In this document: positions 1-64,000 of the stretch, piece by piece | Position numbering within the stretch: position 1 is the stretch's first letter | Layout of the letters: every line of letters begins with the position of its first letter | Virus record (IMG/VR): IMGVR_UViG_3300023181_000025 | Coordinates: 147,169-211,168 of that record | Length of the DNA: 64,000 nt | Direction: 5' to 3' (one strand) | Position numbers and translations under genes: made by a program | Notes under the pieces: model-generated | The model's input: only the letters and a program-made list of their open reading frames with translations | Database searches by the model: none | Told to the model about the DNA's origin: nothing

Positions 1-885
1 AAATTGGTTGATTTTGGTTATCGTGGAGTTACTACAGAAGAACAGGCTGGAATTGGCGGATTGGCCGTTTTGACATCCTTTATGGCCACGGATAATTTGG
101 CTGGTATTATTATGGGGATGGAATATTACGGGACACAAATGTGCGGTTTCTCTATTCCGGCTACAGAGCACAGTGTGATGGTGGCAAAGGGTCGCGAAGG
201 GGAGCTTGAACAATGCAAACGATTTCTGGACAAATATCCTAATGGATTAATCGCTTGTGTCTCGGATACTTATAATATTTTTGAATGTTGTAAAAATATC
301 TGGGGTGGCGAACTAAAGGATACTATTGAAAATCGGAACGGAACTTTAGTTGTTCGTCCTGATAGCGGTGATTTTTTTGTTGTAGTTCCAAAAATCCTAG
401 ATATTTTGGCGGAGAAATTTGGATTCTTCATCAATTCCAAAGGGTATAAAGTTCTTAGCGATAAAGTAAAGATTATTCAAGGTGACGGAATGGACCCAGA
501 AACAATTGATTTGCTTTTTGCTAAATTGGTAGAATTAGGTTGGAGTGCGGACAACCTTACCGTAGGGTCGGGAGGTGGACTTCTTATGGAAAATGTTACT
601 CGGGATACTCATAAATTTGCGATCAAGGCTTCTTGGGCGGAAATTGATGGTAAAGGGGTTAGTCTCTTTAAAGACCCGATCACGGATAATGGAAAAAGCA
701 GCAAAAAGGGCCGACTTAAACTTGTAAAACAACTTGCTTTGGATGGCGGCACACAATACATTACAGTTAATGACGCCCACCCTCTCTTTTATGATATGAA
801 GGATGAGCTTGTAGAAGTCTATCGAAACGGTCATTTGTTGGTTGACCAAACATTTGAAGAAATCAAGAATCGGGCTAATCAATGA
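1..885 (+). CDS. nadV: Nicotinamide phosphoribosyltransferase (NAMPT/NadV family), 5'-truncated by window edge
   Basis: Motifs DFGYRG, SIPATEHS, VSDTYN, VRPDSGD, IIQGDG, GSGGGLL, KDPITDxGKxSKKG. Confidence 0.93.
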   Translation, partial: KLVDFGYRGVTTEEQAGIGGLAVLTSFMATDNLAGIIMGMEYYGTQMCGFSIPATEHSVMVAKGREGELEQCKRFLDKYPNGLIACVSDTYNIFECCKNIWGGELKDTIENRNGTLVVRPDSGDFFVVVPKILDILAEKFGFFINSKGYKVLSDKVKIIQGDGMDPETIDLLFAKLVELGWSADNLTVGSGGGLLMENVTRDTHKFAIKASWAEIDGKGVSLFKDPITDNGKSSKKGRLKLVKQLALDGGTQYITVNDAHPLFYDMKDELVEVYRNGHLLVDQTFEEIKNRANQ

Positions 886-1031
886 ATCAATACACCAAGA
901 CATTCATACTAGCAGTAGTTTTCTCCATATTGGCGGCAGTGTGCGCGATACTTGCATTTTTTCCTCTAGTCTTTACTTTTATTTTCTTGACAGTTCTTAC
1001 TTTATTTCTTGGTCCCCTTATGTTTGATTAA
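882..1031 (+). CDS. Small membrane protein (49 aa)
   Basis: ATG overlaps nadV stop; long hydrophobic stretch; not in ORF track. Confidence 0.55.
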   Translation: MNQYTKTFILAVVFSILAAVCAILAFFPLVFTFIFLTVLTLFLGPLMFD

Positions 1032-1045
1032 ATATAAATATTAAT

Positions 1046-1261
1046 ATGACAGATTTACAAATCCTTGCGGTAAAGAGAATAAGAAGCCTAGCTGAGGGAA
1101 TGGATATTCCAATGGCATCTATTGGGTATGCCGCGAAAAATTGGACGGAAGAAATGATTAAGGAGCACGACGAAAAAGCTTCCCCAAAATGGTTAGAGAA
1201 CGATAAGGCGCAAAGGGAAATCATTGAATGGGCAATGGCATTATTGAAAGAATTAAAATAA
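1046..1261 (+). CDS. Hypothetical protein
   Basis: ORF tiling, AT-rich leader. Confidence 0.7.
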   Translation: MTDLQILAVKRIRSLAEGMDIPMASIGYAAKNWTEEMIKEHDEKASPKWLENDKAQREIIEWAMALLKELK

Positions 1262-1270
1262 ATTATTTAT

Positions 1271-1489
1271 ATGAAAATTAAGACTATCACAAGCCAACAT
1301 AGGCGCGATTTTAAAGCAATTCTAGAGTGCGAGCATTGCGGAAAAGAAGAGAGTCTCAACACTGGATACGATGATGCTAATTATCACCAGAATGTTATTC
1401 CTTCCTTTAAATGCCCAAGTTGCGGGAAATCAGCGCCGGAAGAATATAGGCCACTTACTACTAAATATAAGGAAGGGTTCGTTATTTAA
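1271..1489 (+). CDS. Zinc-ribbon protein
   Basis: CEHCG...CPSCG. Confidence 0.75.
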   Translation: MKIKTITSQHRRDFKAILECEHCGKEESLNTGYDDANYHQNVIPSFKCPSCGKSAPEEYRPLTTKYKEGFVI

Positions 1490-1490
1490 T

Positions 1491-2279
1491 ATGAAGAGGA
1501 CTGAGCTAATTTTTGGGTCAACTGCATTGAAATTTCATTTCCCTGACCTTCCGAGGGAGCCGCATGATTTGGATGTTATTTCCAAGTCCGGAAAGATGGA
1601 ACAAAAGGAACAGCACTATTGGGTTGATTCATTTCAATATATATTAGATAATAATAAGGACGATATATATATTGACCCCAATTTACTTTTGAGCTGCAAA
1701 CTCTCGCATCTCGGATGGAATGTCCACTGGTCAAAAACCCTTAATGATGTGCTTTTTCTAAAGAAAAAGGGGTGCAAAGTAGTTCCCGAATTATATAAAT
1801 TACTCGTTAAAGATTGGACAAAGGTTCACGGGAAAGCATGGGCGTCACTCGAAAATAAAGATGCCGGGAAATTCTTTAAAGATGCCGTCAAACGTAAATA
1901 TGTTCATGACGATTTGCATGAAGTGGTTTCAGTGTATGAAGAGCCGCTATATTTTCGCATCCTTAAAGAGGATGGAAAGGTTGGATGCTCAGAAGAAAAA
2001 TTCAACCAACTTTCCCACGAAGACAAAATTTTGCTGGTTAAAGAAGAGGTTTGGGTGACGGCATTAGAGCGTTATTTGATTCCTAACAATTTTAAATGCA
2101 GCAAGAATCTTGCATATTTCGAATCATTAAAAAAATTATCAACTACTATGGCAAGCGGTTGGTTTAAGTTTTTTATTCTTGACAACATTGACCAACTTTA
2201 CATCAGCAGGGATTACGCATACATTGACAAATTTAAACAAGCAGAAAAATTAGGAAAAATTAGACTAGAAAATAACTAA
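1491..2279 (+). CDS. Phage protein with N-terminal nucleotidyltransferase-like (Pol beta) motif
   Basis: IFGSTAL...HDLDVI (GS...DxD); start reassigned to ATG 1491. Confidence 0.6.
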   Translation: MKRTELIFGSTALKFHFPDLPREPHDLDVISKSGKMEQKEQHYWVDSFQYILDNNKDDIYIDPNLLLSCKLSHLGWNVHWSKTLNDVLFLKKKGCKVVPELYKLLVKDWTKVHGKAWASLENKDAGKFFKDAVKRKYVHDDLHEVVSVYEEPLYFRILKEDGKVGCSEEKFNQLSHEDKILLVKEEVWVTALERYLIPNNFKCSKNLAYFESLKKLSTTMASGWFKFFILDNIDQLYISRDYAYIDKFKQAEKLGKIRLENN

Positions 2280-2280
2280 T

Positions 2281-2676
2281 ATGGAAGAAGATAAAGTATA
2301 TAATGTAGAGGAAGTTCTTAAAAATTTTGATGGGTCCGAAGAGTCTCTTATTGATCTTTTCGCCGCCCTTAAAGAGCGTGATGAAGAAGAGGAATTTGAT
2401 AATAGCGAAGCTACAAGTGAACTCGAAGATGAGTTAATTGGAGAGGGCGGCTTTGAAATTAATGAAAATTGGTCTATTGAATTCGTAGATACTTCCGACC
2501 TTCATGAACTAGAGGAATGCTATTTGGTGTTTTCGGTAAAGAAGGACGGCGAAGTTCAGTCTAATTGGATGGTTAACGGTTTTCATTGTAGCCAAGAAGG
2601 CATGCAGCTTGAATTTGATAGTTTCTATGAGGTGGAAAAGGTCAGAAAAAATATTTGGGTTTGGGAGGAAAAATAA
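2281..2676 (+). CDS. Acidic hypothetical protein, tandem family E member 1
   Basis: YLVFSV...W.VNGFHCSQEG.QLE..V.....WE, shared with next three ORFs. Confidence 0.75.
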   Translation: MEEDKVYNVEEVLKNFDGSEESLIDLFAALKERDEEEEFDNSEATSELEDELIGEGGFEINENWSIEFVDTSDLHELEECYLVFSVKKDGEVQSNWMVNGFHCSQEGMQLEFDSFYEVEKVRKNIWVWEEK

Positions 2677-2680
2677 AAAT

Positions 2681-3100
2681 ATGGAAGAATATACAAAACT
2701 ACTGGAAGATTTCTCTGGAGAGGAATCACAAATCAAAGCGCTACTTCGTTATTATGTGAATGAGGAAGAATACGACCCTAATAAATTAGATATTAAAGAA
2801 TTTATTAGTGACCGTTTAATGTCAAAGATCCGCTGGGATGGGGAAAAGTGCGTTCCTCGCGATAATATTTTCAAAATTAACGAAAGCTGGCAGATTCGCG
2901 GAGAAGCTGAGTATGGCGGTGAGGGAATGGGCGACGAATATTGGCGTGTTTTCTCGGTTGAGAAAGATGGCGAAACACAATCTTATTGGAAGGTGCCCGG
3001 CTGGTATCAATCTTATAACGGCGGCGAACTTGAATACAGTGAAGTTTTCAAAGTTAAACCTGTCCAAGTAACAATCACAAAATGGGAAAACGATAAATAA
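2681..3100 (+). CDS. Hypothetical protein, tandem family E member 2
   Basis: YGGEGMGDEYW...YWKVPGWYQSYNGGELE. Confidence 0.8.
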   Translation: MEEYTKLLEDFSGEESQIKALLRYYVNEEEYDPNKLDIKEFISDRLMSKIRWDGEKCVPRDNIFKINESWQIRGEAEYGGEGMGDEYWRVFSVEKDGETQSYWKVPGWYQSYNGGELEYSEVFKVKPVQVTITKWENDK

Positions 3101-3118
3101 AATCAAAAATATTAGTAT

Positions 3119-3559
3119 ATGAAATTCAATAATAAAATAGTTAAAAAGGATGTGGAAGTTAATGTTGAGCAAGAATTTAATGATCTTGCCGAAGCGTTCA
3201 AACCAGACAGGCAAGGCGTTAGGGACATTATTAATTTTTTAGCGAAGCATGATAGTCCTGATTACGGTTTGTTGAACGAATGGGCTAGTGAGGAATCCGA
3301 CACTCCTCTTAAAATTACGGAAGAATACTCTTTCGAATTCGAGCAAAAAGAAGGCGGTTACGAGGGTGGCGGAGAAGAGTATTGGGTAGTAATTAAGTTG
3401 GTTAAAAACGGAGAAACCCATTCATATTGGAAAATTCCGGGATGGTATCAGTCTTACGATGGCGGAGAATTGGAATGGAGCGACACCTACCGAGTTTACC
3501 CATACACTAAACTTGTAACGGATTGGTCAACTGATCCAAATGTAAAAAATCACGTATGA
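3119..3559 (+). CDS. Hypothetical protein, tandem family E member 3
   Basis: GGYEGGGEEYW...YWKIPGWYQSYDGGELE. Confidence 0.8.
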   Translation: MKFNNKIVKKDVEVNVEQEFNDLAEAFKPDRQGVRDIINFLAKHDSPDYGLLNEWASEESDTPLKITEEYSFEFEQKEGGYEGGGEEYWVVIKLVKNGETHSYWKIPGWYQSYDGGELEWSDTYRVYPYTKLVTDWSTDPNVKNHV

Positions 3560-3993
3560 ATAAAAAAGATTTAATTCTAGAAAGGAAAGCGGAGGTTTCG
3601 CGTCTTTGCAAGGAGATTGACGATTTGCATCTTGAGCTCGCTAAGGAGAACTGTAAATCTTTCCCTGAAACATCCGAACAATATAGCGTTTTTTATAATT
3701 CGCTTTTAAAGATTGACGCAGGGTGCTTTCATGTATTTGATCATGTAGAATGTGGAGGAACGGGATATTTATATGATGATTACGAAATTTCTTACATAGA
3801 CAAGGGAACGTTTGAGCGCGAATATGGTTCGGATGGTCTATATTTAGTATTTGAATTAAAGAAGGCCGGAAAATCTAAATATTTTAAAATTAAAGGCTGG
3901 TCTTCAAGCCTCAGCGATGACAAATACATTTGGGAGTCCGCAGAGCCCGTAAAGCCAATTACAAAAACAGTTTATATTTATGAAAACGATTGA
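3556..3993 (+). CDS. Hypothetical protein, tandem family E member 4
   Basis: YLVFEL...YFKIKGWSSS...VKP...YE. Confidence 0.7.
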   Translation: MNKKDLILERKAEVSRLCKEIDDLHLELAKENCKSFPETSEQYSVFYNSLLKIDAGCFHVFDHVECGGTGYLYDDYEISYIDKGTFEREYGSDGLYLVFELKKAGKSKYFKIKGWSSSLSDDKYIWESAEPVKPITKTVYIYEND

Positions 3994-4240
3994 AGAATTA
4001 AAAGTAATACAAAACGGAAAAATTTTATTTAGCGCGAGTTTTTGTGCACCTTGCCGAGGCATAATTGCGCACATTGGGCATAAAAATATTACGGATATTG
4101 AGGTATTTAAAGTTGACGATCATATCTCAGAAGTAAAAGAAATTTGGGGGATTAAGACAGTTCCAACTTTAATTGTTGTTGACAATGGAGTGCAAGTAGC
4201 TAAATTTGTAGGAGAACTAGAAGTTAAACAAAATCTATGA
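3980..4240 (+). CDS. Thioredoxin-like protein
   Basis: FSASFCAPC (CxxC) and GIKTVPTL cis-Pro motif. Confidence 0.85.
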   Translation: MKTIEELKVIQNGKILFSASFCAPCRGIIAHIGHKNITDIEVFKVDDHISEVKEIWGIKTVPTLIVVDNGVQVAKFVGELEVKQNL

Positions 4241-4416
4241 AAAAAACAGAACAAAACCCCGGCCCAGACAAAAAAGTTTCTTCAAAAGACCTAATTGAGC
4301 ATATTGCTTCGCTTTGTCCATCAACGGAACATGAGGAAAAGGTGGCCCAATTTAAAATGATGGCGCTTGACATTGTTTTGGATGTTATAAATTGGATCAA
4401 GAAGAACGAAAAGTGA
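4237..4416 (+). CDS. Hypothetical protein (59 aa)
   Basis: ATGA and GTGA overlaps with both neighbours; not in ORF track. Confidence 0.6.
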   Translation: MKKTEQNPGPDKKVSSKDLIEHIASLCPSTEHEEKVAQFKMMALDIVLDVINWIKKNEK

Positions 4417-5081
4417 ATAAAATCATTCACCAAAGCTATAAAACGGATGATTTAAATGGAACACCCTTCCGTTCGATTTGGAAGGAGAGCTGGCTAAAAG
4501 AAAATCCAACTTGGGAGCGCCGGTTTTGGAGCGACGAAGATACAGAATCTTTCATTGCGGAAGAATATCCAGAATTTTACAGAGACGTATGGTTGGAGTA
4601 TGACGTGAATATTAAGAAGTGGGACAGCGCGAGAACTCTTATTCTTAAGAGGATAGGGGGCGTTTATGCAGATATGGATTTTGCCTGCCTTAAACCATTG
4701 GATGATTTAGTTAAAAATTTAGGGAACAAATTTCTCATTACAACAGAAGGGGATATAGGTAACCCTCAGACCTTGGGAAATTCATTCATGGCGTGTGAGC
4801 CTAATTGCCCATTTTTAGACACTATTGAAGAAGACTTTAAAAAGGCGCGCTTCAAGCATGTGCTTAGTTCATCGGCATGTGGTTTTATGACAAAAAGGGC
4901 TAAAGAAACAGGCCGGGGAAATCAAATCTATTCCCCTAAGTCAGAATGGATTTTCCCCCTTTGGTGGCAAGATCCGCGCAAACCAAAATATTTCAACATG
5001 CCTCTTGAGGAAATTAAAAAAGATTTCCCAGAGAGTTTTGCGATTTCATTTTTTACAGGGTCATGGTTAAACCAGTATTGA
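4413..5081 (+). CDS. Glycosyltransferase, GT32/OCH1-like (DxD sugar-binding)
   Basis: KIIHQSYK, GGVYADMDF.CLKPLD, NSFMA..P. Confidence 0.88.
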   Translation: MNKIIHQSYKTDDLNGTPFRSIWKESWLKENPTWERRFWSDEDTESFIAEEYPEFYRDVWLEYDVNIKKWDSARTLILKRIGGVYADMDFACLKPLDDLVKNLGNKFLITTEGDIGNPQTLGNSFMACEPNCPFLDTIEEDFKKARFKHVLSSSACGFMTKRAKETGRGNQIYSPKSEWIFPLWWQDPRKPKYFNMPLEEIKKDFPESFAISFFTGSWLNQY

Positions 5082-5108
5082 GGGGTAGGGATTTAAAATA
5101 AAAAATAT

Positions 5109-5342
5109 ATGAAAGCAAAATGTAACTTAATTTTTGATGTAGTCCAAATAAATAATGAAAATGACATTGATTTGTTCTTGACGGAATACTACGATAACGA
5201 TACAAATATAACCATAAACAAAGGAATGGTAAAAATCGGGCAACTGAATTTGGAATTTACAGATTGGATTGTAATTTCAGAAGAGGGAAACTTTTTAGTT
5301 TTGTCTGACGAAGAATTCCATAATAACTATACACTACAATAA
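5109..5342 (+). CDS. Hypothetical protein (PGDYG-like motif)
   Basis: DWIV....G.F......F...Y, similar to ORF 15287. Confidence 0.6.
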   Translation: MKAKCNLIFDVVQINNENDIDLFLTEYYDNDTNITINKGMVKIGQLNLEFTDWIVISEEGNFLVLSDEEFHNNYTLQ

Positions 5343-5343
5343 T

Positions 5344-5562
5344 ATGATTAATCCATCATTGGTAAAAATTGAATTGATCGGCGGTCTTCATGACGGAACG
5401 ATCATTCAAAGGGAAAATCCTTTAGAAAAAATTAAATTTGAAGGGGTTGAATATAAAGATTCATTTAAGTTTACCAACGAAGGAAACGCTTTATATTATT
5501 GCTCTAAGGGTGAAGGAAGTTTGAAAAAGTCCTTTTTCGAGGATAAAAATAATAATGGATAA
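5344..5562 (+). CDS. Hypothetical protein
   Basis: LIGGLHDG motif; tiling. Confidence 0.65.
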   Translation: MINPSLVKIELIGGLHDGTIIQRENPLEKIKFEGVEYKDSFKFTNEGNALYYCSKGEGSLKKSFFEDKNNNG

Positions 5563-6799
5563 TTTAAATAAAAAACAACGGGCCGCGATTAATTTAATTA
5601 AGCTTGGCAGTAATGTATTGGTAACGGGGGCGGCAGGTGTAGGCAAGTCTTATTTGGTAAGTGAAATTATTGGAGAATTTACAGATTTTCATATTACTTC
5701 CTCTACAGGAATTTCTGCCGTAAATATTGGAGGTCGCACAATTCACAGTTGGGCAGGAATAGGAATTGCTATCGGGACAAAAGAACAAATTTATAATGAA
5801 CTTTCTAAAAGAAAGCATGTTGTTCTAAAGATTAGAAAAGCTAAACGTCTTATTCTAGACGAAATATCAATGATAGACGCAGATCTACTAGATAAAATCG
5901 AATATGTTTTAAGGCGTATCAAGGGAAATCATAAGCCATTCGGTGGAATTCAAATGGTATTTTTTGGGGACTACTTGCAGCTTCCGCCCGTTAGCAGAGA
6001 GGGAGAAGAAGAAAAAAGATTCTCTTTTGAAGCGGAGTCTTTTAATAATAGCAATGTGAAAATTATTGAGTTGACGGAAGTTATTCGTCAAAGTGATGAG
6101 AGTTTTATTAAAGCTCTTCATAAAATTCGAATGGGGAATGTTGACCAACCAACTAAAGATCTATTTAATAGTAGGCTCGGGAAAAAGCCATCCAAAGATA
6201 TTTTGGCAACTCATTTAATGACTCATAATTATATGGTCGATAGGGTAAACGATAAAAAGCTTGCGGCAATTAATCTTCCAAGCAAAAACTTCAAATGGTC
6301 TAAGGGAGGGGCGGATGCGGCGCTAAATATGCTGGAGAAAAGCTGCCCAGCCCTAGAAACTCTTGAACTAAAAATTGGGGCGCAGGTTATATGCTTAAAA
6401 AACATTGATCCCGCCAAAGAAATTGCAAATGGTAGCGTTGGGAAAGTAACTGGATGGTCTGCGGACGGGCCAATTGTTAAATTTAATAATGGAGAAGAGA
6501 TTTCAATTAAAAAAGCTCTTTGGGAAATTAAAGAATTTAAAGGCGACAAGCAGGTTGTGACTGCATGGATTGAGCAATTCCCTCTTAAGTTAGGATGGGC
6601 CTCAAGTATTCACAAAGCGCAAGGCCAAACAATCGACCATGCAGTAATTAACCTAAAGAGTTGCTTTGAATGTGGTCAGGCTTATGTCGGACTATCTCGA
6701 ATTAAAAATCTTAATGGAATATATTTGGAAGATATTGACTGGGACAAAGTTATCGCTCACCCAAAAGCTGTGGAATTTTACGAGAATCTTAATAAGTAA
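5555..6799 (+). CDS. Pif1/RecD-like SF1B DNA helicase
   Basis: GAAGVGKS, LILDEISM, PFGGIQ..FGDYLQLPPV, QFPLKLGWASSIHKAQG, GQAYVGLSR. Confidence 0.95.
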   Translation: MDNLNKKQRAAINLIKLGSNVLVTGAAGVGKSYLVSEIIGEFTDFHITSSTGISAVNIGGRTIHSWAGIGIAIGTKEQIYNELSKRKHVVLKIRKAKRLILDEISMIDADLLDKIEYVLRRIKGNHKPFGGIQMVFFGDYLQLPPVSREGEEEKRFSFEAESFNNSNVKIIELTEVIRQSDESFIKALHKIRMGNVDQPTKDLFNSRLGKKPSKDILATHLMTHNYMVDRVNDKKLAAINLPSKNFKWSKGGADAALNMLEKSCPALETLELKIGAQVICLKNIDPAKEIANGSVGKVTGWSADGPIVKFNNGEEISIKKALWEIKEFKGDKQVVTAWIEQFPLKLGWASSIHKAQGQTIDHAVINLKSCFECGQAYVGLSRIKNLNGIYLEDIDWDKVIAHPKAVEFYENLNK

Positions 6800-6804
6800 T
6801 TTCA

Positions 6805-7089
6805 ATGATAAAAACTGTATCAATTTTAATTGGAAATTCAGACGACAAACTAAGCCAACAAGAATGGCACGAGTTTGTTAATACTGCCAAACTTATTGTT
6901 CTAGCTCATTCAAAATCTGTTTACTTCGAAGGGGGATCAAATAATGAAAGTAAGTTTCAGAATTTTTGCTTTGTAGCTTCACTCGAAAATGATAGGGTAT
7001 ATTCAATTAAAAATCTTTTTAGATCTTTGGCTGATAAGTATAAGCAAGACTCTATCGCTTGGGTTGAGGGCGAAACTGAATTTATTTAA
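6805..7089 (+). CDS. Hypothetical protein
   Basis: IGNSDDKLSQQEW; tiling. Confidence 0.7.
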   Translation: MIKTVSILIGNSDDKLSQQEWHEFVNTAKLIVLAHSKSVYFEGGSNNESKFQNFCFVASLENDRVYSIKNLFRSLADKYKQDSIAWVEGETEFI

Positions 7090-7420
7090 AGCTACTTAAT
7101 AATTCTAAAACGGCGGGTAAATAAACATTTTCCACACCCCTTACGAAACCCTCTTCTGTGTCCCCTTCGCTTTTGAAAACGGAAAAATCAAATCCGCAAA
7201 TTCTAATGGCGGCATGAAACAACTCATGCAATAAGGTGTCCCGTAATAATGCGGGATTTACGAGACAATTTGTGCTTATCTCAATTATTCTATCGTCAAA
7301 GCGCAAATAGCCCCATGCTTCGTCAGTTTCGATATAATTTATTTGAAAAGTATGCCCGGCGATGGTTACTTTATCAATTTTTATGGTTGACTGGGCGGGA
7401 ATATCCATTATTATCTCCAT
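7082..7420 (-). CDS. HExxH zinc metallopeptidase-like protein
   Basis: DTLLHELFHA plus downstream EE; fills gap between + genes; start may be 7408. Confidence 0.75.
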   Translation of the reverse strand: MEIIMDIPAQSTIKIDKVTIAGHTFQINYIETDEAWGYLRFDDRIIEISTNCLVNPALLRDTLLHELFHAAIRICGFDFSVFKSEGDTEEGFVRGVENVYLPAVLELLSSFK

Positions 7421-7422
7421 AG

Positions 7423-7890
7423 ATGATTACACCAAATCAGAAAGAACCTGTATGGCTAAAGTCCAGAGGAAGGATTAAAGTAGACAAAAATGAAGGCCGA
7501 ATTGTTTTGGAAATTTCAAATGATTTTTGTAATTATTATAACTGGCTTATTCAAAGGCATTTCTGGAAAGTCTTCTCTATTTCGCGATTCGGAGCGCATG
7601 TGTCCCTAGGGCTGCAAAAACTTCACCCTCATATGTCATTTATCGGGGCGCAAAAATACGCAGGCAAAGTAGTTGAATTTGAGTATAACCCACACATTGA
7701 AATTGGCGGAGGTTCTAAGGATTTTACTAGTTTTTGGATGAAAGTAAGAAGTCCAGAGCTGAAAGAAATTAAAAGAAATTTAGGAATTATTGATGGTGAC
7801 AAATTTATGGGATTACATGTTACATTAAGCAGTTCAAAAAAACAACCCAAAGGGGTTAAGTTTCAACCAAAAATGATTGAAGTTCGATGA
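7423..7890 (+). CDS. 2H phosphoesterase-fold protein
   Basis: Two Hx[ST] motifs, AHVSL and LHVTL, about 73 aa apart. Confidence 0.65.
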   Translation: MITPNQKEPVWLKSRGRIKVDKNEGRIVLEISNDFCNYYNWLIQRHFWKVFSISRFGAHVSLGLQKLHPHMSFIGAQKYAGKVVEFEYNPHIEIGGGSKDFTSFWMKVRSPELKEIKRNLGIIDGDKFMGLHVTLSSSKKQPKGVKFQPKMIEVR

Positions 7891-8510
7891 AAATTATCAG
7901 CAAATTTAAAGATTTTTATGATTCTGCCGGGGAAATTGACTATTCATTTAATTGGATAAGAGGGGAGCCGGTAGAAAGCCCAAACTGTGTCCATGTAGGT
8001 TACGGGCTAAGGGATTCTGACCGTTTTTCGCATCATCAGGCCCGCAAATCAATTGTATGTTTTTGTGGGAAAATGTATCCATTTCTTACAGCCCTCTCGG
8101 AATATGGAGATCCAATTGAATACATTTACGATAAAGAAAAAATTGCGGCGTGCCTAGAAGAAGAAAATAAAAAGATGAAATTTCTTCGGTGGGACAGTAA
8201 GGGCGAGCCACAAAGGTTCACTGGTCTATATGGCAAAGATTGTATTAATATTAATATGGAATTTAAAACGCCAATTGTATTGTTGGAACAAAAAGTTCTT
8301 ACCGTCAACCCAAACTTAAGTCTAATTAATTTTGGCAAAGCTGTTGGACCATACGATGCCCGCCAACGAATTGAGCAATTTCTTAGAAATGATTTGGCGT
8401 GCGAAAATAAAATACTTGAAACCCCTTCAGATAAAGTTAAGATTCAGGCTCACGGATTTGACCAAAAAACTTCTTTTAGAAAAGATACACCTCCCACACG
8501 AAAACAATGA
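7887..8510 (+). CDS. Hypothetical phage protein
   Basis: ATGA overlap; MKIISKFKDFYD...AHGFD.KTSFR. Confidence 0.75.
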   Translation: MKIISKFKDFYDSAGEIDYSFNWIRGEPVESPNCVHVGYGLRDSDRFSHHQARKSIVCFCGKMYPFLTALSEYGDPIEYIYDKEKIAACLEEENKKMKFLRWDSKGEPQRFTGLYGKDCININMEFKTPIVLLEQKVLTVNPNLSLINFGKAVGPYDARQRIEQFLRNDLACENKILETPSDKVKIQAHGFDQKTSFRKDTPPTRKQ

Positions 8511-8618
8511 AATTTGAAATTGAATTAAAACAAGTTGCGCTTTGCGAATGTGGGACTTGGGAAGCGCATGAGACGACTCGAAAGATTTGGAGGTTGGGGG
8601 TATTGCCAAAATAAAAAA

Positions 8619-8861
8619 ATGAGATTCTTATACACATCAATAATTTGTTTTCTTTTTATCGTATCATGTAATACTAAGGAATCCCCACGGGCCGCAACAA
8701 AAAGATATATTCCCGGTGATAAGCAGGATGAGGCCGCCGCGCTGGTCGCAAAATTAGTTGAATCAATGAAAGATAAAGGGTATAATCCTAATGTAATTAT
8801 GGATTCCGCAAAAGATCAGGTATACGATATTTACAGTGTTCCCGTCGAATTAAAAAAATAA
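8619..8861 (+). CDS. Putative lipoprotein
   Basis: Signal peptide ending IVSC. Confidence 0.6.
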   Translation: MRFLYTSIICFLFIVSCNTKESPRAATKRYIPGDKQDEAAALVAKLVESMKDKGYNPNVIMDSAKDQVYDIYSVPVELKK

Positions 8862-8862
8862 T

Positions 8863-9063
8863 ATGACTGATTTCGCGGGTAATGAAATATTAGTAAATTG
8901 TAAAGTTGTCTTTTTGAGTAATGACAAAAAGCCTAAATTTGAAAAGGGGGAGGTGATTGGGTTTGCGGGACAATATGTTATTGTTAGTTATATTCCTAAC
9001 GGCTTGACAGGTCGATATGAAATCAAAAAACCGCCGCAATCAATTGTGGTATTTGAAAAATGA
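8863..9063 (+). CDS. Hypothetical protein (SH3/KOW-like)
   Basis: D..GNEI....KVVF...GEVIGF. Confidence 0.65.
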   Translation: MTDFAGNEILVNCKVVFLSNDKKPKFEKGEVIGFAGQYVIVSYIPNGLTGRYEIKKPPQSIVVFEK

Positions 9064-9407
9064 ACTGGGCTTTAGAATTTAACAATCAGGCTCAATGTGT
9101 TGTCTCGGATATTAAATCGCACCCATTGAAAAAGAAAATTTGGGGGTATTTGACCAATGACTTTTCCAACGTTATAAAACAATTTAATATTTCCTTTAGC
9201 CAAACCAATTATTTGGAGTCAAAGGAATTTATTAAAATTGCTTCGGATATTTTTCGAGAACCTTTTGATAGAGTAAAGTTTAATGATTTGTTTAAAAATC
9301 ATTTTTTAAAATATAATACTTTTGAAGACGGCATATATAATCCATCTTTTGGCGAATACACAGAAAGAAAAGTCAAGTTGTTATTGGGGATTTATTGGAA
9401 TATTTAA
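9060..9407 (+). CDS. Hypothetical protein
   Basis: ATGA overlap. Confidence 0.6.
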   Translation: MNWALEFNNQAQCVVSDIKSHPLKKKIWGYLTNDFSNVIKQFNISFSQTNYLESKEFIKIASDIFREPFDRVKFNDLFKNHFLKYNTFEDGIYNPSFGEYTERKVKLLLGIYWNI

Positions 9408-9408
9408 A

Positions 9409-9666
9409 ATGCAAAACAAAACTATTTTAGTTATGGGTGAGAAGGTTTTCTTCTCTCCAGATTGCGCATCTTGCATTGCAAAGGTCATGGTAAATAGCCA
9501 TAAGAAGGGCATCAAAATTGCGCAGTATTTGTTCACAGAAGGCTTGATACCGGAGCATAAATATGTTCAAGTCTTTTCTAAGAATCTCAGAAATGGATCA
9601 GTAATAAAAAGACACTATTTTGGAAATGAAAGCGACACGAAAGACGGAAATTACAATAGAAATTGA
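9409..9666 (+). CDS. Hypothetical protein
   Basis: Tiling. Confidence 0.55.
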   Translation: MQNKTILVMGEKVFFSPDCASCIAKVMVNSHKKGIKIAQYLFTEGLIPEHKYVQVFSKNLRNGSVIKRHYFGNESDTKDGNYNRN

Positions 9667-9886
9667 AGGACAAAAATTTGTTTTGTCAGAAAGCGAGGCT
9701 AAGAAATTGCGAGACGCTCTAGATAGCGTTTTGAATGATAAAGTTGCTCAAGCTCCGATTATTCTTGAAAAATGGATTGAGAAAAACAAAGATATTCCAT
9801 ATCCATATAAGCCCTCATACCCCAAAAAGGCCCCTGAATATCCGGGATATTGGCCGGATATTATTTGCAGAACGGTTGATTTTTAA
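9626..9886 (+). CDS. Hypothetical protein
   Basis: LS..EAKKL..AL with Pro/Tyr-rich tail. Confidence 0.65.
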   Translation: MKATRKTEITIEIEGQKFVLSESEAKKLRDALDSVLNDKVAQAPIILEKWIEKNKDIPYPYKPSYPKKAPEYPGYWPDIICRTVDF

Positions 9887-10041
9887 TTTATTATGAAAAA
9901 TATTTTTAAAATTATTGGAATTATTTTTATATCTCCTTTTATGGTTATCCATTTTATCGCGTGGTATTCATTCAATTCATTTCTTGGGGGAACATTAAAC
10001 TATAAAAAATGGGGGCACGCTCCATTAAATCTTCCTTAATT

Positions 10042-11202
10042 ATGAATAATCTAACGCAATACCCCGAGCCGCCGAACCCTGACGCCGTGATACTCGGGCC
10101 GGGAGGGAGCTTCAAAGTGCCGGAGAGCTTAGCAGGCTTTCAAGGATGGGCATTTTATGAAGACGGAAGAGGCTGGGATGGGCCATATTGGCAACACGGA
10201 GAGTGCCCCCGAGCCATCTACGCCGCACGCCGCGATTCGGACGTGGTGAGGCTGAATATTCCTGATCACCTCGACATTGACGGCGATCCTCCGGACCATC
10301 GGACGTATAGGCACGAGGAAGCAGAAGATTTACCGCCGGAAAAAACATCGCCCGTAGCAAAGAGCGGCCTGCCGCCATACTTTCAGGAAGATGTCACGGT
10401 TGAGGAGCACGAGGCCGACTTGGGGGCGTTTTTAAATGCCATGGAGAAGCAGCACCCGAAAGACGTTTTTCGTGAGTGCGACAAGTGCGAGTCTTTAGGT
10501 GCTCAACTCGTCTGTGGAGACACCGGGCAGTGCTGCGCGGAGAACGGCGAACGGAAATTCCTGCATCTGGCTGCACAAGGATTGAAGCCGCTTACCGACG
10601 AGGAAGTTCAAAGGTGGGCTGACACGGCATTCACCAAGTTTACCACCCCACCCCTTGCCGGTTCAGGGAAGGGGGAGGCGGGGACTCCGAGAGGAATGAG
10701 GGAGTGTCACCGCACGTTCATGGAAATGTTCCCATGGCTGGACAAACAATTCTCCAGCTACGACGAGTGGATAGTTTCCGACGACGACCACGCACGATCA
10801 TTCCGCCAAGGATGGGCGGCCAACACCAGGGCTCTCGCCTCAGCGCGGGCGGAGATCGAGGACATTAGAACCTTCGCGCAGAAATTACAGGATGATGTTC
10901 GTTCACTTTGCGGAACGCCGGTCGGAGTCTCGACCCGAGACGGCATTTCCTTGCTCAAGGCAGAGATCGAGAGGCTGAGGGGTGCGCCAGTCACAATCGA
11001 CGGTAGGAACTTTAAGACGCCGCTTGAGGCCTCCCTGCATCTGCTTTGGCTGCTGCAACGCCTGAGCTATTACGAGCCGCACCGCGAAGGAATGCCCGCA
11101 GACGGCCCACGATTCCGCCAAGGGATCATTGAGTCCCGCAAACTCCTTTCCACCATTGGATACATGAAGGAAGCCACCAACGCGGGAGGCTCCGGTGAGT
11201 GA
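10042..11202 (+). CDS. Mosaic hypothetical protein on a GC-rich island
   Basis: Visibly higher GC than flanks; N-terminal domain resembles repeats of ORF 33244. Confidence 0.7.
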   Translation: MNNLTQYPEPPNPDAVILGPGGSFKVPESLAGFQGWAFYEDGRGWDGPYWQHGECPRAIYAARRDSDVVRLNIPDHLDIDGDPPDHRTYRHEEAEDLPPEKTSPVAKSGLPPYFQEDVTVEEHEADLGAFLNAMEKQHPKDVFRECDKCESLGAQLVCGDTGQCCAENGERKFLHLAAQGLKPLTDEEVQRWADTAFTKFTTPPLAGSGKGEAGTPRGMRECHRTFMEMFPWLDKQFSSYDEWIVSDDDHARSFRQGWAANTRALASARAEIEDIRTFAQKLQDDVRSLCGTPVGVSTRDGISLLKAEIERLRGAPVTIDGRNFKTPLEASLHLLWLLQRLSYYEPHREGMPADGPRFRQGIIESRKLLSTIGYMKEATNAGGSGE

Positions 11203-11617
11203 GCTTCTGCCATGCCCGTTTTGCGGAAACAGTGCTATAATTAGAAAATATGATGGTGAATGGTATATCCGCTGTTACGGAAATGGAAGTTGTCATGCTA
11301 ATCCGTTTTACGCAGATCCAGACCGAGAAATAGTTTGTAAACGCTGGAACACCCGCGCCCCGTCAGCCGGTGAAGCAGAGGTTAGGGGAGAGCTAAAGCG
11401 AATCAAAGTCCACTTTGCCGAAGATATGGTTGACAAACGAGAGGAAATGCGCGCATTACGTTCGATAGCTGATAAACTTGAAGAGGCGGGAACATTTCTT
11501 CGTCAAGATTTAGAATTAGAATTAATTGATAGAAGACAAATTAATACCTCTAAATGGTGCTCCCTAGTAAATTGGAACGAAGTTTTGGCCGAATACGCTG
11601 TGTTTAAAAACGAGTAA
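11195..11617 (+). CDS. Lar-family restriction alleviation zinc-finger protein with coiled-coil tail
   Basis: ELLPCPFCG...YIRC...C...WNTRA. Confidence 0.75.
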   Translation: MSELLPCPFCGNSAIIRKYDGEWYIRCYGNGSCHANPFYADPDREIVCKRWNTRAPSAGEAEVRGELKRIKVHFAEDMVDKREEMRALRSIADKLEEAGTFLRQDLELELIDRRQINTSKWCSLVNWNEVLAEYAVFKNE

Positions 11618-11627
11618 CTACAAATAT

Positions 11628-11993
11628 ATGAAAACTAAAAAAGAAATACTTGAATACGTAATCAGTGAAATTTGCGCACAGGGGCGGGCAACAAATGGAA
11701 GTCATTGCTGTCTCGAAACGAATGACGGAAAGCGTTGCGCATTTAGTTTATGTATAACTGATGATAGTCGAAAGGCTTTAATTTTATCTAATTATAGCGG
11801 GGCCGTAAGCGGCCTAAGCGATTGGGAGATTGAACAATATCTTAAACCAGAGTTTCACGGTCACGAGAGGGAATTTTGGGAAAACCTTCAAGTTCTTCAT
11901 GACGTAGCAACGAATTGGGAAAATTATAGCGGCCCAACACTATTATCCTCTGAAGGGGTAAAACAATATAAAAAAATTCTTAATAACGAATAA
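11628..11993 (+). CDS. Paralog family A member
   Basis: G..CAF..C; FW..LQ.LHD...NW. Confidence 0.8.
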   Translation: MKTKKEILEYVISEICAQGRATNGSHCCLETNDGKRCAFSLCITDDSRKALILSNYSGAVSGLSDWEIEQYLKPEFHGHEREFWENLQVLHDVATNWENYSGPTLLSSEGVKQYKKILNNE

Positions 11994-11997
11994 AATT

Positions 11998-12474
11998 ATG
12001 AATAGATCTCTATTTTATAAGGCGTGGCACGAGGCCGATAGCCAGAAAAACATTAAATTTCAAAACATTTTAATCGACCGGCAAACTTTTAATGTAATTA
12101 ATTTAATTTCAAGGCGGCCATCCAGAAGTTGGGCAGGTATTAAGAGGGAGGCAAAGAAATTTGGTTTTAAGCCGTCCACTTACGGGTATGCTTTAATTGG
12201 CAAAAATTTTGTAGTCAAAACCTCTGGCTTTTGCGGCAAAAAACCCAAAAAGGCTTGTCCCACTTATGAAATTAAAAATACCGGCTGGATATTACAACCT
12301 AAACTGGATTTACTTGCTGACGATTTTAAAGAGAGTCATTGGGAGGTATTGGTAAAAAATGGATGGGCAAAAAAAGAAGTTAATTATACATATAATATTC
12401 CCGGTTTTGGAGAGGACGCCCATGAGCAAAATTGGGGAATTTTAAACGGAGAATTCGTTCAGCATGATTGGTAA
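11998..12474 (+). CDS. Minimal kinase-like protein
   Basis: FVVK, ILQ, DAHEQNWG...HDW resemble kinase beta3 Lys, catalytic loop and DFG equivalent. Confidence 0.5.
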   Translation: MNRSLFYKAWHEADSQKNIKFQNILIDRQTFNVINLISRRPSRSWAGIKREAKKFGFKPSTYGYALIGKNFVVKTSGFCGKKPKKACPTYEIKNTGWILQPKLDLLADDFKESHWEVLVKNGWAKKEVNYTYNIPGFGEDAHEQNWGILNGEFVQHDW

Positions 12475-12610
12475 AATATTTATTTTGTTGTTGTTTGTTG
12501 GGTTGACAAATTGCGCGAATGGCTATAAACCTGTCCCCGAAAAATTAGAGCTTCAATTGCCTTTGGTTGGCGGACCAAAATTTACCATGGGGTTTGAAAA
12601 GATAAAATGA
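12464..12610 (+). CDS. Small lipoprotein (48 aa)
   Basis: MIGKIFILLLFVGLTNC lipobox; overlaps both neighbours. Confidence 0.6.
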   Translation: MIGKIFILLLFVGLTNCANGYKPVPEKLELQLPLVGGPKFTMGFEKIK

Positions 12611-13095
12611 AGATATTTAATACAATTTTATTTAGCCGCAAAAGAGTCGAATTGGGCGGCGATAGCCACATTATTCAATATACTATCTTTGAAAATAAGA
12701 AATTTGGTGGAATTTGGTTTTATAACTGGGGAAAAGTAGGGTCAAAATCGGAGACCGGAGGAACAAGATTTCACACTCATGCATTTAATTCGTTTTGTTT
12801 TACTCTCAAAGGGTCATATGATCAAGAAGTAATTGATGAGAATGGAATAAAAAAAGAACGCGTGCGAAAATTGTTTAGGCCTAGGTTTCTACCCCGTAAT
12901 TATACCCACAGGATTACCAATGCAGCGCCCGGCACTTGGACTTGTGTGATTTTCGGTAAGTGGTCTAAGTTTTGGTTTGAGTATTTCCAAGATACAAATA
13001 CATGGGTTCAATTTAGTCACGGAAGAAAAGTTATTGACAAAATTACTAATTCCACATATTCTCAAATTAAAGAATTAATAAAAAATGAGCAATGA
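12607..13095 (+). CDS. Cupin-fold protein
   Basis: FHTHAF...LKGSY.QE...HRI. Confidence 0.7.
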   Translation: MKIFNTILFSRKRVELGGDSHIIQYTIFENKKFGGIWFYNWGKVGSKSETGGTRFHTHAFNSFCFTLKGSYDQEVIDENGIKKERVRKLFRPRFLPRNYTHRITNAAPGTWTCVIFGKWSKFWFEYFQDTNTWVQFSHGRKVIDKITNSTYSQIKELIKNEQ

Positions 13096-13336
13096 ACTAT
13101 TAAATAAACAGATTGATCAGGGTGAGAAATGGAGCCTTGCCTGTCTAGAGGCGGGCGAATGGGAAATCGCTGACGTATATATTTCTAATTCTCCGGGAAA
13201 AACAATGGAATTGGCTCAAGAAAAACTTGGGGCTGCTTACGGCAGGTCTTGCAGTTGGCAGCAGATAAAAAACTTAGGTTATATTTTAGTTAGGTTTAAT
13301 CAAACGGCGAAAATCACAGGAGTTTTAAATGAATAA
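13085..13336 (+). CDS. Hypothetical protein
   Basis: Tiling. Confidence 0.6.
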   Translation: MSNELLNKQIDQGEKWSLACLEAGEWEIADVYISNSPGKTMELAQEKLGAAYGRSCSWQQIKNLGYILVRFNQTAKITGVLNE

Positions 13337-13348
13337 AATATTGTTTAT

Positions 13349-13669
13349 ATGATTGAAAGAAAGCAAATATCTTACCAAGAATTAAAGAAGCTCTACCGCG
13401 AAAGGCGCGGATTTATGTTGGCTTTCCCTGTTCCCTCTAGTGGCAAAGGAGTTGAAGAGGTTTCCCAAAAAATGATTGACACTGGAGTGTGTTCCGTGCA
13501 TGCTGAATTCGTAACAAATTACAGGACTAAAAGTGGCGGGGAAATGTGGTTTTTTGTTTACCCACCCGATTCAGATTTCAACAGCGCAAAATTTTACGAA
13601 GATTCTCGCGCCGCACAATTCCACAACATACAATCAGATACTTTGCTAGGATACTTTAATGAGCATTAA
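13349..13669 (+). CDS. Hypothetical protein
   Basis: Tiling. Confidence 0.65.
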   Translation: MIERKQISYQELKKLYRERRGFMLAFPVPSSGKGVEEVSQKMIDTGVCSVHAEFVTNYRTKSGGEMWFFVYPPDSDFNSAKFYEDSRAAQFHNIQSDTLLGYFNEH

Positions 13670-14219
13670 TTATATAAATGAGGAAAAACTAGAGCGGGCA
13701 AAACAATTTGCCATTGACGCCCATGAGAGCATTGGGCAAATGAGGAAATATGGCGAGGAAAAGTATTACTTTCATCCTTTACGCGTAGCTGAAACGATTA
13801 AGGCGGTAGGAGGAACGGAAAATATGATCATTGCAGCAAAATTCCACGACATTCTGGAAGACGTGCTTCCATTAAACTCAAGTTACGGACCAGACAAAAT
13901 TCTTAGATTATTTGGGCCAAAAGTTCTTAGTCTGGTTTTTGAACTAACGGACGTATTCACCAAAGAGGCCCACCCACAACATAATAGGAAGTTCCGAAAG
14001 GTGTTTGAAGCGGCAAGACTAGCTTCTATTAGCGATGAAGCAAAAATTATTAAAATGGCGGACATTGCTGATAACAGCCGAAATCTTGACACGTTCCCCG
14101 GATTTAATAGGGTTTGGATTGAAGAAAAAGCAAGACTGATTCCCCTTTTGCTACCAAGCGAAGGGCGTTGGCTGGAAGCTTACACAACTCTTTTGGGAAA
14201 ATGCGGGAAAATTAAATAA
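13659..14219 (+). CDS. RelA/SpoT-type HD-domain hydrolase (small alarmone hydrolase/Mesh1-like)
   Basis: FA..AH...Q.RK....Y..HP..VA, HDILED, ELTD, IKMAD..DN. Confidence 0.88.
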   Translation: MSINYINEEKLERAKQFAIDAHESIGQMRKYGEEKYYFHPLRVAETIKAVGGTENMIIAAKFHDILEDVLPLNSSYGPDKILRLFGPKVLSLVFELTDVFTKEAHPQHNRKFRKVFEAARLASISDEAKIIKMADIADNSRNLDTFPGFNRVWIEEKARLIPLLLPSEGRWLEAYTTLLGKCGKIK

Positions 14220-14235
14220 AAATATTATAATTATT

Positions 14236-14763
14236 ATGTCAAAAAAGAAAAATTACACCATTAAAGAACAGTTCGAATACGCCAATTCTTTTGTTGGGAA
14301 AACTGTTTCGATCGAAGAAAGGGTTACAATTTCCAATGTTGGGTGCATTGGGGATATAAGCGAATATCATGAAGACGACGACGGGGAAGAGGATTATCTT
14401 ATTCGAGCGCAAACCATTATTGATGAACAGGGGTTTATTTTTTGTTATCAATATGACGATAACGAACATATTATATTTATTCACCCTTCGGTTTTTCTGC
14501 TAGAAGAAGCCCCTCCAATTGTAAATATTAACGGTTTCCAAGCGCAAGAATTTGAAGATTATATTGAATTTGGATGTGCTAAATTTAATAAAGAAATTCT
14601 TAGGGCAGCGAAAGTTTTCCTTGAAAAGGTGGCCGAAGTAGAGTATAACGCAAAAACAAACAACAGACTAATCGAAAGTGTTCAACTAGGGAGTGGCAAA
14701 TTTTATTTGGATGACCTAAAAAATCTTCTATGGAAAGATGAAAAGAAGGAAGAAAACACCTAA
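14236..14763 (+). CDS. Paralog family D member
   Basis: EQ...A.S.VGK N-domain; INGF.A...FGCAK C-domain, as in ORF 48713. Confidence 0.75.
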   Translation: MSKKKNYTIKEQFEYANSFVGKTVSIEERVTISNVGCIGDISEYHEDDDGEEDYLIRAQTIIDEQGFIFCYQYDDNEHIIFIHPSVFLLEEAPPIVNINGFQAQEFEDYIEFGCAKFNKEILRAAKVFLEKVAEVEYNAKTNNRLIESVQLGSGKFYLDDLKNLLWKDEKKEENT

Positions 14764-14855
14764 TTCTATTGACGCGGGTTCGTATGCTCAACGCAAACGA
14801 GCGCGGCAAAAGCCTGTTCGCCCAAGCGAACGCCACAAGGACAAAAAAAACGATT

Positions 14856-15125
14856 ATGACAGAAAAAAAGAACAAAAATCCGACGAACAAGGTTTATAAG
14901 ATTAAATCTATAGAGGACATTTTCAACCTCCCGACCAAAGAAAACATTTTGGATTGTTTGGAGGATTTAAAAGAATGTCTGATTAAAGGCCGCGAAATAG
15001 AAGAGAAAATTAAATTTTTGGGTTTTACTATTCCGTATTTTAAGATAAGAGAGGTTAATTGGAAAGACGACGGGCTCAGAGAGGTAAAAATTAATCTAAG
15101 CAATGTTTTCATCAGCAATGAATAA
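14856..15125 (+). CDS. Hypothetical protein
   Basis: YKIKSIEDIF...WKDDG. Confidence 0.65.
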   Translation: MTEKKNKNPTNKVYKIKSIEDIFNLPTKENILDCLEDLKECLIKGREIEEKIKFLGFTIPYFKIREVNWKDDGLREVKINLSNVFISNE

Positions 15126-15300
15126 AATCCTAACCGCTCACCTTCAAGAATTATTTGATACATATAAATTTTCGCGAATTCAATTGCTTGACATTCAAGA
15201 AAAGATGATTATGTTTGCAATTGAAGCTACCGAAAACGAAGACGTTCGTTTGTTTCTTGAGGATTACAAATTTATTATAGAGAAAAATGATCAAGCTTAA
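15118..15300 (+). CDS. Hypothetical protein
   Basis: Tiling. Confidence 0.55.
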   Translation: MNKILTAHLQELFDTYKFSRIQLLDIQEKMIMFAIEATENEDVRLFLEDYKFIIEKNDQA

Positions 15301-15718
15301 AACACCACAAGACATTCCAGAGAGTTGGGAAAGGTTTTCAGCAAAAAAGAATACATTTATTAAAATTCGAAAGGCCAAAGGCGGGGAGGTTTTTAACGTT
15401 AGCTGGGGGGACGGAACGCTGGTAGCAGACCCTGATTTGGATTGGATTTTAATTAACCCTGACGGGCAAGAATATCCTTGTAAAAAACACATCTTTGAAA
15501 AGACATACGAAAAAGTAGCGGAATCAGATTTTTACATTAAGAATAAATCTTCTGTTTTGGTTAAAATTCCAGAATTTGAAAAGGTTTCTATTGAAACCTT
15601 GGAAGGAAGCCTTGAATGCGTAGAGTATCCAAACTATATTGCTATTGGAGAAACCCAAGAGCTTTACGCCAATGCCCAATCGTTTGTGAATAAAAACCTA
15701 ACACTGACAAAAATTTAA
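15287..15718 (+). CDS. PGDYG-like protein, internally duplicated
   Basis: VSWG..L.A....DWI....G.EYPC...F.KTY, then TLEG....YI..G...LY. Confidence 0.7.
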   Translation: MIKLKTPQDIPESWERFSAKKNTFIKIRKAKGGEVFNVSWGDGTLVADPDLDWILINPDGQEYPCKKHIFEKTYEKVAESDFYIKNKSSVLVKIPEFEKVSIETLEGSLECVEYPNYIAIGETQELYANAQSFVNKNLTLTKI

Positions 15719-15719
15719 T

Positions 15720-15962
15720 ATGACGAAAAAATTTAAAGAATCTTATGAATCTCTTCTAAAAATTGTAGTTGATGGACCACAAACAGAAATGGCTCTTAAA
15801 AATGCCGCCGCAAACATTGTGGCAATCATGAACAATGATGGGGGAACGCAAATTGGAAAAGCAATTAGATCTATCAGAAACGATATTATTAGTTCTACTC
15901 AGACTGAGCTCTTGCTTTATGAAGCGGCGGCGCATTTGATTGAAAAAGAAATTAAAAAATGA
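15720..15962 (+). CDS. Hypothetical protein
   Basis: Tiling. Confidence 0.6.
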   Translation: MTKKFKESYESLLKIVVDGPQTEMALKNAAANIVAIMNNDGGTQIGKAIRSIRNDIISSTQTELLLYEAAAHLIEKEIKK

Positions 15963-16399
15963 ATCTAATTGAAATCTATACAGATGGAAGCAGCGATCTG
16001 CCCCGAGGAGTTTGTTCTTGGGGCATTGTTGTAAAAAATGGCAATTACCAAAATAGTGGAGCATTAAAGGGGACAAATAATGTTGGCGAGTTGACGGCCA
16101 TTCAAGAAGCAATTAAATATTGTCTTCGGGAAAATTACAAAGGAAAAGTAATTCATATTTGCGCAGATTCGCAGTATGCAATAAATAGCACGGACGTTTG
16201 GTGCCACAAATGGCGAGCCAATGGTTGGTCAAAACCCGGCGGGATTAAAAATTTAGAAATCATTAAAGAAAATGTCCGGGCTTTGGAAGAGCTAAGAGCG
16301 GCGGGAAATATTGTTGAATTTAAATGGATTAAAGGCCACGCAGAGGACGAGTGGAATTGTCTTTGCGACCGAATCTGTAGCATCAAAAACTTTTATTGA
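15959..16399 (+). CDS. rnhA: Ribonuclease HI
   Basis: IYTDGS, TNN.GEL.A, DSQY, WIKGH....WN..CD. Confidence 0.92.
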   Translation: MNLIEIYTDGSSDLPRGVCSWGIVVKNGNYQNSGALKGTNNVGELTAIQEAIKYCLRENYKGKVIHICADSQYAINSTDVWCHKWRANGWSKPGGIKNLEIIKENVRALEELRAAGNIVEFKWIKGHAEDEWNCLCDRICSIKNFY

Positions 16400-16419
16400 G
16401 GCTTTGATAAAGAAAGCTA

Positions 16420-16454
16420 TTGACAAAAACCGCGAACAATGATTAATTACCTCC
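16420..16454 (+). promoter_or_regulatory. Representative sigma70-type early promoter with leaderless start; recurs dozens of times between 16.4 and 63.6 kb
   Basis: TTGACA, 17-nt spacer, AT-rich -10; ATG 35 nt after first T. Confidence 0.8.
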
Positions 16455-16730
16455 ATGACAGAGCAAAAAACTAAAGACGCTAGGGGCCGCAAGGTTGGTT
16501 CAACCGACACAGTAAACGTGCCCATTTCATTTTTGATTCAAAATAATTTTAAACTAATTCCTGTCCGCCGCAAGTGGGTGGAGCAGATTTGCGCCGCACT
16601 TAATATCGAAATTCCAGACATGGAAGAAAAGGTTAAGATTACCGTTCCTGCCCCGGAAGTGTTGGAAACCGGAGAAAGCCCAGACGATCCAAAGGTGGCC
16701 GTCGCATTTATTTGTGAAGAATTGGATTGA
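16455..16730 (+). CDS. Hypothetical protein with AT-hook-like RGRK motif
   Basis: ARGRKVGS. Confidence 0.65.
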   Translation: MTEQKTKDARGRKVGSTDTVNVPISFLIQNNFKLIPVRRKWVEQICAALNIEIPDMEEKVKITVPAPEVLETGESPDDPKVAVAFICEELD

Positions 16731-16761
16731 CCTTTAGCTAAAAACCATTATTATCACTCAC

Positions 16762-17754
16762 ATGACGACACACACAGACGATTATTTTGAAGGGGTTGTA
16801 GGCCAAACGCACGTAAAGAAAGCATTGTCTTTCTATCTTGATAAGCATCGCCACAATGGATCGGTAATGCCAAACATTTTGCTTACTGGTTTCCGTGGAG
16901 ACGGTAAGAGTCACCTTGCACGTAAGATTGCTCGGAACTTTCCAGACCTTTCCCAGCCTGAGAAAAAGCATAAGGCATTTTATTCTTTTAATGGAGCGTC
17001 CATTAAGAATATTTCAGTTTTTCTTGAGGGGATTTGGACCAAGCTTCAGTCAGAAAATGATTATCTAACGATTTTCATTGATGAGGCCCACGGCCTTCCG
17101 AAATCGGTCCAAACAGCCATGCTTTCCATTATGGAAAAAACCCGTAATCATATGACCAAATATGTTCATAACGATATGGAATATAATTTCGATTTCCGGA
17201 AAGTTAATTTTATTCTTGCGACTACGGAAGACGACGGAATTTTCCATGCTCTTAAAGATCGCCTTACCACCTTTGGGCTTCAGCCATACACTCGAAAAGA
17301 GCTTGGCGAAATTGTCCAAATGGTTGTAGATGATAGGTGTGAAATTAGCGATTCAATGCTAACTAAAATTTCTCATTACATCCGCCGCAATGCTCGCGCG
17401 GCAAATGAAATGGCGAACCATATTCTTTCATTCGGTTGTCCGGTTTTTGAAGATGAGCATTTTGAAGCCCTTAAAGAAAACCTCCACCTTTTGGATTACG
17501 GGATTAATGAAGATGAGCTTCGGGTTCTTGAAGCTTTGAGTGAAGGGGAGTTGAGTCTTGGTCAACTCGCTTGTCGTGTGGGAAGGCCCAGCAGAGCGAT
17601 GCAACACGAACTAGAGCCATACCTTATTTCCCTTAAGCTTATGGAAATTGATGGGAAGCGCCGTATTACTCAAAAAGGAAAGGATTTTCTCGCAAAAGTG
17701 AATGGGACTTTTGAAGAAAAGGTAAAGACTAAAGACAGCGGCGAGCAACTTTAA
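16762..17754 (+). CDS. ruvB: RuvB-like Holliday-junction AAA+ ATPase
   Basis: VVGQ..VK, G..G.GKS, IFIDEAH.L, LATT, L.DR, C-terminal wHTH EPYL...R.IT.KG. Confidence 0.8.
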   Translation: MTTHTDDYFEGVVGQTHVKKALSFYLDKHRHNGSVMPNILLTGFRGDGKSHLARKIARNFPDLSQPEKKHKAFYSFNGASIKNISVFLEGIWTKLQSENDYLTIFIDEAHGLPKSVQTAMLSIMEKTRNHMTKYVHNDMEYNFDFRKVNFILATTEDDGIFHALKDRLTTFGLQPYTRKELGEIVQMVVDDRCEISDSMLTKISHYIRRNARAANEMANHILSFGCPVFEDEHFEALKENLHLLDYGINEDELRVLEALSEGELSLGQLACRVGRPSRAMQHELEPYLISLKLMEIDGKRRITQKGKDFLAKVNGTFEEKVKTKDSGEQL

Positions 17755-17833
17755 TTTTTCTTCGTCATTATTTTCTATTGACAAACTCAAAATTTTAGCT
17801 ATTCTCTAAACACAATACGAAAGACAAAACAAC

Positions 17834-18208
17834 ATGAACACAACTGATACAATTAACAAAATTAAGAAGGCCGGGCATCGAGTTAATATTTCTCACCTGC
17901 GCCGACTCAAGAACAATAAGCATCGAAGCGCCCTCGTCCGCGTTCGCGATGTTAAACCGGACAAGGACGGGAATAAGCCCATGATTAGTCCAACTGGCGG
18001 CGCAACCCATATGCGAATCGAATTCAATGATGGAACCATTCGCGAAGCAAAGTTCGGCGTGTGGCACGAAGACTCTTACGAAAAAGAAACGGGTCGCTAT
18101 AAGTGTCTTGCGCATCTTGCGGAAACCGTGCCCGACAAGTTCGCGGACCTTTTTGAAGACATTAAGGAATCTTCATTGGAAAATGAAAGCTGGGTGATTA
18201 AGCTCTAA
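17834..18208 (+). CDS. Hypothetical protein
   Basis: Own promoter and A/C-rich leader; GGAT motif. Confidence 0.7.
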   Translation: MNTTDTINKIKKAGHRVNISHLRRLKNNKHRSALVRVRDVKPDKDGNKPMISPTGGATHMRIEFNDGTIREAKFGVWHEDSYEKETGRYKCLAHLAETVPDKFADLFEDIKESSLENESWVIKL

Positions 18209-18233
18209 AAAACAAACAAACAATAACAATAAT

Positions 18234-18527
18234 ATGACTGATACAAACACTACTACGAATTCTCCCACAAACAAGCGGGTTCGCACCGCCAAGCCAAAGG
18301 CTATCAAGCGTGGCCGTCCGCCACGGGTTGACTGGAGCAAGTTCACGCTTCTCTGGAAGTCCCATACCGACAGTGAAATTGCTCATAAGGCGAATTGCAC
18401 CGTTGTCAACGTCTTTCTTCGTCGCAAGCGGCTTATCTCCGCTGCGGCAGACGACAAGAAGGCTTTTTATAGTTGCTCCAAGCCAGCTTATACGAAGTCC
18501 CGCTTTCTAAAGGAAAAGGCAAACTAA
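18234..18527 (+). CDS. Basic DNA-binding protein (AT-hook plus HTH-like)
   Basis: KRGRPP; DW...DSEIA...C...V..RR. Confidence 0.6.
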   Translation: MTDTNTTTNSPTNKRVRTAKPKAIKRGRPPRVDWSKFTLLWKSHTDSEIAHKANCTVVNVFLRRKRLISAAADDKKAFYSCSKPAYTKSRFLKEKAN

Positions 18528-18565
18528 TATCTCGTGAGTCAAAACGATTGATGTTTGATCTTTAT

Positions 18566-18594
18566 AAGAGCGCCCAAATCGGGCGCTCTTTTTT
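18566..18594 (+). terminator. Rho-independent terminator
   Basis: AAGAGCGCCC-AAATC-GGGCGCTCTT plus T tract. Confidence 0.9.
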
Positions 18595-18673
18595 ATTGAC
18601 TAACGCCAGACATTAGCTATCATCAACTTGTGGGTAAGGAACTCCATAAACAAAAAAAAAAAAAAACAACAAT

Positions 18674-18892
18674 ATGATTCGCAATTTTATCAAAGAATTC
18701 AAGAAGCGTCGTTTTCAAAAACGTGCATATGCTATCCATAAGCTCAATAGCGCGCGCCTTCTAATGAATCACATTAACGAAGTGACTCATTCAGGTCATT
18801 ACACCTTCGTAGCAAACCGGGAAAGGGTATTGAATAATCCCAAGCCAAAGGTCGCAAAACCAGTTTGGTATGCAAAATATTACGATCAATAA
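18674..18892 (+). CDS. Hypothetical protein
   Basis: Promoter at 18596 and poly-A leader. Confidence 0.6.
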   Translation: MIRNFIKEFKKRRFQKRAYAIHKLNSARLLMNHINEVTHSGHYTFVANRERVLNNPKPKVAKPVWYAKYYDQ

Positions 18893-18900
18893 ATAAGTAT

Positions 18901-19440
18901 ATGTTGTTGGGGGTAAAAATTCGCAAAAAGGTTGAAGAGGGTTTCTTAATTGCCGAAAAATATTATGGTCAGACAATTCCCCGTCCTAAAATTTCTTTTG
19001 ATTTAAAAGGGAGGACGGCGGGAACTTCAAATTACTCAAAAAATGAATTGAGATTTAATTTAATGCTCGCCATGGAAAATGAAGAGCAGTTTTTGGGCGA
19101 CACAGTATTCCACGAGGTGGCCCATTATATCCAAAGATGGAAGCATGGCTATGGGTGCCCGCCTCATGGTAATGAATGGAAAGCCATTATGATCCAATGC
19201 TTTAAGCTTCCGCCTAAGAGGTGCCATACCTATGATGTCACCAATGTCTCGCGAAGGACTCGACCCTATTCTTACAAGTGCAACTGCAAAACCTATCAGG
19301 TCGGCCTTACCCTCCACTCTCGTATTCAACGCAATAATCCTCAGTATATTTGTAGGCTTTGCGGGGTAATGATCGCGCTTCAATCAACCAAACTTCCAGT
19401 AAACAAGGGATTTGTAATAACTCCAGAAGAGCTTGACTAA
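18901..19440 (+). CDS. SprT-like zinc metalloprotease
   Basis: RTAG, TVFHEVAH, PHG.EWK, Y.C.C...C..C. Confidence 0.9.
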   Translation: MLLGVKIRKKVEEGFLIAEKYYGQTIPRPKISFDLKGRTAGTSNYSKNELRFNLMLAMENEEQFLGDTVFHEVAHYIQRWKHGYGCPPHGNEWKAIMIQCFKLPPKRCHTYDVTNVSRRTRPYSYKCNCKTYQVGLTLHSRIQRNNPQYICRLCGVMIALQSTKLPVNKGFVITPEELD

Positions 19441-19500
19441 AATATTGTCAGAATATTGTTGACTAAAAGTCCTTAATACATACACTCATAAACGTAACAC

Positions 19501-19770
19501 ATGAAATTCAATACACTCCTTGAAAAAATTATTGAGACCATCCAGCACTGGCAAGAGCTTGGTTTGGTGAACGCGGGACATTATATTTATAAGGCCACTA
19601 ATCAGATTGATGGGTTTATTCAAGAGGGAGAATATACTGTCCCTCAAGAAGTCTATATGCAAAGAGCGCGCACATTTTTTGAAACCATTTTGGAAATTGA
19701 TGGAGCGCCATCCCTTGAAATTATTGATGAATCTAATTTTATTATTGCCGCTAGCGCAAAACTTGTATAA
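19501..19770 (+). CDS. Hypothetical protein
   Basis: Promoter at 19459. Confidence 0.65.
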   Translation: MKFNTLLEKIIETIQHWQELGLVNAGHYIYKATNQIDGFIQEGEYTVPQEVYMQRARTFFETILEIDGAPSLEIIDESNFIIAASAKLV

Positions 19771-19784
19771 ACAATTTTAATACT

Positions 19785-19933
19785 AAAGGACTGAACGGCG
19801 AAAGCACTGTCAATGCAGCCGGAAGGGAGTTTAGTTAGGGCGTGAGTAAGATTATCCTCCTATGGGAGGTGACAGGTTAAATAATTCCGGCAGGAAAAGT
19901 TTAAAATATAATCGACAATCCGCCCAACCCTTT
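19785..19933 (+). ncRNA. Candidate structured RNA resembling the group I intron P3-P7-P8 core
   Basis: CTGTCA/TGACAG, GATTAT/ATAATC, CCTCC/GGAGG, GCCGGAA/TTCCGGC, GGGCG/CGCCC pairings; TAAAATATAATCG resembles S element. Confidence 0.55.
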
Positions 19934-19934
19934 T

Positions 19935-20189
19935 ATGAAAACGATCAAACAAAAACGCAAAAGATCACGGGCAAGGGAGAGAGACAGACGCGCAAAAGAA
20001 AATAAATTTTGTAAAAAAATTAGCACAAAACGCTGCCAAATCTACTGGCTGTTCAATGAGAAAACACAAATATTCGCCTCCAATTTGTTTGAAAACAAAG
20101 AAGATCATGATTATTACGGTATTGCATGGAGTCTTTTTAGAAGGAAAAATAAAGAAAAGGGTCTATGGAGGATTGTAAAGAAAACTTAA
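19935..20189 (+). CDS. Basic hypothetical protein
   Basis: Arg/Lys-rich N-terminus. Confidence 0.55.
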   Translation: MKTIKQKRKRSRARERDRRAKENKFCKKISTKRCQIYWLFNEKTQIFASNLFENKEDHDYYGIAWSLFRRKNKEKGLWRIVKKT

Positions 20190-20192
20190 TAT

Positions 20193-20342
20193 ATGAGCCT
20201 ACACACAATTAAACTTCGTTCAAATTATTGGCTTGCCCGGCTTTTTAAGCTTGCAGGGCTATGTTATAAATGCAAGATTACGTCATTGAACTTCACGCGA
20301 CATGGACAAGGGGTTTGCCCAAAGTGCGGGAAACGAGTTTGA
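20193..20342 (+). CDS. Small zinc-ribbon protein (49 aa)
   Basis: CYKC...CPKCG; not in ORF track. Confidence 0.6.
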   Translation: MSLHTIKLRSNYWLARLFKLAGLCYKCKITSLNFTRHGQGVCPKCGKRV

Positions 20343-20353
20343 ACATTATTTAT

Positions 20354-20887
20354 ATGAAATTTGCAGATATTCCAAAATTTCCACATTCTTTTTATAGAAT
20401 TAATGTAGATCTAGACCATGTAGAACGCGCACTGGAGCACTGGGATGAACCTGCATCGGGGAGCCCATTAATCCTTAATCCTGAATGGCAACGGGGCCAC
20501 GTCTGGACAAAAAAGCAACAAACTTCATATATGGAATATATGCTTAAGGGCGGGAACACGGGAAAAGAAATTTATTTTAATTGTTCTTCTTGGGGTGGAG
20601 GTTTCAATACTCCTATTTATTGCGTTGATGGTCTTCAGCGTCTAAGTGCGGCCCTTGCCTTTATCCGTAACGAGATTCCCGCTTTTGGGTTTTTGTGTAA
20701 AGATTACGAAGACAGGCTCAGAATGTCTGGCGTGGGGTTCTTTTTCAACATGCTTCAAGTTAAAAGCAAGAAAGAACTTCTCAATATTTATATTGATTTT
20801 AATAGCGGCGGCACACCTCACAAACCAAAAGAAATTGCCCGCATTATCGAATTGCAAAAAAATACAGATCCATCCGAAACAGTATGA
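20354..20887 (+). CDS. DUF262 (ParB/GmrS-like) domain protein
   Basis: LNPEWQRGHVW, VDGLQRL, F..FNSGG. Confidence 0.85.
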   Translation: MKFADIPKFPHSFYRINVDLDHVERALEHWDEPASGSPLILNPEWQRGHVWTKKQQTSYMEYMLKGGNTGKEIYFNCSSWGGGFNTPIYCVDGLQRLSAALAFIRNEIPAFGFLCKDYEDRLRMSGVGFFFNMLQVKSKKELLNIYIDFNSGGTPHKPKEIARIIELQKNTDPSETV

Positions 20888-21213
20888 AAGAAACTAAAAT
20901 TAAATTCGATTTTAAGTCACAAAGCACAGATGCAAAATTTGTAGCAAAAACATATATTAGAACAGAGGATAGCTCTCTTTTGTTTTTGGCTGATATTTCT
21001 TTTGAACCTAGCGAAGCGAATTGGGCGAAAGGGATTCGAGATATGGCCTCCATTATTTATTCTAAAAACTTTTCTAGTCTTATGAAAGAATACAATATTA
21101 GCTTGAAAAGTTTTGAAATTATTATAGAAAATGTTTCTGGGATTGCGGCATATTACTTTGGGTGCAATGAAATTATAATTAAATCAGATGAATCAAGCAC
21201 AAATAATCAATAA
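20884..21213 (+). CDS. Hypothetical protein
   Basis: ATGA overlap. Confidence 0.55.
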   Translation: MKETKIKFDFKSQSTDAKFVAKTYIRTEDSSLLFLADISFEPSEANWAKGIRDMASIIYSKNFSSLMKEYNISLKSFEIIIENVSGIAAYYFGCNEIIIKSDESSTNNQ

Positions 21214-21616
21214 GATTCTCAATAGCAAAGGTAACTTTGTTCGTGCCGCATGGCGCTCTAATACAGAGCCTGCTGCGAAATTTAAAGATATCTCTATTGA
21301 AAAAAGAACGTCGGCCATCGTGCGGGCGGGAATTAATTTTGCCAACCTTCAAAAGAGCAAGGGTCGTGAGACCGAACCTTTGCCATATGGAGAATGGTTT
21401 AAATTTCCATATGTAATTAAACACAACAATACTATGTATCTCCGACTTTACTCAACTGAAAGCGAACAGGAGGAAACTTATTTTGTGGATGGTAAAGAGG
21501 TTGACAAAGAAACCTTTCGAAGCTATCTTACTCCTAGCGCGGCAAAAAAGCTGGATGAGGAAAAAGACTGCTTCAATATTAAACTTGAAAACGTAATCGG
21601 AACTGAAGAGCTATAA
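21188..21616 (+). CDS. Hypothetical phage protein
   Basis: VRAGINFANL...LPYGEW..FPYVI.H. Confidence 0.75.
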   Translation: MNQAQIINKILNSKGNFVRAAWRSNTEPAAKFKDISIEKRTSAIVRAGINFANLQKSKGRETEPLPYGEWFKFPYVIKHNNTMYLRLYSTESEQEETYFVDGKEVDKETFRSYLTPSAAKKLDEEKDCFNIKLENVIGTEEL

Positions 21617-21619
21617 AAT

Positions 21620-21919
21620 ATGTCATACGCAGACGAAAACGAAAAAGTAATTACAAAGGAAAAAGATTTCCCGGCCTTCCAACATTTCGCGGCAATTGAA
21701 TTTTGTGATTTTTATTTTTCAGATGATGGCTATGGTGAATCCGGGTCTGTAGATATTACCAAATATATTTATTTTAAAGATAGGGCCGCTATGGAGACAT
21801 ACGTAAGAAATAAAGAACTTTCTGAAAGCTCTTTTTCCTCCAAAGTAAAATATAAAATTATTGAAGTTGCACCATTGCAGGTTCAAAAATCTGTTACAGT
21901 ATCAGCCAATACTTATTAA
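21620..21919 (+). CDS. Hypothetical protein
   Basis: Tiling. Confidence 0.65.
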   Translation: MSYADENEKVITKEKDFPAFQHFAAIEFCDFYFSDDGYGESGSVDITKYIYFKDRAAMETYVRNKELSESSFSSKVKYKIIEVAPLQVQKSVTVSANTY

Positions 21920-21920
21920 T

Positions 21921-22328
21921 ATGAACGAACAATTGCAAGAAAGAGTTTTCTCTTGGGTTTCTCAAACGGCTGAGAATATCGGGGAGTGGACCACAAAAGA
22001 AGTGCCGCTTTTCATTAACGAATATTTGTTGTGGAAGTTTTGGGAGAACGCGATTGGCATTGGGATGTATATCGCGGGATTTTTAATTTGTTGGGGTTTT
22101 TGGGCAATTTTATATAAAAAGCTTTGGGGAAAATTTAAAGAAAGTTGGGAAGACAATAGAGACTGGATTCCAGTTGTAACTATATTTGGTGGCGCGGCGC
22201 TATTTGTTTCTTTTGTTGTTACTCTTCTCGCCTTTCCAAGTGAAAATATTCTCACTTGCCTGAAAATTAAAGTTGCGCCGAAAATATACCTCGTTGAAGA
22301 GGCTGCGCGCATTATTAAAAATAAATAA
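21921..22328 (+). CDS. Membrane protein (2 TM)
   Basis: Two hydrophobic helices; APKIYL. Confidence 0.7.
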   Translation: MNEQLQERVFSWVSQTAENIGEWTTKEVPLFINEYLLWKFWENAIGIGMYIAGFLICWGFWAILYKKLWGKFKESWEDNRDWIPVVTIFGGAALFVSFVVTLLAFPSENILTCLKIKVAPKIYLVEEAARIIKNK

Positions 22329-22333
22329 TTCAT

Positions 22334-22636
22334 ATGAAGATAGTCACGCGACAAGAATTTATAGATTGGATTAGGTCTAATCATGGGAATAAGAAAATCA
22401 ATATGTCTGAAAATAAGGCGGGCGATCCTTGTGGGTGCCTTATGGTTCAATATGCTCGGGATAAATTTCCTAAAGACTTCTTTAAAAAAGGAAGCTGCGG
22501 TTATGAATCATGGACAAATCAGGGCCGAACAATAGCTAAATTAGATTGTGATATTTGTGAAATTGTTCCCGGTTGGAAATGGGCAAATATTAAAACCTTC
22601 CAGCAGGTAAAAAAGATCTTGACAGAAACGCGCTAA
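22334..22636 (+). CDS. Paralog family B member
   Basis: TRQEFIDW...CGCLMVQY. Confidence 0.8.
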   Translation: MKIVTRQEFIDWIRSNHGNKKINMSENKAGDPCGCLMVQYARDKFPKDFFKKGSCGYESWTNQGRTIAKLDCDICEIVPGWKWANIKTFQQVKKILTETR

Positions 22637-22653
22637 TAAGTAAACGTATACCT

Positions 22654-22917
22654 ATGAAAGTAACAGAAGGAAAGACAGAAGTTCAAACGATCACCTCCGC
22701 TCTTAAGGATATTAAGGCGGGCGAAGTAGTTAGGTTTTCATACGATTCGATTGAAGAAGCCTTTAAGGCTGATTTGTTCTATATGAAGCTGGAAACTCCC
22801 GGCGCAAATCCGGGCCGCGTTCGGCTTGTAAACATTACGTCTGGAAAAGTAACGGAATATGATGACATTCATCGTGTCGTGACTCATAAGGCGGAACTCC
22901 ATCTTTTTAACCTATAA
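22654..22917 (+). CDS. Hypothetical protein
   Basis: Leaderless after promoter at 22619. Confidence 0.7.
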   Translation: MKVTEGKTEVQTITSALKDIKAGEVVRFSYDSIEEAFKADLFYMKLETPGANPGRVRLVNITSGKVTEYDDIHRVVTHKAELHLFNL

Positions 22918-22928
22918 TATATTGGTTT

Positions 22929-23534
22929 ATGAATAAATTTGAAATAAGAGAAGGGGGTTGGGGATTTTATATTGGCCTAGTCGATCAAGGGGCAACCCTA
23001 GAAGCATGGAGGTATCTTGGGCGCGGCGGAGAAATTCTTTCAGACTGTCGAAATGGCTGGTTTAAAACAAAAAAGGAAGCACAAGAAGCTCTAGATAAAT
23101 ATAACGATGAAAATAGATCCGCAATGATTAATATTTCCATTGAAGAACAAATCGAATTGGCGAAATCTTATGTTGGCAAGAGAGTAACATATAATTCTAT
23201 CATTATAACAACAGGGCAGGTCAAATCTTGGAGTATTCGTGGCGGTGAAGAGTTCAAGGATTTTTTTATTTCCCCTTCCCCTCATTCTTTAGTTAGTATG
23301 GAGATTAAAGAAACAGGATTTTGTGTTTGCCTAAATATGGCTAGTGGCGCAGCTATTCCGATTAGAATGGTATCGTTGGTAGTTGAGCCTGAATTTTACG
23401 AAGTAAAACTAAATAATAATTTCAAAGCAAAGGTATATAAGGATAAAATTGAGGTAGGGTGCCAAACCTTTCCTATTGCAGTCCTTAAAGATATGAAGGA
23501 AGCCCTTGATAACTTCAAGAAAGAAAGTCCTTGA
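22929..23534 (+). CDS. Paralog family D member
   Basis: EQIELAKSYVGK; IEVGCQTF. Confidence 0.75.
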   Translation: MNKFEIREGGWGFYIGLVDQGATLEAWRYLGRGGEILSDCRNGWFKTKKEAQEALDKYNDENRSAMINISIEEQIELAKSYVGKRVTYNSIIITTGQVKSWSIRGGEEFKDFFISPSPHSLVSMEIKETGFCVCLNMASGAAIPIRMVSLVVEPEFYEVKLNNNFKAKVYKDKIEVGCQTFPIAVLKDMKEALDNFKKESP

Positions 23535-23569
23535 CGGATCGTTTGAAATCGCGTAAACATTATTCATAA

Positions 23570-23962
23570 ATGAAAACTAAGCAAGAGATCATCGAAGAAA
23601 CGGCAAATTATTACAATCTGAGTAATCGGGCAGTTACTCTTTCAGGTAAATGTAAATATTCAACCAGTGACGGAAGACAATGTGCCGTAGGTAGGTGCTT
23701 TACTGATAAAGAGGCTGACAGCTTTTGTGATTTTGACGGGCCGGTGAGTTTTGTAAACTCAACCCTAAAAGTCAACGCAAATAAAGAGCTTGATGATATT
23801 TTGAAAGAGGAATATCGCGGCCATTCGATTATTTTTTGGATGGATCTTCAAAGTTTTCATGATACACAGGAGAACTGGAATGATGATGGAATTTCTGAGG
23901 TTGGGCTGAAAGAAAAAGCAGAACTTCTTGAAAAGTATGTTGACAAACAAGAGGGAAACTAA
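23570..23962 (+). CDS. Paralog family A member
   Basis: IIEETA.YYN..NR; CAVGRC; FWMDLQSFHD. Confidence 0.85.
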   Translation: MKTKQEIIEETANYYNLSNRAVTLSGKCKYSTSDGRQCAVGRCFTDKEADSFCDFDGPVSFVNSTLKVNANKELDDILKEEYRGHSIIFWMDLQSFHDTQENWNDDGISEVGLKEKAELLEKYVDKQEGN

Positions 23963-23974
23963 TACTTTATTCAC

Positions 23975-24334
23975 ATGACCAAGCAATCAATTATTGAAGA
24001 GACCGCCGCCTATTACAATTTGGGAAATCGTTCGGTTTGCCCTAAAAAGGGCGGGTGCCTCTATTTGAACCCCGAGGGAAAAATGTGTGCTTTTGGTAGG
24101 TGCATGACGGAGGAAGGTCTGGACGCTTATAAGAATTCGGGCGATTACGTTAGAGCCTTAAGTGTTGGAGATAGCGTTGACCATCTTTTGCTGGCAGATT
24201 ATAAGGGCCATTCTGTAGAGTTTTGGACCGACATCCAAATGTTCCATGACATGGAAAATCATTGGACTGAGACCGGCCTTTCCTCTAAAGGCGAAGAATT
24301 TAAGAAAAAACTTCTCAAAAAGTATGTTGACTAA
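23975..24334 (+). CDS. Paralog family A member
   Basis: CAFGRCMT; FWTDIQMFHD. Confidence 0.85.
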   Translation: MTKQSIIEETAAYYNLGNRSVCPKKGGCLYLNPEGKMCAFGRCMTEEGLDAYKNSGDYVRALSVGDSVDHLLLADYKGHSVEFWTDIQMFHDMENHWTETGLSSKGEEFKKKLLKKYVD

Positions 24335-24360
24335 CTGCGCTTTTTAGTGTAACTTCTTTT

Positions 24361-24450
24361 CATAGCGCAACACAGGGGACCGCGCCCCTCCGAAAATTGT
24401 AGTGATACGGTGACTACTAAACTAAGCTTCTGCGAGATTTAGTTTGAGGA
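24361..24450 (+). ncRNA. Candidate small structured RNA
   Basis: Promoter TTGACT-N17-TAACTT at 24327; no ORF; three hairpins. Confidence 0.45.
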
Positions 24451-24499
24451 ATAAAGAGGTTGACAGGGAAAAGAAAAAACGATAGATTGTAAAAACAAA

Positions 24500-24573
24500 G
24501 GGGCGATAGCTTAACCGGTGAAAGCAGCGGTTTCATAAACCGTTGAGTGAGGGTTCGACCCCCTCTCGCCCTA
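24500..24573 (+). tRNA. tRNA with CAT anticodon, probably tRNA-Ile2 (lysidine-modified); elongator Met not excluded
   Basis: Cloverleaf GGGGCGA/TCGCCCT, GCGGT-TTCATAA-ACCGT, GAGGG-TTCGACC-CCCTC; no initiator features; tilS nearby; CCA not encoded. Confidence 0.92.
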
Positions 24574-24574
24574 C

Positions 24575-25099
24575 TTATAAAATTCTTTCAGGGTTGTGTA
24601 ATTCCATATGGCAATTAGAGCACAATAAATCACATTTGTCTATTTCTAGCAATAGAGAGGCCCAATTTGTATTGGAGAGTTTTCTAGAGTCCAGCTTAAA
24701 AGTTTTTTCTTTTGGATCTCTGTGATGGAAACACAGGGCGGAATAATTTTTATCGTATCCGCATATTTTGCATTTCCCGCCCTTCAAATCAACTAAAGTT
24801 TTCTTTCTGTCTAAAGAAACGAGTTTTTGACGTTCGTTATTCTTTCTATTTTGCTCTTGTTTATTATCTTTATAGAACTGCTTGCAACTACATTCGTTAG
24901 AGCAAAACTTTAGTTGATTCCCCTCTAATCTTTTGGAACACATTAAACAAAACGTATCGGGAGAATGAGTTTTTTTAGTATTTAATCCATGTTTTCTAAG
25001 CCAATACCTTATATTGGTTTGACTGCAATTAAGTTTAATTGCGATTTGATAAGTAGACATGCCTTGTTCAATTAATTCTTTTAATGTTTCATAGCTCAT
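24575..25099 (-). CDS. HTH + zinc finger + HNH endonuclease
   Basis: GMSTYQIA..L.CS...IRYWL; C..C...FCS..C; CKICGY...FHHRDP...LCSNCH..H. Confidence 0.9.
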   Translation of the reverse strand: MSYETLKELIEQGMSTYQIAIKLNCSQTNIRYWLRKHGLNTKKTHSPDTFCLMCSKRLEGNQLKFCSNECSCKQFYKDNKQEQNRKNNERQKLVSLDRKKTLVDLKGGKCKICGYDKNYSALCFHHRDPKEKTFKLDSRKLSNTNWASLLLEIDKCDLLCSNCHMELHNPERIL

Positions 25100-25192
25100 A
25101 AAGTTATTTACACAAAAAATATAAATTGTGAACTAGTATGTTTGACTTTTTTATTTCTTGACTTTTCTCCATAATTTTCAATACTGCCCCCC

Positions 25193-25834
25193 ATGATCAA
25201 ATTCATCCCCGGCACAATCCCCCATGATCCCGTTTTCATGATCAGCGGCGGCGTGGATAGCGTGGCGGCGGCCCACTGGCTAGCCACCAAGGCGCGCAAA
25301 AAGATTTCGGCTATCCACTTCAACCATAACGTCCAACCCGCGAACGAAGCAATGCAGACGGCGGTGTGCGAGCTTTGCGCGTCTCTTGACATTCCCCTTA
25401 TGATCGTGAAGAATACGACAGCTTGCAAACTGAATGAGGCCAGTCTTAGGCATTGGAGACTAACAGTTTTGAAAGGCATTAAGGGAAACTTTCTAAGTGC
25501 TCATCATGTAGGGGATGCAATTGAAAATTATTTAAACAACTGTTTGAAAGGCTGTCCAGAATATAAGCCAATTAAAGAAAAAACTGAATTCGATGGTTTT
25601 ACAATTTCCCACCCATTCCTTACCACTCGCAAGAGCGATTTCGAAAAATACGCAAGACAAAACAATCTAGACCAATTCATCTGCCCCGACCCCACTAACG
25701 CCGATACTTCCTTTAATCGAAACTGGATTAGAAAACTAATTAGCGAATCGGAAGATCGCGGCAAAGGGTTGGAAAAAGTAGTCTTAAAGAAATTTTACAA
25801 AAAGAGAATTGACATTGGCGGGGGATTTGAATAG
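25193..25834 (+). CDS. tilS: tRNA(Ile)-lysidine synthase, catalytic domain only
   Basis: SGGVDS PP-loop, HFNH, AHH..D..E, DPTN......RN.IR. Confidence 0.9.
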   Translation: MIKFIPGTIPHDPVFMISGGVDSVAAAHWLATKARKKISAIHFNHNVQPANEAMQTAVCELCASLDIPLMIVKNTTACKLNEASLRHWRLTVLKGIKGNFLSAHHVGDAIENYLNNCLKGCPEYKPIKEKTEFDGFTISHPFLTTRKSDFEKYARQNNLDQFICPDPTNADTSFNRNWIRKLISESEDRGKGLEKVVLKKFYKKRIDIGGGFE

Positions 25835-25847
25835 AACTAATCACCTT

Positions 25848-26171
25848 ATGACAACGACAGAACAAAAACTATTTGACGCTCTTTACCGAATCTGCAAAAA
25901 TGCCCATAGAAAGGAAAGGCATGGGTTTACTGATGATATCGTTGCTCCCCTATTCCTCAATGAGGCCCGCGCACTGCTAGAAGAAATTGAAGCCTCAAAT
26001 CAAAGATTTCGCTGTGGCATGAATCCGGGAGAAACGTGCTGCATTGTTTCTCAGCATCCGGGGTTGTCCCCGATTTTTGACTACGAAAATGGTGTGGGGA
26101 TTTTCTATTGTTTCGCTCTAAGCCCCACAGAAGCCAAAGAAATTGCTAAAAAACTAAACAAATCGGAATAA
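25848..26171 (+). CDS. Hypothetical protein
   Basis: Promoter at 25809. Confidence 0.65.
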   Translation: MTTTEQKLFDALYRICKNAHRKERHGFTDDIVAPLFLNEARALLEEIEASNQRFRCGMNPGETCCIVSQHPGLSPIFDYENGVGIFYCFALSPTEAKEIAKKLNKSE

Positions 26172-26175
26172 AATT

Positions 26176-26439
26176 ATGGAATTTTTTATAAAAAATAATG
26201 ACGAAATCACCTTGCCCGGCTGGATAGGTGGATCAAGTCTTACCCTTCAAGAAATTGGAGCGATTGTATGTTTGGCTTGTTTAGAAACCGATGGAGATAG
26301 CGAAGCATTGGGGGCAAGATTTTCTTCTGAAGAATTTTCTCTTTGCGCCAAACCTTTAATTGAAAGAGGAATCGTGAAAGTATCTTTTAACAAAGAGAAA
26401 TCACGAATGAAGATGGATATTGATCTTGATGAAATATGA
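26176..26439 (+). CDS. Hypothetical protein
   Basis: Tiling. Confidence 0.6.
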   Translation: MEFFIKNNDEITLPGWIGGSSLTLQEIGAIVCLACLETDGDSEALGARFSSEEFSLCAKPLIERGIVKVSFNKEKSRMKMDIDLDEI

Positions 26440-26484
26440 AAAAAACGAAGTAAATAATCTAAGAATATATAACGACTAAATAAT

Positions 26485-26808
26485 ATGGGCGACAGAGGAA
26501 ATATTGTAATTGAAGCCGATGGGCAGACGTTCCCACATGAGGTGTATCTTTATACCCATTGGGACGGATCAAACGTAAAAAAGACGCTAAAAAAAGCCCT
26601 TGTTAAAGGGAGGGATCGCTGGGATGACCCTCAGTATTTGGCTCGGGTTATTTTTCAAACCCTGATTGATGGAGATCAAGACGTTACGGGTTACGGCCTT
26701 TCCACTAAAATGGGAGATGGTGGGACAGAGATTTACGTAAATCTTGAGCAACAAAAGGTTAAATTTAAACAAAAAGAATGGTCTTTTGAAAATTTCGTCA
26801 AGGAATGA
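26485..26808 (+). CDS. Hypothetical phage protein (YxHWDG type)
   Basis: MGDRGNI...VYLYTHWDG...YLAR. Confidence 0.75.
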   Translation: MGDRGNIVIEADGQTFPHEVYLYTHWDGSNVKKTLKKALVKGRDRWDDPQYLARVIFQTLIDGDQDVTGYGLSTKMGDGGTEIYVNLEQQKVKFKQKEWSFENFVKE

Positions 26809-26842
26809 TTGACTTTTTCTATAATTTACCCATATTTATAAC

Positions 26843-27067
26843 ATGAAATACCAAGTTTTTGAAAACGATATCGCCTGTTCTGAAATTGCCAAAAGCCTGC
26901 GAGATCCCGCATGGCAAAAGGATACATTTGATAATTTCGCGGATGCTGTAGAATTTGCAGAACAATGGCTTGGCTTCTATGGCTTGGGGCATGAAAAATA
27001 TTACCCTAATCAAAAAATAAATTATTATCCCGAAGATGGGTGCACAATTGAAGTCCGCGAAATTTAA
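26843..27067 (+). CDS. Hypothetical protein
   Basis: Leaderless after promoter at 26809. Confidence 0.65.
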   Translation: MKYQVFENDIACSEIAKSLRDPAWQKDTFDNFADAVEFAEQWLGFYGLGHEKYYPNQKINYYPEDGCTIEVREI

Positions 27068-27078
27068 ACTTTAATAAT

Positions 27079-27288
27079 ATGACTTTTCTAATTGCAGCTT
27101 TTATTTATTTAATCTGTTGGGCGGCGGCCTCATTTCTTGTTTATATTCTTTTTACGATTGATTTTCCAGAACCCAAAGAAAAGGGAAGAAACCTAAGAAC
27201 ATCTATAGTCTTTGGGTTCGGCGGGCCTATATCTTTATTGGTATCTTTACTTTTAGTATTTATTGAATGGCCCTTTAAAAAGAATTAA
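27079..27288 (+). CDS. Small membrane protein
   Basis: Two hydrophobic segments. Confidence 0.65.
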   Translation: MTFLIAAFIYLICWAAASFLVYILFTIDFPEPKEKGRNLRTSIVFGFGGPISLLVSLLLVFIEWPFKKN

Positions 27289-27292
27289 TAAT

Positions 27293-27796
27293 ATGAAACT
27301 ACAACTCATAAACAAAACTGAATTTAACAAACTTTCCGCCGCCCAAAAGCGCGTGGCAATCGCAAAGGATGTTCTATTGCGAATTAAAAAGAAAAATATT
27401 AAGCAATACCAAGGTGATTTTTTCTTAAATAAAGAAGATATATTTGAAGAACTTGACGAAAAAGATTCTATTCAAGACGCAATCAACAGTTCGCAATGCG
27501 AAGTATGCGCAAAAGGAGCACTCGTTTGCTCATGGGTAGGAAATTTTAACAAAGTAAAAAAGGAAGATATCGAATCATTTGAGGTCAATTTGGTTTTTGA
27601 AGACGCGGCCCCTAAAGGATTGGTTAAACTTTTCGGGCGTGACATGCTTGATTCTATTGAATATAATTTTGAGGGCGAAGATTATGCTTGGACTTCCCAT
27701 AACGCTCTCAGAAAAGGTTACAATAAAAAATATAATAATAATTTGCGCGCTATTATGCAAAACATCATCGAAAACGAAGGCAAATTCATTCCTTAA
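27293..27796 (+). CDS. Paralog family C member
   Basis: QKRVAIAKDVL; CEVCAKGALVCSW; close to ORF 32284. Confidence 0.85.
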   Translation: MKLQLINKTEFNKLSAAQKRVAIAKDVLLRIKKKNIKQYQGDFFLNKEDIFEELDEKDSIQDAINSSQCEVCAKGALVCSWVGNFNKVKKEDIESFEVNLVFEDAAPKGLVKLFGRDMLDSIEYNFEGEDYAWTSHNALRKGYNKKYNNNLRAIMQNIIENEGKFIP

Positions 27797-27806
27797 TATC
27801 AATAAT

Positions 27807-28235
27807 ATGACAAAAGAAGTATTTTTGTTGGTGGGAATAAGCTATCTACACGTAGAGGGCCGCAAAATGCGTCATCGTCTTGACGAGCTTTACAGAACCG
27901 ATAAAGAGAAAGCAATTGCTTTAAATAAAGAATACCGCGCCTCTAAAGAATTTGTTTCTCATATCGGGAGTTCTACTGTTTTAAAAGGAATATTTGAAAC
28001 ACAAAAAGAAGCGATTGATTTTCTTCAAGAAAACCAGAACCATATCCATGAAGGCGCGTATTATACTTATTTTGTAATTGAAAAAAGATATTTTGGATAT
28101 GAAGGATATTCTTTTTTTGAGGTAGATCCAGAGCTTTGGTTTGAGGGTCAAAGCTGCGGTTCAGATTGGCATGACTATAAATATGTCCAATGTGAGAAGC
28201 CCGAATTTTATAAAGGAATAATTGGATTTGCGTGA
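27807..28235 (+). CDS. Hypothetical protein
   Basis: Tiling; start ATG 27807. Confidence 0.7.
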   Translation: MTKEVFLLVGISYLHVEGRKMRHRLDELYRTDKEKAIALNKEYRASKEFVSHIGSSTVLKGIFETQKEAIDFLQENQNHIHEGAYYTYFVIEKRYFGYEGYSFFEVDPELWFEGQSCGSDWHDYKYVQCEKPEFYKGIIGFA

Positions 28236-28252
28236 AACATAAATATTAATAT

Positions 28253-28531
28253 ATGATTACGATAACTCGACAAGAATTAATTGATTTCATCAAACGCCAA
28301 CCTGATGAAAAAGAATTTTGGATGGACCAATCGACAAACCAATCTTCTTGCGGTTGTCTCATGGTTCAATACGGGAGAGAACAAAACTGGGACTTCGAGG
28401 GCTGCGGGTTTACTTCATGGTGGAGTGAAGCTGATGAGCTAATAGCACAAATTCCTTTTAATATTTTTTCTTTAGCTCCAAATGTAACTAAAAACACTTA
28501 TGGAGAAACAAAAAAGTTTCTTGGGCTATAA
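28253..28531 (+). CDS. Paralog family B member
   Basis: TRQELIDFI..QPD; CGCLMVQYGRE. Confidence 0.85.
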   Translation: MITITRQELIDFIKRQPDEKEFWMDQSTNQSSCGCLMVQYGREQNWDFEGCGFTSWWSEADELIAQIPFNIFSLAPNVTKNTYGETKKFLGL

Positions 28532-28542
28532 ATATTAATAAT

Positions 28543-28791
28543 ATGTCCAATCAACCAATTTCCGCAAACCCTTATGAAGTCACAGACGAACAACTGGCGA
28601 TTGATTATGTTTTTCGTGCCGCGCATGGAGCGCAACGAAATCCTCATGTCGCTGCAATTGTTTTGCAAAAGTATGTAATGGATTTGGAGGCTAGGGGCTG
28701 GAAATGGCAACCAGAAGAATTTCCTAGTGTGGTGAAAGAAAATATTATGCTCAATCAAGAACGGGAGATTATTGATTTGACAATAACCTGA
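28543..28791 (+). CDS. Hypothetical protein
   Basis: Tiling. Confidence 0.6.
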   Translation: MSNQPISANPYEVTDEQLAIDYVFRAAHGAQRNPHVAAIVLQKYVMDLEARGWKWQPEEFPSVVKENIMLNQEREIIDLTIT

Positions 28792-28810
28792 ATTCCTCCA
28801 TTCTAAGCGC

Positions 28811-29275
28811 ATGACCAACAGCAACTCACCAGTCTATGGCGATCTTCTTAAAGACGTTTACATCCCTGATATTTGCGAGCGCGTAATGTATAAATGGGCG
28901 GGTAAAGAAAAGGCTGAACCGCACCGCGTTGAGGGTTGGTATAAAGCAATTCCAGAGCGCGAAAAGCCTGCGGAAGATGCTGATTTCATGGAGAGGATCG
29001 GCTGGGATTTGGGGAAAGAGGATCGTGAGCGTCGTGCAGAGCGTGGTGATGTTCGTGTTATTGCTTGTTCTCGTGAGGAAGCAACTCATGTTTCGATCTA
29101 CGCTGTGGCGGGTGCGCTTGTTCGTATCGACAGGGTGGAGCCAACGAAAAAGCATGTTGAATGGAGTGCGGAACTGATTGAAGAAACGCGCAAAACTTGG
29201 CTTAACTTTTATTGCCGCGATGCAATGTATTTTGGTGCTGAGACTGAAAAATTAGTTTCCACACATAGATTCTAA
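28811..29275 (+). CDS. Hypothetical protein
   Basis: Leaderless after promoter at 28777. Confidence 0.7.
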   Translation: MTNSNSPVYGDLLKDVYIPDICERVMYKWAGKEKAEPHRVEGWYKAIPEREKPAEDADFMERIGWDLGKEDRERRAERGDVRVIACSREEATHVSIYAVAGALVRIDRVEPTKKHVEWSAELIEETRKTWLNFYCRDAMYFGAETEKLVSTHRF

Positions 29276-29279
29276 CCAC

Positions 29280-29765
29280 ATGGTTACTCCTTCCACGCAC
29301 TACGTTAAGTTCACTGGTAAATTCCGCGACCTTAAGGGTCAAGGATACCGATTCTGGAAGGCTTTTGGGCGTAATTACAGAGTTTATAGCAAAACTTTAA
29401 ACGCTCGTAATCTCACTATATGGCAACATCATGGAGGCTATTTTGAGGTTGCTGATTTGTATGAGCTTTCTGTGATGCTTGTTGAGTTGATTCGGGGAGG
29501 GTTCCAAGGGGTTACGCCAAACATCGGCATATTTTCAGGGCAACAGCGTTATACTATGGTGTTTGATCGACAAGAAAACAAATTTGTTGATGCTATTGGT
29601 CCGAATACAGCAAGGTATGCATTAAAAAATAACGATGACGCTGGGTTTGATGCGTGGTATGAGCGTTATCGGGAATATTGCCTCTGTAAGGATACGATTG
29701 AGGAAATCCAGCACCTACTATCTTCGGGGCAAATCGAGATAGCTCTTGACAATCGGAAGAAATAA
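29280..29765 (+). CDS. Hypothetical protein
   Basis: Tiling. Confidence 0.7.
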   Translation: MVTPSTHYVKFTGKFRDLKGQGYRFWKAFGRNYRVYSKTLNARNLTIWQHHGGYFEVADLYELSVMLVELIRGGFQGVTPNIGIFSGQQRYTMVFDRQENKFVDAIGPNTARYALKNNDDAGFDAWYERYREYCLCKDTIEEIQHLLSSGQIEIALDNRKK

Positions 29766-30289
29766 TCCATAGTTGATCCATGAAGGAATTTAATCTCGCC
29801 CAACTTAGATATGCTGAGGAAGTATGTTTTAAGGACGATTTCATTAAGCTATTCAACAAATACGCTTTGAATTCGTTAGAAGAGAACTTGGGACTATATC
29901 ACTGGTATTATATTTGCAGCGATTATCAAGGCAAAGTATTGAATTGGATTTTCCACTGGTCCCGCGCTGACATGAAAAATGCGATGGGTGGGATCATCGA
30001 AGGAATGCTCACCGATCTAATTGGAGATTACAAAGGATAAAATGAAAAGTTTAATCTTAGGGTTTATTTTGGGGTTCATGATGGTTTTTGGCGTGTGGTG
30101 GCTCAAAACTCCGAATCCCCCATTGGTTTGCTTTCTTCTGGCGGTAGCCTCTATCATTTACCCTCTCAAGGTAAAGATAGATGAGTTAAGCACCAAAATT
30201 TATGAATTCGACAAAGATTGCGGCGGAATTCTTGTAGATTTCCTGAAATGTGTTGAGGGTAAAAAGGATGTTGACAATCGGAAGAAATA
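29746..30289 (+). repeat. 19-bp direct repeat TTGACAATCGGAAGAAATA (29746-29764 and 30271-30289) flanking a two-gene cassette
   Basis: Exact match; both copies are promoter -35/spacer and encode C-terminal DNRK. Confidence 0.9.
29780..30040 (+). CDS. Hypothetical protein
   Basis: Leaderless after promoter at 29746. Confidence 0.65.
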   Translation: MKEFNLAQLRYAEEVCFKDDFIKLFNKYALNSLEENLGLYHWYYICSDYQGKVLNWIFHWSRADMKNAMGGIIEGMLTDLIGDYKG

Positions 30290-30290
30290 G
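30042..30290 (+). CDS. Membrane protein, duplicated at 49638
   Basis: Two TM segments; near-identical DNA copy. Confidence 0.75.
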   Translation: MKSLILGFILGFMMVFGVWWLKTPNPPLVCFLLAVASIIYPLKVKIDELSTKIYEFDKDCGGILVDFLKCVEGKKDVDNRKK

Positions 30291-30304
30291 TTCATTCTAC
30301 TCAC

Positions 30305-30532
30305 ATGGACCGCGAAGCATTAGAAGCTGAATTGAATAGTCTTTACGAACAAATTGGTTCGGTGGGGGCGATTAGCGAAATTCCTGAATCTGTGTTCGAG
30401 CGAGTATGGGAAATCGAAAGGATTCTTACCCCGTCTTCGTTGGAATTGGAAGAGGATTATCGTTGCGGCTGCGAATCTGTGTGGTGCATGGAGTGTGCCT
30501 GCGAACGTGGTGGATGCCCCGAAGATATTTAA
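30305..30532 (+). CDS. Hypothetical protein with Cys-rich C-terminus
   Basis: CGC...C..C.C. Confidence 0.65.
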   Translation: MDREALEAELNSLYEQIGSVGAISEIPESVFERVWEIERILTPSSLELEEDYRCGCESVWCMECACERGGCPEDI

Positions 30533-30533
30533 T

Positions 30534-30824
30534 ATGAAAGGCTTAAAAGTTACTACTATTCCAGAACAACGGGTAGAAACTTTCAATGATGGAGAATCAT
30601 TGGGGTTTTTAAATCAGTTTGAAATAAATCGTCTTCGTATTGAAGTAAAGGATTTCTATAAGGGAAAACCCTCTACCGCTGACACTGGCCTTGAATTGCT
30701 GTTTGACGGTCAGACGATCAGAATTGACTCTAACGGTAATTTGGAATCTTGGCCGCGTGGTCTATTTGATATGTTGGATAACCAATTGATGGTTTTGATT
30801 GATTGGCCCCAAGAAAATAGTTGA
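30534..30824 (+). CDS. Hypothetical protein
   Basis: I.ID.NG.L..WP.G.FD tail. Confidence 0.7.
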   Translation: MKGLKVTTIPEQRVETFNDGESLGFLNQFEINRLRIEVKDFYKGKPSTADTGLELLFDGQTIRIDSNGNLESWPRGLFDMLDNQLMVLIDWPQENS

Positions 30825-30854
30825 CAAATAAGTCCTCTCAAGTAGAGTAACTAC

Positions 30855-31184
30855 ATGAAGCGATACGAAGTCAACCTTTGTAATTCTGAAACCTTTCAAG
30901 GTATGATCGAAGCTCCCGATGGCGATTGGGTTGCTTATGACGAGCTTGGTGTGGTCTCGATGGACAAAGATAAGTTTTATAAAATTGCTAAGTCAATGGA
31001 GCCAGAAAAGAATTGTCGCTTATCTGGTGATGGAAAGCCTTTGTCAAAAGACAAACAAAGATGGCTGAATATTATGGTGGGGGAGATTCGCGCATTGCGC
31101 GAACTTTACGGCCAAGAAAACCCTTTAATAAAAGAAATCTGCACAAATCTACTCGTCGAGGCCATTCTTCTTGACGGCGAGTAA
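30855..31184 (+). CDS. Hypothetical protein
   Basis: MKRY...M...PDGDWV.Y. Confidence 0.7.
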   Translation: MKRYEVNLCNSETFQGMIEAPDGDWVAYDELGVVSMDKDKFYKIAKSMEPEKNCRLSGDGKPLSKDKQRWLNIMVGEIRALRELYGQENPLIKEICTNLLVEAILLDGE

Positions 31185-31205
31185 AATTCAATTAATTTAC
31201 CCCAC

Positions 31206-31451
31206 ATGACCGAGAATCAGGTTAATGTAATTCGATTTGCCGCATTATCTTTGGAACTAACGCTTTGCGATTCATTGAAAAATGATTTCGAAGAGGATCG
31301 CATACAAAAAGAAAATGTTTTGCAGGGTTTATTTTGTAACGCTGATTTGTTAGGTTTAGATTCTGGTGAAATTATTAAAGAATTCGAACGCCAAATGAGC
31401 GTTGTTTCGTGGCTTAGACCATCAATGATGGAGAGCCCTTGGGGTTTTTAA
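31206..31451 (+). CDS. Hypothetical protein
   Basis: Leaderless after promoter at 31171. Confidence 0.6.
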   Translation: MTENQVNVIRFAALSLELTLCDSLKNDFEEDRIQKENVLQGLFCNADLLGLDSGEIIKEFERQMSVVSWLRPSMMESPWGF

Positions 31452-31506
31452 AGCTTTTTTGCAGAAAAAAGTTGACAAATTAATTTACAACGAATAGATT
31501 ATCCCC

Positions 31507-31809
31507 ATGACCACAGTTACCAGACAACAAATCATTGATTTCGTCCGCGCCCAACCCAATGATCGTCCCGTTAATATGGATGAAAACTCAAACAATGAAA
31601 CAGGTTGCGGCTGCGTGATGATTCATTACGGCAGGGAGATTTTGAAACTATCTCAGAATGATTTTGAGGGTTGCGGCTGCACCGTTTGGGAGGGGTTTAA
31701 TGGAGATATTCTTGCCAAAATTGAAAACAGAGAAAGGATCGAAAAGATCCTTTCGGTCAAGCTTTATTTCCGGGGAACGTATGGAGATATTAAAACAAAG
31801 CTTTCATAA
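31507..31809 (+). CDS. Paralog family B member
   Basis: TRQQIIDFV.AQP; CGCVMIHYGRE. Confidence 0.85.
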   Translation: MTTVTRQQIIDFVRAQPNDRPVNMDENSNNETGCGCVMIHYGREILKLSQNDFEGCGCTVWEGFNGDILAKIENRERIEKILSVKLYFRGTYGDIKTKLS

Positions 31810-31838
31810 TATATTACCTTACCTAAAATCTCCTAAAC

Positions 31839-32051
31839 ATGGATATTTACTGCTGTTTTAAACCCACTAAAAGGAATGAGAAGTGTCCACAAGATGTAAA
31901 TCCCGCTTCGCGGCGAATCCTTTATTTTGTGCGCGAAGACCCCGCTGGGGGTTTCACATTGGAGCGGGTTAAAACTGGCGCAATTGAACATGTTGACGAT
32001 ATTTCCCACTTGAAGAAAATGCCCAAAGACTTTATTTTACCCCTCAAATAA
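31839..32051 (+). CDS. Hypothetical protein
   Basis: Tiling. Confidence 0.55.
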   Translation: MDIYCCFKPTKRNEKCPQDVNPASRRILYFVREDPAGGFTLERVKTGAIEHVDDISHLKKMPKDFILPLK

Positions 32052-32066
32052 GATATATTAGTTAAT

Positions 32067-32273
32067 ATGAATAAACCATTTCTACTTATTGCGGGGCGTA
32101 ATTATTACCCCTGTGGCGGCACAGAAGATTGGATTGACCGTTTTGAAACAGAAGAACAGGCCAAAGAAGCCGTTATAATCGACAAATCAAGTAGCTGGGG
32201 CTACACCATTAATGGAAATTATTATGATTGGTTTTCAATAGTAAATCTTGACACTTGGCAAAAAGACAGTTAA
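32067..32273 (+). CDS. Hypothetical phage protein
   Basis: FLLIAG.NYYP.GG..DW...F. Confidence 0.75.
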   Translation: MNKPFLLIAGRNYYPCGGTEDWIDRFETEEQAKEAVIIDKSSSWGYTINGNYYDWFSIVNLDTWQKDS

Positions 32274-32283
32274 ACATACCCCT

Positions 32284-32781
32284 ATGAAACTTATTGATAA
32301 AAAGACATTCAAATCTCTTACCGCCGCCCAAAAGCGCGTGGAAATTGCGAAAGACGTTCTGCTTCGAATTAAGAAGAAAATGGTGTCACCTACGGTGGGC
32401 CAGTTTTTTACTAATCTTGATGATGTTATAGGAGGCTTAGATTGGAAAGACTCAGTCCAAGAAGCCATCAATAATTCACAATGCGAGGTATGCGCCAAAG
32501 GGGCGCTGGTTTGTTCTTGGGTTGGAAACTTTAACAGGGTTAAGAAGAAAGATGTTGTAGGTTTCGATATAGATCTTAGATACGAAGATAGCTTTCCAAA
32601 ATCTTTGGTGAAACTATTCGGACGCGATATGCTTGATTGTATTGAAAACAATTTTGAGGGAATGGATTATGGCTGGGCCTCAAAAGAGGCAAGTAAACGA
32701 GGTATCCACCCTAAATATTGCGGGAATCTCGCGGCCATTATGAAAAACATTATTAAAAATAATGGCACATTCATTCCTTAA
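32284..32781 (+). CDS. Paralog family C member
   Basis: QKRVEIAKDVL; CEVCAKGALVCSW. Confidence 0.85.
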   Translation: MKLIDKKTFKSLTAAQKRVEIAKDVLLRIKKKMVSPTVGQFFTNLDDVIGGLDWKDSVQEAINNSQCEVCAKGALVCSWVGNFNRVKKKDVVGFDIDLRYEDSFPKSLVKLFGRDMLDCIENNFEGMDYGWASKEASKRGIHPKYCGNLAAIMKNIIKNNGTFIP

Positions 32782-32799
32782 CAATTTTAAATATTCGAT

Positions 32800-33096
32800 A
32801 TGAAAACCATTTCAACAAAAGAAATTCTAGATTTTGTCCGCGCCCAACCAGATGATAAAATGGTTAATATGACTGAATCGCTTAATTCAGACCCATGCGG
32901 CTGCGTTATGGTGCAGTATGGCCGGGAAAACAATATTGATTTTGATTGTTGTTTGGCTCGTAGCTTTTATAGAAACAAATCATTTGAAAACCCAATAGCT
33001 TTTCTTGAGGATAGTATTTTCTATATTCTTGGTATAGCCGGAAATTGGATTGGAACTTATGGAGAATTGAAAAAGAAACTACTTGACAAAGTATAG
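32800..33096 (+). CDS. Paralog family B member
   Basis: ILDFVRAQPD; CGCVMVQYGRE. Confidence 0.85.
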   Translation: MKTISTKEILDFVRAQPDDKMVNMTESLNSDPCGCVMVQYGRENNIDFDCCLARSFYRNKSFENPIAFLEDSIFYILGIAGNWIGTYGELKKKLLDKV

Positions 33097-33243
33097 GGAC
33101 AGGAACTGAAACAAAGCAGGTATCAAGCCCTGTCATCGTTATTTTTTATTATTTCTCATTGACATTAATTCTCAATACCCATATTTTATACCCAATGAAA
33201 CGCCGCGCTTCTTACTGTAATTTTACTAAAAATGATTAACCAT

Positions 33244-34047
33244 ATGAATGAATCAGATATTGCCCGCAAATCGTGTCCTGAAGGTTTCCATTATTTTGGG
33301 AATGGGCCAATTATTAATCCGGGAAGCGATTCGAATCGCGATGTGAGAGGTTATTTTAAAGAAAAATGGTGGGATCATAACTGTAATGGTTTAGGCTCTT
33401 CTATTCTTTATGCAATTCGCAAGGGGTCGAAACTTGCGCACATTAATGGATTAGAAAAGTCTTTTGAAGATATCGCGCGAGAAAGCTTGGACGGCAACTA
33501 TTGGTTTATTAAAGGGCCAATTAAAAGAGAAAGGGGCTTCAATGAAGGCGTGGCCATGTTTCTGCTGGGATCAAAAGAATGGGATTATGGTTCCAACATG
33601 GGCAGTGAGGAATATTTTTATGGAATTAAAAAGGGCTCCAGTCTAGCTATTCTTAATAAACTTGAGGGCCTCTATCCTCAATTGCCTAAGAATGCCGAGT
33701 ATATTGGCATGGGGTCGCCAGATAGAGAAAACGAGCGATGCGAGTATGTTTTTGGAGAGGGCGCGGGAACCAAGGAATGGCTTCATTATGGAAATTATTA
33801 CTTTGACGGATGGAAACCCTTGAGCCCAAACCTTCATTACGCCCGTATTGTTAAAAACCCGCATCTTAATTTTATTGAAGCCTTTAAAGAGCTTCAAAAG
33901 GGAAAAGAACTAATGGGGCCGAGCGGCGTAGTAATTTGGATGGAAAACGGATGTATTTGGGTTAAAATGGATCATCCGCATGAACCTCTCCAGTATAACT
34001 TTCGCGAAATAGATTATTTTTTTGAAAAGTGGAAAGTAATTGATTAA
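33244..34047 (+). CDS. Three-repeat protein with C-terminal Tad2/DUF2829-like domain
   Basis: Repeats DIAR.S...GPI...W...G.....Y.I.KGS.LA..N.LE; tail NFIEAF..L.KGK...D.....W.VI. Confidence 0.6.
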   Translation: MNESDIARKSCPEGFHYFGNGPIINPGSDSNRDVRGYFKEKWWDHNCNGLGSSILYAIRKGSKLAHINGLEKSFEDIARESLDGNYWFIKGPIKRERGFNEGVAMFLLGSKEWDYGSNMGSEEYFYGIKKGSSLAILNKLEGLYPQLPKNAEYIGMGSPDRENERCEYVFGEGAGTKEWLHYGNYYFDGWKPLSPNLHYARIVKNPHLNFIEAFKELQKGKELMGPSGVVIWMENGCIWVKMDHPHEPLQYNFREIDYFFEKWKVID

Positions 34048-34048
34048 T

Positions 34049-34366
34049 ATGAGCAATAAACTATATTCATATGGAAACCGCGATTTCCCTATATGCGAAA
34101 GAAGCCGTGTTGTTTGTGCCGCCAATCGCCGAAAAGATGGCTTGATAATTTGCGGCGCTCGCCATTGGGATAGCGTCATGAGAGGGCAGAAGAATGCAAT
34201 TGGAGGCGCGCCCGAAGATTGGTATGATATAGAAGATGGGTTCATTGACCAATTCAATAACTTCTTGACACGGGAGGAAGCTTGGGTTATTGCTCTTAAA
34301 CAAAGGCAAATTATTCGCGACGAGGATAAAACGCCCGGCACCCTCTATTCTGAAAACCTTTATTAG
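34049..34366 (+). CDS. Conserved hypothetical phage protein
   Basis: VCAA...G.RH...GFIDQ...FLTREEA...LYSE.LY. Confidence 0.8.
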   Translation: MSNKLYSYGNRDFPICERSRVVCAANRRKDGLIICGARHWDSVMRGQKNAIGGAPEDWYDIEDGFIDQFNNFLTREEAWVIALKQRQIIRDEDKTPGTLYSENLY

Positions 34367-34384
34367 AAATATCCAAATTAATAC

Positions 34385-34942
34385 ATGAACTCAATCTTAA
34401 ATTTTTATTATTTTCATCCGGTTTGGGGCTTTATTGTTCCAATAGCTTTTTTTATTATTTTAACTGCATTCTTCCACAGGATTGACAGGTTTGACGAATC
34501 GGGACTAGTTTCACTTTGTGGGCTGGGCGCGCTCCTAAGTTTTATTGGTTCTATTCTTCTTATTTTTGGAAGTTATTCAAAAATTAATGACCGATGGGAA
34601 GAAGAAACCCCTTTGAAAATTATTTCAATTACTTCTAAAGAAGGGTGGAACATACAAGGGGCAGGAGGCGGAAGTGTTTTAGGTTTTGCCGGACAAGTTC
34701 AAGGTGGATCGGCTTCAAAATATTCATTTTATTGTGAAGAAAAGGGCTTTATTGTCAAAAAGGTTGTTGACTTTGACAAGGTAAGGTTCCAGTATGGCCC
34801 CGAACCAAAAGTTACCCCTTGTTATCGTCTTAACAGTGACCGGGGCGGGACGACTTATTATGTAGATAAAAATTCAGAATTTATCTATACAATCACTGTC
34901 CCCGAGGGTTCGTTTGAAAAATATATCACTATTTCACAATAA
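34385..34942 (+). CDS. Membrane protein
   Basis: Two N-terminal TM helices; ITVPEGS. Confidence 0.75.
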   Translation: MNSILNFYYFHPVWGFIVPIAFFIILTAFFHRIDRFDESGLVSLCGLGALLSFIGSILLIFGSYSKINDRWEEETPLKIISITSKEGWNIQGAGGGSVLGFAGQVQGGSASKYSFYCEEKGFIVKKVVDFDKVRFQYGPEPKVTPCYRLNSDRGGTTYYVDKNSEFIYTITVPEGSFEKYITISQ

Positions 34943-34946
34943 AAAT

Positions 34947-35327
34947 ATGAATTATAAAATTAAGAAAGGAAGCGAAATCTCTCTTCGGGCTTTGCTTGGG
35001 GCCCTTGTTGGGCTTGGGTATAAATTTTCCGATTATTTCGAAGATGTAGAAAGATATTTACGTAAATCCACTTATCCGTATGTCCTTATCACAGAAAGCG
35101 GTATTATTGATGCGTGCCGGGAGAATTATACTGAAGCGGAGATCATTTTATGGCCGGAAGGCTTTGAGGAGATTATTTCGGTAGCTCTTATAAAATCAAT
35201 TTATATCGAAAATGTGGGGAAATATAAAGCAAAAATTACCGCTAAAGGCATTAAAGTGGGCTGCACTTCGATTTCATTTGAAAAGTTTAATGAGATTGCC
35301 GAAGCGGTCAAAAGTTTCCAACAATAA
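34947..35327 (+). CDS. Paralog family D member
   Basis: WPE...I.NVG.Y.A.I....IKVGC..ISFEKF.EI. Confidence 0.8.
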   Translation: MNYKIKKGSEISLRALLGALVGLGYKFSDYFEDVERYLRKSTYPYVLITESGIIDACRENYTEAEIILWPEGFEEIISVALIKSIYIENVGKYKAKITAKGIKVGCTSISFEKFNEIAEAVKSFQQ

Positions 35328-35364
35328 TCTTTGACAGACCGGATGAGACCCGGTAAGTTATAAG

Positions 35365-35590
35365 CAGTCGCCCATGCTGATTTTCTTTTTAGTTTTATTC
35401 AGCTAGAATTATTAAGAAAAGGGGCGGAATTGAATAAAAAATAGAGGTAAATCGAAACTATATAAGCTATTTGGTTCGAGTCCAAAAGGGTTGGCGTTCT
35501 TTCTATTAGGAAGACGCTATATAGAAGTAGGAAAAAGATAAAACGTGTAGCTAGCGGGGGTGGGAGATTTTCTCCTGCCCCTCTTTTTTT
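35365..35590 (+). ncRNA. Candidate standalone structured RNA (about 225 nt) with pseudoknot and T-loop
   Basis: Promoter TTGACA-N17-TAAGTT at 35330; long 5' stem; TTTGG-TTCGAGT-CCAAA; ends in terminator. Confidence 0.65.
35556..35590 (+). terminator. Rho-independent terminator
   Basis: GGGGGTGGGAGA-TTT-TCTCCTGCCCCT plus T tract. Confidence 0.85.
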
Positions 35591-35625
35591 GTTGACATCA
35601 AAGGCGTAAAATATAAGATGAGCTT

Positions 35626-35790
35626 ATGGAAAACCATATTGACGCCGCCGAATCGAAAGAGACCAGCTACGAAATTGGCTGGAAGGCCGGGGAAACCGAT
35701 GCCCCTTATGACAATCCATACATGGAGAATACCGACGAATGGGTTCAATATAATCAAGGATTTTGCGAGGCCGTTAAAACTGTAAACTAA
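35626..35790 (+). CDS. Rmf-like small protein (54 aa)
   Basis: YEIGWKAG......NPY......W..Y.QGF; leaderless after promoter at 35592; not in ORF track. Confidence 0.55.
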   Translation: MENHIDAAESKETSYEIGWKAGETDAPYDNPYMENTDEWVQYNQGFCEAVKTVN

Positions 35791-35899
35791 AATATTAATA
35801 TGAACATATGTAATTTTTTTCTTTGTTTTAATGAGGTAACCGTCAAAGAAATTGACAAAACGACAGGGTGATTTATCGCTGGCGAGAACTACACAAATA

Positions 35900-36124
35900 A
35901 TGAGAGACATTAACAATACTGAATATTCTAATCCGTGTCAATACATTCTAGACACTTCTTCTGAGAACTGGATTGAGGATTTAGAAGAGAAACCTTTTAA
36001 TATTCAAAAGAAATCAATGCCAATTAATTGCGGCAATAAAAATATTTCGCCATATAGGGTATCTAAACGTCGCAAGAAAAAAGAATTTTCCAGAAAATCT
36101 AAACAAAAGAACCGCCGCCCATGA
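35900..36124 (+). CDS. Hypothetical protein with basic tail
   Basis: KRRKKK..SRKSK.KNR. Confidence 0.55.
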   Translation: MRDINNTEYSNPCQYILDTSSENWIEDLEEKPFNIQKKSMPINCGNKNISPYRVSKRRKKKEFSRKSKQKNRRP

Positions 36125-36360
36125 ACACCGAAACCAATATTCAAAAATCTAGGAGAGACTCTGTTCCGAAAAGCCCGCAAGATAAATTTACTTCCCTTTG
36201 TTTGTTTTATAGGACAAAGAATAAAGAACCAGACTCTGGCCTTTTTAGTTGCCTTGCTGGGGAAATGTTCCCTGACAGTTGGCACGCAGCTTTTGAATCT
36301 GGAGTTTGGGAGGAAAAGGGGGTCTATGGCGATAATTTTCGTAAATATTTTGGGCTTTAA
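36121..36360 (+). CDS. Hypothetical protein
   Basis: ATGA overlap. Confidence 0.55.
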   Translation: MNTETNIQKSRRDSVPKSPQDKFTSLCLFYRTKNKEPDSGLFSCLAGEMFPDSWHAAFESGVWEEKGVYGDNFRKYFGL

Positions 36361-36363
36361 ACT

Positions 36364-36657
36364 ATGACAAATAATAAACGTTGCTGCAATTGCCGATACT
36401 CCCTTACGGAAGACAATGGTTATTCAAATTGGACAGTTGAGGGAACCGATATTGATTGCCTCAAAAAACTCAATCCGTCTTTTCCTGTTGACGCTTGGTA
36501 TGGAGAATGCCCCGAAGGAAAATTCGCATAAACATGCCCTTCTTTCACAGAGGGCGAAGGCGTTCATGTTGATGTGGATAAAGATGACGGAAAGCTAGAA
36601 AACTATTCGCCTCATCCTGACATTAAAGAACTACTTAGAGCCCGCGAACTTTCTTAA
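36364..36657 (+). pseudogene. Cys-rich ORF interrupted by in-frame TAA (36529-36531)
   Basis: CCNC.Y....GYSNWTVEG...FA*TCPSF.EG reads on in the same frame. Confidence 0.6.
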
Positions 36658-36713
36658 TGCTAAAAACGTAAAGTCCTTGACTTTACCGTGAGCAACCTTT
36701 AGATTGCGAACAT

Positions 36714-37049
36714 ATGAAATACATCGCGCCCATACTTATAAGTTCAGCAATGAGTCTAGTTTATTATTTGGCTTTTGCGCCTGAATATATTGTGTTTAAG
36801 ACAATCGCATGGGTTCTTATTTTTTTAAGTTTTATTGGACTATTTGTTCCGAGTTCATACAAAAAAGACAATTCAGAAATAAACATTTTTTTTAGAATTC
36901 TGTTTTTTACCTTTTTCAATACAATCAATTTGTTGATTATGTTTTCTTTCCCTTCTGGTGTTCAATACGGATTTTTATACCTAATTATTCAAATTGTTTT
37001 TTGGGGCATCAAAGCGGCAGTTTGGTCAAAAGAAAACGAAAATCATTAA
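36714..37049 (+). CDS. Membrane protein (4 TM)
   Basis: Hydrophobic; promoter at 36677. Confidence 0.65.
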   Translation: MKYIAPILISSAMSLVYYLAFAPEYIVFKTIAWVLIFLSFIGLFVPSSYKKDNSEINIFFRILFFTFFNTINLLIMFSFPSGVQYGFLYLIIQIVFWGIKAAVWSKENENH

Positions 37050-37050
37050 T

Positions 37051-37416
37051 ATGAAATACTCCAAAATTCAAATCATCGAAGAAATCGCGGCAAAGTATAA
37101 TAGTGACAATCGTTCTTATAAATCTATGGCGGGGTATGAAGTGTGCCAATACGATTTTCGTGGGAAACAATGTGCCGTAGGTCATTGCATGACAGAAGAA
37201 GGGCGGGATTTGGCCATGAGACAGTTATGGGAAGGCGTAGAGGATTTGGGAATTCGTCTTTTGGAGGGTAGCCTGAAGGAAGAATACAAGGGGCACGAAT
37301 TGGAGTTTTGGAGCGACCTTCAACGTTTTCATGATACAACCCAATATTGGAGATCCGAAGGACTTTCTCTTCGTGGTGAATTTTACAAACAAGAACTACT
37401 AATTAAATATGCTTGA
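37051..37416 (+). CDS. Paralog family A member
   Basis: CAVGHCMT; FWSDLQRFHD. Confidence 0.85.
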   Translation: MKYSKIQIIEEIAAKYNSDNRSYKSMAGYEVCQYDFRGKQCAVGHCMTEEGRDLAMRQLWEGVEDLGIRLLEGSLKEEYKGHELEFWSDLQRFHDTTQYWRSEGLSLRGEFYKQELLIKYA

Positions 37417-37609
37417 AAATCTAATTACCGCGATTGCGATTGGCACCCTAATAGCTTCTGGAGCGATTGTCTCTATAGGCGGGTTAGTTATTTTAGTTTG
37501 GGTAAGTAATCTTTATAACGGTTCTCAAGACAAATTAAAAGTTTCCTTCGGTTATTTTTTGGCTATTGGAATTTTTGTTGCTTCTTTAGCTTATTTACTA
37601 ATTAAATAA
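37409..37609 (+). CDS. Small membrane protein
   Basis: Two TM segments. Confidence 0.65.
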   Translation: MLENLITAIAIGTLIASGAIVSIGGLVILVWVSNLYNGSQDKLKVSFGYFLAIGIFVASLAYLLIK

Positions 37610-37629
37610 ATTATAAAAGGTTTAATGAT

Positions 37630-37911
37630 ATGAAAGTTGCGGTAGTTATTTTTGTTTTGCTTTTTGGATTTGCTAACGCTTCAATTCCTAACTACGCTCC
37701 TATTTTTCCTAGAATTGTAAGTGAGAAATATCTAAAAAGCCATAATTTGGAAGTTTTTGATAAAAAGGATAAAGAAAAAGTCCCGATGGTTATTCGGGTT
37801 TGTCCTCAAGAGGGTTGGCTAGAAAAGTGGGATATCATTTTAATTGAAAAGGATTTATTTTTGCGTATCGTGAGAATAAAAGGCGATTGGGGTATTCGAA
37901 ATAAGTCTTGA
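37630..37911 (+). CDS. Putative exported protein
   Basis: Signal peptide ending ANA. Confidence 0.55.
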   Translation: MKVAVVIFVLLFGFANASIPNYAPIFPRIVSEKYLKSHNLEVFDKKDKEKVPMVIRVCPQEGWLEKWDIILIEKDLFLRIVRIKGDWGIRNKS

Positions 37912-37955
37912 CAAATTGGCCGGGCAGTTTAAATTATACACATTAAGACATTAAC

Positions 37956-38477
37956 ATGAAAGTAATTAATAACAATATTGAAACTAAGATCGAAGACAAA
38001 TCCATTAAGGATATGACGGACGGGGAGATGGGCGTAATTACTCAATGGGGAACACTCCATAGTTATACTGGAAGGGTTATCCAAAGGTGTGGGAATAGAT
38101 TTATTTCTTTGGGGCAAGGGGCGGGCAAATCTTTTAATGGAATTTTGGGAAGCTCTCTAGATTTGGAGCTTCTGCGCGTTAAGCCGCTAGGTCCGGGTGA
38201 CATTATTAATGTTTCCGATCTAACGGTAACTTTTGCGGAACCGTCTGATGATAGCATTCCTGTAAACGAAATGGTGGACGGGGAAATCGCCATTATTAGC
38301 AAGTGGATAGATCCTAAACTAAATCTTGGTGTGGTCGTTAAAAGAGTGGGTGGAAACCTTGTTTCTTTACGGATTAAAAGTGGCGTTGGAGGAGTTTACC
38401 ACAATCTTTTTAGAGGGGAATTGCACCCACACCTTCGCGTTAAGATTTTGCCTCCCGGCACTCAAATTGAGATTTAA
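37956..38477 (+). CDS. Hypothetical protein with two internal repeats
   Basis: M.DGE...I..W...G.V..R.G....SL...LRVK.L.PG occurs twice. Confidence 0.75.
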   Translation: MKVINNNIETKIEDKSIKDMTDGEMGVITQWGTLHSYTGRVIQRCGNRFISLGQGAGKSFNGILGSSLDLELLRVKPLGPGDIINVSDLTVTFAEPSDDSIPVNEMVDGEIAIISKWIDPKLNLGVVVKRVGGNLVSLRIKSGVGGVYHNLFRGELHPHLRVKILPPGTQIEI

Positions 38478-38481
38478 AATT

Positions 38482-38730
38482 ATGAACGACGCTGAACTTA
38501 AAGAGCTTTTCAAAGATCTTAAATTTTATCAACTTGTTTCCACTGACTATGGCGGATCGCAAACCGTAGAGAAAATTTCCTGCTCTAAAGAGGATTTGGA
38601 GGAAATTATTGAGAAGGCTGGCCGGTATGAGCAATTTTGGTCCGCTAATTGGCATAAGCCAGAATTTGATTTTCTTCCCTACCCACGCTTTAGACATTGT
38701 TATGTAGAGATTGAAGAAGTTAAGAATTAA
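38482..38730 (+). CDS. Hypothetical protein
   Basis: Tiling. Confidence 0.6.
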   Translation: MNDAELKELFKDLKFYQLVSTDYGGSQTVEKISCSKEDLEEIIEKAGRYEQFWSANWHKPEFDFLPYPRFRHCYVEIEEVKN

Positions 38731-38733
38731 TAT

Positions 38734-39111
38734 ATGAACGTTAAAAGGAAAACAGATGTTATCCGCGAAACTGCGGAATTTTACAATCTTAATAATAGAG
38801 GTGTGGATGGTAATGGCCATTACCATTATCTAACCGATGATAAAAAGTGCGGCGTAGGTCGCTGCATGACGGATGAAGCCCTACAAAGGTCTCTGGAAGG
38901 ATGGCCGTCTATTGGATCTTTTGTCCAGTGGCAGATTGGCAGTGAATCTTATTTAAAAATTTTTAAACCCCAATATAAAATTGATGATATTCAATTTTGG
39001 GAAGACATTCAGGGCTTTCACGACGTAGATGACTATTGGAATGAAACTGGTCTTTCGGCAGAAGGTAAGAAAAAATATCAACGCCTTCTTGACAAATACC
39101 TCAATCAATAA
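38734..39111 (+). CDS. Paralog family A member
   Basis: CGVGRCMT; FWEDIQGFHD. Confidence 0.85.
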   Translation: MNVKRKTDVIRETAEFYNLNNRGVDGNGHYHYLTDDKKCGVGRCMTDEALQRSLEGWPSIGSFVQWQIGSESYLKIFKPQYKIDDIQFWEDIQGFHDVDDYWNETGLSAEGKKKYQRLLDKYLNQ

Positions 39112-39144
39112 TATAAAAGGCGCGAACCAAAACAACAAACCATC

Positions 39145-39405
39145 ATGGCACTTAAAGAAGTTAAATCATACAAAACCCGCGACAACGCGATCTTTGAAAG
39201 CAAGATTGAAGCTGAAAAGCACGAGGCCGCACTTACTTTGCGCGCCCTTGTTCAGCAAACCATTCGCACCGATTCGCTGAGTCCGCTGCAATTTGGAAAA
39301 TTCGCTGTTGACAATCTGGATTCTGTGATTGATACTCTAATCAATCTGCGGCGCAAGGTTAACGCAGCGGGCCGCACTCGCAAGCCCCCTGAAAATCTCG
39401 GTTGA
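39145..39405 (+). CDS. Hypothetical phage protein
   Basis: Y.T.D...F....EAE.HE; CAA-rich leader. Confidence 0.75.
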   Translation: MALKEVKSYKTRDNAIFESKIEAEKHEAALTLRALVQQTIRTDSLSPLQFGKFAVDNLDSVIDTLINLRRKVNAAGRTRKPPENLG

Positions 39406-39557
39406 ATAGCTGGCCCCGCTTCTCGCTTGTTTTTTATTTCCTATTTTTCGAGTGAGAGGCGGGAAAGATTTTGTTGACAAACTCTTTTTTAAATGAAAAT
39501 AATTCAATCAGTATTGCTCCTTGAAGGGGAGCTTGTATTTCACAAATAAAATCTCCA

Positions 39558-39905
39558 ATGAATCCAAACACCGATCAACTACTCAGAGAGCTTTCCCAAA
39601 AGCTCGGCATAAGCATTCAATTTATTCTTGATGCATATGTTAAACAAGCATATGTTTATGGCTGGACGGCTATTGGAAGTTATATTTTCTCAATCGCGGT
39701 AATTCTGTCTTTTTTCGCTTTCACTAGGTTTAAGCAAAAAGAATTTGAGGAACGGGGCAAAAACTTCGACAAGGAAAATTATCTTTTTCCTAGCTTTCTC
39801 GCGGGTATTTTTATTATTGCATTTTTGTGTTCTGTTGGGAGCGTGATCAGTGCTTTCGCGAACCCTCAATATTGGGCGCTTAAGGAACTTCTTTCTAATT
39901 TTTAA
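39558..39905 (+). CDS. Membrane protein (2 TM)
   Basis: L..KLG...NPQYWAL. Confidence 0.75.
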   Translation: MNPNTDQLLRELSQKLGISIQFILDAYVKQAYVYGWTAIGSYIFSIAVILSFFAFTRFKQKEFEERGKNFDKENYLFPSFLAGIFIIAFLCSVGSVISAFANPQYWALKELLSNF

Positions 39906-39908
39906 TTT

Positions 39909-40322
39909 ATGAAAACTAAAATTAAAGTCATTAACGAAACTGCGGCACATTACAATTCTAATAATCGTGGAAACGATGGATTGAGCTGTGTGTATGATGC
40001 GGGTGATGGGAACAGGTGTGCGGTAGGTAGGTGCATGACGCCCGAGGCATTGGAAAAGTCTTTGTTTGTTTTGCATAGTAATTATGCTTGGGGAAGCGTA
40101 AGAAACATTGAGGCCAACATTGAAAACCATTTGTTTCAATTCCCAGAAGGAGCGAAAAGTTTTCTTGATCTTCTTAGGGAAGAATACCAAATTGATGATC
40201 TTAAATTTTGGAAAGATCTCCAGCAATTTCATGATGAGGGGTCTAATTGGGACGACCAAGGCCTTTCCGAGCGAGGGAAAAAGGCTTATAAGATTCTGCT
40301 TGACCAATATAAGGGTCAATGA
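39909..40322 (+). CDS. Paralog family A member
   Basis: CAVGRCMT; FWKDLQQFHD. Confidence 0.85.
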   Translation: MKTKIKVINETAAHYNSNNRGNDGLSCVYDAGDGNRCAVGRCMTPEALEKSLFVLHSNYAWGSVRNIEANIENHLFQFPEGAKSFLDLLREEYQIDDLKFWKDLQQFHDEGSNWDDQGLSERGKKAYKILLDQYKGQ

Positions 40323-40355
40323 TAGAGTGAGTTTGTCGTTAGGAAAAACATTTAT

Positions 40356-40658
40356 ATGAAACTTAATATTCCCCGCGCCACGGCGCTCCAAATGCTTGCC
40401 GAAAGCGAATCTTTCCGTGAATTTATTGTTGACAATTTCGTTGGAATTGACAATGTATCTCAAACCGCCACTGAAGAGTTTAAGGATAGAATCCGTTTCA
40501 TTAAGATGGCTAGCCCTATTCAAGCTATCAAAGTAGTTAGAGAGGCCTTTGGCACTAGTGAAGAAGCTGTTGCAAGGTTGGCGGCAAAGGATTTTGGAAT
40601 TGTTTTTGGTGATAATTTCGGTCTTTTGGATGCAAAAAGATTTGTAGAAAGACTTTGA
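40356..40658 (+). CDS. Protein with ribosomal bL12 (L7/L12) C-terminal-domain-like motif
   Basis: IQAIKVVRE...FGLLDAKRFVE versus bL12 KI.VIK.VRE...GLKEAK.LVE. Confidence 0.65.
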   Translation: MKLNIPRATALQMLAESESFREFIVDNFVGIDNVSQTATEEFKDRIRFIKMASPIQAIKVVREAFGTSEEAVARLAAKDFGIVFGDNFGLLDAKRFVERL

Positions 40659-40661
40659 CAA

Positions 40662-40874
40662 ATGAAACCGCGTTATATTATCTTCTGGCATGGCGTGACG
40701 CCAAAGATTGAAGAAAAAATTAAAGAAATCTGCGGTGATAAAATGGAATTTGCTGATAGTTATTTTTATTCTGGAAGTATTGACAATTTCATTGACAAAT
40801 GGCTAGGAGGGCCTATTATGGTAACAGATCAGTGGATCGCAGTCACACAATATGGTAGGTTTGATGCGCGATAG
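40662..40874 (+). CDS. Hypothetical protein
   Basis: Tiling. Confidence 0.6.
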   Translation: MKPRYIIFWHGVTPKIEEKIKEICGDKMEFADSYFYSGSIDNFIDKWLGGPIMVTDQWIAVTQYGRFDAR

Positions 40875-40899
40875 ATAGTAAATAGATTTTTATAAAAAC

Positions 40900-40981
40900 G
40901 GTCCGTTGCCCAAATTGGTAAAGGGAACATCTTTAAACGGTGTCGCGTAACAGCTTCTCGGTTCGAGTCCGAGGCGGACTA
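40900..40981 (+). tRNA. tRNA-Leu(TAA)
   Basis: GGTCCGT/GCGGACT acceptor, ACATC-TTTAAAC-GGTGT, long variable arm, CTCGG-TTCGAGT-CCGAG; CCA not encoded. Confidence 0.92.
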
Positions 40982-41596
40982 CTTATTTTTACCTTTGTTT
41001 TTGCCGCAATAAGTTTCCGTAAGGGAATGGCAATTAGGACAAAGAAATCGAAGGTTTGACAGTTCATTGTTGGAGTTGTCCCCATCTATATGGTCCAAGT
41101 GAAGAGAGAGTTTAATTCCTCGCCATTCTGTAAGGAAACACTCATCACATATATAAGGAATAAGACCGTATTTAAGAATTTTTCGTTTTAGATTTGTGCT
41201 ATGGAGAGTTCCATCTTTAACAAAAGATTCCTCTATAGATTTTTCTGGTGCATATATATTTGTCTTATTTTTTAAATGCCCCTGACCAGTAAAATGGGAG
41301 GTGTCCAAGCACAGTGATTTTATTCTATTATAAAAAATTCTATAATTGCCTCCCCTAGGAACAATGTCACATTTCTTTAAAACCTCGGCGACTGAAAAAC
41401 TTTCAGCAACATATTGAGAAAATAATTCATTATCAACTTTTGCCGTTGAATGTTTGGATTTAATTTTATCCTTGCTGGTCTTTCCTTTGCACCAGTCCAT
41501 AACAGTTGAGCGATTTACCCCTGTTTGTCTGGATATTTCACAGTAATTTAAACCCTTTTCCCTTAATTTTAATACATTTTCAAATAATTCATTCAT
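40979..41596 (-). CDS. HTH + HNH endonuclease
   Basis: GLNY.EISR.TGVNRSTV..W; C..C...W....L.LHLDHIDG...NN...NLR.LCPNCHS.T. Confidence 0.92.
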   Translation of the reverse strand: MNELFENVLKLREKGLNYCEISRQTGVNRSTVMDWCKGKTSKDKIKSKHSTAKVDNELFSQYVAESFSVAEVLKKCDIVPRGGNYRIFYNRIKSLCLDTSHFTGQGHLKNKTNIYAPEKSIEESFVKDGTLHSTNLKRKILKYGLIPYICDECFLTEWRGIKLSLHLDHIDGDNSNNELSNLRFLCPNCHSLTETYCGKNKGKNK

Positions 41597-41725
41597 GATG
41601 AAATTAATTACACTCACCATGGTGAAATGTGAACTAGGGCAATTTCTCTGTTGACATTCACCCCATCTTAACCCATTCTATCCAAAGATGAGCTAGGAAC
41701 AAAAGCCTTTAAATATCAAATCAAC

Positions 41726-41968
41726 ATGAAATTTCAATTCTTTAACTACTTCACAAAATCATGGATGAGCGAACAGTCCTTTGCCATTTCTTCCGGGGAG
41801 GTCTATGGACTTATTCATAATTTTCCAGACGTAAATGACGAAGCTTTGGGCGATGTTCCCATTCACGGATTTCTATATCTAAACGGAATTTTTCTAAAAT
41901 CTACAGTTTTGATTAATGGCGAAGTAATTGTGCCGCCGCCGCATTTTATCGTCCCGAGAGGGTTTTAA
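41726..41968 (+). CDS. Hypothetical protein
   Basis: ORF after promoter at 41651. Confidence 0.55.
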   Translation: MKFQFFNYFTKSWMSEQSFAISSGEVYGLIHNFPDVNDEALGDVPIHGFLYLNGIFLKSTVLINGEVIVPPPHFIVPRGF

Positions 41969-42009
41969 CTCTTGACTCTCGCCCGAATTAAACTAAATTT
42001 ATTCAAATT

Positions 42010-42267
42010 ATGACACCCGAAACCAAACAATACGCCAAGGAAACCTTGGCCAGAGCGGAAAGGGCTATTAAACTAGCAGACGATAGCAAAAAGAAAGGTA
42101 AATTTGCCCGCGAAATTACCTACTACTCTTCCGAAGTTGCGTTTCGTATGCCTATTGTTAAGAATAATGTGGACGCGGCAATTGTTACCTATCACGCCAA
42201 TATCCTTCGCAATGATACGGTAACTCTCAGGGGGTATTTGGCCTTGGACGCGGAAGAAACAATTTGA
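42010..42267 (+). CDS. Hypothetical protein
   Basis: Own TTGACT promoter. Confidence 0.6.
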   Translation: MTPETKQYAKETLARAERAIKLADDSKKKGKFAREITYYSSEVAFRMPIVKNNVDAAIVTYHANILRNDTVTLRGYLALDAEETI

Positions 42268-42277
42268 AAATATTTAT

Positions 42278-42484
42278 ATGAAATACATTATCGCTTTTAT
42301 AGCTTTTATCGTGCTTGTCCCAACCCTTTCAGTGGTTTGGCTTGTTCATTATAGTAACGCTAACGAGGCCATGGGGACCGTCTTAGTAGAATCCAATGAA
42401 GACGTGCGGCTTTACAAACGCTGGGATTCAAATAACGCAGAGTGGATCTATTTCACAAACAAGGGGAATGTTTATTCTAAATAA
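42278..42484 (+). CDS. Small membrane-anchored protein (DUF4884-like), paralog of 57486
   Basis: TM helix then V.LY...D....WIYF. Confidence 0.65.
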   Translation: MKYIIAFIAFIVLVPTLSVVWLVHYSNANEAMGTVLVESNEDVRLYKRWDSNNAEWIYFTNKGNVYSK

Positions 42485-42562
42485 ATATAAAAATCTATTA
42501 AATTTTGGGGAAGCAAGAAATTCCTCATTGACATTCGCAAAGAATCTTGATATTTTAACTCT

Positions 42563-42931
42563 ATGACTAAGCAAGCAATTATCGAAGAAACTGCCGCATT
42601 TTACAATAGCGGTAATCGCGGGCAAACCTCTATTGGCTATATTTATGTAAATAAATATGGTAACAAATGTGGGGTAGGTCGCTGTATGACAGATGACGGC
42701 ATCGCAGTGTTTGGGGGATTTGGGGATGATGTTATTGAACTTGAAAAAAAGGTTAAGGATTCCTATAGCGGCCTTGATGATATTTTGAAAGAGGAATATC
42801 GCGGCCATTCGGTTGATTTCTGGGCGGACATCCAAGGGTTTCATGACAATAGCGAGAATTGGGATAAAGAAGGAATTTCGTTTCGGGGTTTAGCATCTAA
42901 AGCATTCCTTCTTGAAAAATATTCCAGTTGA
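42563..42931 (+). CDS. Paralog family A member
   Basis: CGVGRCMT; FWADIQGFHD. Confidence 0.85.
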   Translation: MTKQAIIEETAAFYNSGNRGQTSIGYIYVNKYGNKCGVGRCMTDDGIAVFGGFGDDVIELEKKVKDSYSGLDDILKEEYRGHSVDFWADIQGFHDNSENWDKEGISFRGLASKAFLLEKYSS

Positions 42932-42961
42932 CACTTAGCAAAATCCTAATACCTTCATTTT

Positions 42962-43345
42962 ATGAACAAAGAATCAATTATCGAAGAGACGGCGAATTAT
43001 TACAATTCGGAGAATCGTTCACTTAATAGTGGTGGGACCGGATGCTCGTATCTTGGCTCAAATGGAACTTGGTGCGGTTTCTCTAGGTGTTGCAAAAATG
43101 ACGCCAAGACTATAGAGTCTCTTGAGGCTATGGATGATGTAGTAGGAACCCTGAATTGTTATGAACTTGATAAAAATGAGATTTCGTATGAAGAACTTCT
43201 CCAAGATCAATACAAAGGACACGAATTGGAATTTTGGAGAGACGTTCAGTTTCTCCATGACGGAAAAGAAAATTGGAATAAGTCTGGTCTGAGTGAAAAG
43301 GGGCAAAAATTTAAGGATAGGCTTATTGGAAAGTGGCGAGAGTAA
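42962..43345 (+). CDS. Paralog family A member
   Basis: CGFSRC; FWRDVQFLHD. Confidence 0.85.
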   Translation: MNKESIIEETANYYNSENRSLNSGGTGCSYLGSNGTWCGFSRCCKNDAKTIESLEAMDDVVGTLNCYELDKNEISYEELLQDQYKGHELEFWRDVQFLHDGKENWNKSGLSEKGQKFKDRLIGKWRE

Positions 43346-43394
43346 AAGAAAATATTAATATGAATGGCACGCGCGAATGGTGGGACAATATTAT

Positions 43395-43583
43395 ATGGCA
43401 ACAGGAAAAATGATCTCCCTCACAAGCGAAGAGGCAATTGAAATTTTAATTCGAATTAATGAAATTTCCTGCGTTAGGCAATATTCGAATGGGACAAAAG
43501 TAGTCATGGAAAATGGTGATTTCGAATTCGTAAAAGAATCTGCGGGTCATATCCAAGAAATAATTAACGAAATCGAACAATGA
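43395..43583 (+). CDS. FlbD/SwrD-like small protein
   Basis: I.LT......I....I..V......T...M.NG....VKES...I. Confidence 0.55.
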   Translation: MATGKMISLTSEEAIEILIRINEISCVRQYSNGTKVVMENGDFEFVKESAGHIQEIINEIEQ

Positions 43584-43762
43584 AACGCCAATTTATTAAA
43601 CTCACCGTTAAAACTTCGGGCCTTGATATTCTAATCCCCGTAGATTCTATTGTTAAAATTTCTGAACCCGCCCATGATAATGGGGCACACGTTTATCGCG
43701 AAAATTCCGAAATGCTCCATACGCGAGAAAATATCGAAAATATTATCGAACTTTTGAAATAA
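43580..43762 (+). CDS. FlbD/SwrD-like small protein, tandem paralog
   Basis: FIKLT...I.I..DSI..I.E...RE..E.I. Confidence 0.55.
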   Translation: MKRQFIKLTVKTSGLDILIPVDSIVKISEPAHDNGAHVYRENSEMLHTRENIENIIELLK

Positions 43763-43763
43763 T

Positions 43764-44003
43764 ATGATTTATTTGATTCTGTATGCTATCGCGGGGATCG
43801 TGGTTTTCTTTATTAATATCATTTATAATATGAAAAAGAATACATATAAAGGGCTTCACGATTTCTATATTATTGCTGGTATAGTATGGCCGATAACAAT
43901 TTTCGCGGTTCTCTTCGATTTTCTTCGTCCATTTTTGGAAAACTTGTGGATTAAAATTGAAACCATTCTTTACAAAATATCTGGGAAAACCAAAAACTCA
44001 TGA
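43764..44003 (+). CDS. Membrane protein, tandem paralog
   Basis: Y...G...WP...LW.KIE..LYK.SGK. Confidence 0.7.
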   Translation: MIYLILYAIAGIVVFFINIIYNMKKNTYKGLHDFYIIAGIVWPITIFAVLFDFLRPFLENLWIKIETILYKISGKTKNS

Positions 44004-44239
44004 CTCTTTATATTATTTTAGCTTATATTTTAATTGGATTTTTAATGTTTTGCGCATTGATTGTCTATGACATGCGATCAGGCGAATATTTTGGATTTAG
44101 TGGAGTCTATCTTCTTGGGTGGGTTCTTTGGCCCATCTTTGCTATTTCTTATATACTTTTCGAAATCCTCCCATTTCTTTGGGAAAAGTTTGAAAATCTT
44201 TTATATAAGTTTTCTGGAAAACAACGGGGGGAGACTTAA
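44000..44239 (+). CDS. Membrane protein, tandem paralog
   Basis: Y...G...WP...LWEKFE..LYK.SGK. Confidence 0.7.
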   Translation: MTLYIILAYILIGFLMFCALIVYDMRSGEYFGFSGVYLLGWVLWPIFAISYILFEILPFLWEKFENLLYKFSGKQRGET

Positions 44240-44244
44240 TCCTT

Positions 44245-44502
44245 ATGAATGAGCAATTAGAAGCGTTCGCTCGCAAAAAACTTCTAGAAGGTCTGCTAAA
44301 ATGTAGCGATTCCGAACAACTTATTTTTAAGCGAATGTATTCTCATAAAAATCTTGACAACCCTATTTCAAATGTGGTCGCCGAAATGGCGACCGATAAG
44401 CTAAATTGGGCACTTAGTCAAGTTGAAGCTACCCTTAAGAACAAGAGAAAAAGAGAGCGAGAAATTTCTAAAAATGCAATTGACTTTTTGAGAATCCTTT
44501 AG
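44245..44502 (+). CDS. Hypothetical phage protein
   Basis: FKRMYS...KL.WA..QV. Confidence 0.7.
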   Translation: MNEQLEAFARKKLLEGLLKCSDSEQLIFKRMYSHKNLDNPISNVVAEMATDKLNWALSQVEATLKNKRKREREISKNAIDFLRIL

Positions 44503-44609
44503 TAATTTAACTGCATATGAATGACACGTTCTCTATTATCGTTCTTTTAATTCTATTGGTTCTCTTTGGAATCGCCTATATTACCAAATAAAATTAAAAA
44601 TATTTTTAT

Positions 44610-45011
44610 ATGCCCTGCAATTGTGATTATATGGAGCCAAGCGAGAGTGAATTTCAATCCCAGCTTACTTGTCAGCACATTCAATATGTTCTAAAAACTT
44701 TGGACCGCCCTGTTCCACAATGGATCAAGGACGCCGCGAAAAATAGTTACGGGAATCCCAGCCGACTTAACGAGGCCGTAGTGACTCTTTGTGACTTGTG
44801 CCATGAACTTACCACCGAGCAAGAGGGCGCAATCATTTATGACGGGCGCAATCCAAGGGCGCGAGCACTCGCTGATTGGTGGGATCGCCATAAGGCGGCA
44901 GACAAAGCGCGAAAGAAAAAAGAACGGGAAGAGAAAAATAAACTAAAAGCAATTGCCTCGGCGAAAGACAAGCTAACCGCTGACGAGAAAAAGGCTTTGG
45001 GAATTGCGTGA
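44610..45011 (+). CDS. Hypothetical phage protein
   Basis: MPC.CDY...LC...WW..HK..D...KLT..EK.ALG. Confidence 0.75.
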   Translation: MPCNCDYMEPSESEFQSQLTCQHIQYVLKTLDRPVPQWIKDAAKNSYGNPSRLNEAVVTLCDLCHELTTEQEGAIIYDGRNPRARALADWWDRHKAADKARKKKEREEKNKLKAIASAKDKLTADEKKALGIA

Positions 45012-45053
45012 ATTCATATTGACAATTTGCTGCATATTGGATAATTTACACCC

Positions 45054-45632
45054 ATGGAACTGTCCCTTAAAACCTTAAAAGATCGAAAGAAAGTCGCCGA
45101 GCACCTTCGGGAAAGGGCAAAAGATCCGGGTGAGGATAGTTATTATCAATATGGTTTGTTTCTAATTAAAAATACTCCAAATGCACTTGAGAAAGCGGCC
45201 AAGCTAATTACACGTAGCGGGCCATCATTTTATAAAATTAAGCCAAGCGACGGGTCAGCGCAGGCTTTGACATTTTACGGTTCATACCAAAAGAATATTG
45301 AAGCCATTGTTCGGCAATTGGAAATCCAGAGGGAATATATGGAGCCTTCTCAGGTAATTGCATGTGAGAGGCAATTGGTAATTCTTAAAAATCTAAGACA
45401 GGCAGAAACAATTGAGAATCTAAGACGCTCTCTTTCTATAGATCTACGAAATTCTATTTATTATCTTAATGTAGAAACGGAGCGCCTGACGCGCACGCGG
45501 GGCGCAAAGCTTATTGAGGAAAGAAAATCAAAAATTGAAAAATTAAAAAAATCTTTCGAACAGGAACTTGATAAATTCGCGCAAGACGATCAGGAATTGA
45601 TTGAAAACATTTATAAATATCTAATATTGTGA
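45054..45632 (+). CDS. Coiled-coil hypothetical protein
   Basis: Leaderless after promoter at 45019. Confidence 0.65.
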   Translation: MELSLKTLKDRKKVAEHLRERAKDPGEDSYYQYGLFLIKNTPNALEKAAKLITRSGPSFYKIKPSDGSAQALTFYGSYQKNIEAIVRQLEIQREYMEPSQVIACERQLVILKNLRQAETIENLRRSLSIDLRNSIYYLNVETERLTRTRGAKLIEERKSKIEKLKKSFEQELDKFAQDDQELIENIYKYLIL

Positions 45633-46042
45633 AAGTAAAAGTTTCTTTAATTCTGGATATTCCAGATAAATATGCTGATGATGGATTACCTAAAAGCGAT
45701 CCACTCACTCCATCGGGCACGCCTTGGGCCGATGCCTTTATTAGACAGGGAGTATTTGATAATTTTACGAATTACGCTAATTGCCAGCATTTACAAGATG
45801 CTTTAAAATGGGTGTGCGAGCCAAAATCCGTTACTCAACAGTATATTGTGGATACTCATAAAGAGTGGGCTGAAATCCTCAATAAAGGAAATAGAAACTG
45901 TCAAGTGGAAATTCTTAGCGAGAAGGACGGAAAGGAACAAATTGCCGCTAGGTTCGCCGCAATGGGATTCAGCGAGAAAGATCTGGTTACTTTGGGCTAT
46001 GTGGAGGAAAAAGAACTTTACAAAAGCTCAAGGGAATGCTGA
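45629..46042 (+). CDS. Hypothetical protein
   Basis: GTGA overlap. Confidence 0.65.
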   Translation: MKVKVSLILDIPDKYADDGLPKSDPLTPSGTPWADAFIRQGVFDNFTNYANCQHLQDALKWVCEPKSVTQQYIVDTHKEWAEILNKGNRNCQVEILSEKDGKEQIAARFAAMGFSEKDLVTLGYVEEKELYKSSREC

Positions 46043-46117
46043 CAAGGATTTATCCAAATGCAGCCGCCAATTAATAATTCTTGACACCCTTCAAAAAACA
46101 ACCATACTAATCTCACT

Positions 46118-46309
46118 ATGAAACAAGGAACCATTGCAGAACTCGCACAAACATATAAGGTCAATCCAATTCAAATGAATGGCGCGATCCACTTTCTTCT
46201 TGCTGTTGGTAAGGCGGAACTCGTCGGCCCTAAGGAACGCCCGGCAGGAACTAAGGGCAAGCCAAGTATGATTTATAGTGTTGACATTGAACCAAAAACT
46301 GAAGTATAA
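46118..46309 (+). CDS. Small winged-helix-like protein
   Basis: TIAELA...GKP..IY. Confidence 0.6.
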   Translation: MKQGTIAELAQTYKVNPIQMNGAIHFLLAVGKAELVGPKERPAGTKGKPSMIYSVDIEPKTEV

Positions 46310-46348
46310 TAATTTATCCGCAGGCTGTGAGATAAGGTGAGAGGTAAT

Positions 46349-46380
46349 AAGGGCGGCGGAAGAAATTCCCCGCCCTTTTT
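46349..46380 (+). terminator. Rho-independent terminator
   Basis: AAGGGCGG-C-GGAA-GAAA-TTCC-CCGCCCTT plus T tract. Confidence 0.85.
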
Positions 46381-46418
46381 CGTTGACAAACCCCTCATAA
46401 TATTAATAATATCCCCAT

Positions 46419-46841
46419 ATGAATGAACTTATCGAATCTCTTAGGAGGGGAACTGAGCAGGCAATTGCACGCGGCGAAGAAATGAAACGCCAGAAAGAAA
46501 AAGACGACGCCCAAAAAGAGCTTTTCCGTCATGACCTTGCTAAGACATGGGCAGAAGCGAAGGCGCAATGCCTCCCCGAAAAAGCTAAACAAGCGGCCAG
46601 TGAAGGAAAAAATGAGGTTTGCGTTGTAGCTTCTGGGAAATACGGAAAATCTGAATTTGGGGTTGTTGAGGATGATCGCAGTTTTACGGGAGTCCTAAAG
46701 GATTGGAATACAAAAGGATCGGGGTTGAAATATTATTACCTTCATAAACTTTTGATTGAGGCGGATTTTAACGTTAGTGTTAAATATGAGTATGATGGTG
46801 GCGGGCAATGGAGCTGGTATAGCATTTACATTAATTGGTAA
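46419..46841 (+). CDS. Hypothetical protein
   Basis: Promoter at 46383. Confidence 0.7.
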   Translation: MNELIESLRRGTEQAIARGEEMKRQKEKDDAQKELFRHDLAKTWAEAKAQCLPEKAKQAASEGKNEVCVVASGKYGKSEFGVVEDDRSFTGVLKDWNTKGSGLKYYYLHKLLIEADFNVSVKYEYDGGGQWSWYSIYINW

Positions 46842-46856
46842 TTAATTAAAAATAAT

Positions 46857-47102
46857 ATGGCAAAGTTTATTTCACAGTCTGGGCTACGAAACCTCAAAGA
46901 GGGGGCGGTTGTTTCGTTATGCGGAGACAATGGGAAAATACAAATTTTTAGTTGGAGCGGTAGAATTTCTGAATTAGTTTTAGAGGTTTTTGACGCGAAT
47001 ATTCAATTTAGTATGAAGGGCAAAGAAACTGAGATTAGTATTTATGGTTATGTTTCTAGCTCTAACGGCAAATATGAACTAATTGAAATTTATTTAAAAT
47101 AA
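46857..47102 (+). CDS. Hypothetical protein
   Basis: Tiling. Confidence 0.55.
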   Translation: MAKFISQSGLRNLKEGAVVSLCGDNGKIQIFSWSGRISELVLEVFDANIQFSMKGKETEISIYGYVSSSNGKYELIEIYLK

Positions 47103-47112
47103 TATTTTATAT

Positions 47113-47496
47113 ATGAAAACATACGCAGAAATACAGGGCGAGCCACCCTTTAATTGGTTTAATTTTTTGAGCCAAGAAAACATTTCATCCGAGGAATGGC
47201 AAGACGCTAAGATTAAATCAAGTTCATGGGTTACCTGCGCTTGTGGCAACCAATGCAGTATTATCCCTCGCTCAATTTACGGCGCGCCTCTTGATAATGA
47301 GCTAGAGGCATTAGGAGGGGGTCAAGGCTTTCATGGGGCAATCGAATTGAAGCTTAAAGGGGTGGCGCTGGAATACCTTAAACTTATTGAAAAAAGGTCC
47401 GCCTATTTGATCAAAAATATAAACGAAGAGATTGAAAGGGAGATTATGGATCATGAAGAAGAAATTAAAAGGCTCAAAAAACTACTTATTTCTTGA
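47113..47496 (+). CDS. Hypothetical phage protein
   Basis: WVTCACG....IPR...G.P.D..L..LG. Confidence 0.75.
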   Translation: MKTYAEIQGEPPFNWFNFLSQENISSEEWQDAKIKSSSWVTCACGNQCSIIPRSIYGAPLDNELEALGGGQGFHGAIELKLKGVALEYLKLIEKRSAYLIKNINEEIEREIMDHEEEIKRLKKLLIS

Positions 47497-47527
47497 TATT
47501 TGCGAAAAATAAGTGTATAACGAAGGC

Positions 47528-47749
47528 ATGAAGGTCTTCTTATTTATGTCTTTTGTAGCAATTTGGCCTGTTTCTTGTCATGATAAGAACAAAAACCATT
47601 GCCCCGCGCCACCTCAAAAGCAGGTTTGCGAGCCTAAACCGCATTGCTATACTCAAATGCCCCTGATCGCGCCTGAGCCGTCCTTAGCTATGGGAAGCGC
47701 CTTTACATGCACGGTAATGCTAGGGGTTCTACGCAGGCGAAAGCCATAA
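47528..47749 (+). CDS. Miniature PEP-CTERM protein (73 aa)
   Basis: N-terminal signal (PVSC); C-terminal APEPS, hydrophobic helix, RRRK; own promoter TTGATA-N17-TATAAC. Confidence 0.75.
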   Translation: MKVFLFMSFVAIWPVSCHDKNKNHCPAPPQKQVCEPKPHCYTQMPLIAPEPSLAMGSAFTCTVMLGVLRRRKP

Positions 47750-47790
47750 AATTAGGTTGACAAATTTAATAAACGGTCCATTCTTTTCGC

Positions 47791-48090
47791 ATGACTCGTC
47801 ACAAAAAGCTCATTGAGCAAATAACCTCTCTTGAAAGTTCAATTTCTCAAACTCCGGTGAAGGCAAAGAACGCACGGAAATTTGAGTTAGATTCTAATTT
47901 TGCTTTCCAGTGCGGCGAAATGTCAAGGGTTATAGATAAAATGCTTCCTATCGTAAATGAGTATGCTAATTTTGTTGGACATGGGGAAATTTATTTAAAA
48001 TGCGTTAATGCTTTGGAAACTTACCGGGATTTTCAGGAAAACAGATTAGCTTTTGTATCTGGGAAAGATTTCCCCGGAATTGAAGGTTAA
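47791..48090 (+). CDS. Hypothetical protein
   Basis: Leaderless after promoter at 47757. Confidence 0.65.
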   Translation: MTRHKKLIEQITSLESSISQTPVKAKNARKFELDSNFAFQCGEMSRVIDKMLPIVNEYANFVGHGEIYLKCVNALETYRDFQENRLAFVSGKDFPGIEG

Positions 48091-48109
48091 ATATAAACAA
48101 ATTAAAATA

Positions 48110-48340
48110 ATGGACACAATCCCATCGCCTCGGCCTAACGAAACCCTTGATGGTTATTATCTCCGATTGGTGGATACTCTGGAAGCAGAGCGAAGCTCAT
48201 CGCCTACATTTCTTAAACAGCGGATTGCTATAGTTCTTAGTCTAATTGGAAATGTAGATCATTCAATTGGAAATGGCCCCAAGGCTGCCAAAGTGCGCGG
48301 CGAAAAACTAAACGATATTCGTCTTATCCTTAGCGAATAA
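48110..48340 (+). CDS. Hypothetical protein
   Basis: Tiling. Confidence 0.6.
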   Translation: MDTIPSPRPNETLDGYYLRLVDTLEAERSSSPTFLKQRIAIVLSLIGNVDHSIGNGPKAAKVRGEKLNDIRLILSE

Positions 48341-48344
48341 TAAT

Positions 48345-48680
48345 ATGGACATTAAAACCCTTGAAGAATTGATTCAAATTTTGGATCAAAATAAAATTAA
48401 ATATTATGGGGAAACCTCCGAAACGGTCATTTACCCCGCCATGAAAAAAGAATACAAAGGATATATTAGGATTCATTTTAGTCCAGAAAATCCTCTTCCC
48501 GATGTTTGGGAAAGCATTCTTATTTCAAATATTAAAGGAATCGAGGTCTCTGTTTCTGGAACTCGTATTGTGAGCGGAAACGGTGCAATTGATGGTATGC
48601 TATTGCCGGAATATGCCATGCGGCGAGAAAGCCTTAACGAAAAGAGGAAATCGCTTGGATTCCAGCCTATTGGATATTGA
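48345..48680 (+). CDS. Hypothetical protein
   Basis: Tiling. Confidence 0.6.
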   Translation: MDIKTLEELIQILDQNKIKYYGETSETVIYPAMKKEYKGYIRIHFSPENPLPDVWESILISNIKGIEVSVSGTRIVSGNGAIDGMLLPEYAMRRESLNEKRKSLGFQPIGY

Positions 48681-48712
48681 CTTTTCCAGCAAGCCTTTGT
48701 ATTGTCGTTTAT

Positions 48713-49609
48713 ATGGATAAGATTTATAAAATTTGCTCAACAGAGGAATATGATTTGTTGGTGGAGAAGTTTGGGAAAGAGTATTGGAAGACCTCCAAAA
48801 GAGGTTGTCTTTCCGCTCTTGGGATGCATTCAGAAATTGCTATTTTCCCTCGCTCTATTTCTTTGTCGGGGAATTATTCTTCTAATCCTGAAGCGACTAA
48901 AAAACACAAACCTTGCCTAGAAATTGTTTCTTTTGATGAGGCGATGGCGGAAAATTTTAATATAAATACTGGGGATAAGTTTGAAGCTGTGAGGGATGAG
49001 CCTTTTTGTATTAGTCGTCTTAAAAAGGGTGGACCAATTACAGTTACGAAAATTTTGGAAACGGGCGGGTTTCTTGGAAAAATTCCCGGAGACATTTTTG
49101 ATTATATTTTTAGGAACGATCCGCGCCAAATTAAAAAAATCAAATCAAAAACATCCATGACCCTCCGCGAGCAAATCGAATTGGCAAAAAGCTACTTAGG
49201 AAAAACAATTGAATACTCTGAAGGGATATCCAATACAGTTTCGGGGATTGTATTGGGAACAGATACGAATGCTCAAGTTGGGGGCGCTTATACCGACAGA
49301 GCGGAAAAACAAATCGCTAAAAATGGCTTTTTTGTTTCAATTTGGTTGAAAGAAAGTAAAGGATTTATTTTGATTGATGATCAGACCCCTAATTTTAAAA
49401 TTCATGAGCCTATCATGGTGAACGGTTTTGAAGCCAAAGATCGCGGGGATTCTTATGGTTTTGGGTGCGCGAAGATTGGAAAGGAGTCCTTGAAAGCGGC
49501 GAAAACCTTTTTGGAAACAGTCAAATCAGACGGAACTAATAAGCCGGTCGAGTTTGTAGAGATTGGCGCGGGTAAATTTACTTTGGAAATTCTTAATAAG
49601 CTCGTTTGA
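48713..49609 (+). CDS. Multidomain paralog family D member
   Basis: EQIELAKSYLGK; VNGFEA...FGCAKI...V.IG.GKF. Confidence 0.75.
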   Translation: MDKIYKICSTEEYDLLVEKFGKEYWKTSKRGCLSALGMHSEIAIFPRSISLSGNYSSNPEATKKHKPCLEIVSFDEAMAENFNINTGDKFEAVRDEPFCISRLKKGGPITVTKILETGGFLGKIPGDIFDYIFRNDPRQIKKIKSKTSMTLREQIELAKSYLGKTIEYSEGISNTVSGIVLGTDTNAQVGGAYTDRAEKQIAKNGFFVSIWLKESKGFILIDDQTPNFKIHEPIMVNGFEAKDRGDSYGFGCAKIGKESLKAAKTFLETVKSDGTNKPVEFVEIGAGKFTLEILNKLV

Positions 49610-49637
49610 AAAATAATTATTGACAGTCCTTCAATTA

Positions 49638-49875
49638 ATGAAAAGTTTAATCTTAGGATTTATTTTGGGGTTCATGATGGTTTTTGGCGTATGGTGGCTT
49701 GAGACTCCAAATCCCCCATTAGTTTGCTTTCTTTTGGCGGTAGCCTCTATCATTTACCCTCTCAAGGTAAAGATAGATGAGTTAAGCACCAAAATTTATG
49801 AATTCGACAAAGATTGCGGCGGAATTCTTGTAGATTTCCTGAAATGTGTTGAGGGTAAAAAGGATGTTGACAATC
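49638..49875 (+). repeat. 238-bp dispersed repeat (other copy 30042-30279)
   Basis: 8 mismatches by hand count, all in the first ~100 bp; ends in TTGACAATC. Confidence 0.95.
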
Positions 49876-49880
49876 AATAA
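49638..49880 (+). CDS. Membrane protein, duplicate of 30042
   Basis: 238-bp near-identical copy. Confidence 0.75.
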   Translation: MKSLILGFILGFMMVFGVWWLETPNPPLVCFLLAVASIIYPLKVKIDELSTKIYEFDKDCGGILVDFLKCVEGKKDVDNQ

Positions 49881-49922
49881 TTTGCTTGACAAGTTTCAAT
49901 AATCCATTACCTTAATCCCGTT

Positions 49923-50123
49923 ATGCCTGAGCAACAATTAATTAATTTGCAAATCACTCCCGGAGAGCTTTCCACAATTAAGTGTGGGGTTTATGCTCTT
50001 ATTGGCAGACAGCGGGAAATTATCGCCTCGGCAAAAGAGCGGGGACAATTTATTCTTGTGGATATTAAAAAGGACGAATTGAAAAAACTAGAGGAAGTTT
50101 ACCAAAAACTCTTGACAGCTTGA
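49923..50123 (+). CDS. Hypothetical protein
   Basis: Own TTGACA promoter. Confidence 0.6.
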   Translation: MPEQQLINLQITPGELSTIKCGVYALIGRQREIIASAKERGQFILVDIKKDELKKLEEVYQKLLTA

Positions 50124-50146
50124 TATATTTATAAATAATAGTCCTT

Positions 50147-50461
50147 ATGAAAGACGTGGAATCTCATTACGCTTGGCTAGAGGATCATATCGTTGATTTT
50201 GCGGCCACCTTTAATATTGAAAATATGAATCGTGGTGTTATTGCAGCCCACGGCGATAAGTGTTATGGGTATAGATCTTATTGGAAAGAAAACGAAGTTC
50301 CTTTTGCGCTGGGGGTGGCAATTTATTTTCTAACTTATTTTCACCCTTTTAGCGAAACCGCTCGGGACACAAAAGACGGTTGGGTAAAGCCAGAACAATG
50401 GGTGGTTAATTTTTTTAATTCGAATAAAAACAAACTAAAAAAGTATCTGGAGGACTTCTAA
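50147..50461 (+). CDS. Hypothetical protein
   Basis: Own TTGACA promoter. Confidence 0.7.
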   Translation: MKDVESHYAWLEDHIVDFAATFNIENMNRGVIAAHGDKCYGYRSYWKENEVPFALGVAIYFLTYFHPFSETARDTKDGWVKPEQWVVNFFNSNKNKLKKYLEDF

Positions 50462-50770
50462 CCATATGAAAAACTTTCACGAAAAAGGAATTAAATTAAT
50501 TCAAGAGGATAAGCGCGGGCAATGGGATTGTTTTATTGGTTTTATTTGGCAAACTACTTGCGAAACCAAAACAGACGCCTTGAATTGGCTTAACAATTAG
50601 CATGAAAACAATTTTTGTTTATACTTCCCCTTATTTTTATAAAAGGATCAGGGCTATGGCTTTCCATTATCTGCAAAATTTTCGAGTTTCAAAGAATCCG
50701 CTAGATCTTAAGAAAGCGCGATGCTTGTTCAGGCAGTCCAGCGCCCATAGAATGGTTTTTAAATAATTTT

Positions 50771-50810
50771 TAAGGAATAGGCTGATTTCGCTGCGCCTAT
50801 TCCTTATTTT
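50771..50810 (+). terminator. Terminator-like hairpin
   Basis: TAAGGAATAGGC/GCCTATTCCTTA 12-bp stem plus T tract. Confidence 0.7.
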
Positions 50811-51006
50811 CTCATTGACAGATTAACAAAAATATCCAATACTACCTGTATGAAGTTTACCGCAGAACAAATTAAGCTTTTGGAAAGGCTCTTGGAAGAA
50901 AGAATTGATTATTTGACACTAAATTTTAAAGGTTTGGAAGATTCTATTCGGCTGGCCGAGAAAACTTTGAAAGAAATTAAAGACTTTTATCGTTAAATAT
51001 TAATAT

Positions 51007-51288
51007 ATGAAAACAAAAGCAATTCGCGCCGCTGCCCGCACATATCACCAAAATCGAATCAAATCGACTGCTGAGAATCCTTGGAGCAAAGAGGAAGACC
51101 AAAAGGCACTGTTTGGGGCTATGGGAGAAGCGGGACTAGGAAAGCTTCACGCAATGGCCGGAACCCACATCGGAACAAAGCCCAACGGCAAGCTTTTTGT
51201 TGTCGATATTGGCGACGAAATCAGTTTTAAAACATATAAAGACTCCGCTGACTTTTTCAATTCTTTTCCTAAAGTATTTAGGCGTTGA
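51007..51288 (+). CDS. Hypothetical protein
   Basis: Tiling. Confidence 0.6.
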   Translation: MKTKAIRAAARTYHQNRIKSTAENPWSKEEDQKALFGAMGEAGLGKLHAMAGTHIGTKPNGKLFVVDIGDEISFKTYKDSADFFNSFPKVFRR

Positions 51289-51326
51289 CATTAAAGCCCG
51301 AATTATTGATATTTAAATTTATTATT

Positions 51327-51521
51327 ATGGAAAACGAAATATTGTGGAACGTATCCAAAACAATCTTGGAAAGAGAAAAGGAACCGCTTTTGCTTTCTCG
51401 TGTGGCGGCGGCAACTGGTTTGACTGAACTGGACATTATTGAAAGACTAATTAAATATTCTTCATCCAAAGGGACGGCTCAATTCAATATTCCCGCTACA
51501 AAAATAATTTCTTTGTCATAA
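51327..51521 (+). CDS. Small HTH-like protein
   Basis: LSRVAAATGLT...I...L. Confidence 0.5.
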   Translation: MENEILWNVSKTILEREKEPLLLSRVAAATGLTELDIIERLIKYSSSKGTAQFNIPATKIISLS

Positions 51522-51539
51522 AATTAATTCATTAACACT

Positions 51540-51770
51540 ATGACTCTTTACACCCTTTTGGGCGGACGCTCAAAAAAGAAAATGGTTCGTCTGGAAACGA
51601 ATTCTAAGGAAAAGTGCGAAAACTACAGGGATGCCCTTAAGGTCACTCGTAACAGCAAATACAAATGGTTTGAGATTCGCGAAGCACTGCCAGAGGAAGA
51701 GCTGAAAGTTCACAAATCGCAAAACGCTTGGACTAATTATGGGGCTTCTGGCCCAAAAATAATCAAATAA
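51540..51770 (+). CDS. Hypothetical protein
   Basis: Tiling. Confidence 0.6.
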   Translation: MTLYTLLGGRSKKKMVRLETNSKEKCENYRDALKVTRNSKYKWFEIREALPEEELKVHKSQNAWTNYGASGPKIIK

Positions 51771-51775
51771 TTCAT

Positions 51776-52042
51776 ATGGAAACAAAAATTCATTCACCCG
51801 CCGATATTGAAGTCGGCGCATATTATTTAGATCCAGATTTGAATCTTTTGCTTGGCGTCGGGAAAAGAAAAATCTTTACTTCGGACCAATTTCATTTTAA
51901 ATGTTTAGTTATTATGCAAGGGAACTGGAAGGGGCGCGTGATACAAGAGGGGTTGTGGGAAAACGGATTTCAAAAAATTGATGATCAATTAGCACAAGAA
52001 ATGTTGAGATGTGAAACAATTTTGATGGTCGCCAGACAATAA
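51776..52042 (+). CDS. Hypothetical protein
   Basis: Tiling. Confidence 0.6.
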   Translation: METKIHSPADIEVGAYYLDPDLNLLLGVGKRKIFTSDQFHFKCLVIMQGNWKGRVIQEGLWENGFQKIDDQLAQEMLRCETILMVARQ

Positions 52043-52083
52043 AACTTATTGACACGAGGGCTTGAATCTCTACAATTACGCCC

Positions 52084-52284
52084 ATGGCTACACTAGAAGC
52101 TCAATTGAAAATCGCCCGCAAGAAAGTTGGTAAACTAATTTTTGGCACTTCTGAATGGGAAGCCGCTATGCAGATTGTTCGGGATCTTTGCGAAGCAATA
52201 GACTCCCAAAGGCCTCAAGAAGAGTTTTGCAGCGTGGATAGCGGATTCCATCGAACTCGTTTGAATTCAGGGCGAATCATTTAA
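52084..52284 (+). CDS. Hypothetical protein
   Basis: Leaderless after promoter at 52049; EWEAAM..VR.L. Confidence 0.7.
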   Translation: MATLEAQLKIARKKVGKLIFGTSEWEAAMQIVRDLCEAIDSQRPQEEFCSVDSGFHRTRLNSGRII

Positions 52285-52530
52285 ATTTTATATTTTCTTT
52301 AAAAACAATATTAATATGAATATATTTATTTCTTACAGTAATATGATTATTGGGGCCGCAATGATTGCCTTTGCGCTCATCATGACAACTTCTGGCCTCA
52401 GAAGCGCAGTAATTTTCAAGGTCTTGCCTTTCTTTGGCGGGGTAATTCTACTCTTTAATGGCTGCAAGCTTATTGGTTTGATCTGAAAATATCAATATGG
52501 ATCACGGAAAATTTTAAAACAAATAAGTAT

Positions 52531-52767
52531 ATGATTAAAATCAAAATTCCTTCCAACCCTTCCAAAAAACTTTTGACCCGGAGACAAATTCTTAAAAAAG
52601 ATGGGGTTTACGCTTCAGAAAACAGTTTTGTTCGTTTCGTTGTAGCTTCTAATGTTTGTTTTATTATAGGCGATCAGTGCCCTATTTATGTATCGGGAGA
52701 TTTTGATATGGACACCCCAAAGTATTACGAAACGAGCGAAACAATCGTATTTGAAAAAGATCAATAA
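52531..52767 (+). CDS. Hypothetical protein
   Basis: Tiling. Confidence 0.55.
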   Translation: MIKIKIPSNPSKKLLTRRQILKKDGVYASENSFVRFVVASNVCFIIGDQCPIYVSGDFDMDTPKYYETSETIVFEKDQ

Positions 52768-52866
52768 CGAAATTCCCGATTTTATTTGTTTTGTTATTAA
52801 TTAGAATAAGGGCGGCGGAAATTAATTATTGACAAACACGTCAAAATTTCAATAATACCACCATAT

Positions 52867-53388
52867 ATGGCAATAGAACTTTCCAAACCGAAATATCAAA
52901 TCAATGAACGCGTGAGGTTCATTTATGATTCCAAACCCTATTACTCCACATCCGCAGAGTATTCGATTGCTCGCGGGGATGTAATTGATTCTCATTTTGA
53001 CAGTATCAAAGGCGAATGGGTTTACATTATTGACCCTTGGAACGCGGGTTACGCTGGACATAAAAAGCACAATATTCCAGAATCCGCGATTAATCCCTCA
53101 TTTGATGCGATTGAGGCACTAACTGAAAAGGCCTCAATTACTTTGTGTAAATATGATATGGATGGAGATTCCGCTCATAGAAATAGGAAAAATGAAATTG
53201 AAAATAAAGATTTCCGGGAGATTATCGTAAATGGGTATAGGGTAATCCGGGCATCGGACGAAAACGCCATCCACAAAGCGATCCAGAAGGCCGACGAGGA
53301 GGCCAAAAACATCGCGCATTGGAAAGACGCAGAGGGGCGCGAAGCGGTGATTAATTCCTTCGCCGTAGTCCGTAAGGTCGAACCATAA
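52867..53388 (+). CDS. Hypothetical protein with SH3-like N-terminus
   Basis: PKYQINERV.F...G.V....Y.I. Confidence 0.65.
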   Translation: MAIELSKPKYQINERVRFIYDSKPYYSTSAEYSIARGDVIDSHFDSIKGEWVYIIDPWNAGYAGHKKHNIPESAINPSFDAIEALTEKASITLCKYDMDGDSAHRNRKNEIENKDFREIIVNGYRVIRASDENAIHKAIQKADEEAKNIAHWKDAEGREAVINSFAVVRKVEP

Positions 53389-53399
53389 ACAACATCTTC

Positions 53400-53573
53400 G
53401 TGAGTAATTACAAATCATTTGCCGAAAAGGTGAAAAAAGCAAAAACTTTAATTGATTTGAAAAAGCTGGGAGAATTGCTGACTCGTCTTTACGATGCCTG
53501 AGCTCTAACTATTTCAGAATTTCAACGGCTGGATGCCAAGATCATTGACGCGGAAATTTCGATGGCCGGGTGA
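53400..53573 (+). pseudogene. Small ORF interrupted by in-frame TGA (53499-53501)
   Basis: ...LTRLYDA*ALTISEFQRLD... continues in frame. Confidence 0.55.
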
Positions 53574-53617
53574 ATTAATTATTGACTTCATAAGAACAAC
53601 CCATTAGCTTCATTTAT

Positions 53618-53986
53618 ATGCAAAAAAACATTAAAGTTAATTCAGAAAAATCCGCAAAAACCATAATCGCCACGTTGAAAAAAATGGGATATGCGTGGCG
53701 CAGTAACCGCGTTCAATGGAGCACGAATTATCCAATCATTATTATTTCTTCTGAAAAGAAAGAAATGTGGGGAGATGACCACCATAATGTTGAAGGTGGA
53801 AAACAACTTTTTTGGCCCGAAGATGCGACCGAAATTCTTTCTGAGTCTATTGAAATTGAAATTCGCAATGTGGCGGGACATACTGCTGTAATTTCCGAAG
53901 CGAAAATTAAAGTGGGATGCCAGTTTGTGAGTTTTGAGAAATTTGACGAAATCGCTGAAGCCGTCAAGAAAGTTAGGGGCAGTTGA
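53618..53986 (+). CDS. Paralog family D member
   Basis: WPEDA..I...NV..H.A.I....IKVGCQ.VSFEKF. Confidence 0.8.
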   Translation: MQKNIKVNSEKSAKTIIATLKKMGYAWRSNRVQWSTNYPIIIISSEKKEMWGDDHHNVEGGKQLFWPEDATEILSESIEIEIRNVAGHTAVISEAKIKVGCQFVSFEKFDEIAEAVKKVRGS

Positions 53987-53995
53987 TAAAAAGTA

Positions 53996-54292
53996 ATGAA
54001 TTACACAGTTTCAAAAGCAAGCTGGGAAAAGCAAACTATTTATATCCTAGAAAACGGTTGGGTTCTTACCGAGGAACATAATCAATGTTATGGTTATTTT
54101 GTAAAAAGCTTGCGATCCCCACAAGGAAAAGTTTGGCTAGCCTGCAATGGCGATAGACACTTATATTATAATGAAGTGTTTAAAACAGATAAATATATCG
54201 CTTTGCCAGATTTTGCGGCTGGATGGAAGGAAACTAAATTCCCTGAGTTGGTTCGCTTTGATAAATCATTTTATAAAAGGATTGACAACTAA
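53996..54292 (+). CDS. Hypothetical protein
   Basis: Tiling. Confidence 0.6.
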   Translation: MNYTVSKASWEKQTIYILENGWVLTEEHNQCYGYFVKSLRSPQGKVWLACNGDRHLYYNEVFKTDKYIALPDFAAGWKETKFPELVRFDKSFYKRIDN

Positions 54293-54315
54293 CCGAATTG
54301 TTACATAATACGGCC

Positions 54316-54489
54316 ATGCAAATAACTTCTATTGGTTTTCTAAACACTTCTGAAGGTGTAACACTGGTTGCTTGCACCCTAGAAAACTCTCATGGTTTCC
54401 GCCAGAAGGTTTCTCGGGAAGAGTTTGAAAAGGTTCGCGGCGATCAAGAACAAATGAAAAATCTTTTCCTTTTGAAATATGAAAATTAG
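54316..54489 (+). CDS. Hypothetical protein
   Basis: Leaderless after TTGACA promoter. Confidence 0.55.
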   Translation: MQITSIGFLNTSEGVTLVACTLENSHGFRQKVSREEFEKVRGDQEQMKNLFLLKYEN

Positions 54490-54661
54490 AATGGATACTA
54501 ATGGAAATAAAACACTTTATTGTTTCTACGGTGGCACAAATAGGAAAATCCAAACAAATGGAAATCTACCGCGCACCCACAATGACGGCATCGGACCTTG
54601 GACGCAAAGGGAAATTTTGGATTATTTTCAATCCGGAAGGGATCGCATTGCGAATCCGTAA
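54479..54661 (+). CDS. Hypothetical protein
   Basis: IQTNGNLP.TH. Confidence 0.65.
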   Translation: MKIRMDTNGNKTLYCFYGGTNRKIQTNGNLPRTHNDGIGPWTQREILDYFQSGRDRIANP

Positions 54662-54678
54662 ATATTTATTTTAACAAG

Positions 54679-54803
54679 GTTGGTGAGCAGCACGGAAAGC
54701 AGACGTGCGGGACTAGAGAAATCCGCGAACGGCAGGACAGAGGCCCCTCTAGGGTAGCGACCGTTGAGCATAATCCGATTAGCGCCGGATCTCACTAACG
54801 CCA
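54679..54803 (+). ncRNA. tRNA-like RNA with 9-bp acceptor stem, extended variable arm and encoded G-CCA
   Basis: GTTGGTGAG/CTCACTAAC followed by G-CCA; GCACG/CGTGC; AACGG/CCGTT; ATCCG/CGGAT. Confidence 0.65.
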
Positions 54804-54866
54804 CTTTAAACGATGCTCCGAAATGTGGCAAAATTGATAATTCTTTTTCATTTAAAAACTTTTAAT

Positions 54867-55265
54867 ATGCAATTCTTTTCGGACCTATGGGAAATATTTA
54901 GCAATAAGCCGCCCATTGAAAATTCGTCTCGGCTTGAGGAAACAAAAAATTCAAATGAGTTATTTTTTTCTGTGGTGTCATTTAGCGGGGAATACTATGT
55001 CTTAATGGTAAGGTTAGGGAATAGGGCGTGGAAATACGTAAAAGAAACTCGTGGCGACCGTTATGACAGTTTAAGGATTCTTAGTCGTTATGATCAGCCT
55101 GTTTTGGGACGCTTTGAAGAGTTGAAAACTTTGGCGAAAAAATATAAACAAAATCCTAATCTTTATTACGAATTTATTGCTCAAGAGGATAAAAAATATA
55201 ACGATGCACGGGAAAGAATTTTAAATAAAGAAAAGGAATATCGCAGCAAAACCTTTGAAATCTGA
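54867..55265 (+). CDS. Hypothetical protein
   Basis: Tiling. Confidence 0.6.
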   Translation: MQFFSDLWEIFSNKPPIENSSRLEETKNSNELFFSVVSFSGEYYVLMVRLGNRAWKYVKETRGDRYDSLRILSRYDQPVLGRFEELKTLAKKYKQNPNLYYEFIAQEDKKYNDARERILNKEKEYRSKTFEI

Positions 55266-55471
55266 ATTGATTTATGAAAAAACGATTTAAAAATGGATGT
55301 TGCCGCGAATTTATCTATAGGGTAATAGAAACGAATCCAATTAAACCAATTCCAAATAATAACCCTATTTGCTACAAGCATTTAAGAAAAATTAAAGAAA
55401 ATAGATAATCTCAGAGGACGCGGAATGATTAAATGATTTGACATTGGCGGGAAATTAGCTAAAGTTTGGAC

Positions 55472-55729
55472 ATGAAAAAAAGGATTGTTGTCGCAAATGA
55501 ACATACGCTAGGGATTATTTCTGGCCCCGAAATTTTGCCGGAATTTAGCTATTTAGAAATTTTGCGCGCATCAGTCCTGAAAGGCTCACCTTTTGACTAT
55601 CTTAGCGGAAGGGTTTTAGTCGGCCCTAACTGCAATATCCGCTTGGCCACACTTGCGGATTTTGAAGCATTTCGGGTTTCTTCCAAAGGGTTTTTTGAAA
55701 ATGAAACAGAATATGAAATGATTCGATAA
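55472..55729 (+). CDS. Hypothetical phage protein
   Basis: NEHTLG.I...IL..SVLKG...RLAT..DF..FRV. Confidence 0.75.
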   Translation: MKKRIVVANEHTLGIISGPEILPEFSYLEILRASVLKGSPFDYLSGRVLVGPNCNIRLATLADFEAFRVSSKGFFENETEYEMIR

Positions 55730-55776
55730 AAATATTTAGTTATTGACAAATAGTTGGAATTATAAAAAATAGCCTC

Positions 55777-56097
55777 ATGGACACAGTAGTTACCAGACAA
55801 CAAATAATTGATTTCGTGAATGCTCAACCTGATGAGAGACCTGTCGATATGAGAGAATGTATAAATTCAGAGCCTTTTTGCGGATGTGTTATGATTCATT
55901 ACGGACGGGAGGTTTTAAAACTTTTTTCGTCGAAGGATTTTTTTGGCTGCGGGGTGGCGCAGTGGATAGTAGAGGATGGGCTGGCCCCTTATATTCATAT
56001 TGAAAATTACGAAAGTATCGGTGATATTCTCAATATTAGTTTTGACTTTGAGGGGAATTACGGACAAATTAAAGCAAGATTGTTGCAAAAAAACTAA
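55777..56097 (+). CDS. Paralog family B member
   Basis: TRQQIIDFVNAQPD; CGCVMIHYGRE. Confidence 0.85.
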   Translation: MDTVVTRQQIIDFVNAQPDERPVDMRECINSEPFCGCVMIHYGREVLKLFSSKDFFGCGVAQWIVEDGLAPYIHIENYESIGDILNISFDFEGNYGQIKARLLQKN

Positions 56098-56110
56098 AAA
56101 AATCATTTAT

Positions 56111-56470
56111 ATGGGATATACTCACTACTTTGAACAAACGGGCGGAACCATTCCGCAAGATAAATGGGACGAACTGCTGGAAGCCGTTGGGCCAATCTTG
56201 AGAGATCATGCGGAAATCATCTGCTGCAATTACGATGAGCCCGAAGGAAGCCCAATCGCTGATGAAAACGAAATCATTTTTAACGGCAAAGGCGAAGACG
56301 GACACGAAACATTTGTTTTGACTCGCGAAGCCAGCGGTGAATTTGAATTTTGTAAAACGGATCACAAGCCCTATGATAAAGTTGTGGTGGAGGTTTTGCA
56401 ACAAGTCAACAAAATTTGCCCTGAATATTATAATCTTGATAGTGACGGCGGATCTGACATTTTCCAATAG
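56111..56470 (+). CDS. Conserved hypothetical phage protein
   Basis: MGYTHY...FNG....HETF...FCKT..KPYD.VV. Confidence 0.8.
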   Translation: MGYTHYFEQTGGTIPQDKWDELLEAVGPILRDHAEIICCNYDEPEGSPIADENEIIFNGKGEDGHETFVLTREASGEFEFCKTDHKPYDKVVVEVLQQVNKICPEYYNLDSDGGSDIFQ

Positions 56471-56530
56471 GGACAAGGGGCGGCAAATTTAATTATTGAC
56501 ATATTAGTTCGGTTATTGAATAATAAGCGC

Positions 56531-56719
56531 ATGACAGCAATTAAAGCTCTTTGCAAACAAACTGGAACCATTCCAAAACAATGGGATGAAATTGATGGCC
56601 CGGATTCTGGCCATGGGGTGGATCATTATTTTATGCACGCTGTAACAGAGGAAGTCTGGTATGCGAATGAAGATCAGGGAGACTTTTCTGTTTACTTTTG
56701 TTCTGAAGATGAAGAATAA
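56531..56719 (+). CDS. Hypothetical protein
   Basis: Leaderless after TTGACA promoter. Confidence 0.6.
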   Translation: MTAIKALCKQTGTIPKQWDEIDGPDSGHGVDHYFMHAVTEEVWYANEDQGDFSVYFCSEDEE

Positions 56720-57450
56720 GGGGCGCGGGTCAAATGATTTATTTAAATAGATTAGAATGTTTAACTATTTGAAAAGGTTCATTTAATACAATTAACTACA
56801 CCGCATTACATATAACTACACTGCTATGCACTCATTCATTTGATCAAAGCCCGTGTAAGGCGTTCTGAGAGCAACCAGAGGGTAATAAAGAGGGTTGAAA
56901 GCAGTCGAAAAAAGCACAAAATAATAAGGAATTAGACGTGGTTTTGGACGGCTTGGAATGACTGGAAAGCCTTATGGAATAAGGCTTCTACCAAACATAA
57001 ACCATAATAGAGAATATAACTATATATAAGTCCCATAGAGAAACAATAAGAAAAATGCAGGAGTGTTGAAAATTTTGGGGGAATAAATAGGGGTTCGCAG
57101 AAATTTATCTAATTTTACTCGTAATTTTAAGTTAATAGTGGAAAAACTACTAGTTCAAGTTTTTTTGAACAAATATAACTCATTAATAATCAATAAAAAT
57201 ATCCCAAGCAAAACCCAAGGTATCCCAAGGTGAGATAAAATGTCACAGAGAAAAAACAAAACAAAAATTAGACCCATTTAAGGCATTTTAAATAATTAGG
57301 CTGTTTTATATTTCATTCATTTTCGATCAATTTCGGCAAATTATCGAATTTTTCGACAATTTTTGATACGAAAAAAGTGTTTTTCCCTATAGCTCCAAGA
57401 AATCACTTTTCTATATTCTATAAGGGTTCCAGCGTTTTCTGAATATTTAA
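56720..57450. other. 730-bp AT-rich non-coding region (possible origin or region boundary)
   Basis: Longest gene-free stretch; short repeats TAACTACAC x2, CCCAAG x3; hairpin AAGCCTTAT/ATAAGGCTT. Confidence 0.5.
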
Positions 57451-57485
57451 TTGACAAAAAAGGCACGATCGAACACACTAGCTCT

Positions 57486-57701
57486 ATGGATAGGTTTGAT
57501 ATTTCTGTTGCGATATTCATTGCGTGGGCGGTTATTCTGGTTTCGATACCCTTTATTTTGGGCGGACCTAACAAAACCCCATCAAACCCAATCCCCGCGC
57601 CTGCCCTCTATTGCGAAATTGACGGAATCAAGCTCTATAGGGTGAAGGATGAGAGAGGGGATTGGATTTATTTTAACGAAAAATCAACAAAAACTGATTA
57701 A
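57486..57701 (+). CDS. Small membrane-anchored protein (DUF4884-like)
   Basis: TM helix then L..EIDGIKLYR..D..G..IYF. Confidence 0.7.
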   Translation: MDRFDISVAIFIAWAVILVSIPFILGGPNKTPSNPIPAPALYCEIDGIKLYRVKDERGDWIYFNEKSTKTD

Positions 57702-57781
57702 AAAGTCTTTTTCCCTATAGTGCGGAAAAAATAAATGGCAAAAAGATTGACTGCCGCGCCCCTTTATCTAAACTTGCGGCC

Positions 57782-58225
57782 ATGAAAGGAATCCTACTGA
57801 GGTTTGAGAAAGACGTAAAGCATGCCACCGATGTAGTGGGGCTGGGCCTTTATTCCGCATATTTTAGCGATGAATTTAATTTATATCAGGGCGACCTCCA
57901 CATTCCGCCCGATGAAGATAAAAAACTAATTAAAAACAAAAAGAAAACTGGGATCGTGGAAACCTTTGGTAATTTCTATTTTGGATTTTCCGACTATAGG
58001 CAAATCAGGCGCTGGATGTATGATGACGGGATTTTTGATTCTCTCCAAGCTGAGGGGTTCTATCTTGGAATTTACTATGGGGATATCGTGAAAGGCAACA
58101 CGCAGGCGATGATTCAAAACAATAGTAATTTAAAACTAATCAAAAAGGTTCCCGCCCACGCTGTTGCAAGAAAAGTAAAGAAAATTCCTTATTTCGGAGC
58201 TATTGACCCTAGAAATTCTAATTAA
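57782..58225 (+). CDS. Hypothetical phage protein
   Basis: R.E...G.Y...H.PP..D...FGF....Q...W. Confidence 0.7.
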   Translation: MKGILLRFEKDVKHATDVVGLGLYSAYFSDEFNLYQGDLHIPPDEDKKLIKNKKKTGIVETFGNFYFGFSDYRQIRRWMYDDGIFDSLQAEGFYLGIYYGDIVKGNTQAMIQNNSNLKLIKKVPAHAVARKVKKIPYFGAIDPRNSN

Positions 58226-58244
58226 AAATCTCTACTATTCATAT

Positions 58245-58484
58245 ATGGATATTAACAATCTTAAGTCAGGCGATAAATTTAAATCAAAAGGAAATAAATA
58301 TAATCCGCCCGCGACCACCATCTACACGCTCCAGAAACTTCCCGATTTTGATTTGTGGGTTCTAGTTTCTGACTATGGGGTTTCCAAGCCGGGCATCCGA
58401 AGGTTTAACTACTGGTGCGCGCCGCAACCCTCCGCAATTCAGGCTTTCGGGCACGCGGAAAACGAATTTGAAAAGATTATTTGA
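58245..58484 (+). CDS. Hypothetical protein
   Basis: Promoter at 58203. Confidence 0.6.
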   Translation: MDINNLKSGDKFKSKGNKYNPPATTIYTLQKLPDFDLWVLVSDYGVSKPGIRRFNYWCAPQPSAIQAFGHAENEFEKII

Positions 58485-58532
58485 TAAAAAAAGAGTTGAC
58501 CCGCGCCGGGTTATTAACTAATGTCTTTTTAG

Positions 58533-58865
58533 ATGAAAACAACGCCAATCTTTTCTGATTCAATTTTTGGATACTATCTCAGCCAGCATAGCGAGGGCGG
58601 TCGGAAACAAATTGATTCTATTTTTTGCTATACTAAGGGTGACGGGGGATTCCTCCGCGCCATTTATTACAAAACAAAAAAACGCTCTACCCGGACAGAA
58701 TCGCGAAAACAAATTTATTTTGTTCCAAACGAATTAGCGGACCCGAAACTAATCAAAGCAGAATTTACCCGCGCCATGCAATTTTTTTCCGCAAAGGATG
58801 GTATGCTTTGGGGAGCCTATTACGAACTTACCAAGCTGGGAAAATTTGTGGAAATTAATGTTTGA
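58533..58865 (+). CDS. Hypothetical protein
   Basis: Own TTGACC promoter. Confidence 0.6.
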   Translation: MKTTPIFSDSIFGYYLSQHSEGGRKQIDSIFCYTKGDGGFLRAIYYKTKKRSTRTESRKQIYFVPNELADPKLIKAEFTRAMQFFSAKDGMLWGAYYELTKLGKFVEINV

Positions 58866-58895
58866 CATGGGATAAAGAATAGCTAATCTCCCCTT

Positions 58896-59081
58896 ATGAC
58901 TCTGGACGAAAAAGTTGCTGCCACAATCCGCTTCGCTTCTTCCCTTATTAGGGCGGGATGGAAAACAGATGCCGCAATTGTTAATTCTCAAAACCTCTAC
59001 CATCTTTCTAAAAAAAGAATGAGAGTAGTTTCCGCCGCCGTTGAAAATGCTGTATTGTCTGGCAAAGCTGTAGAAGAATAA
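58896..59081 (+). CDS. Hypothetical protein
   Basis: Own TTGACA promoter. Confidence 0.6.
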   Translation: MTLDEKVAATIRFASSLIRAGWKTDAAIVNSQNLYHLSKKRMRVVSAAVENAVLSGKAVEE

Positions 59082-59100
59082 AACAATATCCTTTTTACTT

Positions 59101-59358
59101 ATGAAAATAATTCTCCTACCTCCGGGCAATGGTAAAGGTTGGCGAGCGGAAATCCACAATGGACCAGAGGGAACCCGTGGAGAAATTCTAATTCGTTTTA
59201 GTAGGTTTAAAGATGCTCATCCGTTTTTGCAGTGTGATTCGCCGGACTATTATATGGTAGAATTTTGGACCGATAAAGAAGAGAGGGCTAATGCAGCCTT
59301 CGAAATCTTAAAAGAAATTGAAAATAACTATCTTGCATCTGTAGTTCTCGCCTCTTAA
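59101..59358 (+). CDS. Hypothetical protein
   Basis: FLQ......MVEFW. Confidence 0.65.
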   Translation: MKIILLPPGNGKGWRAEIHNGPEGTRGEILIRFSRFKDAHPFLQCDSPDYYMVEFWTDKEERANAAFEILKEIENNYLASVVLAS

Positions 59359-59411
59359 TAATGCGGAGTTTTAAGGGTGGACATTTTTTTGGGTTAATTT
59401 ATTTTTTGTAT

Positions 59412-59573
59412 ATGAAGTTAAGTCAATTGCTCGCGAGCTGTTTCTGGTCTGCATCTTATGACCTTACGGACATTGCTCGCTTTGTCAGGGTTGTTGGAAA
59501 GGCTCGCGATCATAGCGTGAAACGCCCTAACAGTGCCGTTGGCGCTGCCCTTTACAAATCAATGGGGCTATAA
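59412..59573 (+). CDS. Hypothetical protein
   Basis: Start reassigned from promoter geometry. Confidence 0.55.
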   Translation: MKLSQLLASCFWSASYDLTDIARFVRVVGKARDHSVKRPNSAVGAALYKSMGL

Positions 59574-59594
59574 ATCTTTTTTAATGAAAAGCAT

Positions 59595-59999
59595 ATGAAA
59601 ACACTAATTCGCACCACTTCTTTGGAGGATAATGAAACAGTTATTAAAATGCTGGTTTCTTTTGGATTTGAAAAGCCAATTAATCTAGGAAATTTTGAAA
59701 GTTATAACTATATCGTTGTTGGCTACGACAACTCTAATGTTTTGACAAGGGCTAATTCAAAATATACCAAATATGATATTTCATTCGATTGGCCCGCCGA
59801 TGCAACAAAAATCCTTGCACTTCGACCTGAAAAGAAAATCAAAATTTTTAATGTTGGAACGGATGGTTATGAGGCCACTGTTTCAAAGGCTAATCTCGTG
59901 GTGGGTTGTCAAACCATTAGTTGGGAAAAGTTCGCGGAAATCGAAGCGGCCCGGAAAGAAGTTTTTGAAGAAAATAAAACAGAATATCCCGGCCCTTAG
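59595..59999 (+). CDS. Paralog family D member
   Basis: WPADATKI...NVG...Y.A.V....VVGCQTISWEKF. Confidence 0.8.
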   Translation: MKTLIRTTSLEDNETVIKMLVSFGFEKPINLGNFESYNYIVVGYDNSNVLTRANSKYTKYDISFDWPADATKILALRPEKKIKIFNVGTDGYEATVSKANLVVGCQTISWEKFAEIEAARKEVFEENKTEYPGP

Positions 60000-60077
60000 A
60001 AACGAGACAACGGGTTGTCTTAAAATGCGGGATTGTTTTTTCTTGTCATTCGCAAATTATCTAATAATCTTGTCTTT

Positions 60078-60287
60078 ATGAGAAACAAATCGAAAAACAA
60101 ATTGATTCGCGTTAGGGTTTGCCCGGACGTAATGGCGACCGATTTCAAGGGGGAATGGCACACTGGCTGGCGGAAGCCCTTTTCACAAACAATTGCTTTT
60201 TATTATAAAAAAGCTTGGTATTCTCTTCACGAGCACAATATTGTGAAAATGAATTCAAAAGAAAAAGCCCTACAGGGTGTGAATTAA
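60078..60287 (+). CDS. Hypothetical protein
   Basis: Leaderless after TTGTCA promoter. Confidence 0.55.
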   Translation: MRNKSKNKLIRVRVCPDVMATDFKGEWHTGWRKPFSQTIAFYYKKAWYSLHEHNIVKMNSKEKALQGVN

Positions 60288-60333
60288 AAAAATAATCCTT
60301 GCAAAATAATCCCTATTAACTAAATTCATCCAT

Positions 60334-60603
60334 ATGGAAACACAAGTTACCTCAATCGAAATTTCCCCCGTTGTTCAAAAACGCGCATATGACAAGCGGT
60401 TTTATGTCGAATCAACTTTGAAGGCGAAAAATGGGCATTCTTGCACCTATCAAATTTCCAGCCAAAAGAAAAAGGACTTGCCCGCCGCCATCGAACGCGC
60501 TAAAACTTCAGTCGCGGGAGGCGGAATGTTTTTCACTGATACCGGGATGGTGATCTCAAAATGGGAAATGGGAAAAAAGGGCTTGCAACCCGCCGCAAAT
60601 TGA
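60334..60603 (+). CDS. Hypothetical protein
   Basis: Leaderless after TTGCAA promoter. Confidence 0.65.
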   Translation: METQVTSIEISPVVQKRAYDKRFYVESTLKAKNGHSCTYQISSQKKKDLPAAIERAKTSVAGGGMFFTDTGMVISKWEMGKKGLQPAAN

Positions 60604-60751
60604 TTGGCCCGCTGGAGCTTTCCAAGCATAACGATTATAACGCGGAGTTAATCGCCCGCCCCGCTCTAAAAGGCCGAAAGGGGGAAAGGCCAACAATTTT
60701 CTTGCAACTCTAAATAAATCACTTACCTTTCATTCATAACCAACTAACACC

Positions 60752-61024
60752 ATGGCCAGCAAACGTCTCCGCTCAACTCTTACCCGCCGTCAACGTGTCA
60801 CTCATATTCAAAATGAACGCGCATTGAAGGAATATTTTAACTTGCTTCGCGAGGCCCGCCTTTCCAATCCGGTGCCCGCTCGCAAGGTTTTTGAATCTGT
60901 GAAAGCAATGCAGCTTCATCCCGCCGAAAAAATCAAAGTCGCAAAGGACGGGAAACTGTTTTTCCAAGCGCGCGTAAAGGGGAAATTCCAGCCCCGGCAA
61001 ATTGTGGACCTTAGCGCCCATTAA
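60752..61024 (+). CDS. Basic hypothetical protein
   Basis: TTGCAA promoter; A/C-rich leader. Confidence 0.65.
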   Translation: MASKRLRSTLTRRQRVTHIQNERALKEYFNLLREARLSNPVPARKVFESVKAMQLHPAEKIKVAKDGKLFFQARVKGKFQPRQIVDLSAH

Positions 61025-61246
61025 AATATAAACAAATAAATTCCCGCGCCCCTAAAAGCATTTGAGTTTTCAATGGGGCCGGGCAACTTAATTATTATGT
61101 TTATTATCCATATGGAACTTATTTTTGCTTTTATTTTTATCCTTCTTTTTGTCAAATCTTATTGCTCAGCTCAAGACTGATCACCCCGAAAAACGCTTAG
61201 TTTTCTTTCTTGTCATTTAACTAAAACTAACCCATCTTTCGCTCGT

Positions 61247-61546
61247 ATGAAAAAACAAATCATCGCAATTGCAATCCTCGCTGAATTTCTCGCCACCTAC
61301 CCGGTGCAAGTCATTCCGGAAGGAACTCACGAACTCATCGTTATTTCCGACAAAGGGGAACTTCGGATTGATGCCCGCAAGGATACCGCCGCCGAGTCTC
61401 TGATTGATTTCCTTGCCTCTGATGGCTTTGACAAGGAAGTGCTGCAATCGGATCTGAAGGTGACAATCTCGGTTTCCGACTATGCGGATACGGTGCCCGA
61501 TGCTCCAGAAGATGAGCAAGAGACCGAGATTGATGAGGCGGTCTGA
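61247..61546 (+). CDS. Acidic hypothetical protein
   Basis: D/E-rich; GC-richer codons; own promoter. Confidence 0.7.
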   Translation: MKKQIIAIAILAEFLATYPVQVIPEGTHELIVISDKGELRIDARKDTAAESLIDFLASDGFDKEVLQSDLKVTISVSDYADTVPDAPEDEQETEIDEAV

Positions 61547-61731
61547 AATTCCCCTAGGAAATAAAAACAATACAAAAAATAAAAATGGCCCGCGCCCCAC
61601 CCTGAAAAGAAAAGGTGATTGGACAAGGTTTTATTTTGGGAATTAAAAATTGAATAGAAACTCTAACCTTTGGGAAGGGAATAAAAATGGTTAACTATCA
61701 TAAGAACTAATAAACATATCTAAAGTATATT

Positions 61732-61771
61732 TCCCGCGCTTCTTTAACTAGGGGCGCGGGATTTCTGTTTT
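61732..61771 (+). terminator. Rho-independent terminator
   Basis: TCCCGCGCTT/GGGCGCGGGA stem followed by TTTCTGTTTT. Confidence 0.7.
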
Positions 61772-61827
61772 AAAAATGCTTAGTTTTTTGTCTAGACGCA
61801 GGCACGTTATTAGCTAATAGTTCCCGC

Positions 61828-62196
61828 ATGGATCGCAAAACTATTGAATTGCTTTTTCGGATCGAATGCCGTCAACACAAGATTGAAGGTGTTAAGCTGG
61901 CTTGGCGCGATAAAAAGCAAAGCCCCCATGGATTGGCTTGCGCCAATGGGCCGGAAAGAACCATTTACTTTTACCCGCTCGCAACCCTATTAGGAGAAAA
62001 AACAATTGAAAAAATCATGCGCCATGAATTGGCCCATATTTTGGATCATGACGAGCGCGGCCAGTATGAAAATGAAAATGGCAGATTCAATGCGCATGGT
62101 AAAAATTGGCGCAAATATTGTAAACAGCTTGGATGCCCGCCTACGGCAAAACTTGTTCTAACGCAAGAGGAAAATAGAAGGCTCGCCGTCGCCTGA
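61828..62196 (+). CDS. SprT-like zinc metalloprotease (short)
   Basis: IMRHELAH...HGKNWR..C..LG. Confidence 0.85.
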   Translation: MDRKTIELLFRIECRQHKIEGVKLAWRDKKQSPHGLACANGPERTIYFYPLATLLGEKTIEKIMRHELAHILDHDERGQYENENGRFNAHGKNWRKYCKQLGCPPTAKLVLTQEENRRLAVA

Positions 62197-62250
62197 AAAA
62201 TGCGGAGTTTTTTCACTTGGATTAAATAAAACCTATTCTAGTTTCTAGTC

Positions 62251-62736
62251 ATGTCATTGCCAACCCCTGCTAGCGTTAAATTTATCCTTCGCGAAGAGCC
62301 ATTAGCTTATTGCCCGCGCGAGCTTAAGCTAGACACGCCGGAAAGGATAAATGATTTCCTTAAAACCGTTGTGGCCACAGATGGATCATTCGAGGCGGGT
62401 AAGGAAAATTTGATTTTGATTTGTTTGGATGCTCGTTTGAATTTCACGGGATATTCTATTCTATCGGTTGGAACATTGACAGAGACCGCCGCGCATCCTC
62501 GCGACATTTTCCGCGCCGCGATACTGGCAAATGCATGCTATTTCATTTTGGCTCACAATCACCCAAGCGGGGAAGTAAGCCCTAGCCGGGCAGATGAGCA
62601 AATGACTAGAAAGGTTGACGAGGCCGCTGCAATCATGGGCATTCGTTTTTTGGATCATGTCATTTTTTCTACTGGCTACCCTACGCCCGGAAAATTGCCA
62701 TATTATTCCTTCAGGGAAGGCGGATTCATTCGTTAA
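62251..62736 (+). CDS. RadC-like JAB/MPN domain protein
   Basis: E....I.LD...GTL......PR.IF...AHNHPSG...PS.AD...LDHVI. Confidence 0.92.
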   Translation: MSLPTPASVKFILREEPLAYCPRELKLDTPERINDFLKTVVATDGSFEAGKENLILICLDARLNFTGYSILSVGTLTETAAHPRDIFRAAILANACYFILAHNHPSGEVSPSRADEQMTRKVDEAAAIMGIRFLDHVIFSTGYPTPGKLPYYSFREGGFIR

Positions 62737-62802
62737 AAATGCGGAATTTATTTCGATTCTTTTCTTTCCTTTGTTTTAGATAAAAGCCATATTGGTCACG
62801 TA

Positions 62803-63021
62803 ATGAAAACGCAAGAGAACATGAAACACACGCCGGGGCCTTGGAATTACGGAATCGCATCCGAATGTATTATTACTCCCCAAGGTCATGAGATTGCTAG
62901 TTTAGCAGATTCAGACTCTACTGAAAAAGAAACCAATGCCCGCCTCATCGCAGCGGCTCCGGTTGCGCGGAAAAATCGCCATCGCCAAGCAATACGAAGA
63001 TATCTGCGATTGGCTCTATAG
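62803..63021 (+). CDS. HTPGPW/NARLIAAAP-type phage protein, likely chimeric 3' end
   Basis: KHTPGPW...NARLIAAAP, then abrupt GC rise. Confidence 0.7.
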   Translation: MKTQENMKHTPGPWNYGIASECIITPQGHEIASLADSDSTEKETNARLIAAAPVARKNRHRQAIRRYLRLAL

Positions 63022-63141
63022 GGAGCGCATCGCCCCCGTCATTGAGTGCTGGTAAAACCCCGCCTGATGAGATCCCCGGCACGGGATCGAAACGCCTCCG
63101 GGCGTCGCGGCATGCAAACCAACTGCCCACCTAATCCCCCT

Positions 63142-63357
63142 ATGAAACACGCGCAAGCAATCGTATTTCCCGCCCGTCGCCACAATCTTAACCGGCGCGT
63201 GCGCTCATCAAGCGTTGAAACCCTTAAGACTCTGGCACTCGTCACAATGGCTGTGCTAGCTCTTGCGGGGATCATCGTGGCAGATAACTACAATCCACCC
63301 GCGCCAGATATGAGCAAGGCCCCGGCATGCGTGAGAGAATTGCTTTTGATTAAATAA
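63142..63357 (+). CDS. Small membrane protein on GC-rich patch
   Basis: Basic N-terminus plus TM helix. Confidence 0.5.
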   Translation: MKHAQAIVFPARRHNLNRRVRSSSVETLKTLALVTMAVLALAGIIVADNYNPPAPDMSKAPACVRELLLIK

Positions 63358-63367
63358 TTATTCCGAT

Positions 63368-63592
63368 ATGAAAATTACCGATATGAAAACACGCCCCACA
63401 AAAGAACAAATCGAAATCCTAGCTGCAAAAGCTTCGGACCCGGAACCCGTATGGGATTTTGTCGGATCTCTCCCCTTCGGATCAACCCTGCCCGACAATC
63501 TTGCAAACCTAGCTATGGATGCACGTTTGTATGGATGGGATAAAAGCATTGTGGACGCAATTCGCGAGGGAATCAAAATGGCGGTTTATTAA
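63368..63592 (+). CDS. Hypothetical protein
   Basis: NL.MDARLY.W....V.AI..GI. Confidence 0.7.
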   Translation: MKITDMKTRPTKEQIEILAAKASDPEPVWDFVGSLPFGSTLPDNLANLAMDARLYGWDKSIVDAIREGIKMAVY

Positions 63593-63636
63593 ATTATAAG
63601 TTGACCGGCGCGGGAAATCCAATTAGTTTCTCCCTA

Positions 63637-63888
63637 ATGAGTGCAACCCAAACGATTCCAGAAAGCGAAACCATCGAATGTGAAGGCGTGAAGTTTTATT
63701 TTTTGGATTTGATGGAAGATGATAGCCGCAACTTTATTCTATACGTCTTGCTAGACGGGGAGTGGGTCGCGGCTGATTATGTCTGCCCATTCTACTGCCG
63801 GGATATGACTCTCAATTTTCTTGCGACCTATCTTAAGCAAGTTGGCGCGCTTTCCGTTAGCGTGGAGGATTTCGGGCCGGACCAATAA
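63637..63888 (+). CDS. Hypothetical protein
   Basis: Leaderless after promoter at 63601. Confidence 0.65.
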   Translation: MSATQTIPESETIECEGVKFYFLDLMEDDSRNFILYVLLDGEWVAADYVCPFYCRDMTLNFLATYLKQVGALSVSVEDFGPDQ

Positions 63889-63913
63889 AAACTAAACAAA
63901 TCTAAACAAAGTT

Positions 63914-63940
63914 GAGCGGCTCGCCCCCGCTCTTTTTTTT
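63914..63940 (+). terminator. Rho-independent terminator
   Basis: GAGCGG/CCGCTC stem plus T8. Confidence 0.8.
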
Positions 63941-64000
63941 GTGCCTGTATCAAAAAATTGCATGCAATATTAATGATTGGGGAAATTGATAGTTTAAGCT

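What the first reader, a model, noticed from the sequence alone, without database searches (positions are those of the whole stretch)
16420..63637. Early region made of leaderless promoter-gene cassettes
Seen: in more than 20 hand-checked cases the ATG lies 34-36 nt after the first T of TTGAC. Examples: 16420/16455, 16727/16762, 22619/22654, 23940/23975, 25158/25193, 29746/29780, 31472/31507, 42528/42563, 45019/45054, 52049/52084, 57747/57782. That is the expected +1 for a 6-17-6-6 sigma70 promoter. Internal genes show no Shine-Dalgarno motif, only AATAT- or CAA-rich leaders. The -35 box is often embedded in the last codons of the previous gene, explaining frequent ...VD/LD/LT C-termini. Inference: large-scale leaderless translation, plus possible titration of host RNA polymerase.
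Basis: partly seen in the sequence, partly recalled or inferred. Interest (0 to 1): 0.6.

Follow-up and report, generated by a model that had tools for sequence, protein, structure and literature searches.

The report
Phage early promoters fused to start codons
In the small-gene region of an uncultured 211-kb phage from leaf litter, about a third of the genes have a textbook bacterial promoter placed so that transcription should begin on the ATG itself; the genome has no ribosome-binding (Shine-Dalgarno) sites, and the layout is strongly supported by sequence and by relatives but not yet shown with RNA data.

Summary
In the window, 37 ORF-opening ATGs lie 34-37 nt after the first T of TTGAC, against 3.5 expected (Poisson p about 3e-25). 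TTGAC occurs 142 times on the + strand and 50 on the - strand.

The architecture is TTGACA, a 16-17 nt spacer, TAnnnT, then 6-7 C-rich nt ending in a pyrimidine, then ATG. That puts the A of ATG at the expected +1.

In nearly all cases this ATG is the first possible start of its ORF. Homologues align from residues 1-5.

Five of six related metagenomic contigs (AAA protein 30-60% identical) keep the same spacing before the orthologous AAA-ATPase gene, although the spacer sequence differs.

The same promoter precedes tRNA genes, so it is a promoter and not a translation signal.

The whole genome lacks Shine-Dalgarno enrichment. Internal genes carry A/T-rich leaders.

About 30% of genes in the region are such cassettes; the rest follow in short operons. 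No RNA data exist, so transcription starts are inferred.

RNA polymerase titration is unsupported. The host is unknown.

Verdict: a probable large-scale leaderless early programme, a new variant of a known kind.

The parts
16420..16730 (+). cassette: TTGACA 16420, ATG 16455 (35), 91 aa; homologues in L010 and L012 also have a cassette
16727..17754 (+). cassette: TTGACC 16727 (holds the TGA stop of the upstream gene), ATG 16762 (35), 330-aa RuvB-like AAA ATPase
22619..22917 (+). cassette: TTGACA, ATG 22654 (35), 87 aa
23940..24334 (+). cassette: TTGACA-N17-TACTTT, ATG 23975 (35), 119 aa (paralogue family, phrog_31716)
24460..24574 (+). same promoter type (TTGACA-N17-TAGATT, 24460-24488) ending 11 nt before tRNA(CAT) 24500-24574: control showing the motif is a promoter
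25158..25834 (+). cassette: TTGACT, ATG 25193 (35), 213-aa PP-loop ATPase (TilS/QueC-like)
26809..27067 (+). cassette: TTGACT, ATG 26843 (34), 74 aa
28777..29275 (+). cassette: TTGACA, ATG 28811 (34), 154 aa
29746..30040 (+). cassette: TTGACA, ATG 29780 (34), 86 aa
30271..30532 (+). cassette: TTGACA (promoter near-duplicate of the one at 29746), ATG 30305 (34), 75 aa
30821..31184 (+). cassette: TTGACA, ATG 30855 (34), 109 aa
31171..31451 (+). cassette: TTGACG, ATG 31206 (35), 81 aa
31472..31809 (+). cassette: TTGACA-N17-TAGATT-ATCCCC-ATG 31507 (35), 100 aa
32248..32781 (+). cassette: TTGACA, ATG 32284 (36), 165 aa
35592..35790 (+). cassette: TTGACA, ATG 35626 (34), 54 aa
36677..37049 (+). cassette: TTGACT, ATG 36714 (37), 111 aa
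41972..42267 (+). cassette: TTGACT, ATG 42010 (38), 85 aa
42528..42931 (+). cassette: TTGACA-N17-TATTTT, ATG 42563 (35), 122 aa
42928..43345 (+). cassette: TTGACA (holds the upstream TGA stop), ATG 42962 (34), 127 aa
45019..45632 (+). cassette: TTGACA-N17-TAATTT-ACACCC-ATG 45054 (35), 192 aa
46081..46309 (+). cassette: TTGACA, ATG 46118 (37), 63 aa
46383..46841 (+). cassette: TTGACA, ATG 46419 (36), 140 aa
47757..48090 (+). cassette: TTGACA, ATG 47791 (34), 99 aa
48677..49609 (+). cassette: TTGACT (holds the upstream TGA stop), ATG 48713 (36), 298 aa
49886..50123 (+). cassette: TTGACA, ATG 49923 (37), 66 aa
50112..50461 (+). cassette: TTGACA, ATG 50147 (35), 104 aa
50815..50996 (+). cassette: TTGACA, ATG 50850 (35), 48 aa
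52049..52284 (+). cassette: TTGACA-N16-TACAAT, ATG 52084 (35), 66 aa
52829..53388 (+). cassette: TTGACA, ATG 52867 (38), 173 aa
53582..53986 (+). cassette: TTGACT, ATG 53618 (36), 122 aa
54282..54489 (+). cassette: TTGACA-N16-CATAAT, ATG 54316 (34), 57 aa
55438..55729 (+). cassette: TTGACA, ATG 55472 (34), 85 aa
55743..56097 (+). cassette: TTGACA, ATG 55777 (34), 106 aa
56496..56719 (+). cassette: TTGACA-N17-AATAAT, ATG 56531 (35), 62 aa
57451..57701 (+). cassette: TTGACA, ATG 57486 (35), 71 aa
57747..58225 (+). cassette: TTGACT, ATG 57782 (35), 147 aa (phrog_1106, function unknown)
58496..58865 (+). cassette: TTGACC, ATG 58533 (37), 110 aa
58862..59081 (+). cassette: TTGACA (holds the upstream TGA stop), ATG 58896 (34), 61 aa
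60043..60287 (+). variant cassette: TTGTCA-N16-TAATCT, 7 nt, ATG 60078, 69 aa
60299..60603 (+). variant cassette: TTGCAA-N16-TAAATT, 7 nt, ATG 60334, 89 aa
61210..61546 (+). variant cassette: TTGTCA-N17-CATCTT, 8 nt, ATG 61247, 99 aa
63601..63888 (+). cassette: TTGACC, ATG 63637 (36), 83 aa; last gene before the contig end and its terminator-like hairpin at 63914-63932

Best explanation
The window is the last 64 kb of a complete, 211,168-bp uncultured tailed phage from leaf litter. The phage has no detectable RNA polymerase of its own and so must use the host enzyme. From about 16 kb to the end, the + strand carries roughly 120 small, mostly unknown genes arranged in short operons.

About every third gene is headed by a housekeeping-sigma promoter: an A/T-rich stretch, TTGACA, a 16-17 nt spacer with an A-tract, TAnnnT, then a 6-7 nt C-rich discriminator ending in C or T. 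It sits so that the A of the ATG is the predicted +1.

I infer that the host RNA polymerase holoenzyme starts on the A. The resulting mRNA would begin with AUG and be translated without any leader, presumably by direct binding of a 70S ribosome with initiator tRNA to the 5'-terminal AUG, as in known leaderless systems.

Downstream genes of each unit are translated from short A/T-rich leaders without Shine-Dalgarno sites, or by stop-start coupling. Promoters overlap the 3' end of the preceding gene and terminators are not enriched, so transcripts are probably nested.

Shown: the motif, its spacing and statistics, start-codon placement, conservation in relatives, and genome-wide lack of Shine-Dalgarno sites. 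Inferred: promoter activity, the exact +1, leaderless translation, and early timing.
For: Spacing and statistics:
- The ATG peak at 34-37 nt after TTGAC has Poisson p = 3e-25.
- Aligned on the -10 box, 19 ORF-opening ATGs lie exactly 6 nt after it and 12 lie 7 nt after it, against about 1 per other distance.
- Of 78 promoter-like sites outside gene bodies, 36 predict a 5' UTR of 3 nt or less.
- 52 of 368 genes pass an anchor test that gives 0-9 at shifted anchors.

Start-site context:
- The base before the ATG is C or T in 91% of cassettes, the preferred pyrimidine/purine start pair.
- Positions -6..-1 are 35% C and 27% A in cassettes, against 12% C and 48% A before other genes. So the sequence before a cassette ATG does not look like this genome's translation leaders.

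Start-codon placement:
- The ATG is the first ATG, GTG or TTG after an in-frame stop 3-40 nt upstream in nearly all cases.
- In the AAA protein the conserved YFEGVxGQ block begins 4-8 residues after the Met, and the next Met is at codon 35.

Comparison with relatives:
- The orthologous AAA gene keeps TTGAC(A/T) 34-36 nt before its ATG in L010, L012, L013, L020 and L022 (60-30% protein identity), with unrelated spacer sequence.
- L012, L013 and L020 show the same offset peak, with 9-16 cassettes in 15-21 kb.
- Homologous genes switch between cassette and internal context while keeping the same N-terminus.

Promoter identity:
- The same promoter precedes tRNA genes, ending 4-13 nt before the mature 5' end.
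- No phage RNA polymerase was found.
- One of the two weak sigma-like ORFs (genome 71466-71972) itself has a cassette.
Against: - There is no RNA evidence of any kind. Only three DNA metagenome runs hold the sequence.
- The host is unknown, so neither recognition of TTGACA/TAnnnT by its primary sigma factor nor its ability to translate leaderless mRNA can be checked.
- Many -10 boxes are imperfect (CATTCT, AAACAT, CACACT).
- Offsets range from 34 to 38, so some transcripts would carry 1-3 nt leaders.
- Without terminators (22 found, 21.3 expected), the same genes also sit inside longer transcripts and may be translated there.
- Weak folding of the first 30-50 nt does not separate cassette genes from other genes.
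Confidence: 0.7

Rival explanations
1. The promoters are real, but the tight spacing is only a by-product of genome compaction. In a genome that needs no ribosome-binding site, a promoter can be squeezed into the 10-45 nt between two genes. The genes would then be translated mainly as internal cistrons of read-through transcripts.
For: Upstream ORFs end inside the promoter in 20 of 53 cassettes. Terminators are not enriched. Homologous genes work equally in internal context.
Against: Compaction alone predicts a minimum distance, not a sharp mode at exactly 6-7 nt after the -10 box with a pyrimidine/A pair at -1/+1. Many cassettes have spare intergenic space (gaps of 40-766 nt) yet keep the same spacing. 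The spacing is conserved in relatives at 30-60% identity. The sequence before cassette ATGs is C-rich, unlike the A-rich leaders used by internal genes.
Confidence: 0.12
2. Transcription starts a few nucleotides away from the A, giving either short leaders of 4-10 nt or starts inside the first codons. Translation would then begin at a downstream in-frame start.
For: Offsets vary from 34 to 38 nt, and the -10 to ATG gap is 5-8 nt. Start-site choice depends on the discriminator sequence (own knowledge).
Against: The next in-frame Met or Val is usually 10-90 codons downstream. Homologues conserve residues from positions 1-8.
Confidence: 0.1
3. TTGAC...TAnnnT is not a host-sigma promoter. It could be the binding site of a phage regulator or phage sigma factor, or a recombination or module-shuffling signal that happens to flank gene starts.
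For: The phage encodes two weak sigma70-region-2-like ORFs. Paralogue families and a 97%-identical 239-nt duplication show active shuffling in the region.
Against: The motif matches the canonical two-hexamer promoter in both boxes and in spacer length. It also precedes tRNA genes at a promoter-appropriate distance. It is strongly strand-specific, 142 against 50. Spacer sequences are not conserved, so it is not a repeat element.
Confidence: 0.05

Closest known systems
Thermus phage phiYS40 leaderless middle/late transcripts
   Same: A large lytic phage, low in GC, that makes most transcripts of a temporal class without a leader and depends on the host ribosome to translate 5'-terminal AUGs (review PMC3594737).
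   Different: In phiYS40 the leaderless class is middle/late, and it is linked to raised IF2 and lowered IF3. By my recollection those promoters lack a -35 box. Here the cassettes have a strong TTGACA -35 and lie in the presumed early small-gene region. No IF3 or bS21 gene was found. The rest of this genome has no Shine-Dalgarno sites either.
Leaderless genes of Actinobacteria and Deinococcus-Thermus (GeneMarkS-2 'group C'), and SigA-like leaderless promoters of Cluster O mycobacteriophages
   Same: A Pribnow box about 10 nt before the start codon, with +1 on the first base of the codon (PMC6028130; PMC4351075).
   Different: In those genomes the remaining genes use Shine-Dalgarno sites, and the phages have only two or three such promoters. 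Here there are 40-50 per genome, and internal genes use A/T-rich leaders without Shine-Dalgarno sites, which is the 'group B' trait typical of the Bacteroidota/FCB group.
Arrays of strong host-sigma early promoters in T4, T5 and SPO1-type phages
   Same: Dozens of near-consensus -35/-10 promoters on one strand in front of small genes of unknown, presumably host-takeover, function, with phage sigma-like factors for later classes (own knowledge; PMC2988021 is listed).
   Different: Those phages use leaders with Shine-Dalgarno sites. The giant phages with mapped starts, AR9 and phiKZ, have 5' UTRs of 26 nt or more and no leaderless transcripts.
Bacteroidota expression signals (TTTG at -33, TAnnTTTG at -7, A-rich ribosome-binding region without Shine-Dalgarno)
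   Same: No Shine-Dalgarno sites; gene starts are preceded by A-rich, G-poor sequence (PMC6028130 and PMC9723704).
   Different: TAnnTTTG is not enriched upstream of genes here: 26 flat hits, and 147 against 145 copies on the two strands. Leaderless mRNAs are only 5.5% in Flavobacterium psychrophilum.

Membership tests
Leaderless mRNA genes | -10 box ends about 6-7 nt before the start codon, so +1 falls on the first base of the codon | tested here: met
   The gap is 6 nt in 30 genes, 7 in 15, 8 in 5 and 5 in 2, of 52 genes.
Leaderless mRNA genes | Start codon is AUG and is the first possible start of the ORF | tested here: met
   All cassette starts are ATG. There is no upstream in-frame ATG, GTG or TTG in nearly all, and an in-frame stop lies 3-40 nt upstream.
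Leaderless mRNA genes | Mapped 5' triphosphate end coincides with the start codon | not testable with these tools
   Only DNA metagenome runs hold the sequence, and none is on record as RNA.
Leaderless mRNA genes | The protein is made from the 5'-terminal AUG | not testable with these tools
   Indirect support only: homologue N-termini align from residues 1-8.
Housekeeping sigma (sigma70/sigmaA) promoter | TTGACA-like -35, 16-18 nt spacer, TAnnnT -10 | tested here: met
   TTGACA in 31 of 52; spacer 16 nt in 29, 17 in 19 and 18 in 4. In the 53 TTGAC-offset cassettes, A is 70% at -11 and T is 68% at -7. The full pattern occurs 19 times against 2.2 in shuffles.
Housekeeping sigma (sigma70/sigmaA) promoter | Drives genes regardless of type, non-coding ones included | tested here: met
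   The same motif ends 4-13 nt before several tRNA genes, including window 24460-24488 before tRNA 24500.
Housekeeping sigma (sigma70/sigmaA) promoter | Transcribed by the host holoenzyme | not testable with these tools
   The host is unknown. No phage RNA polymerase was detected, which is consistent with use of the host enzyme.
phiYS40-type leaderless programme | Leaderless class driven by promoters without a -35 box in the middle/late class (the -35 point is from my recollection) | tested here: not met
   The cassettes carry a strong -35 box. A separate motif without a -35 box, W-AGTGTAA-W, lies 11-23 nt before some structural genes and might be the analogue, but I followed it only partly.
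phiYS40-type leaderless programme | Shift of host IF2/IF3 balance | not testable with these tools
   No phage IF3 or bS21 homologue was found. Host factors cannot be examined.
Bacteroidota-type promoters | TAnnTTTG -7 box upstream of genes | tested here: not met
   26 occurrences with a flat distribution upstream of 368 genes, and no strand bias.
Shine-Dalgarno-led initiation | GGAG, GAGG or AGGA enriched at -20..-4 | tested here: not met
   33 of 366 starts against 10% background. G falls to 7-14% upstream, although GGAG is common inside genes, with 751 sense-strand copies.
T4-type promoter/stem-loop cassettes | Stem-loops or terminators flanking the promoter-gene modules | tested here: not met
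   Terminator-like hairpins: 22 found against 21.3 expected in 44-64 kb.

The most novel reading that the evidence does not exclude
This phage and its uncultured relatives may run a translation programme that is wholly independent of Shine-Dalgarno pairing. Promoter-proximal genes would be leaderless, both the sigmaA-type early cassettes and possibly the AGTGTAA-type late genes with leaders of 0-12 nt. Internal genes would use A/U-rich leaders. The promoters are canonical and not Bacteroidota-type, so the host may be an ordinary Shine-Dalgarno-using bacterium. In that case the phage could favour its own messages by disabling or bypassing Shine-Dalgarno-dependent initiation after infection, a takeover mechanism at the level of the ribosome.
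Probability: 0.12. Interest if true: 0.8.

Novelty: new variant of a known kind. Interest (0 to 1): 0.55.

Why it matters
Leaderless mRNAs are known one at a time in phages (lambda cI, a few mycobacteriophage promoters) and as a middle/late class in Thermus phage phiYS40. Here 40-50 genes of one genome, about 30% of its small-gene region, appear to be built this way. The design is conserved across a clade of soil and litter phages whose genomes also lack Shine-Dalgarno sites.

If confirmed, three things follow:
- It gives a natural library of dozens of minimal promoter-ORF units for studying what makes a 5'-terminal AUG translatable.
- It shows that standard gene finders and RBS-based start prediction will mis-call such phages.
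- It raises the testable idea that the mode of translation initiation is part of host takeover.

Practically, the promoter-to-ATG rule fixes start codons for many tiny ORFs that would otherwise be doubtful.

Tried and rejected
- Megablast of 11 kb against cultured phages found nothing.
- tblastn of the DnaE-like polymerase and the large terminase gave only 25-31% hits to phages of mixed hosts.
- The search for related loci in viral contigs with the single AAA protein found nothing. The word search then gave 27 homologues.
- Host inference with the ribonucleotide reductase large subunit in genome contigs gave only 26-43% hits to metagenome bins of unrelated phyla. This was uninformative.
- RNA evidence: no run on record as RNA.
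- Read laying on 6000 bases of three DNA runs showed the same phage in two further leaf-litter samples. There were essentially no variants, so no test of selection on the boxes was possible.
- 5' mRNA folding: starts are weakly structured (-1.2 kcal/mol for 30 nt, against -3.0 at +60). Cassette and non-cassette genes do not differ, so the test does not discriminate.
- The Bacteroidota -7 motif is absent.
- Phage bS21, IF3, sigma region 4, T7-type RNA polymerase and the multisubunit RNA polymerase beta subunit were not found. The PF00940 search rang in no control genome, so that negative is weak.
- Intrinsic terminators between cassettes are not enriched.
- Pfam and PHROGs on about 25 proteins of the region returned mostly nothing.
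- RNA polymerase titration: I found no way to test it, and nothing supports it.
- No other genetic code was applied. The amber suppressor tRNA is only noted.
- The large representative protein search, structure prediction and complex prediction were not used, because the claim does not rest on them.

Full report
**What the window is.** The window is bases 147,169-211,168 of a 211,168-bp virus record. The two ends of the record overlap by about 132 nt with 2 mismatches, so the assembly is closed. GC content is about 38%. The sequence comes from a leaf-litter metagenome, and identical pieces occur in two further leaf-litter runs.

The genome encodes a large terminase, a DnaE-like DNA polymerase and ribonucleotide reductase. 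It also encodes a PIF1-type helicase and other enzymes, and 20 tRNAs. It is very distant from cultured phages. No phage RNA polymerase was detected. Two ORFs weakly resemble sigma70 region 2.

- TTGAC occurs 142 times on the + strand and 50 on the - strand of the window. ATG follows at offsets 34-37 in 44 + sites.
- Restricting to ATGs that open an ORF of at least 40 aa gives 37 at offsets 34-37, against 3.5 expected from all other offsets. Poisson p is 3e-25.
- Genome-wide, the cassettes concentrate at 170-211 kb, on the + strand only.
- Counted from gene starts, 52 of 368 genes have TTG-type -35 and A2/T6 -10 boxes with the -10 ending 5-8 nt before the ATG. Shifted anchors give 0-9.
- In the region from 16 kb on, this is 33-38 of about 124 genes, roughly 30%.

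**Anatomy.**
- An A/T-only stretch lies 4-6 nt before the -35 box.
- The -35 box is TTGACA, with A at the sixth position in 72%.
- The spacer is 16 nt (29 cases) or 17 nt (19 cases), with an A-tract in its middle.
- The -10 box is TAnnnT, with A at 70% at -11 and T at 68% at -7.
- A 6 nt (30 cases) or 7 nt (15 cases) discriminator follows. It is C-rich and ends in C or T in 91% of cases.
- Then comes ATG, usually followed by A.
- With the -10 box defined as -12 to -7, a 6-nt gap puts the A of the ATG at +1. This rests on established knowledge of promoter geometry.
- Of 78 promoter-like sites outside gene bodies, 36 predict a 5' UTR of 3 nt or less, and 19 predict exactly 0.

**These ATGs are the true starts.** In nearly every case the ATG is the first ATG, GTG or TTG after an in-frame stop 3-40 nt upstream. 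The next in-frame Met or Val is typically 10-90 codons downstream. For the RuvB-like AAA ATPase (16762-17754), an alignment of 12 homologues shows the conserved YFEGVxGQ block 4-8 residues after the Met. BLASTP of window proteins against ORFs of related contigs aligns the N-termini within 0-2 residues in most pairs.

**The motif is a promoter, not a translation signal.** The same TTGACA-N16/17-TAnnnT ends 4-13 nt before the mature 5' end of several tRNA genes. One example is window 24460-24488 before the tRNA at 24500. The six bases before cassette ATGs are 35% C and 27% A. Before other genes they are 12% C and 48% A. So they do not look like the leaders this genome otherwise uses.

**Comparative evidence.** The AAA protein has 27 metagenomic homologues. 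I fetched six contigs.
- In L010, L012, L013, L020 and L022 (60, 52, 54, 49 and 30% identity), the orthologous gene has TTGAC(A/T) 36, 34, 36, 34 and 34 nt before its ATG. The spacer sequences are unrelated.
- L012, L013 and L020 show the same offset peak, with 12, 9 and 16 cassettes in 15-21 kb.
- L021 (37% identity) lacks the pattern and has more Shine-Dalgarno-like starts, 10 of 32.
- Homologous genes are cassette-type in one genome and internal in another, with the same N-terminus. So promoters are gained and lost, but always land at the same distance.

**Translation signals elsewhere in the genome.** There is no Shine-Dalgarno enrichment anywhere: 33 of 366 starts against 10% background. 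G is depleted to 7-14% upstream. GGAG-type words are nevertheless common inside genes.

Internal genes follow the upstream stop by 1-20 nt and carry leaders of the AATATTAATAAT-ATG type. Terminator-like hairpins are not enriched. The upstream ORF ends inside the promoter in 20 of 53 cassettes, and in 8 its TGA stop is the TGA of T-TGA-C. Transcripts are therefore probably nested.

**Host.** The host is unresolved. A/T-rich leaders without Shine-Dalgarno sites recall the Bacteroidota/FCB 'group B'. However, the Bacteroidota TAnnTTTG box is absent, and the promoters are canonical. Leaderless mRNAs make up only 5.5% in a Flavobacterium. The phage tRNAs mostly read A/U-ending codons, which would fit a host of higher GC content; this is my inference. 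The ribonucleotide reductase search gave no usable clue.

**Comparison with what is known.**
- phiYS40 makes most middle/late transcripts leaderless.
- Cluster O mycobacteriophages have two or three SigA-like leaderless promoters.
- 'Group C' bacteria have a Pribnow box about 10 nt before leaderless starts, but use Shine-Dalgarno sites for other genes.
- The giant phages with mapped starts, AR9 and phiKZ, have no leaderless transcripts.
- Four literature searches found no description of this design.

I therefore rate it a new variant of a known kind. It has a full -35/-10 promoter, sits in the presumed early class, covers 40-50 genes, lies in a genome with no Shine-Dalgarno sites, and is conserved in a clade.

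**Limits.** No RNA or protein data exist for this phage, so promoter activity, the exact +1 and leaderless translation are inferences. 'Early' is by analogy with other large phages. Titration of RNA polymerase is unsupported. The operators' limits were kept: read laying was given 6000 letters, no other genetic code was applied, and the large protein search was not used.

Noticed in passing
genome 91899-91973 (outside the window); window 56111-56470: One of the 20 phage tRNAs has anticodon CTA, an amber suppressor. TAG ends only 18 of 368 genes and none in the 0-60 kb structural block. Two genes would extend by 183 and 82 codons if TAG were read through. No recoding was assumed.
   Followed up: partly
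window 24500-24574 and 25193-25834: A tRNA with anticodon CAT lies about 620 nt upstream of a PP-loop ATPase (Pfam ATP_bind_3, TilS/QueC-like). This may be a tRNA-Ile2 plus lysidine synthase pair for reading AUA.
   Followed up: no
genome 18140, 21444, 24202, 27314, 92175, 101178(-), 88847(-), 85429(-), 7680(-); window about 41614(-): A second promoter-like motif, W-AGTGTAA-W, mostly without a -35 box, lies 11-39 nt before structural genes, tRNAs and the minus-strand HNH gene. If WAGTGT acts as a -10 box, the leaders would be only 0-12 nt in about nine cases. It may be a middle/late promoter for the phage sigma-like ORFs.
   Followed up: partly
genome 10857-11543 and 71466-71972: Two ORFs weakly match Sigma70 region 2, at 21-23 bits, just under the Pfam cut-off. 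The second one itself has a TTGACA cassette 37 nt before its ATG.
   Followed up: partly
window 10009-11202: A 397-aa ORF with about 50% GC sits in surroundings of about 36% GC and has no Pfam match. It may be a recent acquisition.
   Followed up: no
window 23570-24334, 37051-37416, 38734-39111, 39909-40322, 42563-43345; also 22334, 28253, 31507, 32800, 55777; also 27293 and 32284: Several families of small paralogous genes occur in the region, one matching phrog_31716 and with conserved Cys-containing blocks. Members occur both as cassettes and as internal genes.
   Followed up: partly
window 30041-30279 and 49637-49875: A 239-nt direct repeat, 97% identical, duplicates an 80-82-aa gene. Each copy is followed by a cassette promoter.
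   Followed up: no
window 40900-40982 and 40979-41596(-): A minus-strand HTH plus HNH endonuclease gene abuts, and by its stop overlaps, the 3' end of tRNA-Leu(TAA). It looks like a homing-endonuclease insertion. A second minus-strand HTH gene lies at 24575-25099, next to the other tRNA.
   Followed up: partly
window 60000-64000: The last 4 kb are richer in GC (43-47%), use degenerate -35 boxes (TTGTCA, TTGCAA, TTGGAT) and include a RadC-like JAB-domain gene at 62251-62736. The contig ends overlap by about 132 nt.
   Followed up: partly
L021 (whole locus): The relative with 37% AAA identity lacks the cassette pattern and has Shine-Dalgarno-like sequences before 10 of 32 genes, including GGAG before its AAA gene. 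The design may be confined to one subclade.
   Followed up: partly

What the first reader, a model, noticed from the sequence alone, without database searches (positions are those of the whole stretch)
24500..25136. tRNA/antisense-HNH cassette 1 with conserved boundary motifs
Seen: tRNA(CAT) ends at 24573 and an HTH-HNH gene on the opposite strand stops at 24575. The same architecture occurs at 40900-41637 with a dissimilar HNH protein. Both junctions read CTACTTAT (24571-78; 40979-86). Both tRNAs therefore have a G1-U72 pair and no CCA. Both HNH genes have the upstream motif CTAGTTCACA-N13/14-GTGTAA on the minus strand (25108-36; 41608-37). The shared junction is read in different frames (TAA-GTAG versus AAG-TAG), so it is conserved as DNA/RNA rather than protein. 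Known: free-standing homing endonucleases occur near phage tRNA genes (e.g. T4 SegB). Inference: a family of tRNA-3'-end-targeting HNH mobile units with defined ends and a dedicated promoter, possibly with antisense control between the tRNA and nuclease transcripts.
Basis: partly seen in the sequence, partly recalled or inferred. Interest (0 to 1): 0.8.

Follow-up and report, generated by a model that had tools for sequence, protein, structure and literature searches.

The report
Homing nuclease genes beside phage tRNAs
Two unrelated selfish nuclease genes each sit backwards against the end of a tRNA gene in a 211-kb phage genome and share one private promoter; this is a well-documented example of a known habit of phage homing endonucleases, not a new kind of element.

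Summary
tRNA(CAT) 24500-24573 and tRNA-Leu(UAA) 40900-40981 are each met head-on by a minus-strand HTH-HNH gene that stops within 2 nt of, or 3 nt inside, the tRNA 3' end. Both junctions read CTACTTAT. Both nuclease genes are preceded by CTAGTTCACA-N13/14-GTGTAA. That composite occurs only twice in the 211-kb contig.

These are free-standing HNH homing endonuclease genes of two families whose relatives live at phage tRNA genes. Empty alleles exist: tRNA(CAT) runs straight into the TilS-like gene. In one 98-99% identical genome pair, tRNA plus HNH is swapped as one block. PD-(D/E)XK and LAGLIDADG genes occupy the same antisense position elsewhere.

CTACTTAT is not an element end. It is the ancestral tRNA end (G1-U72, A73, C74) plus the lineage's usual TTAT trailer. 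Empty alleles read CTACCA-TTAT, and other tRNA-HNH pairs have other junctions.

The upstream motif looks like a sigma-70-type promoter for a leaderless mRNA. Its GTG/-10/ATG part travels with the HNH1 family across phages. CTAGTTCACA is private to this phage. Antisense control is untested.

Verdict: a new member of a known kind (T4 SegB, T5 F-Tfl).

The parts
24460..24488 (+). Promoter-like site of tRNA(CAT): TTGACA-N17-TAGATT. The -10 element ends 11 nt before the tRNA 5' end.
   Evidence: The tRNA-Leu gene has the same TAGATT at the same 11-nt distance.
24500..24573 (+). tRNA(CAT) with G1-U72 and A73, followed by C-TTAT instead of CCA. Probably tRNA-Ile2, the substrate of the adjacent TilS-like enzyme.
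   Evidence: Orthologues next to TilS-like genes appear.
24575..25099 (-). HNH1: a 174-aa HTH / zinc-ribbon / HNH homing endonuclease gene. Its TAA stop begins 2 nt after the tRNA discriminator.
   Evidence: It is 53% identical to the L038 orthologue, which also sits beside a tRNA(CAT).
25100..25136 (-). HNH1 promoter-like region: CTAG + TTCACA (-35-like, 25127-25136), a 16-nt spacer ending in GTG, TAAATA (-10-like, 25105-25110), then 5 nt to the ATG. This predicts a leaderless mRNA.
25158..25185 (+). Promoter-like site TTGACT-N16-AATACT that restarts plus-strand transcription into the TilS-like gene. The -10 element ends 7 nt before the ATG.
   Evidence: It is absent from empty alleles, where only 14-62 nt separate the tRNA from TilS.
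25193..25834 (+). TilS-like PP-loop ATPase (213 aa). This gene directly follows tRNA(CAT) in HNH-free relatives.
   Evidence: PF01171, 1e-26.
40861..40888 (+). Promoter-like site of tRNA-Leu: TTGATG-N16-TAGATT, 11 nt before the tRNA 5' end.
   Evidence: read from the sequence.
40900..40981 (+). tRNA-Leu(UAA), class II, with G1-U72 and A73, followed by C-TTAT instead of CCA.
   Evidence: 68.1 bits with the lineage model. Rfam misses it.
40979..41596 (-). HNH2: a 205-aa HTH_23 / HNH homing endonuclease gene (the ORF is open up to 41620). Its TAG stop is the complement of tRNA positions 71-73.
   Evidence: Homologues abut tRNAs in L013 (56% identity) and L093.
41597..41637 (-). HNH2 promoter-like region: CTAG + TTCACA (41628-41637), a 17-nt spacer ending in GTG, TAATTA (41605-41610), 5 nt, ATC, then ATG.

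Best explanation
Each locus holds a free-standing HNH homing endonuclease gene (HEG) lodged directly downstream of a phage tRNA gene and transcribed towards it. The two HEGs belong to different HNH families.

Shown here:
- Both proteins carry HNH catalytic motifs plus an N-terminal HTH.
- Relatives of both families sit at tRNA genes in many unrelated phages, most often convergent with the tRNA, with the stop codon at or inside the tRNA 3' end.
- Related phages have the same tRNA(CAT)-TilS locus without any nuclease gene.
- In one 98-99% identical genome pair, a 915-nt block (variant tRNA(CAT), antisense HNH1 orthologue, its promoter and a small ORF) replaces a 140-nt block (resident tRNA(CAT) plus spacer).

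Inferred from T4 SegB, SegF/SegG and T5 F-Tfl:
- The enzyme cuts the tRNA gene or its flank in a co-infecting relative that lacks it.
- Repair from the HEG-bearing genome then copies the HEG together with the neighbouring tRNA allele.

Expression: each HEG has its own promoter-like site of the type used throughout this phage region, namely a -35 element, 16-17 nt, a -10 element, then 5-7 nt to the ATG. There is no Shine-Dalgarno sequence, so the mRNA is predicted to be leaderless. The HEG promoters differ from the others in having a -35 that reads TTCACA instead of TTGACA and is preceded by CTAG. I infer a weak or separately timed promoter that keeps both nucleases under one control. A plus-strand promoter-like site after cassette 1 restarts transcription of the downstream gene; after cassette 2 there is only a -35-like TTGACA.

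The shared CTACTTAT is tRNA ancestry plus the lineage's usual 3' trailer, not a mobile-element terminus.
For: - HNH identity.
- tRNA association of both families: of the 18 non-self loci fetched with the two proteins, 13 hold tRNA genes, and in about 10 a tRNA lies within about 60 nt of the HNH ORF. Among 78 metagenomic HNH1 relatives, 19 are convergent with a tRNA at the stop, 11 of them tRNA(CAT).
- Orthologues at the same kind of tRNA: L038, 53% identity, beside tRNA(CAT). L013, 56% identity, beside tRNA(TAA), with the homologous junction ...CTAC-TGTTTTTACC against ...CTAC-TTATTTTTACC in the window.
- Empty alleles: L031/L032 and L029/L030.
- Block replacement, L038 against L029.
- Other nuclease folds in the same antisense position: PDDEXK_5 in L036 and LAGLIDADG_3 in L037; an unclassified 219-aa ORF in L033, absent from L034.
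- Enrichment: 15 of 200 tRNA 3' ends have an abutting antisense ORF, against 0.86% of random positions, p = 3e-10.
- Promoter reading: about 33 plus-strand genes have TTGACA-N17-(-10) ending 6-7 nt before the ATG, and none has TTCACA. The GTG-TAnnnW-N5-6-ATG part recurs before HNH1-family genes in many other phages.
- Precedents: SegB cuts inside tRNA genes at the T-loop motif, and its homologues cluster with tRNAs (PMC2330249, PMC13096335). T4 HEGs have their own non-early promoters, segD is antisense, and downstream-gene promoters are associated with HEGs (PMC2988022).
Against: - No cleavage, homing or transcript data exist for these proteins. No RNA run was listed.
- No HEG-free variant of this particular phage was found in the two other samples that hold it.
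- The empty alleles come from relatives whose TilS is only 44-55% identical, so nucleotide-level breakpoints for the window itself cannot be drawn.
- The L038/L029 block swap could be ordinary homologous recombination between flanks, with the HEG only a passenger.
- The promoter is inferred from sequence alone. Its -10 (TAAATA / TAATTA) lacks the usual final T and was not called by the consensus scan.
- 147 kb of the contig lie outside the window, so CTAGTTCACA without GTGTAA could be common there.
Confidence: 0.75

Rival explanations
1. One reading: one family of mobile units with fixed DNA termini (CTACTTAT ... TGTGAACTAG) that inserts precisely at tRNA 3' ends.
For: Both boundary strings are identical in the two cassettes. 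Both occupied tRNAs lack the CA of CCA, whereas the HEG-free orthologous tRNA(CAT) and tRNA-Leu(UAA) genes of the closest relatives (L029, L031, L037, L038, L039, L043, L046) encode CCA.
Against: - The left 'terminus' is explained by ancestry. HEG-free orthologues read CTACCA followed by TTAT, TTAA or TTTAT.
- G1-U72/A73 is seen in 31 of 124 tRNAs.
- Orthologous HNH-tRNA pairs have other junctions: ACCA-TTATATT in L038, AC-TTTAAT in L039, AC-TGTT in L013, CCA-ATAT in L093.
- The right string is not found at HNH relatives in other phages.
- There are no flanking direct or inverted repeats.
- The two proteins are unrelated outside generic HTH/HNH motifs.
Confidence: 0.08
2. The shared CTAGTTCACA...GTG region is an operator. 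One or both HTH-HNH proteins, or a phage repressor, bind it and shut off nuclease expression, as I-TevI does at an operator resembling its homing site.
For: - Identical non-consensus bases in both promoters (CTAG, C at -35 position 3, GTG) go beyond what promoter function alone requires.
- Both proteins have an N-terminal HTH.
- HNH1 relatives in other phages carry a conserved palindrome ATTATGA-N6-7-TCATAAT at the same place, with arm changes that keep the symmetry between L039 and L042.
- The I-TevI precedent is described in PMC2988022.
Against: - The promoter regions show no significant similarity to the tRNA genes or to empty-allele flanks, the likely homing sites (p > 0.18 in every comparison).
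- The two HTH domains are only about 19% identical, so a common site for both is not expected.
- There is no binding data.
Confidence: 0.2
3. The convergent arrangement is a regulatory device. HNH transcripts run antisense through the tRNA (or tRNA transcription collides with HNH transcription), so that the level of one is tuned by the other.
For: - No terminator-like site lies between the converging genes.
- The ORF stops lie 2 nt after, or 3 nt inside, the tRNA.
- The convergent orientation is preferred in the HNH1 family, 19 against 6.
Against: - HEG-like genes of related phages are also on the minority strand when no tRNA is nearby (L030 718-1500, L031 7137-7928). Antisense orientation therefore looks like a general way of silencing HEGs (compare T4 segD, PMC2988022).
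- Many family members are co-directional inside tRNA arrays.
- The antisense tRNA fold is no better than shuffles (z = -0.65 and +0.41).
- There is no RNA data.
Confidence: 0.15
4. The nucleases are kept because they help the phage. Like SegB in T6, they may trigger recombination that amplifies or diversifies the neighbouring tRNA genes against tRNA-targeting host defences.
For: PMC13096335 shows SegB-dependent amplification of a tRNA locus that rescues T6 from Septu. Here the block swap in L038/L029 exchanges one tRNA(CAT) for a different one, and the window region is rich in anti-restriction-type genes (a Lar-like protein and a GmrSD_N domain).
Against: No tandem amplification of the tRNA region is seen in the window or in the assembled reads. 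This is an added benefit rather than an alternative to homing.
Confidence: 0.15

Closest known systems
T4/T6 SegB (a GIY-YIG free-standing homing endonuclease in the tRNA gene cluster)
   Same: It is a free-standing nuclease gene lodged between tRNA genes. It is present in some relatives and absent in others. It has its own promoter. It targets tRNA genes and carries neighbouring tRNA genes along (PMC2330249, PMC13096335, PMC2988022).
   Different: It has a different catalytic fold (GIY-YIG, not HNH) and is co-directional with the T4 tRNAs. Its target, the T-loop motif GGTTCRANTCC, is known by experiment, whereas the targets here are unknown.
[quoted passage not shown]
   Same: They are HNH-family site-specific endonucleases whose ORFs lie within a phage tRNA cluster (cited in PMC2330249).
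   Different: I did not compare sequences, because the T5 proteins were not retrieved. An arrangement that is antisense and abuts a tRNA 3' end has not been reported for them, as far as I know.
T4 segD and the intron endonuclease I-TevI (control of HEG expression)
   Same: segD is antisense to its neighbours and thought to be barely expressed. I-TevI is driven by a dedicated promoter overlapped by an operator (PMC2988022). The two HNH genes here are likewise antisense and have a private promoter.
   Different: No operator-to-homing-site similarity was found here. The promoter type here is sigma-70-like and leaderless, not T4 middle or late.
I-Ssp6803I-type PD-(D/E)XK and LAGLIDADG homing endonucleases
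   Same: In relatives L036 and L037, genes of these families occupy the same position (antisense, abutting tRNA(CAT) or tRNA-Leu(UAA)) that the HNH genes occupy in the window.
   Different: They have different folds. I-Ssp6803I itself is intron-encoded in a cyanobacterial tRNA-fMet gene (from my own knowledge), whereas these are free-standing.
Integrase-driven elements that insert into tRNA gene 3' ends
   Same: The insertion point is at a tRNA 3' end. In L033 a 16-nt piece of the tRNA 3' end is duplicated on both sides of the insert.
   Different: The window cassettes have no integrase and no flanking tRNA-fragment repeat.

Membership tests
Free-standing HNH homing endonuclease gene | Protein has the HNH (beta-beta-alpha-metal) nuclease motif | tested here: met
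   HNH1 matches phrog_2255 (1e-22) and three further HNH PHROGs. HNH2 matches phrog_10822 (8e-45), with weak Pfam HNH and HNH_3 hits below the gathering score. The His/Asn/His and CxxC motifs are readable in the translations.
Free-standing HNH homing endonuclease gene | The gene is intergenic, not inside an intron or intein | tested here: met
   Both ORFs lie between a tRNA gene and the next protein gene. No group I or group II intron was found by Rfam.
Free-standing HNH homing endonuclease gene | Sporadic presence or absence at an otherwise conserved locus | tested here: met
   The tRNA(CAT)-TilS locus is empty in L029-L032 and L037. It holds HNH1 in the window, L038, L039 and L042, and PDDEXK_5 in L036. 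L038 and L029 are 98-99% identical on both flanks.
Free-standing HNH homing endonuclease gene | Site-specific cleavage of the allele that lacks the gene | not testable with these tools
   This needs purified protein and substrate DNA.
Free-standing HNH homing endonuclease gene | Unidirectional transfer with co-conversion of flanking markers | tested here: inconclusive
   The L038/L029 block replacement includes the whole neighbouring tRNA gene. That fits co-conversion, but direction and mechanism cannot be read from two sequences.
SegB-like tRNA-cluster endonuclease | GIY-YIG catalytic domain | tested here: not met
   No GIY-YIG hit was found; both proteins are HNH.
SegB-like tRNA-cluster endonuclease | Gene located at phage tRNA genes | tested here: met
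SegB-like tRNA-cluster endonuclease | Recognition of the T-loop coding motif GGTTCRANTCC | not testable with these tools
   Both window tRNAs contain GGTTCGA, but whether it is recognised is unknown.
Integrase-type island at a tRNA 3' end | Integrase gene and direct repeats of the tRNA 3' end at both borders | tested here: not met
   Each cassette holds only the HNH ORF. No tRNA-fragment repeat was found.
Sigma-70-type promoter giving a leaderless mRNA (the phage's general early type) | -35 and -10 hexamers 16-18 nt apart, with the -10 ending 5-8 nt before the ATG and no Shine-Dalgarno sequence | tested here: inconclusive
   The geometry matches about 33 plus-strand promoters of the window. 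However, the -35 is TTCACA and the -10 is TAAATA / TAATTA, lacking the final T, and the consensus scan did not call either site. No transcript start data exist.

The most novel reading that the evidence does not exclude
In a broad group of large phages, tRNA 3' ends may be a common docking site for homing nucleases of at least three folds (HNH, PD-(D/E)XK, LAGLIDADG). On this reading the nuclease gene is always set antisense, with its last codons anchored in the tRNA end. tRNA and nuclease then travel as one composite cassette that swaps whole tRNA alleles between near-identical genomes. Within one genome, unrelated nucleases are brought under a single private promoter or operator (here CTAGTTCACA...GTG). 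Loss of the encoded CA of CCA would be the change that makes the carrier's own tRNA gene uncuttable.
Probability: 0.2. Interest if true: 0.55.

Novelty: new member of a known kind. Interest (0 to 1): 0.35.

Why it matters
Homing endonucleases at phage tRNA genes are known from T4 and T5. Recent work (PMC13096335) shows that they can reshape tRNA loci to defeat tRNA-cleaving host defences.

This locus adds a clean comparative case in an uncultivated 211-kb phage from leaf litter:
- two unrelated HNH genes under one private promoter;
- a recurrent antisense arrangement that abuts the tRNA end, shared by several nuclease folds;
- a near-isogenic genome pair in which a tRNA allele and its nuclease are exchanged together.

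The case also offers concrete substrates for specificity tests: empty alleles with CCA against occupied alleles without it. It sharpens an existing picture and does not open a new question.

Tried and rejected
1. Close relatives among isolated phages: none by megablast. The helicase is under 40% identical to anything isolated.
2. An HEG-free variant of this very phage: contigs from three leaf-litter samples show only the occupied allele and no joint that skips the HNH.
3. Transcript evidence: no RNA run was listed.
5. The motif as a T4-type late promoter: CTAAATA precedes the HEG-like genes of relatives. It is not enriched in the window (17 against 15 expected), and GTGTAA alone is not enriched either.
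6. Loss of CCA as a mark of occupied alleles: it looks suggestive among the closest relatives, but there is no association over 200 tRNAs (Fisher p = 0.28). HNH1 relatives abut tRNAs both with and without CCA.
7. G1-U72 as a consequence of the cassette: rejected. It is present in HEG-free orthologues and in a quarter of the tRNAs sampled.
8. The antisense tRNA as a terminator or special structure: folds are no better than shuffles. The 107-nt spacer upstream of tRNA(CAT) also folds no better than shuffles.
9. Operator resembling the homing site: not significant. The 12/15 match of ATTGTGAACTAGTAT to the L031 tRNA-TilS spacer scored no better than shuffled controls.
10. Flanking repeats or att-like duplication: none.
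11. CRP-like site: TGTGA is only a half-site, and the second half does not match. This was read from the sequence and is my own judgement.
12. Doubt about the tRNA-Leu call, because Rfam is silent: resolved by a lineage covariance model.
Full report
**Origin of the window.**
The window is the last 64 kb (contig positions 147169-211168) of IMGVR_UViG_3300023181_000025, a 211,168-bp viral contig. It comes from a leaf-litter metagenome. It has no close relative among isolated phages. Almost all genes are on the plus strand. Apart from frame-shadow ORFs that overlap plus-strand genes, the two HNH genes are the only sizeable minus-strand ORFs I could identify as genes.

**Check of the observation.**
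- tRNAs. ARAGORN finds two tRNAs, tRNA(CAT) at 24500-24574 and tRNA-Leu(TAA) at 40900-40982. Its ends include C74, so the discriminators are at 24573 and 40981. Rfam confirms the first tRNA but not the second, even at E<=1. I therefore built a covariance model from 11 orthologous phage tRNA-Leu(UAA) genes. It scores the window sequence at 68.1 bits, E 8e-18, and the sequence folds as a cloverleaf.
- Nuclease genes. The converging ORFs are 24575..25099 (174 aa) and 40979..41620. Both are HNH endonucleases, but of different PHROG families (phrog_2255 and phrog_10822). Both have N-terminal HTH hits, and they have no significant similarity to each other.
- Motifs. CTACTTAT is at both junctions. 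CTAGTTCACA occurs exactly twice in the window, both times upstream of an HNH gene. The composite motif occurs twice in the whole contig. It has only four other hits in all of IMG/VR; the one I read lies inside coding sequence, none has a tRNA nearby, and the number is no more than a rough chance estimate allows.

One correction: HNH2 probably starts at 41596, not 41620.

**What the genes are.**
- Relatives of both proteins in IMG/VR are embedded in phage tRNA arrays or abut single tRNAs.
- The best HNH2 homologue (L013, 56% identity, from a 452-kb contig) is convergent with a tRNA(TAA). Its junction is homologous to the window's (...CTAC-TGTTTTTACC against ...CTAC-TTATTTTTACC). A 1-nt difference lets its ORF run on into the antisense tRNA.
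- L093 has an HTH-HNH2-like gene that reads into a suppressor tRNA.
- A metagenome scan with an HNH1 alignment returned 78 non-self loci. In 19 of them a convergent tRNA lies at the stop: 11 CAT, 4 Gly, 2 Arg, 1 Ile-UAU and 1 Leu-UAA. In 6 a tRNA is co-directional.

**Empty alleles and block exchange.**
- The gene after cassette 1 (25193-25834) is a TilS-like PP-loop protein. Its homologues (44-55% identity) occur on contigs of about 200 kb.
- In L031/L032 and L029/L030 a tRNA(CAT) is followed after 14 or 62 nt by the TilS-like gene, with no nuclease between them.
- Other relatives are occupied. L038 carries an HNH1 orthologue (53% identity). L039 and L042 carry a shorter HNH1. L036 carries a PDDEXK_5 gene. 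L037 carries a LAGLIDADG_3 gene at tRNA-Leu(UAA). All of these are antisense and end within about 10 nt of the tRNA end, or overlap it by a few nt.
- L033 and L034 encode identical TilS proteins. They differ by an antisense 219-aa ORF inserted into the 3' acceptor strand of a tRNA-like gene, with a 16-nt duplication.
- The most informative pair is L038 and L029, which are 99.1% and 98.4% identical on the two flanks. In L038 a 915-nt block replaces a 140-nt block of L029. The 915-nt block holds a different 94-nt tRNA(CAT), the antisense HNH1, its promoter, a plus-strand promoter and a 65-aa ORF. The 140-nt block holds a 77-nt tRNA(CAT) plus spacer. The breakpoints are at the tRNA 5' end and at the TilS start codon.
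- Over all fetched loci, 15 of 200 distinct tRNAs have an abutting antisense ORF of at least 100 aa, against 0.86% of random positions (p = 3e-10). Some of these loci were fetched through the HNH genes, so the ratio is somewhat inflated.

**The left 'boundary motif'.**
- HEG-free orthologues of both tRNAs end in CTACCA followed by TTAT, TTAA or TTTAT. G1-U72, A73 and the TTAT-type trailer are therefore lineage features.
- G1-U72 occurs in 31 of 124 tRNAs in the first set of loci.
- The window differs from these orthologues only in lacking the CA of CCA at both tRNAs.
- Among the closest relatives, the HEG-free orthologues all encode CCA and several occupied alleles do not. Over 200 tRNAs there is no association (p = 0.28), and HNH1 relatives abut tRNAs of both kinds. 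The meaning of the CA loss is open.
- Orthologous tRNA-HNH pairs have different junction strings, and no repeats flank the cassettes.
- CTACTTAT is therefore not an element terminus.

**The upstream motif.**
- About 33 plus-strand genes in the window are preceded by TTGACA, about 17 nt, and a -10 hexamer that ends 6-7 nt before the ATG. None has a Shine-Dalgarno sequence (my reading of the listed upstream sequences). The region therefore appears to be transcribed from many sigma-70-type promoters that give leaderless mRNAs.
- The HNH upstream regions have the same geometry: TTCACA, 16 or 17 nt, TAAATA or TAATTA, then 5 nt to the ATG. In cassette 2 the aligned position holds ATC, and the ATG is the next codon. 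Similarity between the two regions runs from CTAG to the start codon.
- No plus-strand promoter has TTCACA or the preceding CTAG.
- The part GTG / -10 / 5-6 nt / ATG recurs before HNH1-family genes in many unrelated metagenomic phages. There it is often preceded by a palindrome ATTATGA-N6-7-TCATAAT.
- The closest full-length HNH1 (L235) has TTGACA-N16-TAAATA-N5-ATG and shares no other gene with the window.
- I conclude, by inference only, that the -10/start module travels with the HNH1 family, and that CTAGTTCACA is a feature of this phage acquired by both nuclease genes. HNH2 relatives lack the motif.
- A test for similarity between the promoter regions and the tRNA or empty-allele sequences, which an I-TevI-style operator would predict, was negative.

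**Mechanism.**
- Shown: the identity of the proteins, their association with tRNA ends, presence/absence polymorphism, and exchange of a tRNA+HNH block.
- Inferred from SegB, SegF/G and the T5 enzymes (PMC2330249, PMC2988022, PMC13096335): cleavage of HEG-free tRNA loci in mixed infection and repair-mediated copying with co-conversion of the tRNA; low or delayed expression from the private promoter; and restart of downstream transcription from the plus-strand promoter-like site after cassette 1.
- Antisense interplay with the tRNA is possible, because nothing terminator-like separates the genes. However, HEG-like genes of related phages are on the minority strand even away from tRNAs, the antisense fold is unremarkable, and no RNA data could be found.

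**Verdict.**
It is a good example of free-standing homing endonucleases at phage tRNA genes, a known kind. The claimed fixed ends are not supported. The shared private promoter and the recurrent antisense arrangement abutting the tRNA end across nuclease folds are the modestly new details.

Noticed in passing
window 24500-25834; L029-L034, L036-L114: tRNA(CAT) and a short (about 210 aa) TilS-like PP-loop gene are neighbours in many large-phage contigs. 467 candidate stretches in IMG/VR encode a relative of the protein, and a tRNA(CAT) lies within about 1 kb in many of the 80 loci kept. This suggests a phage-borne tRNA-Ile2/lysidine module for reading AUA. HNH1 relatives also abut tRNA-Ile(UAU).
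   Followed up: partly
window, about 33 intergenic sites, for example 31470-31506, 45010-45053, 52040-52083: Most plus-strand genes have TTGACA-N17-(-10) ending 6-7 nt before the ATG and no Shine-Dalgarno sequence. This implies widespread leaderless mRNAs. Relatives (L029, L031, L038) instead use a different repeated motif, TTAAAACCGAA-TAYAMT, about 6 nt before the ATG.
   Followed up: partly
window 23570-23962, 23975-24334, 38734-39111, 39909-40322, 42563-42931, 42962-43345: At least six paralogues of a small protein (about 120-137 aa, N-terminus ...IIEETAxYYN..NR..., phrog_31716, no Pfam hit) lie near both cassettes. Their function is unknown.
   Followed up: no
window 10001-11200: A GC-rich island (56% GC against about 38%) holds a 397-aa ORF with no Pfam or PHROG hit, followed by a Lar-like restriction-alleviation protein (11195-11617). 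Further on lie a GmrSD_N-domain protein (20270-20887) and an HD-domain protein (13659-14219).
   Followed up: partly
L034 5870-5990 and L033 5153-5273: A tRNA-Leu(UAA)-like gene that ARAGORN does not call carries an insertion of about 38 nt between anticodon positions 34 and 35. This is the classic site of the cyanobacterial and plastid tRNA-Leu group I intron, but the insertion is far too short to be one.
   Followed up: no
L037 2897-2988, L038 2084-2177, L039/L042 2495-2585, L043 2254: These are tRNAs with a CAT anticodon and a long variable arm (91-94 nt, class-II-like). Several share an identical D arm and anticodon arm but have different acceptor stems. They are the tRNAs that accompany HNH1 in L038, L039 and L042.
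   Followed up: no
L238-L307 and L039/L042, about 15-45 nt upstream of the HNH1-family start codons: A conserved palindrome ATTATGA-N6-7-TCATAAT precedes HNH1-family genes in many unrelated metagenomic phages. Arm changes between L039 and L042 keep the symmetry. It is a candidate operator and is absent from the window.
   Followed up: partly
window 24571-24583 and 25044-25056: A 13-nt inverted copy (12 of 13 nt) of the tRNA-end/trailer string lies inside the 5' part of HNH1. The 5' and 3' parts of the HNH1 mRNA could therefore pair. It may be chance.
   Followed up: no
window 24327-24462: A promoter-like site, TTGACT-N14-GTGTAA (-10 TAACTT), lies on the plus strand and is followed by 107 nt without an ORF before the tRNA(CAT) promoter. 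The fold is no better than shuffles, and Rfam has no hit.
   Followed up: partly
window 40900-40981: Rfam's tRNA model does not report this tRNA-Leu(UAA) even at E<=1, although it detects its orthologues in L029, L031 and L037 at 51-59 bits. A lineage model scores it at 68 bits.
   Followed up: yes
L013 3992-4492; L093 2236-2877; L235 317-892: In several relatives the HNH reading frame lacks a stop at the tRNA end and continues for 19-66 nt through the antisense tRNA. The position of the stop codon relative to the tRNA is therefore fluid.
   Followed up: partly
L051 3890-3975 against L046 3891-3974: A second occupied/empty pair exists for the L033-type element. The tRNA-Leu(UAA) 3' end reads ...GGCTAG-AGACAGGAATCA in L051 and ...GGCTACCA in L046. 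A 236-aa antisense ORF abuts it in L051.
   Followed up: no

What the first reader, a model, noticed from the sequence alone, without database searches (positions are those of the whole stretch)
29746..49922. Cassette shuffling at promoters caught in the act
Seen: a 238-bp gene copy (30042-30279 versus 49638-49875; 8 mismatches, all in the 5' part) starts at the ATG and ends within the next TTGACAATC. Copy 1 lies in a unit flanked by a 19-bp promoter repeat (29746, 30271). Copy 2 follows an orphan TTGACA (49620) only 12 nt before the ATG and is followed by two -35 boxes in tandem, as if it had landed in a promoter. Known precedent: promoter-containing repeats mediate modular shuffling in T4-type phages (PeSL elements). 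Inference: the promoters serve as micro-homology recombination points in an integrase-free cassette array.
Basis: partly seen in the sequence, partly recalled or inferred. Interest (0 to 1): 0.6.

Follow-up and report, generated by a model that had tools for sequence, protein, structure and literature searches.

The report
Duplicated phage gene joined at promoters
A small membrane-protein gene sits twice, 19.6 kb apart, in the early region of an uncultured 211-kb leaf-litter phage, with its copies joined to their surroundings inside or beside promoters; this fits known promoter-linked gene shuffling in phages, but the copies are old, so nothing is caught in the act.

Summary
A 239-nt repeat (30041-30279 / 49637-49875, 8 mismatches) is the longest repeat in the 211-kb genome. 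An exact 19-mer (29746, 30271) brackets a 525-bp two-gene unit. An orphan TTGACA lies 12 nt before copy 2.

It is not an assembly artefact. The shared node has about twice the depth of its flanks, and an independent sample holds the copy-1 haplotype with its own flanks.

- **For:** TTGACAATC is a three-way joint. The 19-mer is a clear outlier among 946 promoter pairs. Both the 525-bp unit and copy 2 carry direct repeats in the geometry expected from insertion of a circle.
- **Against:** the copies are a mosaic. All 8 differences are transitions in the first 98 nt, 6 of them synonymous (dS about 0.38), and the last 141 nt are identical. That means an old pair with later gene conversion. Promoters otherwise share only the hexamer. 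No stem-loops flank these sites. The copy-2 joints are out of register with promoter elements. No close relative exists for comparison.

The firmer finding is architectural. At least 32 genes have ATG exactly 28-29 nt after TTGACA, which predicts leaderless mRNAs, and Shine-Dalgarno motifs are not used. This explains why gene units run from an ATG to the next -35 box.

The parts
29280..29765 (+). Gene A (161 aa, ORFan). Its last codons (LDNRKK, then stop TAA) carry the -35 box of the next promoter.
   Evidence: ORF list. No Pfam or PHROG family. The only match in metagenome contigs is the source contig itself.
29746..29764 (+). Left copy of the exact 19-mer TTGACAATCGGAAGAAATA. This is promoter P: -35 at 29746-29751, -10 CATAGT at 29768-29773, ATG of gene B at 29780, 28 nt after the -35.
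29780..30040 (+). Gene B (86 aa, ORFan), predicted leaderless. It is the first gene of the 525-bp unit.
   Evidence: No family. Unrelated to D and E.
30041..30279 (+). Repeat copy 1. It carries gene C1 (30042-30290, 82 aa, two predicted membrane helices, stop TAG).
   Evidence: Depth doubles over the shared part, and an independent X2 contig covers 30028-30355.
30271..30289 (+). Right copy of the 19-mer. This is promoter P': -35 at 30271-30276 inside the last codons of C1 (VDNRKK, then stop), -10 CATTCT at 30293-30298, ATG of gene D at 30305, 28 nt after the -35.
30305..30532 (+). Gene D (75 aa, ORFan), predicted leaderless from P'.
   Evidence: Unrelated to B and F.
48713..49609 (+). Gene E (298 aa, ORFan with paralogues at 14236 and 22929). 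Predicted leaderless from TTGACT at 48677. C2 is the second and last gene of this operon.
   Evidence: No family.
49620..49625 (+). Orphan -35 box with an A/T-rich upstream element (AAAATAATTA). It lies only 12 nt before the C2 ATG, so it cannot serve C2 as a leaderless promoter.
   Evidence: It shares TAATTATTGACA with the promoters at 52829 and 56496.
49632..49639 (+). CAATTAAT, the left member of a 7/8 direct repeat that spans the left joint of copy 2.
   Evidence: 0.3% of random 239-nt segments reach 7/8 in any split.
49637..49875 (+). Repeat copy 2. It carries gene C2 (49638-49880, 80 aa, ends VDNQ then stop TAA).
   Evidence: Its upstream flank is seen as a loose end of an X1 contig.
49867..49878 (+). 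TTGACAATC carried at the end of copy 2, followed by AAT. CAATCAAT (49871-49878) is the right member of the 7/8 repeat. This -35 lies 50 nt before the F ATG.
49886..49922 (+). Promoter of gene F: -35 at 49886-49891, -10 TACCTT at 49908-49913, ATG at 49923, 31 nt after the -35.
49923..50123 (+). Gene F (66 aa, ORFan).

Best explanation
The window is the early, hyperplastic end of an uncultured jumbo phage from leaf litter. The genome is a 211,168-bp circularly closing contig.

Shown: about 50 small ORFan genes lie on one strand in short operons. Each operon starts at a sigma-70-type promoter placed so that transcription should begin at the A of the ATG (TTGACA, 16-17 nt, TAnnnT, 6 nt, ATG). The -35 box of each promoter usually sits in the last codons of the gene before it. 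The natural unit of this genome therefore runs from an ATG to the next -35 box.

Shown: one such unit, gene C, a two-helix membrane protein of about 80 aa, is present twice. Each copy is the last gene of a two-gene operon.

Inferred: the pair is old, because the first third has dS of about 0.38 under purifying selection. A recent non-reciprocal exchange (gene conversion) made the last 141 nt identical up to the edge of homology in TTGACAATC.

Inferred: the joints were made by recombination at very short homologies, 8-19 bp, at the promoter edge. This most likely happened by single-crossover insertion of small circular or permuted intermediates. That would leave the 19-bp direct repeat around the B-C1 unit and the CAATYAAT repeat around C2.

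Promoters take part because they are the only shared and dispensable sequence between genes. They are not a dedicated recombination element.
For: - Genome context: terminase with intein, DnaE, ribonucleotide reductase and tape measure protein. The contig ends overlap.
- Leaderless design: 34 sites of TTGACA-N28/29-ATG on the + strand, 0 on the - strand, and 2.7 in shuffles. Thirty-two open ORFs of 35 aa or more, and in every one the ATG is the first in the ORF. Shine-Dalgarno motifs occur upstream of 37 of 373 genes, below the 13% background.
- Real two-copy state.
- Single-gene unit.
- Mosaic divergence: 8 transitions, 6 synonymous plus K22E. Synonymous differences are 6 of 20 sites against 0 of 28 sites. 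The chance that all 8 fall in the first 98 nt is 7e-4.
- No RNA structure explains the identical part (z = -1.4).
- Gene conversion among other paralogues: a 39-nt exact run within paralogues that are 73% identical over 255 nt (79% over a 107-nt core).
- The 19-mer is an outlier.
- The 7/8 repeat lies in circle-insertion geometry.
- Precedent: recombination in early promoters of T4-type phages produces insertions, deletions and mini-circles (PMC2839356, PMC4122927).
Against: - No close relative and no raw reads were available, so no empty site, deletion or circle was observed.
- The 7/8 repeat was noticed after the fact.
- Neither copy can be derived from the other by one simple circle event. 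Copy 1 alone has no flanking repeat (2/8).
- A 239-bp circle is small.
- Selection for intact genes in a genome with 1-40 nt between genes would place surviving joints in promoters whatever the mechanism.
- The direction of transfer and the donor are unknown. The donor may have been another phage.
Confidence: 0.5

Rival explanations
1. Promoters are incidental. Random illegitimate recombination copied the gene, and only joints that left every gene and promoter intact survived. With 1-40 nt between genes, such joints necessarily lie in or beside promoters. The short flanking repeats are chance, or ordinary microhomology that has nothing to do with promoter function.
For: - Gaps between genes are small and are filled by promoters.
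- Promoters share only the hexamer.
- The locus-2 joints are out of register, and the left joint at locus 1 has no promoter.
- The old single-gene indel Z has no TTGACA at its borders.
- There is no excess of truncated promoters at short TTGACA-to-ATG distances genome-wide.
Against: - The exact 19-mer in direct-repeat geometry is very unlikely by chance.
- Three different left arms meet two right arms at the same 9-mer.
- The 7/8 repeat around copy 2 is reached by 0.3% of random segments.
Confidence: 0.3
2. A true PeSL-type system. Promoter cassettes would be the preferred substrates of the phage recombination machinery, and ORFans would shuttle routinely as mini-circles throughout the array.
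For: - Same setting as PeSLs: a hyperplastic early region, strong sigma-70-like promoters with an A/T-rich upstream part, and ORFans (PMC2839356).
- Two repeat signatures of circle insertion.
- A few promoter-upstream elements are related to each other: 52799-52834 against 56466-56501, and a 16-mer at 46346 and 52805.
- Early genes are scrambled between distant relatives.
Against: - No stem-loop at the four sites.
- No extended homology among promoters.
- No Shine-Dalgarno element.
- Only one recent repeat pair in 211 kb.
- The duplication is old.
- No variants in two samples, although contigs hide rare forms.
Confidence: 0.15
3. Two separate acquisitions. The two copies would be diverged alleles of gene C, brought in independently from related co-infecting phages rather than duplicated within this genome. 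Their 3' parts would have been homogenised later.
For: - Divergence of the 5' third is high (dS about 0.38) while the flanks are wholly unrelated.
- Early regions of relatives are heavily reshuffled.
Against: - No other carrier of gene C was found in 5.8 billion proteins, IMG/VR, GenBank phages or five related contigs.
- This still requires the same joints at the promoter edge.
Confidence: 0.1
4. Assembly artefact or retro-copy. Either the second copy is a misassembly, or it is a cDNA of a leaderless mRNA that starts at the ATG.
For: - The repeat starts 1 nt before the ATG, where leaderless transcripts should start.
- Contigs break at the repeat.
Against: - Depth doubles over the shared part, and each copy has its own flanks in contigs.
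- An independent sample carries the copy-1 haplotype with its flanks.
- The copies differ mostly by synonymous changes.
- Neither copy sits at the leaderless distance from a promoter.
- The repeat ends in a -35 box, not at a terminator.
- No reverse transcriptase was seen among the proteins scanned.
Confidence: 0.03

Closest known systems
PeSL (promoter-early stem-loop) cassettes of T4-type phages (Arbiol et al. 2010, PMC2839356; Comeau et al. 2014, PMC4122927)
   Same: - Hyperplastic early region packed with ORFans.
- Strong sigma-70-like promoters with an A/T-rich upstream part.
- Joints of gene-sized insertions lie within promoter sequence.
- Direct repeats of promoter sequence flank an ORFan unit, as expected from mini-circle insertion or excision.
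- No integrase.
   Different: - No stem-loop or terminator at these promoters.
- No Shine-Dalgarno element, because the mRNAs are predicted leaderless.
- Promoters share only the hexamer, apart from one 19-nt pair, so homology is 8-19 bp rather than tens of bp.
- The -35 boxes lie inside coding sequence.
- The phage is not demonstrably T4-type; it has a DnaE-type polymerase.
- Neither circles nor indels between relatives were observed.
Mosaic joints at gene boundaries in tailed phages, made by illegitimate recombination followed by selection (Hendrix/Hatfull model; from my own knowledge)
   Same: - Homology ends sharply at gene starts and ends.
- Neighbouring genes are unrelated.
- ORFan-rich early regions are scrambled between relatives.
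   Different: Here two joints carry short direct repeats (19/19 and 7/8) in circle-insertion geometry, and three arms meet at one 9-mer. This points to short homology rather than fully random joining.
Gene conversion between dispersed paralogues
   Same: A block of complete identity (141 nt) lies next to a block with dS of about 0.38 in the same gene. A second family shows a 39-nt exact run in a diverged background (73% over 255 nt).
   Different: The tract runs to the very end of homology inside a promoter. Donor and direction are unknown.
Integron gene cassettes
   Same: A one-directional array of small, mostly single-gene units that could pass through circular forms.
   Different: - No integrase.
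- No attC-like imperfect inverted repeats.
- Every operon has its own promoter rather than one common Pc.

Membership tests
PeSL cassette (T4-type phages) | Strong sigma-70-like early promoter (-35 and -10) directly upstream of the ORFan | tested here: met
   TTGACA, 16-17 nt, nAnnnT at 29746, 30271 and 49886. Copies C1 and C2 themselves have no promoter of their own at a working distance.
PeSL cassette (T4-type phages) | Stem-loop (terminator) forming one composite element with the promoter | tested here: not met
   No terminator-like hairpin next to 29746, 30271, 49620 or 49867/49886. The -35 boxes lie in coding sequence. Hairpin plus promoter does occur elsewhere: 35556-35582 with 35592, and 46351-46375 with 46383.
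PeSL cassette (T4-type phages) | Sequence conservation between elements long enough for homologous recombination | tested here: not met
   Among 946 promoter pairs the match beyond TTGACA is 6 nt or less, with the single exception of the 19-mer pair.
PeSL cassette (T4-type phages) | Shine-Dalgarno sequence between the -10 box and the ATG | tested here: not met
   The ATG lies 6 nt after the -10 box. Shine-Dalgarno motifs are not enriched anywhere in the genome.
PeSL cassette (T4-type phages) | Indels between closely related genomes end in the elements | not testable with these tools
   No close relative in GenBank phages, IMG/VR, JGI metagenomes or the protein collection. The nearest phage shares about 50-60% amino-acid identity in core genes.
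PeSL cassette (T4-type phages) | Mini-circles formed by recombination between flanking elements | not testable with these tools
   Both runs are held as contigs only, and these drop rare forms. No joint was seen at 29746/30271.
Integron cassette array | Tyrosine-recombinase integrase and attC recombination sites | tested here: not met
   No recombinase domain in any ORF of 200 aa or more between 27 and 53 kb. The only mobile-type gene is an HNH endonuclease at 40979-41620 on the - strand. No recurring attC-like repeat.
Leaderless sigma-70 transcription units | The -10 hexamer ends 6-7 nt before the start codon, with no 5' UTR and no Shine-Dalgarno motif | tested here: met
   The ATG-aligned profile gives a -10 box at -12 to -7 (A at -11 in 43 of 65, T at -7 in 40 of 65) and a pyrimidine at -1 in 54 of 65 sites (C 29, T 25). 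There are 34 sites on the + strand against 0 on the - strand, and 2.7 in shuffles.
Leaderless sigma-70 transcription units | Mapped transcript 5' end at the A of the ATG | not testable with these tools
   No RNA run holds this phage.

The most novel reading that the evidence does not exclude
In a jumbo-phage lineage unrelated to T4, ORFan genes would move as tiny circles (239-525 bp). These would insert by 8-19 bp of homology at the edge of leaderless promoters, with no stem-loop element and no recombinase of their own. Promoter-guided mini-circle shuffling would then be a general way for large phages to trade early genes. The leaderless design, ATG at +1 with the next -35 inside the previous gene, would be what makes every gene a ready-made cassette.
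Probability: 0.2. Interest if true: 0.6.

Novelty: new variant of a known kind. Interest (0 to 1): 0.4.

Why it matters
How large phages gain, lose and swap the many small early genes of unknown function is known mechanistically only for T4-type phages, through PeSLs. Many of these genes are thought to serve host takeover or counter-defence.

This locus offers a second, unrelated phage in which joints of a gene-sized unit lie at the promoter edge with short direct repeats. The genome is so compact that the promoter and the gene boundary are the same thing. If the joints are confirmed, only 8-19 bp of promoter-edge homology would be enough.

Separately, the leaderless, Shine-Dalgarno-free early programme (at least 32 genes) is a clear and testable prediction about how this phage and its unknown host start translation.

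Tried and rejected
Searches for relatives:
- DNA near-match of 29000-50500 against GenBank phages: none.
- Gene C by tblastn in phages, by peptide scan in IMG/VR, by word search in 5.8 billion proteins, and in five related viral contigs: only itself.
- Gene E in IMG/VR: none.
- Gene A in JGI metagenomes: only the source contig.
- The 19-mer in IMG/VR: one unrelated coding chance match, L070.
- A hypothetical empty-site sequence for locus 2 in IMG/VR: none.

Comparison with the nearest phages:
- G001 and L061-L063 were found through DnaE and the conserved gene at 51540.
- Core genes are syntenic at about 50% amino-acid identity, but the early genes are few and scrambled. This is too distant to map breakpoints.

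Other checks:
- Tandem-duplication origin of the 525-bp unit is rejected. A against C and B against D share nothing except the DNRKK tail.
- Co-duplication of neighbours is rejected.
- A constrained RNA structure as the cause of the identical 141 nt is rejected (z = -1.4).
- A Shine-Dalgarno role for the AAGGA before C1 is rejected as chance.
- An excess of truncated promoters before gene starts was not seen.
- The protein-atlas look-alike search for C gave only weak hits from unnamed archaeal clusters.
- Pfam and PHROG scans of neighbours gave nothing.

Not run:
- The large HMMER search and structure or complex prediction. None of them bears on the joints.
- No alternative genetic code was used.

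Full report
**Context.** The window is the last 64 kb (147169-211168) of a single 211,168-bp contig whose ends overlap, so the assembly closes on itself. The genome encodes a large terminase with an intein, a tape measure protein, DnaE-type DNA polymerase III alpha and ribonucleotide reductase. It is a jumbo tailed phage. The contig is Ga0247815_10000014. The only public runs that hold it are two leaf-litter metagenomes from two different studies.

**Observation.**
- The alignment of the two places shows a 239-nt repeat, 30041-30279 against 49637-49875, with 8 mismatches. Homology is lost completely 1 nt before the ATG and directly after TTGACAATC.
- It is the longest repeat in the genome. The exact 19-mer TTGACAATCGGAAGAAATA at 29746 and 30271 is the longest exact repeat outside coding homology.
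- No further copy of the 19-mer exists with up to 3 mismatches.
- The orphan TTGACA at 49620, 12 nt before the ATG, and the two boxes at 49867 and 49886 are as described.

**Not an artefact.**
- In the source run the contigs stop at the repeat. One contig arrives from the copy-1 side. Another arrives from the copy-2 side, and its unmatched end reads the copy-2 upstream flank.
- The shared piece 30063-30279 has depth 29.2 against 16.4-16.6 for the flanks. A further contig leaves into the copy-1 right flank.
- In the second sample, at a depth of only 2-4, one contig covers 30028-30355 without a single difference. The copy-1 haplotype is therefore tied to the copy-1 flanks in independent data.
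- No joint at the 19-mers was seen, but contigs cannot show rare forms.

**Architecture of the region.**
- TTGACA occurs 85 times in the window against 33.6 expected, 74 times on the + strand.
- Genome-wide, the first ORF-opening ATG after TTGACA lies at 28-31 nt in 37 of 81 cases, against about 0.5 per position elsewhere.
- TTGACA-N28/29-ATG occurs 34 times on the + strand, never on the - strand, and 2.7 times in shuffles. Thirty-two of these sites open ORFs of at least 35 aa, and in all 32 the ATG is the first ATG of the ORF.
- Aligned on the ATG, the sites show a -10 box at -12 to -7, a C-rich stretch, a pyrimidine at -1, and an A/T-rich part upstream of the -35.
- Shine-Dalgarno-like motifs precede 37 of 373 genes, below the 13% background.
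- The early genes are therefore predicted to be transcribed as leaderless mRNAs. This is inferred from sequence; no RNA data exist.
- The stop codon of the preceding gene usually falls in the promoter spacer, so the -35 box lies in that gene's last codons. The modular unit of this genome thus runs from an ATG to the next -35 box, which is exactly the extent of the repeat.
- The nearest relative, IMG/VR contig 3300049919_000418, has DnaE at 59% identity and structural genes at about 50%. It shows the same spacing peak (14 sites at 27-30 nt including the flanks of the peak, 10 of them at 28-29 nt) but shares few early genes.

**The gene and its two settings.**
- C1 (82 aa) and C2 (80 aa) are small proteins with two hydrophobic helices and a charged tail. 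They have no relative anywhere searched.
- Locus 1 reads: gene A, promoter P, gene B (leaderless), C1 starting 1 nt after the stop of B, promoter P' embedded in the end of C1, gene D (leaderless).
- Locus 2 reads: gene E (leaderless), a 28-nt spacer with the orphan -35, C2, then the promoter of F.
- A, B, D, E and F are ORFans and are unrelated to each other. The duplicated unit is one gene.

**Age and mosaic structure.**
- All 8 differences are transitions. Six are synonymous and two make K22E.
- In codons 1-33, 6 of 20 synonymous sites differ, giving dS of about 0.38. In codons 34-79, 0 of 28 differ.
- The chance that all 8 differences fall in the first 98 nt is 7e-4.
- The identical part has no unusual RNA structure.
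- The pair has therefore existed for a long time under purifying selection, and the 3' 141 nt were homogenised recently.
- A 39-nt exact run inside paralogues that are 73% identical over 255 nt (79% over a 107-nt core), at 23789 and 42773, shows the same process elsewhere in the genome.
- 'Caught in the act' does not hold.

**The joints.**
- TTGACAATC is a three-way joint. On its left are the end of A or the end of C (twice). On its right are GGAAGAAATA (twice) or AATAATTTGC.
- A second joint follows the 19-mer, where the -10 regions of B and D begin.
- Among 946 promoter pairs the 13-nt extension beyond TTGACA is unique, so P and P' share descent. As direct repeats around the 525-bp B-C1 unit, they have the geometry of a single-crossover (Campbell-type) insertion.
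- Copy 2 is bracketed by CAATTAAT (49632-49639) and CAATCAAT (49871-49878) in the same geometry. The right end of the insert resembles the left flank, and its left end resembles the right flank. Random 239-nt segments reach 7/8 in 0.3% of trials, but I found this repeat after the fact.
- Against a strict promoter-by-promoter model: the locus-2 joints lie 12 nt after one -35 and 10 nt before another, so they are out of register. The left joint at locus 1 has no promoter. Copy 1 alone has no flanking repeat (2/8). Neither copy can be derived from the other by one circle event.

**Comparison with PeSLs.** PeSLs are composite elements with an A/T-rich part, a sigma-70-like promoter, a stem-loop, a Shine-Dalgarno sequence and the ATG. 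Crossovers between them, mapped between the -10 box and the ATG or the Shine-Dalgarno sequence, delete, insert and circularise ORFans (PMC2839356, PMC4122927).
- Here the promoter feature is met.
- The stem-loop, extended conservation and Shine-Dalgarno sequence are not met.
- Indels between close relatives and mini-circles could not be tested.
- The locus therefore works plausibly like a PeSL exchange, but it is not a PeSL.

**The null model.**
- Gaps between genes are 1-40 nt and are occupied by promoters. Any joint that spares the genes lies in a promoter.
- An old segmental duplication (27293-27796 plus 28253-28531 against 32284-32781 plus 32800-33096) differs by one inserted gene, 27807-28235. 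Its borders are a stop codon and AATATG-type starts, without TTGACA.
- There is no excess of truncated promoters genome-wide.
- These points keep the 'incidental' reading alive at about 0.3.

**Verdict.** The best reading is an old single-gene duplicate in a leaderless-promoter early region, joined by very short homologies at the promoter edge, possibly through circular intermediates, and later partly homogenised by gene conversion. The mechanism is inferred, not shown. The leaderless, Shine-Dalgarno-free early programme is the most solid new feature.

Noticed in passing
whole genome; in the window e.g. 23940, 28777, 29746, 30271, 30821, 31472, 42528, 42928, 45019, 47757, 50112, 52049, 54282, 55743: At least 32 genes have their ATG exactly 28-29 nt after TTGACA, with a -10 box ending 6 nt before the ATG. 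All are on the + strand and none on the - strand. This predicts leaderless mRNAs. Shine-Dalgarno motifs are not enriched anywhere in the genome (37 of 373 genes against a 13% background). The host is unknown.
   Followed up: yes
genome 91899-91973 (L005:11899-11973); C1 stop codon at window 30288-30290: The phage carries at least 18 tRNA genes, including one with anticodon CUA (amber suppressor type). TAG is the rarest stop, at 24 of 373 genes, and C1 ends in TAG while A and C2 end in TAA. No sign of recoding was seen in the large genes, and no other genetic code was applied.
   Followed up: partly
window 23789-23827 and 42773-42811: A 39-nt exact match lies inside paralogues that are otherwise 73% identical over 255 nt (79% over a 107-nt core). 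They belong to a family of at least 5 small Cys-containing proteins (phrog_31716), partly in tandem with a period of about 400 bp. This suggests gene conversion between dispersed paralogues.
   Followed up: partly
window 30583-30620 and 31422-31459: A 38-nt repeat (84% identical) is read in different frames. One copy lies inside the 5' part of gene 30534-30824. The other lies at the 3' end of gene 31206-31451, where it forms a weak terminator-like hairpin before the promoter at 31472. It may be a relic of an older joint.
   Followed up: no
window 27293-28531 versus 32284-33096: An old two-gene segmental duplication (about 68% nucleotide identity) differs by one inserted ORFan, 27807-28235. One copy of the first gene has its own leaderless promoter (32248) and the other has none.
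   Followed up: partly
window 46346-46388, 52799-52834, 56466-56501: A small family of promoter-upstream elements, AAGGG(G)CGGC..AATTAATTATTGACA. At 46351-46375 the GC-rich part forms a terminator hairpin just before the promoter, which is PeSL-like. At 52805 only the left arm remains.
   Followed up: partly
window 1036, 35790, 43350, 52307 and genome 88927, 126742: A recurring motif AAATATTAATATGAA lies at gene starts that lack a TTGACA promoter. Its role is not examined; it could be a second promoter class or a translation start context.
   Followed up: no
window 40979-41620 (- strand): A free-standing HNH endonuclease with an N-terminal helix-turn-helix domain (phrog_10822, E = 8e-45) lies on the opposite strand within the early array. 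It is not adjacent to either copy.
   Followed up: partly
genome 13560-16298 (L001): The large terminase subunit carries an intein splicing domain (Pfam PF14890, E = 2e-11).
   Followed up: no
genome 92835-93820 versus G001 96415-97400: A 987-bp stretch is 85% identical in DNA (95-98% in protein) to the nearest relative, whose other genes are about 50% identical in protein. It is either an unusually conserved gene or a recent exchange between the two lineages.
   Followed up: no
window 10001-12000 and 62001-64000: GC content rises to 0.50 and 0.47 against about 0.38 elsewhere. The 397-aa ORF at 10009-11202 has no Pfam or PHROG family.
   Followed up: no
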